Assembly: GCA_973895155.1 (NCBI GenBank)
Contig: OZ316896.1
Location: forward strand, 6,438,166 to 6,502,165
DNA length: 64,000 nt
Direction of reading: 5' to 3'
Source of the DNA: Marsupella aquatica
Lineage: Eukaryota > Plantae > Marchantiophyta
Shown here piece after piece: positions 1 to 64,000 of this stretch. A program made the position numbers and the translations under genes. Positions within the stretch are counted from its first letter, which is position 1. Each line of letters starts with the position of its first letter. The notes beneath the pieces are model-generated. The model was given only the letters and a program-made list of their open reading frames with translations. It made no database searches and had not been told where the DNA came from.

Positions 1-2760
1 TTAAAAATATCCCATATCACTGTTTTGGGTGCAACAAAAAGGGACATCTTGCAAGAGAATGCAAGGAGGGGCAAGATGTCGTGGCTGAAGCAGATCAGGA
101 GAATAATGATGAGGACTTAGTGGGTACGCTTGAAGAACTAGATGTTGTTGCCGAAGGGGACCCGGAGGAGGTGTTGAGGATGCAACTTGCTATGAATTTG
201 CGAGTAAGAAAGGGAGCGGAGCTGGCAGCACCTAGAGGGGAAGATACGGTGACAGCTGATATAGTAGCTATTGAATTGCTGATGCATGAGCAAAGGAAGG
301 GCTTCCTCACCGCAGGAAATAAGAGAGAAAAAGTTGGATGAGGTGAGTGTGGAAGCAGAGGGCGAATGGGGCACATTGACCATGAAGGAGTTGGGGAGGC
401 CGGAGATGGTGGCTGATGAAATCAGAATTCTTTGGTGTCTGCAAGGCTTGATGCGGGGGCGCAGAGCTTTGAACCCTCTGGATCAAGGGTAGCCGATAAG
501 GATACCAAACAAGAGTTGACTCACTGAGTGGCAGCATGGAGCTGGAAGCATTATCTTATCATGGCGACACTGACATGGAAATGTCAGAGTATGAGGGTAT
601 GTAACTAGTAAAGGGAAAGAACATGCAAGAAAACTCTAAAAAACAAAGATCTTTGCAGTTCTCGCACAGGGGATTGTCTGATGTAGGGGAGGAATTTTGG
701 CTGGAAGCTGCTGCTAAGGGGACGGGAAAGACAATCAACATTGCTTCTGCACGTAGTGAGGATGGTTCGACTGAGCTGTTGAATTCTTCGTTGCTTATTG
801 TTGACTCTCAGATGGAGGAGACTGGAGAGATTGTCATTGCTACACCGCGGCGACGGAAGGGCGGGAGTGTGGGCTCCGGCACCTCCTCGGGGGGACGAGT
901 GAGGATATAGAAGCTGACAAACGGGGGGAGGGAGGATTAAGAGAATGACGGAAGATCTATCGAGGATAGCGTCCTGGAATGTATGTGGGCTATATGAACC
1001 CAATGGAAAGAATGTGGTGAAGAACTGGATCATAGCAGCAAGGAAGTAACAACTAAACATTTTGGCACTTCAAGAAATAAAGGCGGATAAGTTTAGACTA
1101 GATATGGCAATGAGAGTAATTCTGCCAACTTATCAGTCTATAGCATTGGCACCTGATGAAGGTCGTGGAGGCACAGCATTACTTATACATCTGGATTTAA
1201 GGCTAATCTCTTTTGGGGTGGCTGATTTAGGTAGAGCTGCAGTATGGGTCATGGTGGAATGTATGGACTGCAACTTTGAAATCCTGAGCGTGTATGCACC
1301 AAATTCTTCTTGTTTAAGAGCCATTCTGTGGCATGAACTTAAATTGCAGCTGCCCCAGGCCAGTTGGATGGTATGTGGAGACTTTAATATGACTAAAATC
1401 AGGGAGGACTCGACTGGTGATTTGCCACTGATTAAGGGCAGAGAAACAGAGTTCTGGCGGTTCCTAACTTTAGGTAAGATTTAATTTGGTTGATGCATTG
1501 CTAATCAAGGGGGAGATCACTGGTAAGAATGGAGGGTATGGTGGAGGCACTAGCAGCGGCATGGATAGAGGGTAAGGGGGACTGCACTGAACCGATTCTA
1601 GGCTTTGACAAGGCCAGTAGAAATATGAGGAGTAAATACATCGAGAAGCAAGCGACACCTAAGTAAGAAGGAGGAAGAAATGTTACTCTTAAGAAATCAA
1701 CTTAGAGTGCTAAAAATGCAATTTTGGACGAGTACACAGAAGAGGAGTTGAGAGACTACATAGACATGGCAGATCTGGAGGAGACACACAAAGGAAGAAG
1801 TTAGCAAGAATCAAGTGGTTGGGAGAGGGAGAGGAGCCTTCAAGATTTTATTTTGCAACTATTAAGGCCAAAAGAGAGAGGGAGGCTGCTATGAGGAGTC
1901 TAACAGTGGAAGGAGACAGAAGGCATGTAAGGAACTATATGCGCCAGCCCTATGGAGCCATCCAGGGGCGAGCGGATGGAAACTCTAAATCAGCAAAGTA
2001 GACTGTTGGCGCACACAAGGGGTGCTTTGTCAATTACTGAGATCCAAATGCTGGAAGGGCTGCCAACTAAGGAGGAAATTAAAGAAGTGATGTGGATGCT
2101 GCCCAAAGAACAAGGCCCCAGGTTTGGATGGGATGACGGTAGAGGTTTATCAGGCCTGTTGGGAGTTTATACATGATGACCTGGTAGCAATGGTACAGGA
2201 ATTTTGGCTTACGGGAAATTTAGTTGCTGGGATTAAAGAAGGAACGATTAAGTTTATTCCCAAGAAGCCAGATAAGAGATTGTTGAGAGACTGGCGGCCT
2301 CTAACTATGCTGAATATGGTATACAAGCTTATAGCCAAGTTACTGGCATTAAGGCTGATAAGAATTCTACCAAGAATTATTAGTCCTCAGCAAACAGGTT
2401 TATTCCGGGGAGGAACATACTTGAAAACATATCACTGGCTTGGCTGATGTTTGACTGGGTGAAAAACAGGAAAGTAGAATCACTTTTCTTAAAGCTGGAC
2501 TTTGAGAAGGCATTTGATAGGGTAGACCAGAGCTACATCTGGGAAACCGTGCACTTGTTGGGTATAAGTGGAATGTTTATTAAACTAGTGAACTAAGGCG
2601 CTACTGCAACAGGCATCCTCGAGGATTTATGTGAATGGACTGCTTTCCTCTGAGATTGGACTGCTTTCCTCTGAGATTGGACTGCTTTGGGGGGTTAGGC
2701 AAGGATGCCCTCTTTCACCACTATTATTTGTGATATCAACACAACCCTTAATGGACTCGA
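1..2760 (+). mobile_element. Decayed L1-like LINE retrotransposon (APE endonuclease + reverse transcriptase fragments)
   Basis: Endonuclease motifs SWNVCGL (~972), ALQEIK, SVYAPN and VCGDFN (ORF 1062-1484). RT motifs DGMTVEVY..W, WRPLTMLN..YKLIAKLLALRL (2124-2447), KLDFEKAFDRV (~2492) and GVRQGCPLSPLLF (~2692). Many stops and frameshifts. A 21-bp tandem duplication lies at ~2636-2687. Confidence 0.9.
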
Positions 2761-4596
2761 GGCGATCATTGGATCTTAAAAGGATGGACTAGATGATTTT
2801 GTGGATGGCATTTCACAGTTGGAAGAAAGTAAAATTTGGCAATCACTTATGCTTGTTTCAATAGCTCAGAAATTTTCTACTCTATTTAAGAGTATTCATA
2901 AAGATCAGGTAGGTCATAATAATCTAGAATATTTGGTCTGCATGTAGAACAATGTTAAGTTTCCTTTTCTCCAAAGGTATCTTCTTCCCGGCCAGGGATG
3001 TAAGAATGATAGGGCACATATTTTTTAAATGACAATAAAAGGTCATGGATCAAGAGTAGATTTACATTGGCAGATGAAGAAGGGGAGCCTCTTGAAGGAG
3101 CTTGGGTGAGCTTTGATGTGATGAATGATATCTAAAGAATGGAGCACTTTCAGTGCACACATTTATGACCATAACTACCAAGCTCTTTGTACAATATTTA
3201 CCTGTGAGCTCAAAGCCAAGGATGCGGAATCTCTTGAGAAAACCTGGAGGTTGACGATAGAGGTGGCTTTGGAGAACTGTTTAGAGGACATGGAAATTCA
3301 TGGATTTATGGGGATAATGCTCACGCAGGATGGATTGCGATCATGAATATTGTCTTTGATGGTCATCCAAATCTAGAGAATGAGAGATCTTACGCATTCC
3401 ATTTTTACCAATCTTTGCATTGCCACTCCATCAAACGAGTATTGGAAGAGAAGCACGTTGAGCATCGAATCCTTTGGGACAAGTTACAAAGTGAAGCGCC
3501 TCGACATTTGTTGAAGCTTACAGGATTTCCCAAGAGGGTGACTTATGGTGGAGATCAGGAAATTGTATTCTAGGGAAGCTTCAAATGTTGCAAGGATGGA
3601 TCGCTTGGTGGGTTGTAACGTGGCATCAGTGGGGGAATTTTCATACATCTGGTGATTACATCTAAACTAGCACTTGGCGCTATTAGTATTAGCCCGATTA
3701 TTAGTAGTCTTCTCGTGGTCCAGTTCTTAAGGTGTTTTTGGCGAGCACCGAACGCTACTATTGATACACAAGGGTACTCATCATCAATAGCATTATGACA
3801 TAATAATTTGTTTCATACATACCCTACAATCTCATTGAATTGCAATTATCACTTTTGATATTACAAATGTGGTAATGAATCTCACTTAATCTTATCCTTT
3901 CTCGTAAAGCAAAAGTGCAAAGGGGCCCGGATGATTCATGGCATACTGAAAGATTGGCAAAGGAAGAAAATAGTTGGTTTGTTTGAAGGTTGTAAGACTG
4001 ACCACAACCAAGCAATCTCACAAATTGCAGCCTACACCCCGTATCGTGAAGGGCTCCATTAATAGAGGTACTCGTCCAATCGTGTTTGAATTGGCTTTTT
4101 GCTTGGCTGACCAGGCAGGGTCCCCAAGATTATTCGAAGAAGCTTCTAATATGCTACTCTCAAATGAAACAAAAGTTGACTTGGAGAGGGACTCTCCATT
4201 GAATGGAGATTTTGTAACTAAATTTGTGAAAAGAAAAGGTTTGGTGACAGGGAATGTCTTTGCACAAGACTCCCATTGACATGACACAATTTTGATAACA
4301 ACGCCAAATACCCAAGGGTACGTTGAAGCAAAGGAACTTAAACTCAATTGAGTTTGGGCACATTCCTCCCTTTGCACACATGATTTGTCTGGAAGTGAGA
4401 ACTCTAATGGCATAAAGGAGGATCCACCTTTCCGTTGACAACACAATCATCCGCCGGTCCAAAAAGCACTCCAAACACCACTCCACCCATTCTCCAAGAC
4501 ACGTCGCTATATGAGGTGGATGTTGCACCCACATCTTGGCATCTTCATCAAATTTCAAGACATGGGGCGAGACCACAATGCAACCGGACATTTTCT
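2761..4596 (+). pseudogene. Mutator-like (MULE) transposase remnant, family copy 1
   Basis: Translates to FLQRYLLPGQG..DRAHIF, GAWVSFDV, WSTFSAHIYDHNYQALCTIFTCELK, HGFMG/ADN, AFHFYQSLH and ADQAGSPRLFE. Collinear with the transposase at 19300-19424 + 41145-42750, including the intron after WGNF. Confidence 0.85.
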
Positions 4597-7500
4597 GTTA
4601 ACACTTTGGCTCTTTGACACTTAGAATAGTTTTCTATTTTTGAAACTTTATACTAGATTGACATCTTTTGGTATTTTATTAGTAGACCTAGGTTAGTCCA
4701 AAAAGTTGCCAAAGTAGAGATTATATGTATTAAATGAGCTGGAAAACTTTCAACACTTTTGGAGTTTAGGTTAGGGAGTTAAAGATTGTCAAAGTTAGGG
4801 GTTTAGTCAAAACTGAGTCTACAATGGGGGTAATCAAATATAGTTGGAAAACAGATGACCGGGGCAATCTAAAATTGGTCAAGGTACTCTAAAAGCAATT
4901 GGGTACTCTAATGTGGACGAGGGTAATCAAAGGAGCAAAGAAAATATGAAGAGTTACTCTGTTGGTGATTAACCTGATTGAGGCATGGAATTAGGTAGGG
5001 ATGAAGACTCAACCCACCATTAATTGGTGAGATATGGTGGTTGGGAAATTCACTTATTGCAAGGAGCGTGGTTGAAGATGCAGGTCAAATTGAAGGTGAT
5101 AATGTCAATATCACAAGTCATTGAAGTGAAAATTGCGGAAAACTTGTGGTAGGAAAACTCAGCAACATCATAAATTTTCCAATGCCACATTTGTTCAACC
5201 AAACTAGTTGATGTTTTTGGGGGAATTAGAAGGGAAATAGACGCACCTTCTAGAAAATTTATGAGCACCAACCTCAAGGTTTGGTTGGTGAAAGAAAAAT
5301 CAGACGGTGAAGGGTGGTATGCAGTTGTCCATCTTTCTCTGTGAATCTGATTCCATACATTCAAACACACAAATGCTATTGTAGTCAATTTATTGGTGAA
5401 AAGATGATAGTTGAATAGTTGTGATTACAAAGCACATGATGTAGAAGATAGTAGTGTGGAACTCAAAGGCAGGTCAAAGTGGAAATAGGAAATCATTCAA
5501 GTTGCAAGTCTCAAAAACTCAAAATTGCAGAATGATGAAGTAGAGAAAATTAACGACAATAGATATTTTGTGGTGCCACATTTGCTCAACCAAATTGGCT
5601 GATTTATTCTTGGGAGTTAAAAGGGAAGTAAACGCACCTTCTGGAAAATTATGAAAATCAACCAAGACCCAATTGGCGATAGAAAAATCAGACGGTGGAG
5701 GGGGGTATACAACTTCCGAATTTTCTTTGCAAATTCAATTATATGATCTGAAGCACGTGGACCAGAGTTGAATGGAAGTAGGAGGTTGATTATGAGCTAG
5801 TAAGAGAGGAGAATACTCAGTTGATGGTGACGACTAGATTGGAGTTAGTGAATTGGAGTGGTCAAAAATTATTTAAGTATTGTAGTTTTTTGTGTTGGGA
5901 GATAGATGTCTTGCTGCTTAGTAGAAGCTTTCCCCAAGTCGAGTGGAAACTAATACCAGGAAGCATATGCTGCCAATGTTGGATAGGAGGAGAAGAAAGG
6001 GTATGTAGAAGGGCCCTAGACTGAGGTCCCACTTGTACTAGAGTTTTTATGATGTTACATAAAGCTGCCCTTTTGTTGGCCTTTTTCTTTACTATGAGTC
6101 TACCTTTGTAGTTGGCTGAGAATTGAACTTTAGAAGGGTTGAGTACTAGGATGCTACCTCATGCTTAGTCTGACTGATTTTGGAGGTTTAGTACCTTGTC
6201 CGTTGTGTGTTTTGTTGTTCAATTTCATTATTCTGTCGGCTAGAGTTACCCAAAGGAGTGATACTCTGAATTTTTAGAGCCGGAAGGTGATATTTGACCA
6301 GGGACTGCTAAAATTTGGTGCATGAGATTGTGTTGTACCCAATACCTATAGGCTCAGCCCATAGTTCCATTCTACAAACCAATTTATGAAAAGAGTGTCA
6401 GCATAACCGAGAGCATAACATTGACATTAGTTTATATGGTACATATCCAACTGAGTTTTCTCAGTGAGCTATTGGTTTGTTATTTGAATTTGATTAGCTA
6501 GAAATTGTGTCACAATTTTAGGTGTTCTCTAGTCCAACCAGTATACTATCGTGGTGGGTAACTCATAGGTAGCACACAACCCAAACAAAATATCTCTATT
6601 TTTACCAGTTCATTCTCATGGAAGAACTTAGGATGGGACCACAAGCAAAAGATGGATAAAAATACTTCTTAGAACCAACAAAACCCCACCTCTATCTTAC
6701 AAGAGGCTGAAGAGCTTTCTCCACTTCGACCAACAAACTACAACGATAAAAACAACAAGATCTAACTCTCCATCAAGACTCCCTTGTGAGAGTGCAAGCT
6801 TTACTAATGTGCTTCAAATAGGGCGGTCAGGGAAAACCTGCAAGCAATTCCTTACTAAAAGCTCACAACTAGACACCAAGGTACTATAAGGATTGCCAAT
6901 ATGATACCAACGTATATTGCCCAAACCAGAAAAAACCTGAAATCACAACACAATCTCTAGTTGATCTTACATTCCACCAACAAACCAACAATGCATTGAG
7001 AAAATTATGCTAGGTACCACATAAGCTCTTGTTGCCATGATGCTATAACTCTTGCTCTTAATCAATTTGTGGAATGGAACTAGGGGCTAAGCCCATAGGT
7101 ATCAATCTATTCATTAAAAGTGAATTATTATTCAATTTGTAAACATTTGGGCAATAGAAAGTGTACATTTGGCTTTCAAAAAGTGTACATTTGGGCAAGA
7201 AATAAAGGTGATGGCCATCAGACATACCACCATGTTTATCTTTTATAAATGAACTAGGATGAGACTCCTTCTAGTAAAGATCATTTTTTCTCCCTCAAGT
7301 TTACAATTGACTATTTAAGTGTAGAGTATTGTACTATAGTATACCTTTTGGGGTTAAAAAGTGTACATTTAGAGACCAAAAAGTGTACATTTCAAGGCCT
7401 AAAAGTGAACAAAATAAAATACCTTTTAATGAATAGGGTGATAGGTCCAAATTACACTACAATCTTCAAGCAACAACCTTCAATATTCCTTGATCAGATT

Positions 7501-9335
7501 GGTACTTATGGACACCTCCAAGCTCTAAGAATTCAAAGTGTCACACCATGGGGACACTTACTAACTTTGGCCAGTAGAACATCCAGGTGAAGGACATCTA
7601 GGTACTCATCCCTCCTTAAGCTGAATTCTCAGCCAGCTACAGAATTAGAATCATAGCAAAGGAGAATGTCAATAAAACGCAACTTTATTTCACATCATAA
7701 AGTTTTGGTACAAGTGGGACTTCAGTTCACAGCCCTTTTACACACACTCCTCTACTATTATCCAATACTAGGAGCATATGCTTTTTGGTCTTAGATTTCA
7801 CTCCACTTGGTAGAGTTCCACTAAGCAACAAGACATCTGTCCCCCAACACAAGAAATTTGTACAATACTTGAATACTTTTCAGCCACTCCAATCCAATCC
7901 TCACCATGAGCTGAGTATTATTCTCTTTTACTAACTCCTAATCAACCTCCTACTTTCATTTCACTTTGGTCCACGTGCTTCAAATCATAGAATCAAATTT
8001 GCAAAGAAAAATTGGAAGCTACAGACCTGCCTCCACCATCCAATTTCTCTCTCACCAACCAACCCTTGTTTGGTGCTCATGCTTTGCTAGAAGGTGTGCC
8101 TACTTCCCTTCTAATTTCACAAAATAAATCAACCAATTTGGTTATGCAAATGTGGCGCCAAAATATATCTACCATTACTGATTTTCTCTACTTCATCATC
8201 TTGCAAATTTTAATTTTGACGACTGTGACTTTCCTAACTCCACTTTGACCTGCCCTTCCATACCACCATCTTCTGCATCATGCATTTCACAATCACAACT
8301 ACTCAATCACCATCTTTTTACCAATCAATGGATTGTAGTAGCATTCATATGCTTGAATATGTGAAATCAAATTTGCAACAAAAAATAGAAAGGCACATAC
8401 CCCCTACACCATCTAATTTTTCTCTCATCAACCAGACCTTGATTGGTGCTCATACTTTGCCAAAAGATGCGCCTACTTCCTTTCTAACTCCAAAAAAAAT
8501 ATCAGCCAATTTGGTCAAGCAATTGTGGTGCCAAATTTTTTTGGTGTGACTTAGTTTTCTTACCATGAGTTTTCCACGATTTCCACTTCAACGACTTGTG
8601 ATGTTGACATTGTCACCTTCAATTGATTACCTTCAATCACATTATACATTAAAGTGAGTTCTCTTAGCATATTTCTTCCACGTAGATTTGTCTTCAAGCA
8701 CGCTCCTTGCAATCAGTTAATTTCTCAACCACCATACCTCACCAATCCATGGTGGGTTGAGTCTTCATTCATACCTAATTCCATGTCTCAATCAGGCTGA
8801 TCACCAACAGAGTAATTCTCTATATAATTTCTTTACTCTTTTGATTACTCTCTGCCTATTTTGTCCTTCTTTTGAATACCTTTGATGTTTTTAGAGTATC
8901 CCAACATAATAGAATACCTTGGGAAATTTTAGATTATCCTAGGTGTCATTTTCTGTGTGTATATGATTACCTTCATTCACATCAAAGTACCCTAGTTGAT
9001 TTTAGAGTACCCTGTCCAACTTTAGCTTACACTAGCCAATTTTAGATTACCCCGGTGATCTATTTTCTGACTATATTTGATTATCCTTGTCGTAGACGTA
9101 GTTTTGACTAAACCCTTAACTTTGGTAATTTTTTAACTCCCTAACCTGAACTCCAAAAGTGCTGAAATTTTTCCAGCTTCTTAATTTTGCTACATATAAT
9201 CTCTACTTTGACAACTTTTCATACCTTTTAGACTAATCCAGTCTACTGATAAAATACCCCAAGACGCCAATATAGTATAAAGTTGCAAAGATAAACAAAA
9301 AACTAGTCTAAGTGTCAAAGAGCCAAAGTGTTAAC
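4597..9335. repeat. Large diverged inverted repeat (arms ~4597-6440 and ~7030-9335)
   Basis: gttaacactttggctctttgacacttaga at 4597 is the reverse complement of tctaagtgtcaaagagccaaagtgttaac ending at 9335. Blocks match in inverted order throughout (e.g. ~5050 vs ~8700, ~6020 vs ~7710, ~6345 vs ~7085). No TSD seen. Confidence 0.85.
7103..7440. mobile_element. hAT-like MITE, 338 bp
   Basis: TIRs caatctattcattaaaag / cttttaatgaatagggtg (CA...TG ends). Imperfect 8-bp TSD ataggtat (7095-7102) / ataggtcc (7441-7448). Four internal aaagtgtacattt repeats. Absent at the matching position of the other inverted-repeat arm. Confidence 0.75.
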
Positions 9336-9739
9336 TTGCAAGATGAGAATGACCCTAACTTCCGAACTACATGTTTATTTTGCCTGAAATTTTTAGACTA
9401 GATTTCTCTATCTAAAAATTTATGTACTCACTGAAAATTCAGAGTTTTTCATGACCTACAAAGATTTGATTAAAATGCCGCCAAAGGGCAATTGCCACTT
9501 TACCTTAAATCCATCACTATTAACTTCTCACTCAATCTTCTAGGGACAAAGTTGACTAAGGCCTAAAGACTTACATTACACTAGAATTACACACAAAGAG
9601 GTAGCTATAATTCTTAATAAGCTCAAAAAATTAACTAACGGCCATGTGTGACACCTTTAAGGGAGCGCACATATACCCTGCCATCATGTTTGGTGGTTCC
9701 TTATGAAGGCCTCAATATCTCTAGCTATGAGCTTTTAGT

Positions 9740-10040
9740 GGGAGGTTTCCTTGCAGGTTTTCCCTGGCTTGCCTATTAAAGCACTTAGTAAAATTTGGCA
9801 CTCTCACAAGGAGAGAGTTCTTGTGGAGAGGTGTGTTTTGTTGTCATTGTAGTACACTTGTTTGAAGTGGAGAAAGCTCTTCGACCTCTTGTAAAATAGA
9901 GGTGGGGTTTTGTTGGTTCTAAGAAGTATTTTTATCCATCTTTTGCTTGCGGTCCCACCCTATCCTCTTTCATGGGAACAAATTGGTAGAAATAGAGATA
10001 TTTTGCTTGAGTTGTGTGCTACCAAGGAGTTACCCACCAC
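9740..10040. repeat. Inverted copy of the 6550-6850 segment
   Basis: e.g. aagcaaaagatggataaaaatacttcttagaaccaacaaaaccccacctctat (~6642) is the reverse complement of the sequence at ~9896-9948. Confidence 0.85.
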
Positions 10041-11596
10041 AACACCAACTATGGAACCAAGGCGTAGCCGAAGTTGAGGGAAGATCAACAATAGATAACA
10101 AAGTAGATTAGAGTACGACATAACCTATTTGCACATCCTAATCAACAAGTGATTAGGTGGGGACTTTGACATGGGGTAAGGACCAGGCCAGGCCAACGCT
10201 GGTTATTGTTCACTCTTGTTTTTTTGCACAATCAACTCATGAAAGAACGTAGGAATCAACTATCAGCTGGGCAGCAAGTGTATCAAGGGGAAGGATTGCG
10301 GAGGCTTAAGTGTTGATTGCAGCGAAGGAATGAACACCGTCAATCAGACAGGCAAGTTTTGGGGTATTTTTCTCAAAGAAGCACGTAAGCTTCATTTTGA
10401 CTTACAAGAACAAAGACCCAAAGAGAGAAGCCAGAGAGCGGGCGGAGCTGGCCAGACTGTGGAGCATCCATAAGGTGGCATTTGTGGGAGAGGACAAGGT
10501 GTTGAAGAAGTTTTTGTGGACACCAACAAGTGTTGAGCTTGACAATTGTTGATCAAGGACAATTGGGTTGTTGGGATTAGGGAAGCTATTAAGAGTTGGC
10601 TTGGAGTAAGGCAACCATTCTTGGAAAAACCTTGGAGACATACCATAGACATGAAGCGCAAGGGGACTTCTGTGGCAGCTACACCAACTATGCTGACCAA
10701 GTCTAATAAGCAAGCTAAGGCCAATGCCATATCAGTTTGGGATAGAGCGGTGGAAGATAAGTATTTGGCAGGTTGGGCAGGTAGAATACCTCTTGATTTA
10801 CAACTACAATCTGCAAGGGACAAGATGATGTCTTTGCGGCTATTCAGGATATTAAGTACTCTGGGTACATGTGCAGGCTTCAAGGGATTTGTCAGACTAC
10901 CATCTCCATCAATTGACCTGATATAAGTTGTCACCTCATCTTAGAGAGGCCGCCAAGTTGTGGCGCCAAAAAAAAGGTGTGAATTTATTAAAAAAAAAAT
11001 CTTAAAATTTGAGGGAGAAAAAAAACTTTGGTGTCCGTATTGTACGGACACCCCATCTTGGCGAGGCCGGCTGAGATGGCCAGGTGTTTTGCCGGAAAAA
11101 ATTTTCCCAACTTTTTTTTCAAGAATTTTTCAAAGTTTTTTTTTAATAATTTTGTTTTGGTCCGTTCGCCCATCTCGGCGAGGTCAGCTGAGATTGACTC
11201 AATCTCAGCTGCCCAGCTAAGATACGCAGAGGTGCAAAGGCCTCATTTCAACTACTCAACTAAGATTCAGAAATTTAAAGGTGGCAAACCTGATAACTGA
11301 TATTAGTGGTTGATATTAGTTATCAGTCATTGATAATTGATGATGTTGTGTACCCCAAACTACCATGGCGGTTGGTAGATATACGAGACAAAGACCTTTT
11401 AGACTTTGTCGGTTGTTGCGAGGCCTCTTCCAACACAATGTTGTTGTATGGAAAGGTGTTGAAATTATCACTGGGCACTTATCAAAGTGGTCTCTGCCTT
11501 ACCAATGGGAAAGAAGACTAAGGTGAGTAGAGGAAGACACTCCCGGATAATCACCTTAGATCGTTCCTAGGGCCGTAGACCAAGAATGGGTTCTTC

Positions 11597-12323
11597 ATGA
11601 ATCAATGTATCAACCTGCATATAGGCCAGCTGGTCAATTTCCTAAGGATTACATTGCATATTACGCTGCCGAGAGCAGAGATCAGCAAGGCACAGGTTTT
11701 TCTTGTCAAAAAGGTGGATGCAAGTTGGGATCACAATGGCTATCTCTTAATGCAATTGAAGAAGGCATTAAGCAAAGAAAAGCAAAGATCCAAAATTACC
11801 ACCAGCAAGTTGAAAAGCTCAAGACTATAAGTCAGGACCAACTCAACCATTTCAATAGGGCCTTAGCTGATGCCAAGAAGAAATAGATAATCTCCTTGAT
11901 CATTTGGAGACCGCCAAAGAAAAACATGATACTAAGAGTGTCAACATGATGAGCAAGTCATATAACCGAATACAACGGTTCAAGAGGACTCAACACCAAA
12001 CAGATCTGGAAAAGTTGAAGGCCAAGAATGTTGTTGAGCTAGCCAAGTTAATTCACATCAATGACCTTCAAAAGGCAGCAATGGGTAAGCAGAAATTTGA
12101 CATCAAGAATATCCTCAATGAGGAATTAAAAGCCAAAGAGGAGGTTATTTGGCTTACTGATGAGGTGGAGGAGTTATCTGGAGAGTTGGATGAGACCAAG
12201 GAGAGAATGGTGGGTTTGCACAAGTGGGCTGACAACCAAACGGAGAAACTTAGGAAGTGTATCAAAGCAGGTCAAGGATCACCAACTAGAAAGTCAATAT
12301 TTGGGGGTAAGTTAGCCAAGTAG
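11597..12323 (+). pseudogene. Decayed coiled-coil ORF, probably TE-associated
   Basis: Consecutive K/E-rich heptad-like ORF pieces (11605-11886, 11904-12323) separated by a stop. No recognisable catalytic motif. Confidence 0.35.
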
Positions 12324-12579
12324 ACACCAAAGCCAAAGCCAAGCCTGATGCCAATGATTGAAACCAAGGGGAAGACAATTTAGATAATGGTGGATTTGAT
12401 CAAGACAAACCAGAAGCCGGTGGTATCTTGGTCCCGACGAGGTGTTTACAAAAGGCAGGAAAATAGGAAACAGGCATTCATAACAGAAACTGGTAACAGG
12501 GAAAAAGACTGGTAACAGGAAAATTGATGGCTCTTTCCTGCATGTTTTTCTGCAAAGTTACTTTTGAAAAAAATTTCTG

Positions 12580-15500
12580 TAGCACCCGGCGCTGGTAAAA
12601 CTAGCGCCAAAGGCGAGGTGTTTTTAAAAGACACCAAAAAACTGAATAGGAGTAAATAATTATAAGAAACTCGTAGCGGTAGGAACTCTCCACGATTATT
12701 GCTAGCGTCGGGCGCTGTGAAGAGTCTATAATTTGTACCAGTTGCACTCTCGGAGGATATTTAATGAAGGGGGTTATGAAATGTTTGATCTCGGAACGCT
12801 ATTTAACTCAGTTATAATTAACGAAAACCTTTCAATAGCGCCTGGCGCTACTACTCTAATCCCACTAGAAAACCATCGTCTATTCCAGCCTCCTCCCAAT
12901 CAGGGTCTTTCCGGAAGCCATGTAGCTGCAAAGATCCATGACTGTTCCCGCAAGTTCACCTAATACCACAAAATCAGACGAAAACCAAAACATTTATGCA
13001 ACCACAACCCGGAAAGAATCCACACCAAAGAACCCTTAGAAAATTGGGAAGCGCCTGGCGCTAGCCAATATTGCACCTGAGAACACGTCTTCACAACTCA
13101 AACTTCAAGAATTCTGAAATAAAAATATAATAGTGACAGTATGTTTGAGGAGCGCCTAGCGCTAGTAAAACTTGAAAGGGCTTAAAATCGGCCAATTCAT
13201 CAAAATGGTTACATATTGAAACATTAAATGACGTATTTGAAGAAAACCCCATTGCTACCTATAAACTATCAGATGTTTCTGATGTGGAGCTTTCAGATCT
13301 GTCCTTGGACTCGGCTTCGTCATCAATGTACTTGCTTCGGGAAACATCATCTATATAAGGGTTCCTCATGAACTTCCTGTCTGCTCCCCTCTGAAGACGT
13401 AGACCTTTTGTTTCCCAACAAAGCATTCTAATATGTCAACCCTCCTAGCCGCATTTTCAGCGTATGAGGGCAAAACAAACGGCTTCTCAAGAGTGACAAT
13501 TACATTCCTAGCTAGTCTCCTCCGGAGTTGGAAATGCTTCCTCAGATTCCATTCTGACCTGATCCAGTAAAACGGAAAAAAATATAAGTTTAGGGGATAA
13601 GAGAGCAAGAACCCAGAATTGTCAACAACACTTGAAAGGATAAAGAAGCTTATTGGAAGAACATTACTCGTCTAATTCTTCGCTCTTCTCCGAAGAATCT
13701 TCCTCCTGGGTTTTCTCTGTGTCATCTCCGACATCTCCAGAGGTACCTTCCTCTTCATCGAAATCAAAGTTGAGAATAGAGCGGAGCCTATCTTTCTTTT
13801 TGCGACCACTTAAATTGGTTGCGGGAGGAGGCAATATCGGAACATGCTTGGGATCAAGAAGTTCTAAGAAAACCCTTGATGCGGTCTCAACAAACTCACG
13901 CCTATTTTCCAACCCAATCACGAAACAACCAAAAAAATCACCAACAATGAATGTGCTTCCTGAACCTACAGTCTAGTCAAGGACAATATCTCCAGGAAGA
14001 GTAAAAAGCTCTATCACCAACTCCATAAAACCAACCAAAAGACAGGCGTTCCCAGCAAAATCCAATTCCCGGCAATGATCTGTCTTCAAGGTTGGGAGCC
14101 CAATCAAGCTAGAGATCAAAGGATCTTTGCTTATTGATAGAGACTTAAACCTTGGATCCTTTGGTACCTTTCTCTTTGAAGAAGTCTGACAAAATATGTC
14201 TAGCTTGAGGGTAAATACCTGCACGCATCGCACACGTTTGGGTAAAATTATCAACCGACGGGTAATGTCTCGAGAACTACAGCAAAGACTAAATTAGCGT
14301 CGAGCGCTAACAATAAACAAGAGATGCAATGATCTGTACCTGAATATTGGTCTTTGCTCTGTACATGGGCATAGACATGACGACATTGTGAGAATTGACA
14401 CAATGGAACTTTTTTGACTGCTAGCATGCTAAAATGACCTGCGAGACCTGGTCATGGTCATCTGAATACAAGATCGCAAGCATGCCATCATCAGAAAGGA
14501 AAGGGTCCATCGCTTTGAAGAAAGAACTGGGAACTGTGTGGTCTGGTACATTCCACTTTGGAACTCGACAGTCCATGAGCGTAGGTTTAAGTCCAGTAGG
14601 AAGATAGATGAATCCTACATTGACACCAAACGATCTTTCCTTTCCTCCTCTGATGACTCCCTTTTCCCGGGAACCCGACTTGATTAAGTCCTTTCCCCAT
14701 TTCTCTGCATCAGTCACCCAATCTGGTTTCGCTGCTTTGTTGAAAGCAGTATCAATAAATTCTTGGATACTTGTTTCCACCATGCAATGCCTAGAAGATT
14801 TACTCTTGAAGGTTCCCACATCTCTCTGAACACCAGTTCCAGCGGCATCATCTCGGAAAGATAATTCTCCAGCTTGAATTGCCCTTTTCTTCTTCTTCTT
14901 TGTACCGGTTGCATCAAGAGGGATGATCTCTTTTGCTTTGTCAATTGGAGTTACTGGGTCTGATTGGGCACCGGTATTGGCTTTGGAAGGCTCTAGAGTG
15001 GCATCTACTTTTGTTTCGTTGGTTGCAGCGTCAGACTTTCTCCCACCTAAAGGAAAAAGAGCATAATTTATTCAATGCTGAGTAATAGCGTCAGGCACTG
15101 TCCAAACCAATTGAAAAAACAAGTTACCAATAGACATAGTCATATAGTAGCGCCTAGCGCTAACCAAAATGTGAAGCTACAAGCTGAATGACAACTTACG
15201 TTTTTTGGCGGACCGCGTTGAGGTACTCGGTGCCACAGCTTTGGTTTTTGCTTTGGCTCTGGGTTTGCAACTTCGGTCAACATGAACAACCGTAGTTTCG
15301 CACACCGTTTGCAATTCTGCCGCCGACTTGCTCACATCACCTTCGATTCCCTACTTTGTGTTGGACACAAACTTGGGAGGGACCTGAGACTTCAAGAGCT
15401 TATGAAATGCGTCTTTCTCAATGTCGCCAAATGGAGAGTCCCATCTATCGGTGTCCAAATACCAAGGACAATGAATTCTCTCCCATTCTGAGAGTTTCCT

Positions 15501-17840
15501 TGGTGGAAGACACCCTTCAGCGGGATACATTGAATACACGTTGGCCAGTATGTCTCCTTCGGGAACAACGATCCACTTTTGGAAAGCAACAGGGTATGCC
15601 CGAAAGTAATCTGGCTTCACAATCTCCATATGCATGAAGAAACGGTACAGGTATCGTTTGGCCCTCTTTTGATTCTTGAGGGTGTAGTCAGCCTTGTCGG
15701 GATACTTGGAAGGCCACATTGTATTAAAAAACTTGCCTTTCACAGCGTCCCCAAATTTCTTGAAATCATTTGAGACTATTTCAATAAGCGATTCAATCGA
15801 CTCACACTCCCACTCCTGCAACCGATTGGAGGGGACTATATCACTGACCTGGCGTAGGGAGGTTTGCAGCAAACCAATAGCGATTCCCTCCACAGTGTTC
15901 CAAGTTTGCCAGGTATGGCACCATTGCTTCACTGGATTGTCATTAACGCTCAGTGGATGGAAGAATTGTTTCCTCAGCTCCGGTTGCCCATTGTCGGTAC
16001 TCCTCAGCTTGGGGTCGAGGGCAGAGACAATGGTAAACAATCTTGCTTGATCCATTGTACAGACAACTGCATCCGGCTTCTTCTCTCTCTTATTCTTCTC
16101 TGTGAGGGGGTACATCTCGGCACATGTTTGCATGAAGTCCTCAAAAGCGAGGCTTAACAGAGGAGTGATTTTTGACAACTTTATAGCCCAATCCTTTGTT
16201 GCCTCCATCATCGCTGCATGTCTTTTTGAAATCTCTTCGGGAGACCAAGGTGTACCCTGAGCAACAGCATGTTCCAGATCCATCTTAAACTGTCGAGAAT
16301 AAGACTTGATCTTATTCTCACACAAGATGTACAAAAGCGCTTATTGAGGCATGTTTTTCGTATACCACGATCCCTTCCGTGTTTTCTGCATGATCTATCC
16401 AAACTTCTTGAAGTTTGCGGCGTCAATGATAGACTTGTAGTAATTGAGTTCATTCGACAGAATTCGGTTGATACGGTCTGCGTCAAGTATCCAAGAGGGT
16501 TTGACCACTGCCTACCCAAGCCTGAAAATGAGAGAGGGAGTCAGTAGCGCCCGACGCTAGTGAAACACTGTGATCATAGATTAGAATAGAAATATGTTGG
16601 AAGAGACACTTGCTAGTTAACAGCGTGCATCGCCGCCTCAATCTCAATCAAGGACCCCTTTTCTCCCTTGAATATTGTGCACTGGATGCGAGGATGGTAT
16701 TTCACATCATTCGAATTCTTCTTCGTGACGATGGACCATGCGTAGAGTCGATGGTTTCCATCAAACACAGAAAACATCTTATCCTACAAACTGCAAACGA
16801 CATAATGTGTGTTTGCAGTTTGCAGGATAAGATGTTTTCTAATTTGTTTGTTGTGGAGGACTTCGGAGATCACATCGTAAATAGTAAACGGAGATCCACA
16901 GCAAATAAATTAGAATCATCCATCTTCCCTCTCTTGCTCTTCGGGAATGATACAACGGGTTGTGCTTCAAGAGCTCGCAAAGTAGTGGATTGAGTCACTC
17001 GATGACTATACACAGATCGTGAAAACGAGCACTCAGATGTTTGCGAGGGAACGACCTCTCTGTGTCTGTTTCCACTAAAGCATTGAGAGGAGGAGAAGGC
17101 AGGGTCCATTGCTCGCACAAGGGCAAAGGAAGTACTGACGACCACCGCGCTCTTTCCATACCGTGAACGACAAAAACCCGTCACACAGCTTTGATCGTAC
17201 CGTACTTAACATGGGAAATAAGAAGAATCCAGAGCATAGAGCCATATACGCTAAGCAAACTGAACTCATGGCCTGGATCTGTGACACATGTTGTTGTCTT
17301 ATTCGACAACACCAAAGATGATCGATGTATCGAGGGTCATGCAACCTATAGTTACCGTTGAATATGACCGTTGAAAGGAAAACCTGGGAATATATCAAAT
17401 TCATTTTTACTCACCAAATAGTAGCGTTGGGCGCTAGTAATTTCCAAGGCCTGAAGTCTTCAATTTTGACGTCAATTGGAATTCAATATAGAGCCATAAG
17501 AGGCGTTAATACGCCATTATTTTCCCCAAAACCCGTTTTTCTCATAATGGCGTAGCAAAAAACAAAGCTTCTCAGACTTTTGAAGGCTCCTACTTCAAAG
17601 TTTACCATTGTATACGTTCATAATATGAATGAAATCAATATTAGCGCCTGGCGCTAATCATCCAGTGTCTCCTTTAGGAATTCGTTTTATGTCATTTGAT
17701 TTTATTAGCGCCTGGCGCTACACATAAATTGACGTTAGATGGACCCTAAACTTTTGGATTGTTATTAATAGCGCTAGGCGCTACACATAAATTGACTCTA
17801 CATGGGCCTCTACTTTTGTATTGTTTTTAATAGCGCCTAT
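12580..17840. repeat. Dispersed 15-bp palindrome TAGCGCCNGGCGCTA (cluster in the left part of the MULE)
   Basis: Copies or variants start at 12580, 12703, 12836, 13049, 13150, 14295, 15086, 15148, 16545, 17422, 17642, 17706 and 17769, with a half-site at 17831. Further copies at 41782, 41967, 46442, 46592, 3668 and 3743. Confidence 0.9.
13260..17120 (-). pseudogene. MULE cargo gene: ParB/Srx-like (DGNHR) N-terminal domain + beta-class N4/N6 amino-methyltransferase-like C-terminal domain; intron-containing
   Basis: Minus-strand translation gives DKMFSVFDGNHRLYAW (~16783-16736), the 327-aa ORF 15351-16334, VNVGFIYLPTG...FFKAMDPFLSDDGMLAILY (14421-14819), and MELVIELFTLPGDIVLD*TVGSGSTFIVGDFFGCFVIGLENRREFVETA (~14026-13880). 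Probable introns at ~16523-16613, 15048-15199 and ~14220-14339. Premature stops resemble CAG/CAA/TGG deaminations. Confidence 0.7.
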
Positions 17841-18069
17841 TCATCATCTGATATTTCTAGAACAAAAGGGTTCTTCCTAAATGACGTTTATTGTAAATGA
17901 CGTTGATCTTAAATGACGTTGATATAACGACAAAATACATTTATGGTGTCAGAGGATTGTCTTATTATAACGGCTTTAGGGAACTGTTAGTTAGGATCAA
18001 TAACAGTCCTCGCCCGAGGAATTTCAATTCATAATTTTCCTGCGCTCATTCGCTTCCAAGGCTTTTTTG

Positions 18070-19424
18070 ATGTCTCAGTCAATCGTAGTTACCCATATGT
18101 CCACCGGTGACATTGTTTTCATTCCAGTGTCTATGGCCAAAAGGTACAGGCAAATAAGTGAGGTTTATCTTTGTGGAAGGTTTGATTTGCACATGAATGA
18201 CATAGTGGCAATCGTTCAGGAGGGAACGGAAGCCAATGACTTTGAATCTGTCGCACTTTTTTATGTCGATGATGGGGTGAGATTCTGGCACCTTAATACT
18301 AGGTTGCGCTACTCCATTGTCATTCGGGAAAAAATCAAAGACATCGGCAATCCCCTCAGAGGGATCCGGTGGATGTAGTATCTCTTTCCGATAGTGATGA
18401 TGAGGAGCCACCAAGGATCCCCCCGGTGGAGCCTTTGGCGCCTGACGTGGTCTTGGTCACAGAGGAGATGCCATCATCGCAATCCCATATTGTATACCGG
18501 AGAAGTGCAATGGACGCGCTGCTCAAGTCAACTGGGTCCAACAAACTTTCGAGGTTCATTGCGGCTGGAAACTTCCGGCATGAACAAGTACCTTGTTTGC
18601 CTCTGAAGTACAATGGAAACATAGTGTTTAAGTTGCCTCCATAGTCGGGAATTCTTTCAAAAGGATCCCGTCTACGGGACATGGACCGTACCAAGGATTG
18701 CTACATCTGGACTAGAATATTTCCTACCACTGCAAACGTGCAGCCCAAGAAATTCTGGGAATTTGGTAAAGTTACTTGTACTGGATTTATTGAGTGCAGG
18801 AATAAAACTTGTGACTACTTCCGCCGAAAGAAGAGGAGGAATGCAAAGGCATGGGCTGGTACCCCAAAACTTGGAGGCTCTCACCGTGTTGGATCGTTCA
18901 TTCAGCAGGGTGGAGTTGTTTGTCATTATTGCCAGCAACTCCCTTTTTGTGTAGAGGCATGCTCTGCAAGACTGTTTTATATGTATCCTCAAGTTCTACT
19001 TGACTCAGATACCTGTAGTCGCATGTCTTGCCTTGCGATTCATATGGGTATCCACAACCATCCTTGTCGTAAGGTATTTTCTTGGAGTGCGAAAAAGGTA
19101 GTTGAAGATGTCATAAAAAAGAAATGGGAAGGCAATCCAACTTGGACGCCTGCCAGGATTAAAAATGTAGCGATATGATCTTTTGTATAGTCTTTGTGTG
19201 AGAGCTTGGGTGACATTGAAGATATCAAAGAGACAGAGATTTTCCAGTCTCTAATGGTAGTTTCTGCTCCACAGAAGTTTGCATCTCTTTTCAGGAGTGT
19301 TAGGCAGGACCAAAAAGGCCGTGGAGAGTTGGATTTTCTTGTTCGATATCAAAAGAATATCAACATGCCTTTTCTACAGAGATATATCCTTCCAGGTCAA
19401 GGATCTCAAGAAGACAAACCTCAC
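18070..19424 (+). pseudogene. MULE transposase, 5' part (WRKY/GCM1-like zinc-finger region)
   Basis: ORF pieces 18067-18378, 18369-18644, 18681-19178 (C-x4-C...CHYC...CLAIHMGIHNHPC) and 19194-19424 (PFLQRYILPGQG..DKPH). Cut by an LTR at 19425. Confidence 0.75.
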
Positions 19425-21340
19425 TGTCACCTGCTTATCAAACGACTAACACAACAAACACCACATGGTTCCACTAAAAATCATTTGTATCGTATGACGG
19501 GGACGTGGAGGGACGCTATATGGATCAATTTCATACTAAGGATGAGTAGATTCGTTTCCGCTCCCGGAAATGTATTTTTTGATCAAGTCTACCGACTATA
19601 CGTAATCTACTTTTGATCAAGTCCCGTGGACTACCTTGCTTCTACTCCTCCTGGCCTTTGGCAAAGTGCTGTCACCACTCTCCCACTCACAAGGTCGACC
19701 AAGCCATGTAAGTTTCTCTAAATACTCATACTAGGGGAAGAACACAATCGTGCAACCAAGAGAGGGAACAACACACAAGAAGTCATGAAAATCCAACCGA
19801 ATCCATATCTATTAGTGGCCAAGGTAACACATTGCATGGGCAACCCGGTCTCCTACCGTCTACCCAACTCCTGCCTCACGGGACAATGAGCCTCTCCACC
19901 TCAATACTCCGGATTAATTCCCTACTCTTGTTGAAGGCTAATCCTCACAAAAACAACACTAGACTGAGTTCCCCCTGCTCCTACTGGGGGCTGCTGGTTA
20001 AATACCGAAAACAACAATGCGTGAACACACAAGCCTTAGGGTGTGGCGGCGGCCACTGCCCTGGCTGGCCGCCATCCGCTAGCGGCGCCGCTAACCTAAA
20101 AGTTTTCTACACATGCGGCACACACATGCACCCCTAATCCTATTGCTACCTAAGTGAGGCCAATGGTGCCTTCGTCGGCCATCACACCAACTAAACAAAA
20201 CTAGACTAATGTCCTATGTAGGCCATGGCCTACCTTCCTACTACGGGGCGGCCAACACCTCCCACTACTCTGGCCATGGGAATAGCCGAAAGTAAAAAGT
20301 TACACGAAATTTGGTCCTGAGAAATTTTCTGAGTAGCCACGGCCATCCTGATCGTAACCCCGAAAACGGCTCCCAAAACGGACATCAGACGCCCGAGATA
20401 TGGCCTACCGAGTCTCAAATCCTACCACGGCCAGCGTCACGTCCAAATCGTCCGTACGGTCTCAGCCCCCCATCACGACATCAAATTGAGGTACCCTGGC
20501 CATGGCCACATGCCCTGACTTGGCCGGGTCACCTTCCTGAAGTCCGTACGGCGCCGAACCCTCATTTTTCACAAAAACGCTCCGGTCTATATCTCTCTCA
20601 TTTTAACTCCGTTTGAGGCGTGTCTTACATCATTAGATTCAGCTTGACGAGCTCCTTCCAATAAGCCCATGAGTTCTTGATTTTGAGAAGATTGAAAATT
20701 TCGACTTTTGTGTGGCCAAGGTCCGTACGGCTCCCGTACTAACCGTCATCTGACTACTTGCTTGTAGTAAGATCCTCATCTATGGATTGGCCACTGGAAC
20801 CCACACTGTCCTCCTGGCCGGGGTCTCACTGGGCTTGCCCTCCGGTGGCCAGGGCCTCTCCCCTCAGGCCGCCTTACTGTTGGCCAACACCCTCCTTGGC
20901 CGACTTGCTACCTTGCAGGCCGCCTGCCACCCAGGTCGGCTTCTTCCTCTCTGGCCGGCTTGTTGTTTGGCCGGCGCCCAAAAGTGATGCTTGGCCACTC
21001 TCGCCTTTCGACCCGACCCCCATTACGTTAATACTAGGGCCGCTTAAAAATAAAAAGATAGGAATCCCCCAACGCCTACATGGAAGGGCATTAGGGTACA
21101 TGCCTTGTCTTGCCCCGGCCAGTGGCCAACCCCCCCTTATCCTGAGGCTTGGCCGACAACTAAAATTAAGAGGACATAAAAACCATCAACACTCACCTCA
21201 TCTTATTGTACGTAAACTATCTTTGGTGAGGTTGTAAGAGAACAAAAGGAAAAAAAAACTTGACACAAATCTATTTATTTACATGTGTGCGTCACTACTA
21301 CCCTTTAAAATCATTCCTTGGGACCATTGGCCCCATCACA
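19425..21340 (-). repeat. 3' LTR of the Athila-like element (1916 bp)
   Basis: Direct repeat of 39224-41139, with about 27 differences counted by eye (~1.4%). Preceded on the - strand by the PPT aagaggggag-cta (21341-21353). Confidence 0.95.
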
Positions 21341-21847
21341 TAGCTCCCCTCTTAATTGCGAAGCGTCCCCGCGAGCACCATACTCCTCTTCCGTATAATA
21401 TTTCTTCAGCCGCTCCTGGTTGATGCGGGTGTTGAGTAGCTGTCCCTCCAATATTTTGAGTTGCACAGATCCATTTGGGTAGACCTCGTCTACAAGGTAG
21501 GGTCCCATCCACCGCGTGTGTAACTTGCCCGGGAAATGCATAAATCGACTGTCATAGAGTAGCACCAAATCTCCCGGCTCAATGGCCGCTCGTTGAAGGC
21601 GGGCATCATAGTGTAGCTTCCGTTTGTTTTGTTGTTGCTCTGTGCGCTCTAGAGCAAGTTCACGTATTTCTGTTAGTTGTTCCAACTGATGGATGCGAGC
21701 TACTGCACTTCTTTCCTCTCCGTCTCTCTCCTTGGTCAAGATTCGGATGGTGGGCACCTCAAATTCCACCGGTACAAGAGAATGTTGGCCAAACACAAGG
21801 AAGTAGGGGGTATGGCCAGTGGTGGTTTTGTGGGCCAAGTTGTAGGC
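21311..21847 (-). pseudogene. Integrase C-terminus of the Athila-like element
   Basis: AYNLAHKTTTGHTPYFLVFG...GKLHTRWMGPY (GPY motif). Joins DWDLKLLAATYA at 33137 across the aggc TSD. Confidence 0.93.
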
Positions 21848-22738
21848 TGTCGTGCTAGAGTGCATCGATGTACCAGTTGTGTCGTACCCGCAAACCTGTA
21901 TAGTGAATACACTTACTATCCTATCAACTGTCTACTTGCATGCAGAAACAGAAAAAGAAAAGCATCCTATCTACTAATAAAATGTGAGACAAAGTGAGTC
22001 CGGAGTAAGCGAATCTGTAATGCGCTTTACTAGAATGGGCGGAAAACCGTAGGGCAGCAATGTAAGCACTACTCAACGATGAAAAACCGACCGCCGTCTA
22101 TGTAATTGACGGGCACGCTATGCAACGATCATCTACGTGTAATCGACGAGCGCTGCCAAGCAAGAAACTAGAAACTATAACCGGATTCACTTCAGAACTG
22201 AAGTGAATGAAGGGAGGCCCAGAAGGTATACCCCCTGGATCCCAAGGGATGGGCTGCCTCACCCGATAATTAAGGCAATCTGTGAGGAGCCCTCCCAACC
22301 ACTGAAACCTCACCATAACAGACGAAACAGTGGTGTGCAAGATAGACTGATCCCAGATTAGGCAAACCTACCAGCTAACTAACCTAATTGACCATCTGGC
22401 CCTATCCGGTGCCGCCGTCTCCTAGGTGGCAGCGAGGCGGGTTAAATCCCGAGCCGCAATCCTAGCGCCGGTCGCTCACCAGTCGCTAAATCTACCTGGC
22501 AATGCCCTAAATTAATCAGGATTACTGCTAACTAGGATAGCCGCTCAAACCCGAGTACGTGGTTAAGCGCCAACAAGGGTTTGCATGACAGCTGTCGTGC
22601 TAGAGTGCATCGATGTACCAGCTGTGTCGTAACCGCAAACCTGTCTAGTGAATACACTTACTATCCTATCAGCTGTCTACTTGCATGTAGAAATAGCAAA
22701 AGAAAAGCATCATATCTACTCCCCCCCCAGTCGGTGAC

Positions 22739-25700
22739 CTACTGGCCTCGTCGACTGGTGGTAGGATGGTGTTGCCTGGTGCAAGCATGACAAAACCACT
22801 GACCTTCTGGAACGTTGTGCAATGGAGGTGTAAGACAGAACAAATGGAAATCGTTGTTACAACGATCACAGAGCAACATAAGATGAGCATCGTCAATGCG
22901 ATGACAAATTTGACAGGGATGATCCACAGGTGGAACCCAGTCTGCAGTGATTATAGTAGAATCAAGATTAGGTAGGTGGCATGGAGCACAATTCTTGAAG
23001 TGATCAGTGATGGTACGACCATCTGACCCTTCCAACAAAAGCACCCCAGACGCCCGGACTTCCTTGACTCGAAGAATGATCCGGCCTGCAGAAGTATCCA
23101 AGGTATCTATGGTCTGCCGCTGTAAGTAGACATAATCCCCAACCTCAAATTTGCGGATTTTGGGACGGTAGCTGCCACCACGGGTGTAAGCATAGCGTAG
23201 AGTATCCCGATGCTGAGCAATGCGAAGGTTTTGCATAGCCATAGGAATGACTCACTTGAACAAAGCTGCTCTGTTTGAAATGACCTGAGCCCAAACCTGT
23301 TCATTGTCTAGATCCACCACCTGGTCCATCTGCGGTGCGATGGCAGAGGGTGGTACCGGGTGTCAACCAAATAACAGGAAATAAGGAGAAAATGATGAAA
23401 GAGCTGCATGCTTGGACATACGATAACCCATAGCAATATAGGGTAATTGTAGATCCCAATCAGCCTTGTTTTTGGTAAGGCAAATCTTGCGTAGCCCTTT
23501 CTTACATGTTTGGACCATGCGTTCTGCAAGACCATCAGCTTGTGGATGATCGCGTGATGTCCTCCTGTGATCAATGAGCGCATGGTCAAGGAGGTCTTGA
23601 AACTCTCCTTTGAACTCTGTTCCCTGATCAGTTAAGCATTCAGCACATGCGCCAAACTGACTGAGAACCCGTTGTAGAAATGCCTGGCTGGTGCTGTGGG
23701 ATGACTTGTTACGCAATGGCACTAACTCAATCCATTTTGAAAAGTGCTCAATCATAATCATCACAAAGACATTACCCCTAGGTGTAACCGGTAATTCACT
23801 AGCCAAGTCACACGACCAACGGTAGAATAATCCCTGAATTGGCAAAGGTCGCAACTGCATTTGGCGGTCTGAGAATGAACTCTTTACTCGATCACATTCT
23901 GCACATCGAGCCAACACATCCCTCACTTGTGTGTACATACTTCACCGCGTGAAGTGGGGAGTAAGCAAGCTGTGGGTTCGTTTGATGCCAAAATGCCCCA
24001 ACTCTGAATGGATCTTCTGTATAAGTGCTGGTCTCTCCAGCACACGCGGGACCACATGATCCCCTGATGGGAATAGTCGAATCAAATGGTTACCCTTCCA
24101 TGCATAGCGGCGTGCTCTGTGCTGGATGCGGTCTCTCTCCATGAGGGTAGCATTAGAAGGGAATTCGCCTAGTTGTATGTAGTGTAGGGTTGCAGAATTA
24201 TTCCATATGTCCACAGATGTAGCCTCAGCAACCTGCACATCTGCTAATAGTGCCAAGCAAGCAGTAGCGGTTGGTTCTACGATAGCATCAAAATCTTGTC
24301 TTGCAGCCGTGTGATCTTCTGTTGTACTCAGAGGACTGCGTGACATTGCATCAGCATTCTGGTGGGTGACTCCTAGTCGATGAATGACTTCAAAAGTGTA
24401 CTCCTGCAAGATCAATGCCCATCTAGCTAGCTTACCGGTCAGTTTGTCATTGGTCATCAACCATTTAAGTGGTTGATGATCTGTAAACAATACAAACTTT
24501 TTACCATACAAGTATGGCCGGAAATGTACCACAGCCCATACCACAGCAAGTAGCTCTCCTTCGTAGGATGAGTAGTTGCTTTCTGCCTTGTTGTTACTGC
24601 GTGAAGCATAGGCAACAACATACTCTGGTTCACCATCATCTTGCTATCCCAGAATGGCTCCGAGGCCAATAGCACTCCAATCAGTGTGAAGAATGAAAGG
24701 GATCTTGAAATTGGGCCGACGGAGAACTGGGTGTGTGGTCAGTGCTGCTTTGATATTTTCAAATGCAGTCTGTCGCTCTGCAGTCTAGCACCATGGGGTG
24801 TCTTTTTTCAACAACTGATTCAGAGGGCTTGCAATGGTACTGAAATTCTCAACATGTGTGCGGTAGTAATTACACAGACCTAGAAAGATGCGTAGTTTGT
24901 TGACATCTGTAGGTGCCTTCATGTTGTTGATAGCCAGAACCTTGGCCTCCTCTAGCATGAGTCCATCTGGAATCACTCGGTGTCCCAAATAGATCACAAT
25001 GTTCACCCCAAATTCACATTTCTTGGGATGACATTTGAGATTAGCTTTTCTGAGCCTTTTGAATAGATCCTCCAAATCATCCATGTGCTGATCAAATGAA
25101 GGGCTGTGCACTACGACATCATCAATATAGCATTTGATGTGTGCTGCACCTTCCTTCACTATATCCATGACCTTCTAAAAGAAGATGGCTGCATTGACTG
25201 TGCCAAATGGCATGTATAGCCATTCCCACAACTTGTCACTGCCATGGAATGCAGTCTTCTTTCTATCCTTCTCTGCCACCACGATTTGGTTGAACCCTTG
25301 CCGCAGGTCTAAAATAGAGAAATATCGAGACTTCCCTAGCCCATCAAAGATCTCCTCTGGCGTGGGGACAGGATATCTATCCTGCTGAGTTACCTGGTTG
25401 AGTGCCCGATAATCCCCACACATCCTCTTTTCTGACCATAGCCCGCTGCTATCCTTCTTTGCTGGCATGACTGTGGGAGCAGCAAAAGGGGAACTTGAAG
25501 GTCTGATGAGACCTGCCTCATGTAGTTCCTTGCATCTAGCATCCACCAACTCCCACTCATGCTGGCTGAGTCGATGCCGCTTCCGAAATATCGGTGTCTC
25601 ATCGGTCAATGGAATTATGAATTCCATTATGTTGCACTTCCCTAAATCCTTCATAGAGAATGCAAAGCAATCTTTGTACTCATTGATGAGTTTCTTCATC

Positions 25701-25760
25701 CGTAGCTTCTGGGTTGCTGTCAGTTGTTCTCCCATGGTCCACTCAAAATTCTCAGCTGAA
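22739..25760 (-). pseudogene. RT, RNase H, DDE integrase and C-terminal PHD finger of the nested element
   Basis: RT CGDYRALN, LDLRQGFNQ and YIDD. RNase H WAVVHFRPYLYG..TDHQPL. Integrase HSELGH..CAEC, WSCDL, TDQGTEF and AERMVQ. PHD CQIC...CDRC...HLFC...WFCHAC (ORF 22739-23242). Confidence 0.92.
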
Positions 25761-25984
25761 GGTGGTGGCTTCTCTTTTGATTTGTCTTCCTCTGTATTTG
25801 TGGAAGAGCTATGGCTAAAAGCGTGTGGTTGAAGATTAACTGGGATCTCTCCCCCCCAAGCCACTGGTCGGAAATGGTAGGTACCAACCTGTGGGAGGTG
25901 TAAATCTGTGGGAGAAAAGATCTCAGCTGTAGCTACTGCCTTCGAGGTATGGTGTGCAATGGTGAGCATTTGAAAAGCCAAACA

Positions 25985-26935
25985 TGAGGATAGTACCCAG
26001 GAAAATCCTCTGAGGTCAAGCGCTTGGCCTAGCAATTTGTTGTGTTGATGTTTGGTAAGACTAGGGTGTTGAGTGCTCCCTGTCTGAAATCCCATAGCGC
26101 GCTCGCATTCCTCTGGGGATGGTGGCTGCCACTGTTGGGTGGCCTGTCAAAATACCAGCCCTGGACCTTCACCCCGAAATGCAAAGGAGCCAGGGAAGGA
26201 TAGTAGTGTGGGCCACACTGCCCGCGGTGTGCCTATGTAGTTGGCTGGAAAAAACGATGCACGTTCAGTCCGTACCACCGGGCGAGGACGACTGCCAGGA
26301 TCCAGAATTTGTTGTAACTGTTGTGTAGGCTCTGGTTTAGTCTCCAACAGAGCAAGCTTAAGAGTATTATGTGGTGCTAGGTTAGTCCACAAATTCCGTA
26401 AACGATGGGCATAAGAACCGCATTGAGCTGCGTCAATGAGGAATGGATCACCCAACAAGTGTTGAACAACAGCAAAATCTTTCAACACATCCGTTTGGGA
26501 ATCAAATTGTGCAGGTGCGTTCTCCAGGATGTAACCCACACATGGATTGCGTTGTTGTATCCAACCAAGTACCCGAAGTAGATCCTTGAACAACATTGAA
26601 CAATTATCCTGCAGACCTCCGCCTGTGCCTGCTGCCGAAAACCCTTGGCACTCCCATCCAACAACTACCAGATGTATAGGGCCTAGTAACTGGATGTGAC
26701 GTTGTTGGATAAGTTTGATATCTGGTGGTAAAAATGTGAGAGCAGACTCCCATGCTGTGGCAGGCAAGAGTTGGGAATACTGCTTACTGAGGGCGGTAAG
26801 GCGTTGAGGCAGCAATAGGCGTGCGGCAGCATCTGTGTCACAGTACACATACTTGTGTACCCGTAATCCACACTTGAGAGCGGCCTCAAGCCCTGTAGCC
26901 AATCCCCCAAATAATTCCACAAATATGATGCCTTT
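25985..26935 (-). pseudogene. DNMT3-like DNA (cytosine-5) methyltransferase domain inside the pol polyprotein
   Basis: Motif I FVELFGGLATG, motif II YVYCDTD, motif IV VGWECQGFS (catalytic Cys), motif VI YILENA, motif VIII AHRLRNLWTNL, motifs IX/X ERAMGF..G.T...KLLGQALD. One frameshift near 26147. Confidence 0.9.
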
Positions 26936-27380
26936 TGGTGGAGGGCACCACTGGATGGGTGTGTTGGATACTGGTGAAGCAATGTGGTAGGCATGTGGCT
27001 TATCCTGAGTGTGCGTTGCACAATACTTCAACGCTTTTGTCATGCGGACTTGTGCCTTCTCCAGTAACAACTGTGTATCTGATGAATACTCTGCCTTAAT
27101 AGCAGTCGCGACAGTAGTATCGTGAGCCACCAATGGGACTTGATCTGGTCTGTAATCTCCAGAGTCAAAAATATAATCCATGGTGTCAGATGTATGAGAC
27201 ACAGACGGGTACTCTACCTCATACGTGGTTGGAGGGATCAACTCCATCATGTTGGCCTCTTTGAACACTGTGTGTGACGGTGGGATTATTTGTCGGCCAT
27301 GCAACGCCAATGGGATAGTTCCCATTCGTTGCCCACCAGTCTCCCAATCAGGCCTATAATAGGCAATCTCTGTCCAGTTG

Positions 27381-29717
27381 TCAATCATGATACCTGGCGG
27401 AAATAGTACTTCTTGGCCAAGCAGTAGATCGTACAGTGTAGCCTTGGTCACAAGGCAGCGCATGTGAATGGTCAACGCGGTGTTGGACTTGGGATTGAAA
27501 CAAATTTGCATCGGCTTGGAGGTCTCTGCCAATCCTGTCTCCACTGCACCGCTGGCATCTGATGTTCCACTTTGTTGGTCGTAAGGCATCGCCAGTGATA
27601 CCCAAAGATTCAGCAAAGCGCTGACTGATGATGGCAGGTTGTGCCCCAGTGTCAAGGATAACAATCCTGGGTGTGGCCCCTTGGATAGTAATGGCAGATT
27701 GTCGATTATCAACCATTACTATTCCAACCTTTGCAGCTGCACGTTGGCTAGGTTCAACAAAAGGCAGATCCCTGGTGAGCATGTGGATATGCTGGGACCG
27801 ATCAATTATTGCCAAAGAACGAGGTGCAAGCAGTGTATCTAGTAATGATGATGGTGCAGGTTGTGTGGCTGTGACTTCAGTGGGAAACTGAACAGCTTCT
27901 GCCAATGCCGCTGGTGTGGTCACAGCAGTGTTAGTAGGTAAAACCATCAGACCAGGCCCACCTTGTGCTGATAGTGACATTCCTGCCCCTTGGAGCAATG
28001 CTATGACCCTTTGCGGTGTAATTCCCATCTCTTCACAAGAAAATAGTGGGGTCTGCATCAACCGCTTGGTGAACTCCGCACCCGATAGCGCTAGCCTCTT
28101 GTTGAAAACTTGGCTAGCATCCTGCCTAGATGCCGAGGCAGTGGATGCAGGTAGCACTTCAGTTGGTTGACCCCCTTCATTGGTATCCAAGGGCAACTGC
28201 CGATGGTTGTTAGAAATGATGTCCTGTTCTTCATCCATGGACATCTGACGGAAACTACTGGGCATAGAGCTCCTTGACTCTGCTTCTCTGGGTAGTGTAG
28301 TAGCAGCAGTCTGGTTGTCTCCTACGGCCTTATCCAGTGCGGATCTAGTAACTACATACCCATTCAAGTCATAAGGTAACGAGGTGCTTGGGTTGCTATC
28401 TCCAGTTGATGGTGAAGGAGCCTTCTGCAAAGCCTGTACCAACAATGCAGACATCCGATTGTCAAAAGCTTCAAATAGCTCTGCCTTGAGAGCGTCCATC
28501 TTTTGCTTGGATTTGGTTGCCTTGGCCTCATTCTTGTTACCACTGCTGGATGCTTGAGAGGAGTTGTCTGCAGCCTTGGTACTCGCTACAGGCTTCACAT
28601 TCCTCTGCGGTTGAGCAGGATAGGCCGACTGTTGTCGGGGTAACAATTTTTGTTGCCTCCGTTCTGGATGTGCTTGAAAGCACACTGACTCTACATGTCC
28701 AGTCTTGCCGCATGCAGAGCAATGCAAATTCTCTTTTGGAATGTTGCACTGAGGTGAGTTGTGGTCTAATGACCCACAATGATTGCACGATTGTATTGGT
28801 GCAGCCGCATTCACCTGCTTGGAGTTATGACCTCGCTGTCCCCTCTCAAACGGTCTTCCTTGCAATTGTCGTGGGTTGGCAGGTTGTCTTCCTTGCCCAA
28901 CTGAGGCCGTGTTGTCTGTGGTAGCAGCTCTGGTCTTTGGCTTGGGCGTGATCTCGTAGTTCTCATTCGCCCAGTTCATCTTCTTTGCAAGTTCATAGAC
29001 ATCCTGTAGGGTGTAATTCTTGTTGCTTCCTGAGAACAGGCTAGTAGTGACCTTGTTGTGCAGGTCTAGGTCATCTGCTTGCAAGGCCCGCAAGTACTTG
29101 TGCGCTGCTTCCCGATTAGTGCAACTCTCTGTCTCCTTTTGCAGACGCTCAATCCTTCGGTACATCATCTTTAGCGTCTCATCCTTCTTACAAATGATGT
29201 TGTTCAGCTCTGCCAACTTGATTGAGTTCCTCTCTGGGAATTCTTCTTTCAGTATGGCAAAGAAATCTGCTACCGGATCTGTGACTCCAAGATCTACCAA
29301 AGCCTCTGGGGCAATCCCTGTGGTGGCTGTTGCAATCTGAGCCTGCGTGAGTGTCACCGTGATTGGTGGTACTCCACCATTCTGCTTTGGGTCCTTTGCC
29401 CAATCTGTAATCTGGGCAGTGAGTTGCTGCTCTTCAGTAACCTTGATGGCAGCAATGTAGGCTGGGTTGGCTCTCATCTCCTGCCTTACCAGTGTATCTT
29501 CGTGCTGCTCATACGTGGCAAGTGCTTCTTCACATAGGTACCGTTTCAGCTGAATGAAAGCAAATTGTACATCATACTCAGATTTGTACTTCTTCTTCAA
29601 ATCTGCCATGACTCCAATAAACCATGCTTTGAATTCTCGTAGCGGGATGGTCCCTGGTCTGCCACTGAATGTTTGGTCACGGGTGTAGACCGGACCGTGT
29701 GATTGCATTCCTGCCAT
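27381..29717 (-). pseudogene. Gag + aspartic protease of the nested element
   Basis: 778-aa ORF with knuckles CNHCGSLDHNSPQC and CSACGKTGHVESVC and protease ILDTGAQ. Frameshift near 27560 into the next ORF. Confidence 0.88.
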
Positions 29718-30357
29718 TGTATAAGCTGGAAAGTTGAAAGAACCGTCGAATTCACCCTCTTCTTCGGATTCGGATTGTGTTGAGTACTCCTCCTGTCTCC
29801 CCCAATCTGAAGCGTGAAGAAAGTGGTAGCAGGACTAGAAAATGTGAGTCGTGCCCACTGTGTACGTGGGGCACGCCTACCCCAAGCTCGTGAGAATACA
29901 GGGGAGTGGGACTGGCTGCGCAACCAGTAGTGAGGTGATTCACTCATAAGCTACTGAGTATGTGTGAGATGGCAGGAGATGTCTTTAAACCAATAGGTAA
30001 AAACCGACTGTCCAGTGCAGACCATAGCGCACAATGGGGAGCAACAGTGGCAAGGGGGACTGTTCAATCTCCCGTAAGAAATTAACACCAAAATGTATGA
30101 CAATAAATTGATGAAAATGGTCTTTGGGTAAGATGATGAACAGGAAGTCAATGTGATGAGGAAAACCCTGAGGAGCGCCATGCAGCCCATCCATGGTGAC
30201 TCACACGATAATAGCGCCCACTTACCACACAAAATGTAGGGCAATCCTACTGATATGGGATATGGAGAATGTTTTGAGTACACAGCTTTAAGAAAGTCTG
30301 GAAATAACCTCAAACTGCTCTACCATATCCTAGGAGCAACAAAACTAGAAATGTAAC

Positions 30358-31349
30358 CTAGCCAACATAGGGATGAGGGCGCGGCTCATGCAACTCACGC
30401 TCTGCTCTCTCCCTCTCTAGAAGGTCTAATGGTAGAAGACCATGGTCTGGATGTGGGGTGCCGTTCCGGTACACATACTGTGGACGACCTCTAACTTGCC
30501 CGGTGGCAATAGGGGCTGGTAACTGTCCAGAAGTGCACCAAGGATATGGACTCACATCCAAGAAACTATAACCATCACCTGTATCATCCTCTACATCAAC
30601 CCGTCGCCAAACTAGATCAAAAGTCCAACGATGAAGTCGAGCAGACGGTGTACGAAGCCTGCTAGAAATCACCTCAAAGGCCTCCTCATGCCTCCAAAAG
30701 GGTAGCTGACCATCTGCTGATAAATGATCAACCCATGGGTGGCAGCTAGGTGCATCACGTACATACTGCTCCCACGCTGCCAATCCCTGTACAAAATGCT
30801 GAAGGAACTGGTGCACCAACTCCTCAAGGTCAGCTAGGGAGTACTCCACCACAAGATAGTGTGAAACCTGATCAGCAGTGACTGGATGATACGGGTGCAA
30901 GCATCGTGTGGACTGACGGACCACCCGTATGAGCAACTGATCCGTATCGCGAATGGAGAGTGTCACTGTCTCAAAAGCACGAGAACTGACTCCATAGTGT
31001 GGATAGAAACCCCTAGTACATAGATGAGCCACCGATCGGTCGCGAACAGAAACACTGGCATGGAAAGTAGGAGCCAAACTCTGTGCACAAAAAAGCTATG
31101 AGGAGTGTCAGGAATACCAATGCCCAAACCGCTGCAAAAGTGGTTGAGGACAGTACTCGGGTGAATCGATGAAACGACGAATCTGATACGAAATTGGTAG
31201 CTGCTGCTCTGCATGCTCAAAATCAGCCCAAGTATACCGCACTGTCCAGATCAGCAATCTGCAGTCGAACTCAGGTCAACGTCGGTGCTCCATGGTGCCT
31301 CCTGAGACGTAAGAGGATGGCCTGATGCGCATGCGGGCCTGTGTCACCA
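30358..31349 (-). CDS. Extra ORF upstream of gag in the nested element, unknown function (likely disrupted at its 5' end)
   Basis: 239-aa open stretch 30358-31077 with a globular-looking composition. Upstream ATG near 31349 and an overlapping ORF 30963-31220. Confidence 0.5.
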
Positions 31350-31559
31350 TGGTTGAGATTGCGGAGCTGACAAGCCCATCCACGCAAAATCATGGTGTCC
31401 ATTGCAACTATGTTAAGCCTTTCAATAGGTGCAATAACACTAGAATTCATAATATTCTCATAGTGCTCGTATCAGTAGTGAAGGATTCATAATATCCCAG
31501 TTAGATATACACATCTCCACAAAAAAACATTTTGTTCAATACCCACAACACTGAGTATC

Positions 31560-32300
31560 AATGCTATGTACCCAAGAACTGAACTACCGTGAGTATCAAA
31601 TACCCCATAGCTAAGATACTAGGGAGATTGAATATACATTCTAAGGTACATAGTGTGCATATCCGGTACAATGATCAATCTAAAGGTACTATGTGTACCA
31701 TTGAGGTACCGTGAGCATTGACTACTCAAAAATTGGAGTATTGTGTAAATTGAATGTCCAATCTAAAGTACGCAATGTGCATATCAAGTACAATAATCAA
31801 TGAGAAGGTACCGTGAGTAATCATTGAGTACCGTGAGTATTGAGTATGCAATCCCTAGGGTACTATGTATATTGAATGTGCATTCTAAAGTACACCATGT
31901 GCATGTCAAGTACATCCTCAAGTTTAAATGCAATGATATATAATGAGAAAAGGTACAAGATGTGCACTTGGTATCTTTCTGTGCAGGTGATCAAGTACAA
32001 TCGGTATGCCGGTACGACGTGATACGCTGGTACGCCTGTACGATGCGGTACACCTGTACGATGCGATACGCCTGTACGATGCAATACGCCGGTATGGTCG
32101 TACGGACGAGTTGAGTGCAAAAATATGGCGAAATTGAAAACTTGTCAAATCTGAAATCAATCTGAAATCCCGTCACCAAAAACCATCGAATACTTAAGTA
32201 CCCCTAGTACTTGATGGTACGCAGGTACAAGGCGGTACAAAGCGGTACAAGGCAGTACGCCGGTATGGTCGTACGGCCGCGGTACGGTCGTACGGACTGG
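31560..32300. repeat. GTAC-rich tandem/degenerate repeats in the 5' leader of the nested element
   Basis: 18-bp units cctgtacgatgcgatacg (~32005-32090), gcggtacaag units (~32220-32255), and many gtaccgtgag / agtac motifs. Confidence 0.75.
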
Positions 32301-33136
32301 CCAAAACCCGAAATGTCGAAAAATCAAAAAACCGTCGAAAATCAAAATTTCATCATGAAAAACCGTCGGAAGCTAAAGTAATTTTAGTCTTTGATTTGGG
32401 ACCCGAATCAGAAAACTAAGACCACTTTCTCAACCTAAAATCTCGAGAGAAATCCAAATATGCAATCTATTGAAACTTCTATCGCGCCAAAATCCCAGAT
32501 TTCAATGCACGACAGTTCTGAAGTGAATAAAATGTGAGACAAAGTGAGTCCGGAGTAAGCGAATCTGTAATGCACTTTACTAGAATGGGCGGAAAACCGT
32601 AGGGCAGCAATGTAAGCACTACTCAACGATGAAAAACCGACCGCCGTCTATGTAATTGACGGGCACGCTATGCAACGATCATCTACGTGTAATCGACGAG
32701 CGCTGCCAAACAAGAAACTAGAAACTGTAACCGGATTTACTTCAGAACTGAAGTGAATGAAGGGAGGCCCAGAAGGTATACCCCCTGGATCCCAAGGGAT
32801 GGGCTGCCTCACCCGATAAGGCAATCTGTGAGGAGCCCTCCCAACCACTGAAACCTCACCATAACAGACGAAACAATGGTGTGCAAGATAGACTGATCCC
32901 AGATTAGGCAAACCTACCAACTAACTAACCTAATTGACCACCTGGCCCTATCCGGTGCCGCCGTCTCCTAGGTGGCGGCGAGGCGGGTTAAATCCCGAGC
33001 CGCAATCCTAGCGCCGGTCGCTCACCAGCCGCTAAATCTACCTGGCAATGCCCTAAATTAATCAGGATCACCGCTAACTAGGATAGCCGCTCAAACCCAA
33101 GTACGTGGTTAAGCGCCGACAAGGGTTTGCATGACA

Positions 33137-36100
33137 AGGCGTATGTAGCAGCAAGCAACTTCAAATCCCAGTCAGTCTTGTGGGCCGATACCGTCTTGTT
33201 GAGGATCTTTCCCATAATTCCATTTGCTCTCTCTGTTAGCCCATTTGCTCGTGGATGGTAGGGGGTGGTCTTCCGATGGGTGACCAAGTAGTTCTCGGTC
33301 AGACGCGCAATCGTGTGATTGAGAAAGTGTGTGCCCCGGTCACTTACGAGTTCCAAGGGTGGGCCAAACCGTGTGAAAATCTGCTCGTACAAAAACCGTG
33401 CAGTGGTGTTAGCATCATCTTTGGCCGTTGCCCTGGCCTCCACCCACTTGGTGGAGTGGCTAGTACGATATAGCATTTTCTTCCCCTTCGGGTAATCGGA
33501 GTGAAGGGTCCGATGAAATCAATCCCCCACTTCTCAAATGGTGCAAGGGGAAGTATGGGCACCAATGGGTGTCGAGAGGAGGACCCTGGTTTTCCTTGGC
33601 GTTGGCAGGGGTCACATCTCTGAATGTACCGGTGGACATCCCGAAAAAGAGTTGGCCACCAATAGCCAGCATCTAGTATCTTCCTAGCGGTGGTTTCTCG
33701 TGCAAAGTGGCCACCGGCTTCCTCTTCATGTAGTGCCGCCATTACTGTACTTATCTCAGCCTCCTCTAAACAATGACGAAGGCGTCCATCCATCCCGTAT
33801 TTGTGAAGTACTCCCTTCACAAGCAAGTAGGGCCCCGTCTTGCGTAAGAACACTGCTGCACGTTCCGGACCCAACCGTAATGGAACGCTGGCCGTACGGA
33901 GAAATTCAAGAATTTCTCCATACCAAGTAGTGGCCTCCGTAGTCACCTTGAAGACCTCTTCATCGGGAAAACGATCATCAATCTCTTGAGAGTCAGATGC
34001 TCCCTCAATACGGGAGAAGAAGTCAGCATTGCTGTGACTCTTCCCGGATCTCACCCTTACCTCATAGTTGAACTCTTGCAACAATAGAACCCGGCGTGCA
34101 ATCCTACCAGACAAATCTGGCTTATTGACCATGTACTTCAAACTATTGTGATTCGTATGGAACACCACTTTGTAACCCAACAAATAGTGACGATATTTCT
34201 TGCAAGCGTAAATGATACCAAGAGCCTCCCTATCGGTGGGTGAGTAATTCTTTTCGGCCGGTGCCAACTGTCTACTAGCAAAGTAGATGGGGTGATCCCT
34301 CCCATCCTCATCCAGTTGGTTGAGGACAGCACCTATGCAAAATCCTGATACGTCAACATAAACATGGAACTCTTTTGCCCAATTGGGAGTAATGAGTACT
34401 GGAGCCTCTAACAATCTCTTTTTCAATTCGTCAAAGGCAGCTTGCCGGGAGGGAGTAGGTTCAAACTCACTTCCCTTCTTCAACATGGACGTGAGTGGCA
34501 TGGCCACCTTGGCAAAGTCCTTGATGAAGCGTCGATAGTAGCCAACGCACCCCAAGAACCCTCTCACTTCCTTGACATTGGTTGGAAAGGAGACGGCCAC
34601 CCACACGGCCACCTTCTCACGAACAACTTCAATTCCCCTAGCGGACACCTTGTGGCCCAACAGAATCCCCTCCTCAATTCCAAAGAAACATTTCTCAGGA
34701 TGGAGCTTCAAGCATGTCTCCCGGCACCACTGAAAAGTCAATCGTAAATGTTCAGGATGATTGACTTGCTTGCCATAGACAGCAAAGTCATCAATAAAAA
34801 TTTCCAAGAACCGACGCAAAAAGTCATGAAAGATGTTCATCATGAGTCGTTGGAACATCCCCGGGGCATTGCACAACCCAAAAGGCATCCTCCTAAACAC
34901 AAAAATTCCCCACTCCGTCGTGAACGCCGTCTTGAGTTGGTCCTCCTGCCGAATCCAGATCTGGTTGTAGCCATAGTAACCATCCAGGAAACTATAAATT
35001 TCCCACCTTGCTACCATGTCTAACACAGTGTCCGTGAAGGGGGTAATGGTCCTTCTTGGTGGCCTCATTTAATTTCCAAAAATCTTGACACACCGGTATT
35101 TTCACCTTGCTGTCTGGCCCCTTCTTCTTGGGCACAATGATAAGGGGTGATACCCACTCACTGTGCATGACTGGGTAAATGAAGCCCGCATCCAACAACC
35201 GATCGATCTCCTCCTTCACCATCAATGAATACTTGGGATTGAGCCGGTATTGGCGTTGTCGTACCGGCCGTGCTCCCAACATTAGGTCAATGCTATGCTC
35301 ACCAAACTCAGGAGGTACCCCCTTCAAGTCCTGGTGGCTCCACGCAAATACGTCTTGGTATTCTTTCAACAACTCCTGAATGGTGTGTTGATCTGTAGCA
35401 TCCAGCTTGTGGCCAAGTTGAGGGTCTTCCCTTCACCGACCACCACCCTCGTATATTGCTCTGGTCTAATTACATCCAACTTATTGCGGGTTTCTTCATC
35501 AAATGTTTCCTCCAAACGTGCAAGCCTCATCCCCCCGTACACAGGCGCGTCGCTCTCTTGCTGGTCTGGCCAGGGCCTAGACGGGCCATTGGTCACATGG
35601 CTCATCATCTCCTCTACGTCTGCCTCATTTGCAAATGCACGTAGCTCCTCTCTTAGGTCATCATCTAGGATGTCATTGACAAATTGCTCTCTTTGCTCAT
35701 CATCAAACATGATATTGTGGGTCTGCCGTCTCACCTCCTCGGAGTGATCCTCCTCCGCTGAGTGATCCTCCTCTTGAGTATCAGGGGTATGTAGTGGTTC
35801 AGCTTCCACATTTTCCACTTGCTCGTCTTTGGTTTCTTCTAGCATGATGCAACCTTGGCCAAGTGGCATCTCCACTCCATTCTCCTCTGGGGTAGTAGCT
35901 TGGGGACCAAAAACATCCTCCTTTGTAAGGTGAGAAATCAATTTCACCATGTATACTTCATCTTCATCTTCCTCTGAGGTGACCTCCGAATCGTATTGTT
36001 CATCCATTGATGTAGTTTCCCCTTGAGGTGACTCCGCTGTCCATGGAATGATGATAGTGGGGGTACCAAACCGAAACTGTCATTTTCCCCAATCGATAGT

Positions 36101-38968
36101 CACCTTGGCCACGTATAACCAAGGGTGGCCAATCAATATGGGAAACCCGTATGGCCTGACCGGCCGCATTACCAAGTAATTGAGGGGAAAGGATTTTCCT
36201 CCAATCATTGTGGGTATCCTGGTGAGGCAACCCAACGGTACCACTCGGGCACCATCGGCCAGCCTCGTAGCTCGTGTAGGTGGCTCCAACTCTGTGTATC
36301 CTAATCGGTTTGCCGTCTCTTCAGTCATGATGTTGACTCCTGAGCCCCCGTCCACTGGTACAAACTGTATTGCACATCCGTTGATGTCTATCGTGAGTTC
36401 TGGGGCACCCAAATCTTCCGTGACCCAATTGACTTGAATGGGGTCAGCCCCTACCCTGGGTAACCTCCTTCTACGCCGTCTTCCCATAAGCATCTCTTTG
36501 ACTTGGTGGCGGTAGAGGGAGCTATCACGTAGTAGTTGGCCAATGGTGGCAGTGACTGGGCAGTCAAGTATGTCTTGAGTGATGTTGTATGTAGTTGCAG
36601 GAGGTATGGGTGGGATGATCTCCTCTCCTGGTTTCCAGCGAACAACCTTCTCCTCCGCTTTCTTTTTGGCCCTTGCCTCCTCCATGTCTTTGTCAATGGC
36701 CACTTGCATGGCTTGTGCTTCTAGCTCCTCTAGTTGCTTCCGTACTTCCTCTCCTACTTTGGGGTAGAACAACTTGGGGTTGTCCCGGTCAAAGTCGCTA
36801 TCTTCCATGGGTGGCACCTTTGGTTCGTGTGATGTGCCTAAGGTGGAAGCTTGATGCACCTCCTTGTATTTTTGCTTCTCAATGGACTTGTCCTTCTTCT
36901 TCCCAGATCGAGTGGAGACCCGATAACAAGAGTAATGCCTCCTCTCATCGTCGCTGTCCACCTCCGGTAGAGTCTCCATGTGAGTCCACTCGTGACTTGG
37001 TGGTGTGTGCGCAACGACCTCTGAAGCTACAACAGCAACCCTAGGTGCCTCCACAACTGGAGATACTACAACGACTGAAGATACCAACTCCTCTTTGATG
37101 GTGGCCAGCTTCTGGTTGGGGGTGTCCACTACGGCCTCTTCTTGTTTGATAACCAGTCCTCTTTCAGGCGGGGTCAAAGGGGTGTCGACTGCTTCCGTTG
37201 TGAGAAAGTTGACGTTAGCTTCCTTGAGAGGTGGTGGGGGTCCCTTCTTCTCTGGTACCCCGGCTTGTTGAGCTTTGAACGCTTCCAATGTTGGGCAGTG
37301 TGGTGCAAGATGACCCTCTCCCTTGCACAACTGACACAACCGGGAAAAATCTCCATTTCCTTGACGTGTGGGCTCCGGGCACACATTAGCATAGTGGCCA
37401 GCCACTCTACAATTGTAACAAATAGGAATCTTTTTCACTCCAGGATACGGTGCTCGATTTCCCGGAGTAGCACTGGGATAGTTGGAGTATGATGGTGCTC
37501 CAGCATTAGTTGAGACGCCATGAATGCTCCTAGGTCCCGGGTTGAGAGGTTGTACACTATACACATTGGCCTCTGGTGGCTCCTCCATGAAGTACTCTAC
37601 TGGCCCTTCCGTTGCATAGGGAGGCGTTGAGTAGCTTGCCCCCTCACCGTCCTCCTCCCGTACTTGGAAAACCTTGGCCGGTTCTCCCGTTGGGCACTCT
37701 TTTGGGGCATGGCCAAACTTCATGCACTTGGTACACCACACATTGGCTCTCTCCCCCAGAACTTTTCTCCTCTCTGGCTTGAGTCCTGCAAAATGCACTT
37801 TCAACGCTTTCATTTGCTGTGTCAACTCGTCGTACCTGGCCTCTTGCTCCTTCAGACGTCTTGCCGTTGACAATGGCGTAACGGCCACCGTGGGTAGTAC
37901 CACTTCACGATGAGAGGACTTCTTGATCTTCTTGGACAACTTTTTCTTCTTCTTCCTCCATTTTTCAGCTTCTGACTCCGTAGTGTCTGACTCCGTAGTG
38001 ATCTCAGAATCCTCAGATTCATCACTACTATCCGACTCAGATGCACTCAATTCATCACTAGAGGAACTGTCAACCGGCTTCAGCTTCTTACGTCAACAAT
38101 GTTTGCTTGTGGCATCAGCTGCAGTGTATGACTCAGCTGCTGCAATAGCTTCAGCCAATGTGGTCGGCTTGGCTTGACGTACAAAGAACCCCATCTTGCT
38201 TGGTAGGGCAGCTACAAACCACGCTTGGCGCATAGCATCATCGGTACGGGCTTGTATCCGTCGTACCAACTTTTGGAACCTTTGCAAAAACCTCCGTAAT
38301 GACTCCTTCTTCTTCATTCTGAGTTGGCCCACCTTCAAAAGTGAGGTGGCCTCCACTCCAATGGATCTGAACTCCTTCAAGAAGGCTTGCTTGAATAAAG
38401 CCCAATTGGCTTTCACATTGGCCAACAAGGAGATGAACCATGGGCCTGCCTCTCCCCTCATCATTCCAGGAATGATAGTGAGCTTGTGTGCAGACTCCCC
38501 ATTAGCTTCGGCTATTCCCTCAAACTCCTCAATCCATTCATCGGGATCATCCTTCGGCCTACCCTTGAAAGGTATGTACTGAACACGGGTACGTTGAGCA
38601 GCGGCCATGTGAACTATTTGGGGTAGCGCGGACCTCCGTGCCACTGGTAGCAGTGCAATGGGCTCCGGACTTGGACTCCGTGAAAGCTCCCGTTGCACCA
38701 CCCCAAAGAGCTCCCTCTGCTCTAGCGCTTGGTCTGCTTCTAGTTCATCGTCTACACGTATGGCTTCGTTATGTTGAGCCGCTTCTTGGTGTACTCCATG
38801 ATGTCCTCCTAACTCTAGTGGCAACCTCCACTCCTCAGCAAGTTGTAATCGTTCTTCGGCCGCCAATCTTTGTCTAGTACCAATCCAAGATGGCCCTTGG
38901 CCTAGCTCTGGTATTGGCGTATGAATGCGTTGGGGAGTTGCTCTACCTCCCCTTCTCCCTCTCGGCAT
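33137..38968 (-). pseudogene. Gag-pol of the Athila-like element (gag, 3 CCHC knuckles, protease, RT, RNase H, integrase N/core)
   Basis: Retrotrans_gag-like ORF 38093-38968. CTKCMKFGHAPKEC, CYNCRVAGHYANVC and CQLCKGEGHLAPHC plus protease VDGGSG in 36080-38050. RT FIDDF, RNase H YVDVS and integrase H..H..CDPC / WGIDF / SDRG / ERAN in 33078-35372. Broken by frameshifts. Confidence 0.93.
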
Positions 38969-39185
38969 CCCATTGAGTCCTGCATGCCAAGCTCACCAAA
39001 AACAATGTCACCAACAAATCTTCTCACACATCAATCGTCGCAAGTTGCGTTATGGTTGATGCACAATAACAAAGTAACCAAAGAACTTCTCAAGTATCAA
39101 CCGTCGCAAGTTGCGTTGTGGTTGATACACCTGAAATCCACATAGACGTAGCTCCCCTCCTTCTGCAATCAAACAAGAAGAAGGT

Positions 39186-39204
39186 ATCCCCGGCAGCGGC
39201 GCCA
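39186..39204 (-). other. Primer-binding site complementary to plant tRNA-Asp
   Basis: The minus strand reads TGGCGCCGCTGCCGGGGAT, matching (1 mismatch) the complement of the plant tRNA-Asp(GUC) 3' end, TGGCGCCGTTGCCGGGGAT. Confidence 0.85.
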
Positions 39205-39223
39205 AAAACAAGGACCTCACCTA

Positions 39224-41139
39224 TGTCACCTGCTTATCAAACGACTAACACAACAAACACCACATGGTTCCACTAAAAATTGTTTGTATCGTATGACGGG
39301 GACGTGGAGGGACGCTATATGGATCAATTTCATACTAAGGATGAGTAGATTCGTTTCCGCTCCCGGAAATGTATTTTTTGATCAAGTCTATCGACTATAC
39401 GTAATCTGCTTTTGATCAAGTCCCATGGACTACCTTGCTTCTACTCCTCCTGGCCTTTGGCAAAGTGCTGTCACCACTCTCCCACTCACAAGGTCGACCA
39501 AGCCATGTAAGTTTCTCTAAATACTCATACTAGGGGAAGAACACAATCGTGCAACCAAGAGAGGGAACAACACACAAGAAGTCATGAAAATCCAACCGAA
39601 TCCATATCTATTAGTGGCCAAGGTAACACATTGCATGGGCAACCCGGTCTCCTACCGTCTACCCAACTCCTGCCTCACGGGACAATGAGCCTCTCCACCT
39701 CAATACTCCAGATTAATTCCCTACTCTTGTTGAAGGCTAATCCTCACAAAAACAACACTAGACTGAGTTCCCCCCTGCTCCTACTGGGGGCTGCTGGTTA
39801 AATACCGAAAACAACAATGCGTGAACACACAAGCCCTAGGGTGTGGCGGCGGCCACTGCCCTGGCTGGCCGCCATCTGCTGGCGGCGCCGCTAACCTAAA
39901 AGTTTTCTACACATGCGGCACACATATGCACCCCTAACCCTATTGCTACCTAAGTGAGGCCAACGGTGCCTTCATCGGCCATCACACCAACTAAACAAAA
40001 CTAGACTAATGTCCTATGTAGGCCATGGCCTACCTTCCTACTATGGGGCGGCCAACACCTCCCACTACTCTGGCCATGGGAATAGCCGAAAGTAGAAGTT
40101 ACTCGAAATTTGGTCCTGAGAAATTTTCTGAGTAGCCACGGCCATCCTGATCGTAACCCCGAAAACGGCTCCCAAAACGGACATCAGACGCCCGAGATAT
40201 GGCCTACCGAGTCTCAAATCCTACCACGGCCAGCGTCACATCCAAATCGTCCGTACGGTCTCGGCCCCCCATCACGACATCAAATTGAGGTACCCTGGCC
40301 ATGGCCACATGCCCTGACTTGGCCGGGTCACCTTCTTGAAGTCCGTACGGCACCGAACCCTCATTTTTCACAAAAACGCTCCGGTCTATATCTCTCTCAT
40401 TTTAACTCCGTTTGAGGCGTGTCTTACATCATTAGATTCAGCTTGACGAGCTCCTTCCAATAAGCCCATGAGTTCTTGATTTTGAGAAGATTGAAAATTT
40501 CGACTTTTGTGTGGCCAAGGTCCGTACGGCTACCGTACTAACCGTCATCTGACTACTTGCTTGTAGTAAGATCCTCATCTATGGATTGGCCACTGGAACC
40601 CACACTGTCCTCCTGGCCGGGGTCTCACTGGGCTTGCCCTCCGGTGGCCAGGGCCTCTCCCCTCAGACCGCCTTACTGTTGGCCAACACCCTCCTTGGTC
40701 GACTTGCTGCCTTGCAGGCCGCCTGCCACCCAGGTCGGCTTCTTCCTCTCTGGCCGGCTTGTTGTTTGGCCGGCGCCCAAAAGTGATGCTTGGCCACTCT
40801 CGCCTTTCGACCCGGCCCCCATTACGTTAATACTAGGGCCGCTTAAAAATAAAAAGATAGGAATCCCCCAACGCCTACATGGAAGGGCATTAGGGTACAT
40901 GCCTTGTCTTGCCCCGGCCAGTGGCCAACCCCCCCTTATCCTGAGGCTTGGCCGACAACTAAAATTAAGAGGACATAAAAACCATCAACACTCACCTCAT
41001 CTTATTGTACGTAAACTATCTTTGGTGAGGTTGTAAGAGAACAAAAGGAAAAAAAAACTTGACACAAATCTATTTATTTACATGTGTGCGTCACTACTAC
41101 CCTTTAAAATCATTCCTTGGGACCATTGGCCCCGTCACA
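39224..41139 (-). repeat. 5' LTR of the Athila-like element
   Basis: tgtcacctgc...ccccgtcaca, flanked by the TSD ctcac at 41140-41144. Confidence 0.95.
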
Positions 41140-41144
41140 CTCAC

Positions 41145-43500
41145 ATATTAAGATGACTTCCAAAGGCCATGGGTCTGAGGTGGATCTTTTGCGGCAAATG
41201 CAACCTGGAGGGATGCTTGAAGGTGCTTGGGTAAGCTTTGATGTCATGAAACAAATGACCAAGGATTGGGTGACTTTCAGCGCACACGTTTATGATCACA
41301 ATTACCGCGCATTGTGTACAATATTTACTTGCGAGGTAAAAGTTGAGGACACGACGTCGTTCGAGAAGGCTTGGAGATTAATGATTGAGGTTTCCAAAGA
41401 GAATGGGTTAGATAATCCAACCATTCATGGCTTCATGGCAGACAATGCCCAAGCCGGATGGTTAGCAGTCCGGAATGTTTTTTTTGGAGGGCACCCAAAC
41501 CCTGAACGGGAGAGGACGGACGCTTTCCATTTTTACCAAGCTTTTCATCGCCATTCTGTTGAAGGAGTGTTGGAAGAGAAGTAGGCAGAACTTCGAATGC
41601 TATGGGATAAATTATGGAATGCACCGACATTTGTAGAGGCTTACCGACTTTCAAGAGAGATTGACCTATGGTGGCAGTTGGGTAACAACTTACTTGGAAA
41701 GCTCCAAATGCTTCAGAGTTGGATATCGTGGTGGGTTGTGCGTTGGAGGCAGTGGGGAAATTTTATTTGCTTGGTGAGTAATAGCGCCTGGCGCTAGTAA
41801 TATGCAAGTCAGATTCCTTTGTAGAAGTACATTTTTCAAATGACATTCCTCAACATTCCATCCAAAGAATCCAAATAATGTAATTGATTCTCAAATATTG
41901 ACCTGTTTATTTTCATAAACATGTGATTACACAATAATATTGATGGTTTTGTCAAAATGTTCTGCCTAGCGCCTGGCGCTAGTATGTTTTGCGGATTCTT
42001 ACTAGTGTTTATGCTTTGTCGTTCCAGGACAAAAGTGCTGAAGAAGGCGCTAGGATTCCTAACTATACCGGATCAAAGTTTGTTCACGTAGGAATGAAAG
42101 CATGGATAATGAAAAAAAGTTGGGCTCTTCGAGGCATGTGAAATGGATCAGAATCGAGCTATATCTCAGGTTGCAGCATATATCGCATATCGAAAAGGAT
42201 TGAGTAGAGGAAGAGGTCCTACAATATGGGAACTAACTTTCCGTTCAGCAGACCAGGCAGGTTCCCCAAAGCTGTTCGAGGATGCGATGAACATGCTCCT
42301 CTCCAATGCAGCTAAGTTTGACTTGGAGAGAAGCGTTCCTCTCAATGGAGATGTTGTAACAAAGTCTGTCAAGAGGAAAGGACCTGCAACTGGGATTGTC
42401 TCGCCACAAGACTCCCACCGGCATGATAAAGTCCTTATCACATCGCCGAATACCAGATCACTCAAGCGTAAAAATCTGCACCACACAATGTTTGCTTTCG
42501 TATCGGAAGAAAAACCTGATGACATTTTCGTTGTCAATCTCTCAGGAAGTGATGATTCAAGGGATGCAGAACGTGATGATTTCAGTACACCGCAGGGTCA
42601 ACATCAATCACGTTCAACACAATACCCACAAAGCGCTCCCACTGTACTTCAGCAGACATCGCTCCAATCTCCAGTTCTTGAAACAGAAGTCATGCAGGGT
42701 TCATGGCATCTGCGTCAGACATCAAGATTTGGGGCCGGTCCATAGTGCAACGCGTCATTTGGCGGTAGTTCTGAGAGAGATGAGTGTCGAAATAGAGTGA
42801 AGAAAGTTGGGTTCCCCTCATCAAATGGTGTCATTGGCATTGTTGTCAAAGGACAATGCATGTTCAGGGGGGAACCCATAGCCAAAATGATATGGTTCTG
42901 CCCAAACAACACATGTTATCGGAGCCGTCCCCGCCGTGGTGTAGTGAACCTGCCCTCCTTTCCTGATGTTCTTTCTGTTATAAAAGGAACAAATGTTTCG
43001 GATGCTGAGATGAAGTATCTTGTTGACTAGGGAATACCTATAGCCCGAGGAAGAGACGGTCCTCTACCTCCACCATCACTTTTTGAGCTTTGAATCAACA
43101 TAAACTTATTTCCAAAGAGAGTCAATCTTCTGGAACACACTGTTCGTCTCCGGAGTCGGAATGGAAAGAACACGGTTCCTCGATCGACCTTGACCCATGG
43201 TCACATGAAGAGGATTGAATCTGCAAGCTAGAAAAGAGACCATGTTCGTCCAAGGACAGTGGGATGTTTCTATTAGGAACTCATGGGGGAAGCAATTCAA
43301 AGTACAAACACATGAGAATCTAAGGACGTCGAATAGTTACTTTGTGCAGATTTGTATTTTCCCGACTTGTTCTTGTGAGGATTTCTATCGTCGACATTCT
43401 CGCAGACATCCATATATGCCTTGCAAACATTTGTACTGTGTGAGTATCATTGCTAGTTTTACTTTACTCTTTCCTTTCAACATTTTAGAGAAATTTACCT
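41145..43500 (+). pseudogene. MULE transposase, 3' part (DDE core + SWIM zinc finger)
   Basis: GAWVSFDVMK (first D), HGFMADNAQAGWLAVRNVFF (second D), AFHFYQAFHRH (MULE C/D-x-x-H), intron ~41774-42027, and SWIM finger CSCEDF...PCKHL (~43368-43432). Confidence 0.85.
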
Positions 43501-44200
43501 TGGAGGTCTAAGTCTGGATAGCCCTCCAATGGCTCCCTCCTCTATGAATGAAACCTTTGGTGGGCTTAGAATGCTTAGAAACATCTAGGAAAAAGCTTTC
43601 CAATGAGCCTTGCATTTTAGATATCTAGTATCAAGTACATCACATTTTTTTGAATTTTTTGCCCTCCTTGATAGTCGGCCATTTCTTCCTGATCCTTGCA
43701 CAAAACATTTTGCTCTTAAAAATGTTTAGATCCATTTTGGAAAGATATTTCAAATGAGCCTAGCTGTGTCAGATTTGTTAAGCATTTGAAGAGCCTACAA
43801 ATTGCTGGATTGCTCTACACTTCCTTGAACATCTAGCTACAACATCAGCTAAAATGATTTCAAATTTTCCCTTCACGGCATTAAAGTTTTCATGCTTAGA
43901 ATTCTCAGGATTTTTCTGAAACACTTTTTCATTAAGCCTACAATGTTACATTTCATGAAATATTGACGAGCTCACAAATTGTTGAATCTCTCTACACTTT
44001 CTTGAAAGTCTAACTATGTAGTCAGCACAAAATGATAGCAGATTTTTCACTCATCTCTTAATTATACCTTTTATACTTCAACACTTAGAAATGTTTTCGA
44101 GAGAGATTTCCAATGAGCCTTGCCTGAGGGATATGCTTGGTATACCCCCTACCAGTAAAACTTTACTTGATCAGCCCCGAGAAAGTTTTTGCCCTGATAC
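43500..44200. repeat. Internally repeated non-coding TE fragment
   Basis: tttccaatgagcct-like motif four times (~43596, 43748, 43926, 44106) and a ~50-bp repeat at ~43790 / ~43967. Confidence 0.5.
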
Positions 44201-46020
44201 CCCCTCTTAATGAGCCGTACACTCAGTTCTTATATAAGGCAAAAGTGCACGGGTCCCTACTGTACCTTACCTTTTCACCACAATAGTTGCCTCATGTGCT
44301 TGACCATGTATGCAATGGGGCCACACTTTCGTGCTGTGGCACTAGCTCAATTCCTAGCTAGGATTTGAATACATTATGGATGATGTCAAATTGTATTGAT
44401 GTTCTGATAAGTCAAGACGCAATACATTGTGGAGAGCTAGTGTCGCCTTTTCTTGCGGGTTCTAGGCAGGAACATTGTTCTCTCATGGGTTTAGGCAAGC
44501 ACGATTATTTAGTTGGTTTGGGCAAAGGCAATGACAATTTTAGGCACGCACAAAATCAGTAAGGTTTAGGCTTGAAGGAAAGCTTTACCCCGAGTATAAA
44601 CTAGCAATGTGGGAAGGACTCTTTTCTGATAATTTTAATGTTTATGTTTAGGGTGAGCCTTATGTGGTGCGTTTTCCAACCCTCTAACCGATGAAACCAC
44701 CATCAACCCACCATCTACCACTGGTTAATTTATGACTTGCTGATAGCCACTTCATCAGCTATCTGCCTGAGAAACATGCTAACCTTCCTTAGCCACACCT
44801 GCTAGAACAATTCTTTCACTGGACTTGTGAAACCCTGTTGTGCTGAATCCTCACTCTTCTCTTTAACTTAATTGGGTATGTTAGTTTGTATTCCGCCCCG
44901 GAATGTACACATTTGTCTTACTTGTTTAAGCCAGCTGAGGGTCTTTCTCACTACACAACCCACACTTCACTGACAAAACATTCTCAATGCCTCACGTTCT
45001 CTCTGAATTGGGTGCGGCAGTCTCCAATCAAGCTGATGCGATTCACACTCTGTTCACTAGATCCACTCCTTCTGATGTAAATTGATCAAGCAAAATGTAT
45101 TAACAATTCACACTGTTTCTTGGTCTATTGACAAAGACTTGCAAACTAGGCCAACAAAGGCCAACTCAATTCAAGAAATCACACAAAGATTCAAGATAAC
45201 TTGTTGTTTACTCATATCCAGCAGTCCAGATTTAGCCAAGAGCTTCTTTAACTCACAAAGCAATTGATACACTAAAGGCTTAACTGAGAGAAAGCCCAAA
45301 CACCCATGCTGCCAGGGTTTTTATCCCTGCAGCGTTGGGGTCCACATGATCTGCAAGAATCCTAACAATTCAATCACAAGCTTACACCTTGATAATCTTG
45401 TTTATTTTCCTAAATTTAATTGCATTTACACTAAGTTGGAGTACAGGTGGAACCTGACTTCAAACAAGAACTGTCCTAATCCTAGTAGCAAGGTGTGACT
45501 TGCCTTGTTCTATTCTAAAGTAGTTGCACCCTTCTGGCCCAAGCCCGTCTTCTTCCGCCACGTCCTCCCTCCAACCAATGAGTGGCTCCCCTTAATTGTC
45601 AGATGACCGGCAACAACCCCTCACCATCTGGTCATGCACATCCTTCTGATCGACTCTGCCTTAGCCTTGATGGCTTTGGCTTAATTCCTTCCCTAGCTTC
45701 CCGACATTGGCAATGTCCACCCCAGCTACGGCTTTGGTAACGGCCTTGGCCTCAATGTCGGACTTCACTTCCTCCCTCCATGCCTACTCCCTGATCCGCT
45801 TAGTCTCTAATCATTACCATTACCATTACCATCTAACACCCAAGGCTTATCATTACTATAATCTATGAGAGCAAAGCAGTGTCAGAACCCATTTACCATA
45901 GCTCTGAGTTTATCAGCAAAACTTACTTTTATTACGACCATAGTTTCACAAATGTGGGCTGCCATGCTCTCTACTTCCTCCAAGGTTGCCCTCTAAGCGG
46001 TCGGGACGGGTATAGCCACC

Positions 46021-46610
46021 GAGACAGGAAATAGGAAAACAGGAATTCTGGTAGCAAAAAATTGTTTGCTGTTATCAAGAATATGTTGTTGTTACCAGGA
46101 AAAGTTAGTCATTGGAACAGGATAATACTTCATTACTTCAAGCCAGATACATCTGAAAAAAAGCAATATGCATTGCGCTTCATTTACATTCTAGAGCTTA
46201 GAACCAACTAACACGACAACAATTGTTGTCTGATGATAAGTGAGTCCGGAATCACCAACATACTTCTGGAAAATAGTGTCCCAAAAACCACAGACACACA
46301 AACATTTACCAGTGAATGCCATGGGAAAAAACATTGACATGGTAGGTCCCACCATAAGTAACATAATATTATAGGCCGACAATAAGGCAGAAAACCACAA
46401 ATGAAAACTTTGGACAATTTGAAAGACCACCAACGATGGGCTAGCGCCTGGCGCTAGCTAAAATGGAAACAACCAACACATTTAGAAAATGACATTGGAT
46501 GAATGCAGAATGTGGGAAACAAAAATTTAAAATATCATTTCCAGTGATAGGATTACAATGAAGTAAATGATAATAAGGAAAACTTCCATCCCAGCGCCAG
46601 GCGCTAACAT
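46021..46610. mobile_element. Separate terminal fragment of the MULE family
   Basis: agacaggaaataggaaaacaggaattc resembles the ~12453 terminus in direct orientation, followed by palindromes at 46442 and 46592. Confidence 0.6.
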
Positions 46611-48659
46611 AAAACTATACCGTTGTCATACGACAAAAACTAATATAACCATTTCGAGTATAGGACAAATATATCCTTCTCTATAAACCATGAGCATTCT
46701 CCCTCTCCAAGATCAGTCGGACTTCTCCAACTCTGAGAATTGGTTGGCTAGTCAAAGTAGATTCCTCAACGTCTAGTTTGAAAACGGTCTGGAAAACCCA
46801 GTGGAATATATGCTTGGGCTAGGTTTATAGTTAGATAATGAATTAGAGACGAAAGGTAAATAAATAATGAAGGTCGACTTCAATCTTTAATCTTTAATCC
46901 AGGCAATTAGCTTCAATGGTAGATAGAAGCAATTCAAAATTAAGGGGAACCTGGATGAGCATTAATAGGGAAATTGAAATGACTTCATCTTCCAGGTTGC
47001 TCCATGATCCAATATGCTATGTCCATATGATTATAGGTGATCACATACTGTAGGACTCACAAAACAGAGCACAAAAATTTGATATAATACTTAAGAATAT
47101 TTCCAAGGACCTGCATCTCTTATTGAATTTAAGAATGGCTATAGAGAGACAAGAAGTTGGAGTGCGAGAACTAAATAAAAACAATGGCCAAGACCATTTT
47201 TGTACTCTGCCTCTTTTCGCCCTTCTTTAGTAAAGATTAAATGGCTTGATCTGATTTCAGTCAAGAAACCTAAGGCAAGACCAGGAAGTGAAGGAAACTT
47301 TACATAAGTCACTGCTGGTTTTTAGGGCTTGGTGGAAACCACTCCGGTAGGGTTGTGAGCCGAGTCACATGCAAAGATGACAGGAAGGGGAGAAGTGGGA
47401 AATCCTTGTTTAAAACGCGTTTTGCCCAAACCAACCTTCCAGATCGGTGTTTGTCATCACAGGGTCGATGGAACGCATAGCTCAGAACTGAAGTACAATG
47501 CCTAACTCCAGTAGTGGATGACTGTCATTCCTTCGCTCACACACACTGTTCCAGTTCGGGTGCCACTCCGGCGTCTCGTTGGAGGTCCTTTATTTCACAG
47601 ATGATGAGACCTTACAGAGGAGGGAAAAGGTCGTTGAGGAGGCAATCACGATACCACGACCTGGGATTGTGAGATATAAAGGAAACAGGGGTGCGATTGG
47701 GAAGGACCGTCATGCGGTATATGTCGGCTCTGCAGGGTTTCGCTCCTGGGGATGATTTCTTCTAGGCCCTGAAGTTTGTCTGGAGACTCCAAGTTTTGCA
47801 CTCGTCGCAAAGTGAGTTCTCGTAGCATATTTCTTCCACGCAGATTTGTCGATGATTAGGTCATCGCTCCTTGACAGTCGCAGCTTGGACCATCTTGTCA
47901 GCGTAAATATGTAGATGATGCCTAGAGTGGATGATATCTTTTACTTGTTCACCTAGAACATGGCGTGGGTATGTAATTGTGATACATTCTTCCTGAGAGA
48001 CACCTCTACCTTTTATGAAGCTTCCAAGGTATGATTTGCTCCAGGAATTGTCAAGGTAACTGCGACGACGGCCGAATCAAGTTTTGGGCCTCTTTGAAGC
48101 ACTCCTATCTCGGGACTAATTGTTGTAGGTCCACTAGAACGGATTGCGTGATTAGAACACTTCTTACGAGCAACGTTTTTGAGTAGTAGGACTCGTGCGT
48201 CGCAATCGACACATAAAGGTAAAGAAAGCATGCGTAGTGGAGTCGGGTTCTTCTGTTTGTGTAGTTTGTGAACCGAATTCTGACTTGCGGTTGCTAGGAA
48301 ACTCTGCCAAATGGTATTTTCACACACAACAATTAGAGCATAGATATGGATGTAGCCTTGCTTCTTTTAGTGCTGGAATAGCAAGTGTGGGTCTCAACGT
48401 ACTCACATATGAGAGAGTATGAGGGTCGCCGATCATGAAAGATTGAAAACTTGACTGGTTGTACCCATGTGATTGTGGGCAATATCCAAATTCCAGTTGA
48501 ACTCTGAATGAACATGATGGCAATATTCACTTTCGTAACAGTTCCCTCATAGCAGTGTTTACCTACTCGTACCTGAGCTCAATTCAGGACATGCACTGTG
48601 CGTTAGTACTGTCTACAACAGGCTGTGAGGATAAGTGGTCCATGTCAAAAAATGCCAGG

Positions 48660-48667
48660 TAGGGTTT
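48660..48667. promoter_or_regulatory. Telo-box (TAGGGTTT) upstream of eIF5B
   Basis: Exact reverse complement of AAACCCTA, ~320 bp before the ATG. The motif is typical of plant translation-machinery genes. Confidence 0.45.
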
Positions 48668-48980
48668 GGGTTGTGACGGTTGTTACCTGCGACGAACATG
48701 CTTCCTTTTCCCGGCGGGGGTGTTATTCCCTACGCAGGGTTTGTTAGTGACCGACTACTGAAACTTAAACCACATGAAGGATCGTGCAATCTGAAGTTCT
48801 GTACTATCTGTGGACGGTCCCTAAGTATGAATCGGCTTCTCCATGGAAGAAAATAAATTTCTGTTCGTATCTGTAAACTCAGTTGTCTGACATCCAGTTC
48901 CTCTTCGTGTTTCACAGGGAAAGCGTACCATCAAGGTTACTGGTGAGAAGTGAAGATCTCACAAGTTTGCGAATCGTGCT

Positions 48981-51900
48981 ATGGCTCAAGCGAAGAAGAA
49001 GGGGGGAGGGAGGAAGGACAAGAAAGGAATTCCTGGTGATGAGGATGACTTCGATGTTGTTGAAATAACTGAGGTAGATGCCAATCCTTCTGAAGAGAAT
49101 TCCCTGGCAGGCAAGAAAAAGGGAGGGAAAAAGGGAAAGAAGGGAGCAGAAGTCGATGATGAACAGTTTGAGGTCTCAGCGCCAATTAACTCCAAAGAGT
49201 CACTTGCAGAAGAATCTGTCGAAGATGATTACTCATTTGGTAAGAAGAAGGGAGGTAAGAAGGGAAAGAAGGGAGTATTAGTTGATGACGAAGAGTTTGA
49301 GAGTTTAGCAACTATCAGGGCCAAAGAGGGTACGGCTGAAGAATCTGTAGAAGATGATCACTCATTTGGAGGTAAGAAGAAGGGAGGCAAGAAGGGAAAG
49401 AAGAGAGCACAAGTTGACGATGACGAGTTTGAGGTCTCAGCGAGTATCAATACTATAGAGGCACAAGCTGAAGAATCAGTCGAAGACGATTACTCATTTG
49501 GAGGTAAGAAGAAAGGAGGTAAGAAGGGAAAGAAGAAACCACAAGTCGTTGATGAAGAGGTTGAGGTTCTAGCGACAATCAGCGCCAAAGAGGCACTGGC
49601 TGAAGAATCAGTCGAGGATGATCACCCATTTGGAGGTAAGAAGAAGGAAGGCAAGAAGGGGAGGAAGGGAGCACAAATTGACGATGAAGAGTATGAGGTT
49701 CTAACGACCATCAGTGCCAAAGAGGCACCGGCTGAAGAATCAGTCGAAGACGATTACTCATTTGGAGGTAAGAAGAAGGGAGGTAAGAAGGGCAAGAAAG
49801 GAGCAGAAGTTGATGATGAAGAGTTAGAGGTTTTAGCAATCGTCACTGCCCTAGTGGTACCGGCTGAGGAATCAGTCGAAGATGATTGGGCGTTCGGAGG
49901 TAAGGAGAAGGGAGGTAAGAAGGGAAAGAAGGGAGCAGAAGTTGATGATGAAGAGTTTGAGGTTGAGATTTCAGAGACCATCAATGCCAAAGAGGCACCG
50001 GCTGAAGAATCAGTCGAAGATGATCACTCATTCGGAGGGAAGAAGAAGGAAGGCAAGATGGGAGGGTTCAACATTCTGGAGGAAATTCAACCTGAAGGAG
50101 ATGAAATTGTTTTCTCTGGAAAGAAGAAACCCAAGAAGAGTAAGAAAGATATTAAAAAGGAGCAGGATGTTGAGGATACAGGAAGTGCAATCCAATCTCC
50201 TGTCGTGGCAGAAGAAGCTCAGGCTGCTGCAGATGTCTCCTCTGTTGTATTTGAATCATCTAATACCTCAGTAGCAGCCGGCAGCTTAAAGAAGAAGGGG
50301 AAGAAAGGGTCAAAAAGTGGCAGAACTGCCCAAGAAGAGGAGGATCTTGATGCCCTTCTTGCAGCACTGGAAGCTCCCAAGGTGTCGTCTGCCTCCAAGG
50401 CCTCTGAGTCTGACATACCTGCAGTGGGCACTCCGCCACCTCTCGTTGAAGCGAACAAAGAGGTATAATGTTTTTTTACGTCATTATTGGCTATACAGAG
50501 TCTTACTTTTGGATGTACATTTGTACGCACATCTGCAAAGCATCTCAGCTGATTAGAGATAAATATATTAACCAGACATTACCCATGCAACAGGTGCACT
50601 CAACATCGACAGTCACACAATCAAGTACTACAGAGCCAGAGGAAGTTGTGGAATCTGCAGCTGCAAAGAAAAAAAAGAAAAAAAAGGAGAAGGAGAAAGA
50701 GAAGAAGGCAGCTGCAGTTGAGAAGCCGAGTGATGAATTGTCTGCCGCAGATCAATCAGAGGCGGTTAAAGGCAAGATAGTGGAGAAGAAGGTTCCGAAG
50801 CATCTGAAAGCAATGCAAGAGCAGCTTTTGAAAATTAAGGAGGCCGAAGAAAAGAGGAAACGAGAAGAGGAAGAGAAACGGCGCAAAGAGGAGGAAGAGC
50901 AGGCACGACTTGAAGAGCTGGAAAGGCAGAAAGAGGAAGCGAAGAAGAGGCGCAAAGAGCGAGAAAAAGAAAAGCTTATTCAGAAGAAAAAGGAAGGGAA
51001 ACTTCTCACCGGCAAACAGAAGGAAGAAGCCCGTCGACTTGCACTCATGCGGGAGCAGATGCTTGCTCAAGCTGGACTGTCTCCAGACATTGAAGGAGGG
51101 CCAGCTGAGGATGCAGAAGCCGGTGCACCTCGCAAAACTAAGCCCAAATATGAAACTAAAAGCAAGAGAAGAAAGCCTGGCAGTCAGCAAGTAGCTGAAC
51201 AACCTGGTGAAGTTGGACCTGTGGATGGGACAGACATGCACGTAGAAGAAAGTAATATTAAGGAAGAGGAGGAACCTGTCATTGAGCCTGTTGAACCCAT
51301 GGAGGAGGCTGAAGCACATGTTGAAGACGCAATTATGGTGGAACAACCCGTGCAGGAGACGGCTCTAGAACCAGAAGACGAGGAAGACGAGGAGGACTGG
51401 GATGCCAAGAGTTTTGAGGACGTTGCTCTCCCAGCAATCAAAAGTGCATTTGCCGAAGATGAAGTGGAAGATGTTAAGGAAGTGGCGGTAGCCCCTGCAG
51501 CTGGGAAGGTTACGAAGCGCGTGGTTTCCCAGGATCCTGTTGCACCTCCACCTGCCAAAAGAACAGTATCTCCAGTGAAGCGCCCTCCTGCTCTAGTCGC
51601 TAAACGCCCTCATCAGAAGGACCAGGTCAATCGCAAGGCAGCTACCCCTGTTGCTGATGAAAGTGAAGATGATGAAGAGACAGAGAGTGACGAGGAAGAG
51701 AGTGACGAGGAAGATGATGCCGAGACAAGGAAGAAGCGCCTGGCCAAAGAAAAACGAGAAGCCCGAAAAGCAGATGCTCTCATGAAAAGAAGTGCAGATG
51801 ATTTACGGTCCCCTATTTGTTGCATTCTTGGGCATGTTGACACAGGAAAAACTAAGTTGCTTGATTGCATACGGAGGACAAATGTGCAAGAGGGTGAGGC

Positions 51901-54900
51901 AGGGGGCATTACGCAGCAGATTGGCGCTACTTACTTCCCAATGGAGAACATTAGGGAGCGAACTAAGGAGCTCAAGGCGCCTTCTGAGATGAGAGTTCCG
52001 GGTTTGCTGGTCATTGATACGCCAGGGCACGAGTCCTTTACGAACTTACGGGCTCGAGGCTCTAGTCTTTGCGATATTGCGATTCTGGTTATTGACATAA
52101 TGCATGGATTGGAGCCACAGACCATTGAATCCTTGAAGTTGTTGCAAATGCGCAAGACTCCTTTTGTTGTTGCCCTAAATAAGGTAATATGGGGTGCTCT
52201 TTCTGCAGATATAATTTGCGATATCCAATTCATTCCTCAGGGATGCAAACAAATATGGGATGTTCCTCTTTTGTAGTTTTGACTGGTTTTGCATCTTGCT
52301 ACGACTTCATGACAGGTTGATCGACTGTATGATTGGAGATCCACTCCAGACAGTCCAATTCAGAAGTCGCTGAGACTTCAAGGGAAGCATGTGGTTCAAG
52401 AATTCGAGACAAGAACGAATGCGGTATGTAAAACATCTATGGTTCCAGTTGAATAGTTTTCGTTTGGTTGAATGAATTGGTCTTGGTAAACAGAGACGGA
52501 TTCTTGTTTGGAACCTTCAAATAAACTTACGTCGTTTTACCTCGCAGGTAATAACCCAGTTGAAGGAGCAGGGTATGAATTCAGAGCTGTACTACAAAAA
52601 CAAGGAGGTTCGAAAGGTTATTAGTATGGTTCCCACAAGTGCCTTAAGGTATTGATGACGTGTTTAAAGTAATAGGTCTTCTCAATTTTTCCTACCTTTA
52701 CCGGATTTATTGTTCGTACTTTTCTGACAAATACACAATGGTTTTTGCAGCGGGGAGGGTGTTCCAGACCTTCTCATGTTGCTGATACATTTAACACAAA
52801 GAATGATGGAAGAGAAACTGATGTATGTCAGCGAAGTGCAGGTAAGACGTTTCAGTCATCACAATCTAATGCTAGAGAAATAGTTATCCTTTATTGTTTT
52901 GTGTTGATTATGATTTGTGGTAACCTACTGCTTTGCCATGTTCACAGTGCACGGTACTGGAGGTGAAAATGATTGAAGGTTTGGGAACAACTATTGATGT
53001 GGTACTTGTAAATGGTGTACTTCATGAAGGGGATCACATCGTGGTGTGTGGAATGCAGGTGAGGTTTCACACCAGTTTTATTGAGGCATGGAAAGTTTCC
53101 TGTCTTGTCATTTGTTTTGCATTATTTGCAGATGAATTGAGTTTACGGTTGGAGTGCCGAGTTGTACACGAGTAAAGTTTCCGGCGGGTTTAAAGCTAAT
53201 AGTAAAGTCTGTTTACTGGCAATTTAAGTGGTCTTGTCTGTCTGTCTGTTATCTAAAGTCTGTTGGGGTCTCCATCTGAAGATTGACAATGTTATGGTTC
53301 ATTTCCAATGGTCAGGGCCCTATTGTGACAACTATACGAGCTTTATTGACTCCACACCCAATGAAGGAGCTTCGTGTCAAGGTGTATTTTCCGTCCCTTT
53401 CGTTGATCAGTTGTCTCTGGGGGTGAATCTGAGTATTCATGGCCGTCTCTGTCTGGAAATTGAGATTTGTTTGCAAATGCTATAATGCGAACTGAAGTCT
53501 CGTAGGTCATACACAGGGATCGTACGAGAAGCATAAAGAGCTCAAGGCAGCTCAAGGAATAAAGATTACAGCTCAGGTATATTTTCTAGCAAAGGTTCTC
53601 CGTTCACTGGATAGTGTGGGAAGTACATAGTATGCCTTTCGTAAGCTTGACATGATTTTGGTCAAACAATGTAAATGCCATTTGGCCTATTTTTCTAGCC
53701 AGGTGCAATTGTGGTTGAGTTCTATGACCACTGATACCTACTCTAGCTCGTTTTGTGATGGGGAGTTCCAACCCAATTCTGAAAAGTAGTTATGTTTTGC
53801 TGGAACAGGGCCTTGAGCATGCAATTGCAGGAACCCAGCTTTATGTAGTTGGCCCAGATGATGAGGTGGACGACATCAAGCAGGAGGCTATGGAAGACAT
53901 GAAGAATGTAATGAGTCGTGTGGACAAAAGTGGTGAAGGCGTTTGTGTTCAAGCATCTACTCTCGGGTCTCTGGAGGCTTTACTGGAGTATCTGAAAAGC
54001 CCAGCTGTGAAGATTCCAGTCAGTGGCATTAATATTGGTCCTGTGCACAAGAAAGACGTCATGCGAGCTAGTGTGATGCTGGAAAGAAAAAGGAAGGAGT
54101 TGGCTACAATCCTAGCCTTTGATGTGAAGGTCACCCAGGAAGCCAAAGAACTTGCTGATGAACTTGGTGTCAAGATCTTTACGGCCGATATCATATATCA
54201 TCTCTTTGATCAGTTTACAAACTATATAAGCACTATTAAGGAAGAAAAGCGTAAGGAATCAGCTGAGGAGGCTGTCTTTCCATGCGTACTCAAGATTAAA
54301 CCTGAGTGTGTATTCAACAAAAAGGACCCCATCATTGTTGGGGTTGATGTGTTGGAGGGAATTGCTAAGGTAATTCTTGAGCTCTTTTGGGAATAGCTGC
54401 TATTAGGTTGTCTTGCCATCGTAAGAGTTGGCTTGTTAACCATCGAGTTCTGAACTCCAACAACGGCGTATGATCGTAACCTCTCTGTGTATATGGTGAC
54501 AGGTCGGTACTCCCCTCTGTGTTCCGTCCAGGGAATTTATCGAAATTGGAAAAATTGCATCAATAGAAGTAAATCACAAGGTGGTCGACACAGCAAAGAA
54601 GGGCCAGTCAGTGGCCATGAAGGTACGTACACCTGCCAGAGGCATTCAGTGTTGCAGGCCCTTGGTTTAGGATAGCCCTACGTTTGTTTGAAGGTTTTGG
54701 ATCCGAATAATTGAACTGAATCGTGGCTGCAGATCATTGGTACAAATGCTGAAGAAACACAAAAGATGTTTGGGAGGCATTTCGATCTTGAAGATGAGCT
54801 CGTGAGCAGCATTACACGGAGGTCCATTGATCTTTTGAAAGAAAACTACAGGGTACTTACTAATCAATTCACATACTTTTATCATCGCGTACCATAGGAC

Positions 54901-55403
54901 GTTGTGGTCATAGCAGAGACTAGAATGAGCGCGGGCTTTTGTTTATTTGGATGCTGGGGAGTCCGCTTTTGCTGAAGCCGCCATCGCAAGTCCAAATCCG
55001 CAAGTGTGCAAAAGCAGATCTCGGGCCTGAGTTCTCCTGCCTTCTTTTCTAGGTTGAGCCTGGTCTGCATATTTGCAGGCAGAAGTTCAAATTAATTGAC
55101 TTGACCAAGTATTGGAGCGGAGTTTCTTGGCGTAGCTGTAGAGGAAGTGTTAGTGCGATTTGAGGTGTCATTCCATGAGATTTTCAATTAAAAGAGTTTT
55201 CATTTGGGTTATGTCGTGGAGGGGACACTCTGAGCGTTGCTTTTGTACCTTCTACGATCAGTACTGTATCGAAGATGAAGATGAGGGTCCTCTTTTGGCG
55301 TTAGTGAACTAATGTTATTGCAAATTTTGGTGTGCAGGACGATCTTGCTATGGAAGACTGGAGGTTGGTAATGAAGTTGAAAATGCTCTTTCAAATTCCT
55401 TGA
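48981..55403 (+). CDS. eIF5B: Eukaryotic translation initiation factor 5B (IF2 family GTPase), 12 coding exons
   Basis: Exons 48981-50462, 50594-52183, 52316-52423, 52548-52648, 52751-52841, 52948-53058, 53316-53381, 53517-53576, 53809-54369, 54503-54622, 54733-54852 and 55338-55403, all with GT-AG introns and a continuous frame. Motifs [57 protein letters not shown]. Confidence 0.97.
49085..50060 (+). repeat. Coding minisatellite in eIF5B exon 1 (~8 units of ~120 bp / ~40 aa)
   Basis: Repeated unit [44 protein letters not shown]. Confidence 0.9.
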
Positions 55404-56739
55404 TTTCGCAGGATAATTGCTGTACTAGATAATCTGTGAGGCTTGTTAACTATTATAGGAAATTTCACTCGGGACTATAACAACTCAAAGCTGGATGAAT
55501 TTGATCGTCACATTCCACAAGAACCGAATCAGACAGCATCAAACCAGGTCAGGTGAGAAGAAGTTAAAGCCATGGCTTTAATGTTGTCATTTAACTTACT
55601 GTGAGAGATTTTGGGGCTCAAGGAAGATGGTGCAGTGTCGAAACGTACTGCATTGCCAATTTAGAGTAAAACGTTCCTCAACACAGTACATGCTTCGGCA
55701 AAGGTATCAATGGACGATGGCTGTCACGTAGTGGGTTCTTCACCTCTGATGGTAACAGGCTGATGTACAGAGCCTTTTGAGGCACGATTCTGCAGCGTCT
55801 GAAATTTATACTCTTCTACAGGGGTTGGTCTCTTTAAAAATTTTGGCTCAATATTTGGTCTCGGAAAATCGTTTTAGAAGTTAAGATAGCTTCATCGCCC
55901 TCTAGCTTTTCGCAGGGTCGTCGCAGAGTCAAATTTTCTTGGATATTTTTCATTTTTCTACGAAGTGGCAAGGCAAGCCTCCTTATGTATCATATGAGGA
56001 CAGTTTCAATTCCCTGCGTTTGTATATTGATGTGCACTGATTCGTTCCAAGACGTGTTCCTTTGTAGTTTTTAGTAGATGTCCAAACGTAATTGAGCATT
56101 AGTTTCGTCCATGGCACTTCTTTGGCATTGAACTTGTTTGTTGAGTGTGACTGCTGCACGTCGGGAGTATCATTACGATTATCTACTGTAGATGGCCTTG
56201 GGGATGACCCGTTCATATTAGTACGTGAATGAAAGCCAAGAGGTCCACTTTGAAACGCTGGATATTCGCGAATCGATGATACGGTTTTGGAGGTTTTTGG
56301 TATCCTCAGCACAACTCTACTAGTTTAGTAAGTCTCGACGATTACCCTTGTCATTAGTCATGGTGGTGGAGATGGTTCGGTGCTAAACAGTCTTATTTTG
56401 CACCCATCCATAGTGCTCATGTAAGGGACACCCCATTGGCGTCACATCTGGTGAGCACCCCGTTGGATTTTTGTATTTAGCAACATGTTGTCAAGTTCTG
56501 TTACAATACCGAAACAGTAAACATGTATACATACTTTTTCCAATCACGCATTGAATATGTATGACATATTTTCCTTTTAACAACGACAATAATTAGTGGG
56601 CTCGCGGGAGTCGTAGTGTGCTGAATCTCACAATATGGAATACTTTTTCCAATCACGCATTGAATGTGTATGTCATATTTTCCTTTTAACAACTACATAA
56701 TTAGTTGGCTCGCGGAAGTCGTAGTGTGCTGAATCTCAC

Positions 56740-57560
56740 AATATGGAATTGGCACATCTCACCACTGGAAATGAAAATTTCCCATTGATGCCACCAGACA
56801 ACCCACCACACAGTCCAACTCTACAATATTCGTAGCTTTCCTGACACAGTTCCCTGCCTACCACCACCGTATGGAGCAAGATGGAGCGATGCTTGGCCTG
56901 CTTTTCTGGTGGGACTCCCTCAGTTAAATGGCAATGAAATGCTTGGTAAAAATGAAACACTTCTGATTGCTCAGGGTTTGGCTGTCCTCCAAAAAACTCA
57001 TTGTGCACAGCCAGCCAGGTGCATTGTCTGCCATGAATAGCAAGGTCCTGGAACCATTCTCATTGGACACTTCAATCATGAGTCGCCAGGTGCATTGTCT
57101 GCCATGAATAGCAAGGTCCTGGAACCATTCTCATTGGACACTTCAATCATGAGTCTCCAAGCTTTCTCAAAGGACTTTGTCTTTGCCTTCAACTCACAAG
57201 TAAAGATCAGGCAAAGAGTGTGGTAGCCCAATCTTTTATCAACCTTTTCGTCACTTTAAAGCTTACCCATGCACCTTCAAGTCTTCCACCAGGTTGCATT
57301 TGCCACAGAAGATTGACCCTGGACCCAGCTCCTTTTGTAGTCATTTTGAAGATATGAGGCCTGTCCTCCTTAGGGCCCTGACCAGGTAGTATATACCTCT
57401 GGAGATAGGGAATAATAATATTCTTTTGCATTCAAACGAGAAAATCCAACTCATCCTTCCCTTTTTGGTCTTGTCTCACGCTACCCAATAGGGTTGCACC
57501 CTTCTGCAGAGTAGCGCCACCATTAAGGATTCCCAAATTTTGGTTTGATCAAAGTCTTCC
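56740..57560 (-). pseudogene. MULE transposase remnant, family copy 3
   Basis: PYLQRYILPGQGPKEDRPHIFKMTTKGAGS...LEGAWVSF (57207-57431) and FFGGQPNPE...FHFYQAFH (56736-57008). Confidence 0.85.
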
Positions 57561-57589
57561 ATGTCACCAACATTTTCACAATAAGTCCC

Positions 57590-58770
57590 ATACAAAAATC
57601 CAATCATTTCATTCTTCAGTCATGCAGGAGATGTGCGAGGATTTGCTGCCAGTTTCTTCAAAATCCAGTCGTTTCATTCTTCAGTCCTGCGGGAGATGTG
57701 CAAGGATTTGTTCCCAGTTTCTTCGTTGTCACCTCTTCTGCAATCTTCTCACTCAGTACTCCTGGAGAAAACCTTTCGATTGGGTTGGTTGTGATTACCC
57801 ACGTGTATTGACCCCAGCTTTTCAGAAGTGGGTGTTGGTCACCCAAGGTGACATTTTGGCCGAAGTGTACTCAATGTATCCTGCTGAGGGATGCCTTCCG
57901 CCAAGAGAATTGTCAGAATGGGAGAGGATCCACTGCCCCTGGTATTTGAGTATCAACAGATGGGATGTGCCCTTTGATCATTCCATAAGCTTAGGTCCAA
58001 TCCTCAAGTTGCAGTAAAAATTGTTTCGGGTATTGCAAGTGATGTCAACCATTCCATGGCAGATCTGCAGGCATAATGCAAGGCTACTGTGATTCTTGTC
58101 AATCAAAGTTGCAAGCCATGGGCAAAAGGAAAAACTGAGATAGTGATCCCAAGTGTTTAAACTCGATCTGCAAAAGAACGTGAGTATTCAAACATAATGG
58201 CCTTATGTCCTGGTTCTCAAAGGTCATGAGAGAGTTTAGTCAGCTCTCAACGCTATTATAGTCCATTCCTGATAATATTCTGTCTCTTGTCAAGGTGGGA
58301 GAAAATGTGACATTGAAGTCACAGATGACAAGAAAACAGATGCTACACCAAAAGTGTCTTGAGGCAAATCGGGAGGCAAATACTGGTGCTCTACCTGAAC
58401 CCGTTACTTCAGCTGATAAAGTAAAAACACTCATTCCCATTGATGCAACAATTACCAAGAAAAAAAGGGTGGCTGAAGCTGGAACATCATTGCTGACAGT
58501 GTTGCAGGCACTCGTCTCCAAAGAGACGTTGAAGACTTCGATCAAGACCTAAGTATCTCAACACTATTTAATCGAGTCCACCGTGTCGGATTTCTTTGAA
58601 AGTGCTTTCAATAAAGAAGAGAAGCCATAATGGGTGGCTAATGCTGAGAAGTGGGGTAAGGATTTAATCAAGTTTGGATACAGACTAAAGGGAGTTATTA
58701 GAGGCGAGAAAGAGCGATCATTTGGAGTTGACGCATGGTTCATCTATCTACCAACTAGTTATAAACCTAC
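57590..58770 (+). pseudogene. Second, diverged copy of the MULE cargo gene (partial)
   Basis: AFQKWVLVTQGDILAEVYSMYPAEGCLPPRELSEWERIHCPWYL (57622-58017) and AEKWGKDLIK.G.R.KGVIRGEKERSFGVDAWFIYLPTSYKPT (~58640-58770) match the cargo gene at 15351-16334 and 14421-14819. Confidence 0.88.
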
Positions 58771-58789
58771 AACTTCCACAATATTTGTA

Positions 58790-60871
58790 GCCTCTTCATA
58801 AGGATGTGCAATTGGGTGCTCAACCCTACCAGCAGTGTGCATCTCCCACAACTCATGGAGTTCAGCTTGTACTTCCCCCAAGGTTGATCATTGGCTTTGA
58901 AGAAGACTGGCTATATCCTTGAATTGGCTCTTGATCTCAGTCTCTACTGATGGCCAAACATTCTCCATAGTCTTCAGCCTATCTAATATCTCTGCAAGGG
59001 TAGACACTGCTCCCTACTCTATATCACATAAACCAACCAAATGGCTCTTCCAACAATTTAACAATTGCATAAGGGCTGACAGTACTGTACACCTGAAGAA
59101 AGACTGTATGACAGATTGTCAATAATGCTCCTAAATTACCTGTTTAGATTCAATGTTGCCTTCATCACACTTTACCCTTTTGATTTCTGCCACAACCTCC
59201 TCTTTTGTGGGTTTCTCTCCAGTGAGCTTTTTCTGGAGCACATTAACATTGCAAGACGCATTTCTCAATGTCAATCTTGCCTAAAGGTACCATGCTACTA
59301 TGACTACATATAGTCGACTCCATTATTGAAATGTAAATACATATCTGTATGGCATGGGAACCCAACCAATTTGGCCACTACTGGTGCATGTCCTCCCCTC
59401 CCCTATAAGTGTAGGATTCTTCACTGCACTTCTAGCGGCAATCATTTGTGCAGACTTCTCCTGTCCTGCCCTAGACTTCTCCTGTCCTGCCCTAGATAGG
59501 AATGTGCCTCTCAGTCGAGCCCATTGTTCTACATGAACACTTGGGGGTGCTTCAGCATGTGGTTTGTTGCCATCAGCAATCCATGCTTTGTGCAATCCAT
59601 GCCTTTTTGTTTTCTTAATAGTTTGTCCATACTTTGCAAGACAATCAACACTGACCCCTTTCCCAGAATTCCCCCAAATATTCCCACTTGTCTTGCATAT
59701 ATTTGCAAACCAGATCCCAGTCAGAAGGATGTTAACAATGAAAGTTAGTACAACTAATGTCCAACCACCGTAGACACTCCATTTGCAGGTCGTTGTGCCA
59801 TCTATTCTTTCCAGCACTCATCGTTGTGATCCGACCTTCATCATCAACTTCAACAGTACCCAGCTTCACACTCTCACCTCCCAATGCTCCCTGACGCACT
59901 ACTTGGTGTTGCAAATCCAGGTGTTCCTCCCCCATGGCCTTGGCGGGGTGTGATTGGGCGATCTGTAAAGAGAAACACAATTAACACCATTAATATCGTA
60001 TGATCTATGTCAACTACCTGATTTCATTACTTTACTTAGAACTGTTGTAGAAACTACCTCTTTCCCTTCGTAGACTTTTTGTCAGTTGGACTCTTGGTGT
60101 TGGTGTTGGTGCTGGTGTTGGGTTCCGATCGTACCCACCATAACCTTGCCATCTTGGGACAGGACTTCCCATGAATTGCCCCGATGGCCCCATTGACCCT
60201 CCATCATACATATTTGTGGGCTGCATACGGTCCCACATTGGGTCTGCCATTCACATCAGACATGGCAGACTGTCATACTCCGACCTACATCTATTGAGTA
60301 ACACAATCAACCAATTTGAGCTCAAAATACACTTATCCACATCAAACAAATTAAAATGTTCTTGCTTACTTGGCCAACCCAGACCCATATAACTGGCAGA
60401 AGGGCCTACACCCATAGACCCACCATATTTATTGCCCCCTTGTCGTGCTTGCGGCCAGTTATAGTTGTGCAAATTAAATTGCGGGTTATTGCAATTGTTG
60501 TTGCTTGGGGCTTGGGTTGAGTATATAGAGGGTGTCGGCCAAGATCTTATAGAAGTCCCCGCAGTTGCCTTACTGCAAGTAGGCTTTGGTGGAGGGATAG
60601 GATTTGGCATGTCATCATCCTCTGACATGCTAGCACCAACATCATGTTGGTGATACAGAGGATATTCTGTATCACCAACATCAGGCATGCAATCCTCTAC
60701 CTCATTCTTATTAGGAGATTTAGCCATTGAAATAGGAGTCTTTGAACTCAACCTCTCACTGCATCGCCTAGGTCCGTCGGGATTACAGAAGGTCTTCCGT
60801 CTACAATGACTTTGCTTCTTCAGTGTTGGGATACAGTCGCAGAACTTGACTACCTTAACACCTAGCTCCAA
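58790..60871 (-). pseudogene. Probable CACTA (En/Spm) TnpA-like gene remnant
   Basis: PPSVHVEQWARLRGTFLSRAGQEKSAQMIAARSAVKNPTLIGEG (59323-59817) resembles the Ptta/En/Spm plant transposase pattern. Low-complexity Pro/Gly-rich N-terminal pieces and intron-like gaps. Confidence 0.5.
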
Positions 60872-60883
60872 CGTCGTTGACTC

Positions 60884-62360
60884 TGACGCCGAGCTCCCTT
60901 ATGGTCCAGGCCCGAATAGGCCAATAAGGGAGGACTTAGCATGGGGAGACTTGTGGGCAATGGGACGTGGCACTAGCGAAGGCAAGGCGCCAAGCTGGTG
61001 ACACTCACTAAGGACTTAAACTAGTTGAGTGCTAGTTGGGTCAAGGGGAAAGGGGCCGGGCTCAAGGTTGGCCGTCCGGACCCCCGAACGGACTTTGAGT
61101 TGTGAGGACTTGAGTGAGAGTTCCTCTTGGGCCCAAGGCCAATGGAGTTGACGCCATGGGCAACGGATGCTTGGGGCAAGAGTTATGGCCCAATCCGGGT
61201 TTGGCCAATTGGGGGCCCCGAGCGGCAATGAGATTTGAGGTATGAGAACTGGATCAGCCCGATCACAACGGGCTAAGGCACTCCGCTTGTAGACGCCTAA
61301 CTAGGAAGTTATGGGCGTTGCCAGTTGGTGGCTCGCCTAGACATGCGCGATAGGATCCGGGTTGTGGACCAAACTTTTGAGGACCAAAGTTGGTCCGGGG
61401 GTGGCAGGTCTCCAGAAGCATATACAAGGGGAGTGGTGTCTCCCTGGGGGCTAAGGGCGAGCCAAAGTCGTGAGCCACGGCGGTCGCAACACTAAAGGAA
61501 AATGCCAAACGGAAACGGCGATAACTTCCCAAAGGGAAGTCTGTTGGAGGACTTCTTGGATGCATTGGAAATCTCTCAAGGAGGACTACATCCTCCTGAG
61601 CTCAACTGGGTCTGGGGGCACCGAAGGTTCTTGAGGTTTGCGGGTGTTATCACGCTTGCTTGCCAAATCCTGCCAAAATAACAACCAAGCCGCGTTCAGT
61701 CTCTCAAGGGATCTTGCGTTGGGGAGGCAAGGCCAAGTAGGCATGGAGGTTGAGTTCCAAGGGCACTTGGCCCCTAGACCATCAGTGGGGCAAGAACCGG
61801 GAGTTAGTTGCTAAAGTCGGGGCTGTTCTGGTCCCGGCGTGTTAGGACAAACTACGCTATTTGGGCCATGAGCATGTTCTAGGGGCAGGGCGGTCAGTTA
61901 GTGATGGATAGGTACGAGGGGGGACCCGGGCCGCACCCAAGGAATGAGTTTTTTCTGGAAAAACAGTGGGCGTTGGTTTTGGTGTCGGCTTATGGCATTG
62001 GGAGGACCTATCGCCGACCTACTTACCAATGTCTGTTAAGCTTGAGTTAGGATGCTAGACTTGGGGAGATCTAGATCCTGAAGGGTTACTTATCGAGATG
62101 CTTGGTTGGTTGTGCAGACATTGAGGACCGTTGAGTAGCGGTCGGGTTGGAGAGCAAGTGCAGCTTCGTATGGAAGGGGCCGTTGGTGGTGCAAGGGGCA
62201 CTAGGCTACTCACTTGAGGTATTTCGTGGAGGCATTCGGGCACTACCCCACTTAGGCGTGGGTGCTAGGATTGGTGAAGGCGCTGGGTGGCAAGGTCCAC
62301 CATTGAGCACAACTCTAAAGGGTTGTTGCAAGACACAAATAAGCACTCTGCAACTCAGGA
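60884..62360. repeat. GC-rich LTR-like fragment (boundaries uncertain)
   Basis: Abrupt switch to ggcc-rich non-coding sequence similar in style to the Athila-like LTRs. No TSD or partner found. Confidence 0.3.
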
Positions 62361-62599
62361 TAGGACCATAGAGTTGAAATCGCAGCTCAGCAGAGGCAAA
62401 AAAAAACCCCGCACCCCACCTTAGTTCTGCACAACACTTTCACACACTAGAATACTAGCCGTGTATAACATTAGAGCAATTGAAGCTTGACAACCAAAGC
62501 AAAATGCAAGTGCTGACAATATACTATGATCCTGTCTACACTTCCATAGTGAAATCCAAGTTTGACCCCGGCCCCGACCTGAGATTGCTATAGTGATGG

Positions 62600-62925
62600 G
62601 CATGCATAAGAGAGGGAGAGATTTCTACACTTAAGGAGCAAGAGAGAGAATTGTGCAAGACAGAGGACGATGGAGAGTGGAGATGATGGAAGAGCGAGAT
62701 GGAGAGAGACACACAGAGCAAGAGAAGGCAAGGAGGGAATTGAGCAAGAGAGGAGAATAGGGATGACCAAACAGTGAACTCTTGAAGAGAGGAGAGGCAG
62801 AGAGACCGATAGAGCTAAGAGAGAGGAGGATGGAGAGTTAATATGAACAAACAGAGTACAAACAAATTGGAGAGAGACACAAAGAGCAAGCGACGGCAAG
62901 GAGAGAATTGAGCAAGAGAGCCAAG
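62600..62925. repeat. GA-rich low-complexity repeat with an internal duplication
   Basis: ggagagagacac..agagcaag..ggcaagga..gaattgagcaagagag at ~62700 and ~62870. Confidence 0.7.
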
Positions 62926-64000
62926 TACGAGCTTGTTCTACTGGACCAACATTTGTTCATCCTCAGGGGATGGGAAACATATAAAGAGGCTTAGGGGGCT
63001 GGGGATCATTGCAACAAGAGCAATGCTGCCCTTTACAATAACAGTGAGAATTCAAAGTACTTATGATGGCACTTATAGTCCTACCTGAAGCGCGAAAGAG
63101 ACACTGTGAAGCACAATGAAGCACCACACCACATGGGACTCTCCCACCAATGAGTCAACACCAGCCACACCCCCCACCGCCCAGAGATCAGCTGATAGAA
63201 GTTGACACCCTAAACCCTGCACTTCAGTTGAGAAGAGTCAAGACCACCCAATGTCACAACACACCTCTGCCTAGGAAAGAAGAATGAGTTATAGCTCTCA
63301 TGAACGAGACTGAACGAGACTGAAGAAAAACAACATTGAACAAAAACTAGCCGGGGAGAATGAGACTGAACAAGAACTGGCACTCAAGCACCGTAGCTCA
63401 AACAGCCTTGGTGCCCCCTTCCTTCCATGGCTCACAACCTCGGCCGCTCCAATGTTGTCACAATGAAGTATCACCCTAAACCTCTGCCCACAAAAGACAC
63501 AAAGTTACAGACCACACGACAGACCACACGACGATGGGGATTGTGAGTGTTGTTGTGCACATTGTGAGTGTAAGGCACAAGGCACCCATTCCCTCCGCAT
63601 TCTTCCCGCTCATAAGGCCTAATCAATTGGTACATGGTCTAGTGAATGTTAGGTAGAGTACAATCGGTAGTGAAGGTGTCACATCTGAGGGGAACAGACT
63701 TCAGGTTTGGGAAGGGGCAGAGACCAGACTTGGTGTGTCAGACATGTAAGGGGCTATCACGTTTGGCAAGGGGCAGCCATGTGAGGTTTGAAAGTGACTC
63801 AATGTCATCAGGGTGGACATCAAGGGGCACCTAAGGTAACTTAGCACTACGACTGTATTCAACTTGGATAGTGAACAACTTGTTTTCATAATTGAATGTC
63901 AAATTAAGTGGTATGGCACATCCACTTACAAGGTGCATGGACAACCTTGAACTCCCCAATTAACATTGCTAACTAAAGGAGTCACAACAAAATGAGTGAT

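Follow-up and report, generated by a model that had tools for sequence, protein, structure and literature searches.

A palindrome dispersed through the non-coding DNA of a Mutator-like transposon in Marsupella aquatica is a candidate binding site for the element's own cargo protein

The window analysed here, a 64-kb stretch of DNA from the land plant Marsupella aquatica, contains a copy of a Mutator-like element (12439..46798) that has been split by a stack of nested LTR retrotransposons and by an inversion. Reassembled from 12439-19424, 41145-43438 and the inverted 46008-46798, the carrier measures 10,071 bp. It is flanked by an 8-bp target duplication, GTCCCGAC, found at 12431-12438 and, inverted, at 46000-46007 (700 boundary pairs were tried; about 0.01 by chance), which lies within the 8-11 bp range used for MULEs in the text of 10.64898/2026.08.24.746577. 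Both ends begin with G and share a degenerate terminal inverted repeat of about 150-200 bp (gapped local alignment score 66), and contigs from copies that are 80-99% alike pile up over the three element parts. The LTR stack (19425..41139; LTRs 98.4% alike, 5-bp target duplication CTCAC) sits within the transposase gene and is outside the system described here; its empty site is visible as loose ends in run X5. The inversion (43439..46798, minus strand) includes the right end of the element (46008-46798) and flanking host repeats; its joint, 43438-46798, connects opposite strands, is seen in contigs of runs X4 and X5, and is crossed by the transposase frame.

The element carries two genes. The transposase gene (18071..46798, plus strand) is in pieces, at about 18071-19424, 41145-41773 and 42028-43438, with a final piece that runs on the minus strand from 46798 down to about 46675. 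Inspection of its translations by eye, against patterns that we take to be those of Mutator transposases, showed D, D, xFH and SWIM-like CxC...CxH motifs, and no Pfam or PDB match was obtained. The cargo gene (13267..17110, minus strand) was recognised from its translations, a Pfam N6_N4_Mtase match and a DGNHR motif. Its exons comprise a ParB-like DGNHR exon (about 16614-17110), a middle exon (15200-16521), two methyltransferase exons (14340-15046 and 13668-14218) and a last exon (about 13267-13558), the gene start and the last exon being placed by eye. The present copy is broken by in-frame stops and by a 72-bp inverted duplication at 16769-16840.

A 15-bp palindrome is repeated across this element. 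Six perfect copies had been reported in a first-pass annotation, at 12836, 17642, 17706, 41782, 41967 and 46442, and all are present, where none of 100 shuffled windows contained any. With up to three mismatches allowed, the window holds 20 matches against 0.65 expected and a shuffle maximum of three, and no other palindrome with arms of six bases occurs more than twice. Eighteen of the 19 positions first listed are among these matches, the exception being 3743, which has four mismatches. The variants are, as described, mostly C>T or G>A, which account for 14 of the 20 changes across 18 sites, but the supposed CCWGG core applies to 13 of the 18 sites, the centre being of CCSGG type in the other five. 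Two changes fall in 136 positions of the AGCG/CGCT outer arms, against 10 in 68 positions of the inner CC/GG (Fisher p 4e-4, with the arm/inner split picked post hoc). The arms are the better conserved even though they contain CG, the context that has changed most often between paired LTRs of the window (15/240 for CG, 11/207 for CHG and 11/835 for CHH). The exact motif was also matched in 85 stretches of viral contigs, at least 80 of which, among the matches listed, have a single site each, and these were taken as background.

Seventeen of the 20 matches belong to this single Mutator-like element, and all 17 are in its non-coding DNA, which makes up 3,184 of the 10,071 bp (32%; P 3e-9, or 3e-8 with tandem copies collapsed), giving 5.3 sites per kb of non-coding DNA. 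The palindrome is an element-specific sequence tag, its 17 copies being restricted to non-coding parts of the 10-kb transposon, as had been proposed; 46442 and 46592 are included once the inversion is resolved. The confinement holds despite the richer G+C content of coding DNA (45%, against 39% in non-coding DNA). Of the three remaining matches, one occupies the matching intron of a relative, and two, at 22463 and 33009 with two mismatches each, are one duplicated site, carried by both LTRs of a nested retroelement. The latter are at chance level, but they qualify the earlier statement that the nested retroelements have no sites; the host eIF5B gene was correctly said to have none (no match at three mismatches or fewer).

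Five sites are in the left subterminal region, which is also the cargo 3' non-coding DNA (12580, 12703, the perfect 12836, 13049 and 13150, spanning 12580..13164), and two in the inverted right subterminal region (the perfect 46442, and 46592; 46442..46606), so that the two subterminal regions together hold seven. Within the cargo gene, one site (14295..14309) is found in intron 14219-14339, between the two methyltransferase exons, two (15086 and 15148; 15086..15162) in intron 15047-15199, and one (16545..16559) in intron 16522-16613, which has a GC donor in the present copy. Transposase intron 41774-42027 contains two perfect sites, 41782 and 41967 (41782..41981). The claim that every cargo intron and the transposase intron bear sites is borne out for the latter and for three of four cargo introns, but the last of the inferred cargo introns, 13559-13667, is siteless. 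Absence of sites from exons is also what selection on the protein alone would be expected to produce. The divergent promoter region (17422..17839) includes 17422, the perfect 17642 and 17706, 17769 and a half site at 17831, the last four spaced at 62-64 bp and partly within a tandem repeat. The half site is complete in other family copies (6-base insertion after 17836; contigs of runs X1, X2 and X5). There is no site in the first 141 bp or the last 434 bp of the element; the first site is 142 bp in, and 10 of the 17 are internal.

Relatives of the element provide a view of how the palindrome varies. A relative approximately 70% identical (fragment about 2810-4590; sites in 3668..3757) retains site 3668, with two mismatches, and 3743, with four, in the same transposase intron, the former a degree of match reached in none of 1000 intron shuffles; a third in-window relative (56.8-58.8 kb) has only traces with five and six mismatches (equalled in 54 and 778 of 1000 shuffles). 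Metagenome scans returned no relative among seven stretches in the first instance and two of 83 in the second, both on contigs of about 1.1 kb. In relative L002, whose methyltransferase exon is 41% identical to the window cargo, the intron corresponding to 14219-14339 contains a different palindrome, 28 bp long and near-perfect, with 14-bp arms and a 14-bp core that has the TAG(C/T)G...CGCTA arms in common with the 15-bp palindrome (the arm length was reached in 1 of 2000 shuffles, the shared arms in 2 of 2000). The 1.1-kb sequence of relative L001, which takes in the last intron together with the end of the methyltransferase intron, shows no palindrome. Co-variation of motif and protein between subfamilies is suggested by a single pair, L002 having its own palindrome in the same intron.

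The predicted C-terminal part of the cargo protein, about which the annotation is silent, has the fold of a beta-class N6/N4 methyltransferase. It matches Pfam N6_N4_Mtase (PF01555) above cut-off (E 9.8e-7) and a DpnA-type methyltransferase (E 3.8e-5), the model of its homologue P0013 matches CcrM (Foldseek E 2e-9; VIA Z 12.7, rmsd 4.0, 185 aligned), and a permuted Rossmann fold with a C-terminal SAM motif is found in both the PF01555 match and the P0013 model. The catalytic motif [DNS]PP[YFW] is absent from all five family proteins compared, and inspection by eye of the pieces from the window and from L002 showed no DPPY-type motif, LP(T/N)G and VPxWN standing in its place. Concerning motif IV, two alignments disagree on which residues are at DPPY, and a profile alignment left the register unfixed. 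P, W and N are invariant and might yet make up an active site. The domain is likely to be non-catalytic.

At the N-terminus, a ParB/Srx-fold nucleotide-binding domain is weakly predicted from the conserved DGNHR alone, its GxxR being invariant in three of three sequences, including P0053 and P0054. The ParB-like exon had no match in Pfam, in PADLOC or among PDB sequences, and none among phages or plasmids; matches to a PHROG ParB-like family (E 0.11) and a DGQHR domain (E 0.065) were sub-significant, and its model, at pLDDT 38 poor for searching, had no Foldseek match. Matches to influenza PA (E above 0.1) were taken as chance. ParB Box I cannot be made out in the broken cargo copy. The 440-residue middle exon and its homologue P0052 gave no DNA-binding domain, no HTH and no family or Atlas match, the Atlas rows for P0052 being sub-threshold penicillin acylases that we rejected; protein searches with the middle exon yielded none of 1686 candidates among longer proteins and one of 1859 in a near-length search.

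On balance we favour the view that these palindromes are self-recognition sites for the element's own cargo protein, comparable to those of VANC. The confinement of the sites, their absence from the terminal ~140 bp and the relative's own palindrome fit recognition by an element-encoded dimer, as with VANC. It is reasonably probable that the cargo, rather than the transposase or a host factor, reads the palindromes; a dimer of the cargo protein would engage the AGCG arms and might protect the family's promoters from host silencing, itself not methylating DNA, so that the element would recognise, and perhaps shield, its own copies. Anti-silencing of the VANC kind, suggested by analogy, has somewhat less than an even chance of being the outcome. 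Loading and sliding of the cargo as a parS-like clamp is a doubtful extension.

A rival reading keeps the cargo as the protein that binds the palindromes but makes it a working amino-methyltransferase whose catalytic motif is unusual, and which deposits 6mA or 4mC at the sites or in their surroundings to label the element as self. The whole beta-class fold is kept, as is a GxG SAM motif with an acidic residue; all six of the aligned pieces have the same L, P, P, W and N, and MAFFT aligns VPxWN to DPPFN, retaining one P and an aromatic residue. However, whichever register is used, a mostly hydrophobic residue takes the place of the motif's initial D/N/S, and model strand 48-52 and the VIA start points (assuming an ungapped start) set FLPN on DPPY, under a CcrM numbering that we presume to be correct. 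Because the catalytic motif is replaced, marking of the element is less likely than binding and shielding, and we consider an active enzyme unlikely, although activity is proposed for the Ectocarpus protein in the text of PMC12477816. A role for the N-terminal zinc domain of the transposase, in end synapsis or transcriptional self-activation with the cargo incidental, is a shade less likely again. One Mutator transposase alone does bind and activate cognate copies according to 10.64898/2026.08.24.746577, and seven sites here are subterminal; yet the published protein peaked at terminal repeats, whereas our sites avoid the ends and are mostly internal, and the degenerate terminal repeat differs in sequence from the palindrome.

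Any dimeric factor would suit a palindrome, and the divergent-promoter cluster would suit an enhancer, so the sites might recruit a host transcription or chromatin factor exploited by the element. This is improbable, given that L002 has in the corresponding intron a palindrome of another length and another centre, a change that a fixed host factor is unlikely to tolerate, and that eIF5B has no match with three mismatches or fewer. Least probable of all is that the palindromes are RNA or single-stranded DNA hairpins, serving splicing or transposition, or neutral footprints of MITEs or local duplication. Most internal sites are intronic, some close to splice sites, the L002 palindrome reaches 14-bp arms, and four sites derive from the 62-64 bp tandem array; but on the strand tested 10 of the 13 changes in the stem disrupt a pair and the other three leave a wobble, one cargo intron has no site, Rfam matches number zero, and seven sites are outside both coding regions. 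Membership of an unrelated MITE, which the annotation had named as an outcome that would refute its proposal, was rejected: MITE copies would share a body, with terminal repeats and a target duplication at each, whereas the flanks here are unrelated except in the tandem pair (median 14/40 identities, background 12).

A close precedent in a land plant is VANDAL21 of Arabidopsis, as described in PMC5735166: within its own Mutator family, VANC21 binds short motifs that are dense in introns and in intergenic and terminal non-coding DNA. There too an accessory gene is carried, the motif is family-specific, partly multiplied by tandem repeats, and differs between related families. VANC motifs are, in contrast, 9-bp, non-palindromic and in the same orientation, and VANC binding and demethylation are proven, whereas binding by the Marsupella cargo is predicted from sequence. 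The architectures also differ, judging by Pfam scans of the cargo exons, which gave N6_N4_Mtase alone and no VANC-related domain.

The idea of a self-binding passenger has already been published for transposons of red and brown algae, and algal ParB-methyltransferase cargo and ParB-adjacent inverted repeats have likewise been reported. The red algal PAG3/PAG2 of Plavaka and Mutator elements (bioRxiv 10.1101/2025.02.11.637652) resemble the present case in a ParB-like accessory gene, nearby inverted repeats, proposed self-binding and an N6-methylase accessory gene in the same elements, and the authors liken the system to VANDAL; there, however, as described, ParB forms a fusion with a 2OG oxygenase, a separate gene encodes the methylase, and the repeats form tandem arrays beside the gene, whereas the Marsupella sites are single and spread over introns, promoter and both ends. 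The Marsupella case departs from the Ectocarpus Sola1-1_Ec32 accessory gene (PMC12477816) in its Mutator-like carrier and land-plant host, in the family-wide replacement of the catalytic motif, and in having a defined, dispersed palindrome, a word absent from the main text of that paper. Our literature search matched no parS-like palindromes in eukaryotic transposon introns; Iyer 2011 (cited by PMC12477816) and supplements lay outside its scope and may describe the family. On ParB, methyltransferases or anti-silencing in bryophyte transposons, only the Bostrychia paper was on topic among the matches listed, judged by title and the start of the abstract.

Bacterial-type amino-methyltransferase folds in eukaryotes are represented by MpDN4MT1 of a liverwort (bioRxiv 10.1101/2021.02.12.428880) and rotifer N4CMT (PMC8885841), but these are described as host genes, MpDN4MT1 with an intact SPPY motif, whereas the Marsupella protein is transposon cargo without the motif; ParB goes unmentioned in both texts. 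ParB-N6N4-methyltransferase fusions are reported as common in bacteria and phages (bioRxiv 10.1101/2025.10.10.680097), where only 11 of 28 purified ParB-fold members bind NTP and specificity is not predictable from sequence. ParB/parS shares with our system the GxxR P-motif and palindromic sites of 13-16 bp (10.1101/2025.10.10.680097; PMC11790492), but in Marsupella neither ParA nor an HTH was identified. VirB is described as a CTP-requiring anti-silencer (PMC10653881). It is conceivable, if rather unlikely, that land-plant Mutators have rebuilt a ParB/parS-type device, with nucleotide-gated clamp loading at private palindromes in introns and ends, sliding along the element, a disarmed methyltransferase that shields or reads cytosines, programmable anti-silencing of an origin independent of VANC, and co-divergence of motif and protein.

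A land-plant Mutator element with a short, defined, family-specific palindrome makes the algal proposal directly testable with one protein and one 15-bp probe, for which the relative's different palindrome is a specificity control. Were binding and de-silencing true, transposons would have a second, independent means of escaping DNA methylation in plants, possibly a ParB-type clamp acting on eukaryotic chromatin, and the cargo-palindrome pair would be a candidate sequence-specific epigenome tool. As a lead only, the KorB operator oligonucleotide given in PMC11790492 contains TAGCGGCTA, whose outer arms are similar to those of the Marsupella palindrome.

The 15-bp palindrome, with outer arms AGCG and CGCT, inner CC/GG and a variable centre base, is present as six exact copies, all located where the first-pass annotation had placed them, while none of 100 shuffled sequences contained any. 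Allowing up to three mismatches, the window holds 20 matches against 0.65 expected, and in an unbiased count of arm-6 palindromes across the window only this one recurs more than twice. Eighteen of the 19 places originally listed fall within this set; the remaining one, at 3743, has four mismatches. Variation among 18 sites is mostly C>T or G>A (14 of 20 changes), as the annotation had described, and the CCWGG core that it proposed holds for the 13 sites with A or T at the centre but not for the five with C or G.

Translating the element that carries these sites (12439–46798) reveals a pair of divergent genes, both broken. The cargo lies on the minus strand, between about 17110 and 13267, and the transposase runs from near 18071 on the plus; exon boundaries were set from homology and splice signals. 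The transposase is interrupted by a nested LTR stack (19425–41139) with a 5-bp target duplication. Copies 80–99% alike are numerous over the element in contigs from public sequencing runs (for its left part, 1760 contigs in X1, 4459 in X2 and 705 in X5), and in contigs of runs X4 and X5 position 43438 is joined to 46798 on the opposite strand. Because other copies have this joint and the transposase frame is continuous across it, the right end of the window copy is inverted, and the sites at 46442 and 46592 belong to the element. Once the inversion is allowed for, an 8-bp target duplication appears (12431–12438 and 46000–46007), adjoined by a degenerate terminal repeat, and the element measures 10,071 bp. 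Three things place it in Mutator: the target duplication, its ends, and motifs recognised by eye. Neither Pfam nor PDB returned a match for the transposase.

Seventeen of the 20 matches lie inside the element, all of them within its non-coding part, which totals 3,184 bases (P 3e-9, or 3e-8 with tandem copies collapsed); the annotation had likewise seen none in exons. Five are in the left end region, four in three cargo introns, four in the divergent promoter, two in the transposase intron and two in the right end region. Every intron of both genes had been said to hold a site; this is true of the transposase intron and those three cargo introns but not of the cargo intron at 13559–13667, which is empty. 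At 17831 the window copy has only half a site, which other copies have in full. Beyond the element's own sequence, the match at 3668 falls in the matching transposase intron of a relative about 70% identical (0 of 1000 shuffles). The nested retroelements, described as free of sites, do hold matches at 22463 and 33009, but these are one two-mismatch site duplicated in paired LTRs, and at chance level. A MITE as the source of the sites is ruled out, since the flanks of separate sites are unrelated, the tandem pair excepted. Two further short palindromes with central mismatches lie in the divergent promoter region (17502–17515 and 18007–18020).

The cargo itself is composite. Its N-terminal exon, disrupted in the window copy by a 72-bp inverted duplication, encodes DGNHR, which is invariant in three of three sequences and is consistent with the P-motif (GxxR) of ParB-fold proteins; the best library matches of this exon are weak (E 0.11 and 0.065). 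Domain and family searches found no DNA-binding domain in the middle exon. The fourth exon matches Pfam N6_N4_Mtase (E 9.8e-7) and beta-class methyltransferases in PDB, and has 48 relatives, 25 of them with E < 1e-10. Named homologues of the cargo are all from the liverwort Calypogeia fissa (three of ten proteins in one look-up, none being named in another), which makes a bryophyte host likely. A model of one homologous protein, P0013 (pLDDT 65; its alignment took in four weak, likely bacterial sequences), matches CcrM, M1.HpyAVI, MboIIA, PvuII and rotifer N4CMT. By eye, a metagenome contig (L001, 620–960) and the window (13267–13667) share a motif-free intron directly after the methyltransferase exon and then a similar coding exon; the cargo therefore has a conserved C-terminal tail.

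The likeliest explanation is that the cargo protein made by intact copies would bind, as a dimer, the palindrome of its own family, whose sites occupy positions that coding constraint leaves free, and would keep host methylation from closing the element's body and shared promoter, much as the Arabidopsis anti-silencing protein VANC does. The methyltransferase fold would then serve as a non-catalytic module binding DNA or SAM. That the cargo is instead an active, self-marking enzyme is suggested by the fold and is unlikely: the catalytic (D/N/S)PP(Y/F/W) is absent from five of five stored family proteins and, by eye, from the pieces in the window and in a second metagenome contig (L002), and LP(T/N)x and PxWN are invariant in its place. 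The P0013 model suggests that LP(T/N)x occupies the DPPY position by the CcrM numbering, and MAFFT favours PxWN there; neither placement keeps the D/N/S, and catalysis has presumably been lost.

The AGCG arms show two changes in 136 positions against 10 in 68 for the inner CC/GG (Fisher p 4e-4), and arm CpG alone two in 68 (p 0.03), the split having been picked after looking. Since mutability in the window's two LTR pairs is highest at CG, the arms are kept better than neutral decay predicts, through selection for a reader or protection from methylation. The transposase is an improbable reader, and a host factor a slightly less probable one. A structural role or neutral origin of the palindromes is very improbable; against a hairpin, pairing on the one strand tested is lost in 10 of the 13 changes that fall in the stem. 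Among relatives, L002, whose methyltransferase exon is 41% identical, carries another palindrome in the same intron, the one separating the methyltransferase exons; it is near-perfect over 28 bp, and its 14-bp core bears the same outer arms (1/2000 and 2/2000 shuffles); L001 has no palindrome across its 1.1 kb. In a third relative, within the window (56769–58770), traces of the motif are weak and not significant against shuffles. This relative is rearranged: a deletion has removed the promoter region, and the 5' part of its transposase (minus) directly abuts the exons for the middle and methyltransferase parts of the cargo (plus).

The cargo groups with accessory genes of algal transposons that combine ParB with a methyltransferase. 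It would work in the manner of a VANC-type self-recognition system but is not a member of VANC, the layout of whose motifs is given in PMC5735166, and its place among the ParB/parS clamps is tentative. PMC12477816 describes an Ectocarpus Sola element with a 1104-aa ParB-like and N4/N6 methyltransferase gene opposite the transposase and proposes self-binding, and PMC4738411 reports chlorophyte and chytrid methylases fused to ParB-HTH. A Bostrychia preprint (bioRxiv 10.1101/2025.02.11.637652) describes Plavaka elements with ParB-like accessory genes and tandem inverted repeats, reports homologues of those genes from both Plavaka and Mutator elements of Chondrus, and names VANDAL as the sole proven example. 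In the open main-text literature searched, we found no report of such a system in a bryophyte or with intron-dispersed palindromes. An oligo of the RK2 KorB operator containing TAGCGGCTA has outer arms in common with the palindrome (PMC11790492), a likeness that is probably coincidental but offers a lead. The annotation's reading of a parS-like load-and-spread self-recognition system is supported in part: the sites and the methyltransferase fold are there, and we infer the cargo as reader, the loss of catalysis, any nucleotide-gated sliding and an anti-silencing outcome.

Other features of the window include a Gypsy-type frame in the nested LTR stack (26147–27715, minus), between protease and reverse transcriptase, with a domain resembling C5 DNA methylases (Pfam E 0.0056). 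It is consistent with the Gypsy-DNMT3 elements of streptophytes that bioRxiv 10.64898/2026.05.21.726589 mentions, and a methylase-carrying retroelement thus sits inside a Mutator carrying a methylase fold. The insertion target of the Mutator copy is another repeat (10941–12430 and 45543–46007), with multi-copy stretches of its own and a coiled-coil-like reading frame at 11560–12323. Large nested inverted repeats at 4597–10040 (arms up to about 1.3 kb, 73–89% alike) are probably a foldback-type or rearranged element truncating the relative at 2.8–4.6 kb. The host eIF5B gene lies at 48954–55404; in its N-terminal part, 132-bp (44-codon) repeats form an array (49107–50066).

Follow-up and report, generated by a model that had tools for sequence, protein, structure and literature searches.

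The window, a 64,000-nt stretch of Marsupella aquatica contig OZ316896.1, carries on its reverse strand a dead copy of a Ty3/gypsy family from plants and probably algae. In the element's own reading direction on that strand, it is laid out as A-internal-B-gc-A-B and flanked by a 4-bp target-site duplication (TSD), GCCT (aggc on the forward strand), with the 5' copy at 33137..33140 and the 3' copy at 21844..21847. The integrated element opens with a 611-bp repeat, A1 (32526..33136), which contains the att half TGTCATGC, a TATA-like box and R-U5, and which is 97% identical to A2. At the far side, a G8 polypurine tract (PPT, 22721..22728) adjoins B1 (22593..22720, 128 bp), the distal U3 of an intact 3' LTR; a GC spacer (22591..22592) leads to A2 (21976..22590, 615 bp), the remainder of that LTR. 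Beyond the A2/B2 seam (21975..21976), which is the same in relatives and would represent the point where the right and left ends of the inferred cDNA were joined, lies B2 (21848..21975, 128 bp), the displaced distal U3 of the 5' LTR, terminating in GCACGACA. The integrated ends are TGTCATGC...GCACGACA, of TG...CA type. Re-measurement reproduced the coordinates of these repeats, the ends and the TSD as given in an initial annotation, which had also noticed that the two ends recur fused inside the element. They do so as an uncut att palindrome, GCACGACA-GC-TGTCATGC (22583..22600, running from 22600 to 22583 in the element), whose core is kept in five families; GACAGCTGTC occurs once within the 64-kb window. 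Two whole identical LTRs are absent from this element, the 5' repeat being without B and B standing at the far 3' end. The insertion point, marked by the TSD, interrupts the integrase frame of a host gypsy element (flanks 5' ...KLLAATYA and 3' AYNLAHK...). A1 and A2 differ by 13 transitions and one 4-bp indel, and B1 and B2 at 8/128 positions, of which 4 are transversions; B1/B2 divergence (6.3%) thereby exceeds A1/A2 divergence (2.1%, Fisher p=0.018), unlike in 11 relatives, where the two are similar.

The coding order is gag-protease-Dnmt3-like methylase-RT-RNaseH-DDE integrase-PHD, all on the reverse strand. Gag, with two Cys/His knuckle-like motifs seen by eye, and the start of the protease occupy 27381..29834, and the reading frame shifts within the protease. 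The rest of the protease is followed by a Dnmt3-like C5 cytosine methyltransferase (26147..27715; PF00145, E 0.006), whose best match is DNMT3A (E 1.7e-7) and which recurs in 17/17 relatives tested. Reverse transcriptase, RNase H and an H2C2 zinc finger lie at 23942..26146, broken by in-frame stops; the nearest solved structure to the RT is Ty3 RT (E 8e-20). The integrase core (23363..23941) has a D-D(34)E triad, D45-D105-E140 in ORF numbering, whose spacing of 34 is one residue shorter than in Ty3 and PFV. Its sequence matches Ty3 and foamy-virus integrase, with Ty3 the closest solved integrase, and the modelled integrase of a relative matches the folds of both, with foamy-virus integrase on top. 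The C-terminal part of the integrase and a PHD finger (PF00628, E 3e-11) lie at 22739..23251, and a Pfam search of the window ORFs gave no match to a chromodomain. Features shared with Ty3/gypsy elements are the pol order protease-RT-RNaseH-integrase, the H2C2 finger with a DDE integrase, and TG...CA ends with a TSD in the usual 4-6 bp range, here 4 bp. The integrase was also considered as a possible derivative of a Ginger transposase; GingerRoot elements have 6-bp TSDs and no HHCC (PMC6839031). Pfam searches gave no match to a tyrosine recombinase in 57 window ORFs of at least 60 aa or in 50/97 ORFs of five relatives, all decayed copies from which a badly broken gene could escape. Domain and ORF searches in window and relatives alike uphold the earlier description of a DDE integrase without a recombinase. 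A 245-aa ORF (30358-31095) has no Pfam, Atlas or relative match.

The boundaries of the reverse-transcribed LTR can be read from the priming sites. A 12-nt putative self-priming primer-binding site (PBS), CACTTCAGAACT (32514..32525, reverse strand), adjoins A1 and covaries in three other families. Its predicted primer is the first 12 nt of the RNA (32738..32749, reverse strand), 31 nt below a TATA-like motif, and in the modelled transcript these nucleotides pair with the PBS (P 0.65-1.0). Across four families, the primer sits about 30 nt below a TATA-like box, and primer and PBS differ in sequence yet pair. Shuffling the primer gave 1/5000 at a threshold of 13 nt, which equals the match length with A2; with A1, 12 nt match. 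Self-priming of the element RNA at this site is predicted from sequence. The PBS-like site previously placed beside A1 keeps its position but is now understood as a self-priming rather than a tRNA site; a tRNA-like TGGCGCG lies about 36 nt below A1 and, unlike the self-priming site, does not adjoin it, so it was rejected as PBS. With the PPT adjoining B1 and the self-priming PBS adjoining A1, the reverse-transcribed LTR is therefore B-gc-A, as the initial annotation had it.

The split layout is a family trait. In the same organism or a close one, other copies terminate at the identical TG and CA in many different flanks (4/4 runs), and contigs from the four runs span or stop at the same joints. 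In a second host, a relative whose repeats are unrelated in sequence has PPT-B-A-B in 25/59 unique insertions; among its 20 complete insertions, 11 are A-int-B-A-B and 9 A-int-B, and 0/20 have B after A1 or AB at both ends. Ordinary AB...AB relatives, or a tyrosine recombinase in intact copies, had been named as what would overturn the proposal, and a tabulation of architecture and TSDs had been proposed; in the relatives examined, neither was seen, the split layout recurs and 4-bp TSDs are the rule. These relatives are the best 80 of at least 566 loci, drawn from few data sets and from short-read assemblies that can collapse repeats. In the 20 complete insertions, the 4-bp TSD is exact in 9 and matches at 3/4 positions or more in 16 (0.55 and 2.6 in permutations), and none has an exact 5-bp or 6-bp TSD. 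The exceptions are L006, with no TSD, two insertions with only 2/4, and L062, scored 2/4 with a misplaced end and 3/4 when read directly. The att spacer is 2 bp in 25/25 PPT-B-A-B insertions, constant while the A/B seam is exact in 12 and ragged in 13; with decay of about 10% in the relatives, later mutation may account for some of the ragged seams. A GACA-GC-TGTC core lies 56-184 bp below the G-tract in five families whose integrases are 51-80% identical. By transversion distance, B2 is closest to its own B1 (0.018, against 0.030 to other B1 and 0.031 to other B2; 0/20000 permutations), so B2 is remade from B1, and in L094 (PPT-B-gc-A-B) B1 and B2 are 100% identical. By stops (p=0.44) and CpG (p=0.08), A-int-B copies show no clear sign of greater age than B-A-B copies (25 versus 31 copies, three disrupted loci excluded).

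Several further observations accompany this survey. L029 is a solo A-B with a 4-bp TSD. In five relatives, B ends at the first of two 11-bp subterminal repeats; an alternative integrase cut there was dropped because B1 of three copies carries the identical 15-bp loss. A circular assembly, L093 (127-bp overlap), was rejected as evidence of circles, repeat collapse being the explanation. A protein search of viral contigs found no relative, and 12 exact att-pattern matches in such contigs, without RT or integrase, were taken as chance. The integrase is matched at 59% and 52% by two Klebsormidium nitens proteins, which may or may not be KnitGypsy-Dnmt3 copies.

Inserted copies begin and end at a conserved palindrome in mid-repeat, so the family likely inserts by cutting itself there. 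We consider it probable that a cDNA bearing B-gc-A at each end is cut by integrase at the internal palindrome and sealed by host end joining. The RNA would start in the middle of A1, about 30 nt below the TATA-like box, and prime itself at the PBS, as the pairing and covariation suggest. Plus-strand synthesis would begin at the G-tract observed beside B1, so the cDNA LTR would be B-gc-A. Such a cDNA would begin with AGTAG... and end with ...TTATT, without TG/CA, and joining of these ends would produce the observed A/B seam. From the observed ends and TSDs, integrase would cleave after each CA, lose the 2-bp spacer and insert with a 4-bp stagger. The end repeat would be split because integrase likely cuts CA-gc-TG inside the upstream repeat and the leftover cDNA ends are likely joined. 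That the integrated ends are made at the internal palindrome, as first proposed, agrees with the shared ends, the 2-bp spacer and the five-family core. The A-int-B copies may come from 1-LTR circles or later recombination, and they presumably could not replicate because they lack the downstream copy of R. The excess divergence of B1/B2 over A1/A2 in the window copy counts against this mechanism, as a single cDNA does not predict it.

The order of cutting and joining is the finer question. The initial annotation had the 2-LTR circle close before cutting; a symmetric circle predicts equal numbers of the mirror product A-B-A-int-B, and we found 0/20 complete relatives with it versus 11 with A-int-B-A-B (p=0.001), which speaks against that order as proposed. 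As a variant of the joining step, linear cDNA might instead be cut at the upstream-LTR att, which is nearest a free end and finished first, its CA ends inserted and the free ends joined in the chromosome, giving the same product with no free 2-LTR circle. This order, which we hold tentatively as a real but lesser possibility, explains the upstream-only use of att (11 vs 0), yields A-int-B directly from an upstream A end and a downstream B end, and lets B2 derive from another cDNA, as the window copy's B1/B2 excess hints. It would nonetheless leave a chromosome break at each insertion; seams are exact in 12/25, and the 9 A-int-B copies could be collapsed A-B-A-int-B, restoring the 1:1 ratio of a circle. 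We place the 2-LTR circle, its ends joined before strand transfer, slightly ahead of joining afterwards.

Two readings depart further from integrase cutting of a B-gc-A cDNA. In a PAT/Ngaro-like cycle, a full-length RNA that begins where A1 starts and runs through B2 would be copied and circularized on the internal B-A splint, with A1, B1, A2 and B2 inherited separately. The shared A1-B1-A2-B2 layout (PMC4157794) and the B1/B2 divergence of the window copy would suit it, but no recombinase was found, the TSDs are 4-bp, the self-primer sits in mid-A below a TATA-like box, a PPT adjoins B1, and each B2 sits with the B1 of its own copy rather than with the B2 of others; we regard it as improbable. 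Still less credible is that an ordinary AB...AB element underwent a one-off rearrangement or autointegration, or was misassembled. In favour of this, A2-B2 taken alone resembles a normal TG...CA LTR, and one solo A-B carries a 4-bp TSD. Against it, no complete relative shows the ordinary arrangement, the layout repeats in unrelated repeat sequences and in Klebsormidium, and contigs from four runs either cross the same joints or stop there; for the families examined, this reading is already refuted.

The closest described element is KnitGypsy-Dnmt3 of Klebsormidium nitens (de Mendoza et al. 2018), for which the Fig. 4c legend of PMC5890265 states the repeat layout of DIRS elements, given as A-coding-B-A-B in the Fig. 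1 legend. Like the window element, it combines Gypsy domains, a Dnmt3-like methylase in Pol and DIRS-type A-B-A-B repeats; the passages on it in PMC5890265 give no termini, TSD, priming sites, att palindrome, PHD or mechanism. The earlier remark that no described Ty3/gypsy family does this routinely was too strong in view of that legend, which states the layout without a mechanism. PAT/TOC/Kangaroo and Ngaro elements share the A1-B1-A2-B2 split direct repeats, and the PAT group also has a methyltransferase domain (PMC4157794). Unlike them, the window element has a DDE integrase, a 4-bp TSD, a PPT, a self-priming PBS, a Ty3-like RT and no recombinase that we found. To our knowledge, PAT/Ngaro tyrosine-recombinase elements have no integrase-type TSD. 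Tf1/Sushi and the plant Tcn1 chromoviruses (PMC6317226) likewise use no tRNA primer, the RNA 5' end being predicted to pair with a PBS by the 5' repeat, but differ from the window element, with its split LTRs, PHD finger and methylase, in having ordinary LTRs and a chromodomain. In vitro, CA/TG junction palindromes are cut by retroviral integrases (PMC1180852, PMC1905944), and cleavage of the 2-LTR circle junction by foamy-virus or HIV-1 integrase resembles our proposal in that a DDE integrase cuts an internal CA..TG palindrome; in those accounts, the retroviral palindrome arises where the cDNA ends meet and belongs to a side route. The window family, by contrast, inherits its palindrome within U3, at a distance from the cDNA ends, and every insertion examined is marked by it. 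In copy-out paste-in transposition of IS3/IS911, insertion by a DDE enzyme also starts from a junction in which the ends abut across a short spacer, but these are bacterial DNA transposons with no RNA step, in which the transposase makes the junction.

LTR elements and retroviruses are defined by integration of two ends made by reverse transcription, with joined-end circles generally regarded as by-products. In this clade, the integrase site appears to have shifted to a position within the LTR, so that a retroviral-type enzyme would routinely open an internal palindrome; the literature searched does not describe insertion at such a palindrome as the normal route of any such element. We give roughly even odds to the broader proposal that a green-lineage Ty3/gypsy clade, from algae to liverworts, has uncoupled integration from the cDNA ends, its DDE integrase always acting as a site-specific endonuclease on the inherited U3 palindrome GACA-GC-TGTC and a joined-end (2-LTR circle) intermediate being the normal route. 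Such a clade would offer a natural setting in which to ask whether joined-end circles can be integration precursors, a disputed point, with a 10-bp target testable in vitro, and it suggests a way for split direct repeats to form where no tyrosine recombinase is involved. Programs that search for LTRs will misplace or miss such elements in bryophyte and algal genomes.

All coordinates of the split-repeat Ty3/gypsy element at 33136–21848 (−) in the initial annotation were confirmed on re-examination of the sequence. Read along the minus strand, the element consists of the 5' repeat piece A1 (33136–32526), an internal part reaching to a G8 tract (PPT, 22728–22721), B1 (22720–22593), a GC spacer, A2 (22590–21976) and, as its 3'-most piece, B2 (21975–21848). 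It begins with TGTCATGC, ends with GCACGACA and carries GCCT on both flanks. The insertion lies in the integrase reading frame of an ordinary gypsy element (19425–41139, −), which provides a control for normal LTR layout within the same DNA: its 1.9-kb LTRs (~41139–39224 and 21340–19425, 98.4% alike) start with TG and end with CA, and the 5-bp target-site duplication (TSD) GTGAG surrounds it. Relative to A1, A2 has four extra bases, TTAA (~22267–22270), absent from most aligned contigs. Spaced 122-bp repeats, three in all, lie in the 5' leader together with short repeats rich in GTAC (31585–31914 and 32012–32297).

The studied element encodes, in order, gag, protease, a C5 cytosine methylase whose closest match is DNMT3A, RT, RNase H, H2C2, an rve integrase core and a PHD finger. 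Seven in-frame stops break pol, so the window copy is dead. A DDE integrase without a recombinase had been proposed, and this was borne out in the ORFs searched: the rve core has the spacing D-D(34)E (one residue longer in Ty3 and foamy virus), and no tyrosine recombinase matched among 57 element ORFs of at least 60 aa or among 50 of the 97 ORFs of five relatives, a set with few of their RT, RNase H or integrase ORFs. The predicted structure of the integrase of a naturally intact relative (P0003, pLDDT 83.5) best matched foamy-virus and Ty3 integrases. At the position of SANHP in Ty3 and TPYHP in foamy virus, the integrase (23366–23941, −) has mostly SRDHP; D(34)E and SRDHP are common to most of 28 aligned relatives and may be relevant to internal cutting. 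Among named proteins the liverwort Calypogeia fissa supplies the nearest (92%); Riccia, Klebsormidium and Closterium supply further named relatives, and one relative is labelled Tetstr1. A 245-aa open frame upstream of gag (30358–31095, −) had no Pfam, Atlas or relative match.

Which unit forms the LTR of the cDNA is indicated by priming. The 12 nt directly after A1, CACTTCAGAACT, are complementary to a part of A that lies 31 nt downstream of a TATA-like motif; in modelled RNA the two are predicted to pair with P 0.65–1.0. In metagenome relatives from a second host, the primer/PBS (self-priming site) pair differs at 7 of 12 positions with every change compensated, and 17 of 20 copies pair at 10 or more of the 12 positions, with TATAAAA upstream; the more distant loci L093 and L095 supply two further pairs. 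The predicted self-priming would be of the same kind as that of Tf1/Tcn1 elements, described in PMC6317226. Since A ends at the PBS and B starts at the PPT, the cDNA LTR should be B-gc-A, in agreement with the priming-defined unit of the initial annotation, which fits both the PPT and PBS positions and the primer pairing kept across families. Standard LTR reverse transcription would then place B-gc-A at both cDNA ends, and these predicted ends would lack TG and CA. A half att site, TGTCGTGC (32514–32507, −), overlaps the PBS end, and the predicted RNA start falls inside a DNA hairpin in the window family (22185–22208, 32735–32758) and in L093 (~7230–7260).

Of at least 566 loci in metagenome contigs, the analysis of second-host relatives took in the best 80 (protein identity 61–80%), whose repeats are unlike those of the window except for the att site, the palindrome GACA-GC-TGTC at the B-gc-A joint. 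Seventy-two had sufficient 3' flank, yielding 59 insertions, with PPT-B-A-B in 25 and PPT-B only in 34 (three of them disrupted). Twenty copies were complete at both ends (the rearranged L055 was left out); 11 had the window layout A-int-B-A-B and nine the shorter A-int-B, and in none did B lie before or after A1. Ordinary AB...AB relatives, proposed earlier as a test of the reading, were likewise absent from these 20. A 4-bp TSD was exact in nine and matched at three or more of four positions in 16 (permutation expectation 0.55 and 2.6), and an exact 5- or 6-bp TSD occurred in 0 of 20. Once decay is allowed for, CGACA-NN-TGTCA is the sequence of the B-A joint; its spacer is 2 bp long in all 25 cases and is GC, or a C>T/G>A decay form of it, in 23. 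One second-host locus, L029, has a solo A-B with the 4-bp TSD CAAT ~3958–4430 below the integrase match, the product expected of A x A recombination.

The pattern extends to more remote families. In a prokaryote-genome collection, seven of eight loci are relatives (41–56% identity to the query); we infer that these retroelement contigs (L093–L099), held in records titled bacterial or archaeal genome bins, are eukaryotic contigs binned among prokaryotes. Four of the seven carry GACAGCTGTC 56–108 bp below the G-tract (chance expectation 0.05), two of these with a perfect CGTGACA-GC-TGTCACG; of the remaining three, two end too early and L099 has a half site only. L094 is laid out as PPT-B-gc-A-B with identical B copies. 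The frame extends past the PHD finger in L095–L099. The split-repeat architecture is real and clade-wide, with a conserved internal integration site.

Contigs from four runs (two studies; the same or a close organism, and one may be the source of the window itself) were aligned over both ends of the element. Loose contig ends with mixed sequence (agreement 0.48–0.55) coincided in all four runs with the first base of A (22590) and the last base of B (22593), and likewise with 33136 in both runs among the rows listed, and contigs ~86% alike bridged PPT-B-spacer-A; many insertions therefore share the same pair of ends. Runs X3 and X4 have an A|B-type join from 22721 to 22178 with a short A, five extra letters equal to the PBS start and one PPT base, which could be primer remnants at the seam or a subfamily with a different A end.

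The TG and CA termini are the two halves of one palindrome inside the B-gc-A LTR, and the seam, A2|B2, is precisely where the two predicted cDNA ends meet. Of 25 relatives, 12 have an exact seam and 13 one that deviates by at least a few bases (as do four of the 11 whose own A1 allows the check), while the att spacer keeps the same length throughout. From sequence, the variable seam agrees with end-joining and the constant spacer with cutting of att by an enzyme, and foamy-virus and HIV-1 integrases are reported to cut junction palindromes of such kind in vitro (PMC1180852, PMC1905944). Of the circularise-then-cut route first proposed, internal cleavage plus end-joining is quite probably the origin of this family's ends; the equal use of two att sites that a closed 2-LTR circle predicts is at odds with the data, in which only the upstream one appears cut (11 versus 0, p=0.001). 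Integrase may act ahead of sealing, the att site may carry a mark, or the mirror product, A-B-A-int-B, may collapse fast to A-int-B, which would make the ratio 11 to 9. By stop codons (p=0.44) and CpG (p=0.08), copies of the shorter type were not clearly older than B-A-B copies (31 against 25, three disrupted loci set aside). Each B2 lies nearer to the B1 of its own copy than to any class of other copies, and each A1 nearer to its own A2 (0 of 20000 permutations), the pattern predicted if both pairs are made anew every cycle. Since B1/B2 divergence exceeds A1/A2 divergence in the window copy (p=0.018) and alleles of both B1 and B2 are present in other copies, B2 may derive from a second template.

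The initial annotation knew of no described family of this kind. The split-repeat layout was in fact already stated for KnitGypsy-Dnmt3 of Klebsormidium nitens, to which the Fig. 4c legend of de Mendoza et al. 2018 (PMC5890265) assigns repeats of DIRS type alongside Gypsy domains; section 9 and three supplements of that paper give no mechanism for it. A 2026 preprint names Gypsy-DNMT3 but, in its accessible text, gives no repeat structure for it, and outside subscription journals and Repbase Reports we found no Ty3/gypsy element described as having a permuted LTR or an internal att site. In these sources, the layout has been mentioned once before and its working has not.

Elsewhere in the window, a large inverted duplication with internal repeats spans 4597–10040 (73–82% alike), and related stretches with long open frames lie at 14421–16340 (−) and 57409–58770 (+) (75–78% alike). 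Exons of a translation-factor-like GTPase gene, putatively eIF5B by motif, occupy 48954–54396 (+), including a 132-bp tandem repeat exon at 49109–50063. Near-perfect hairpins of 72 bp and 38 bp are found at 16769–16840 and 60644–60681.
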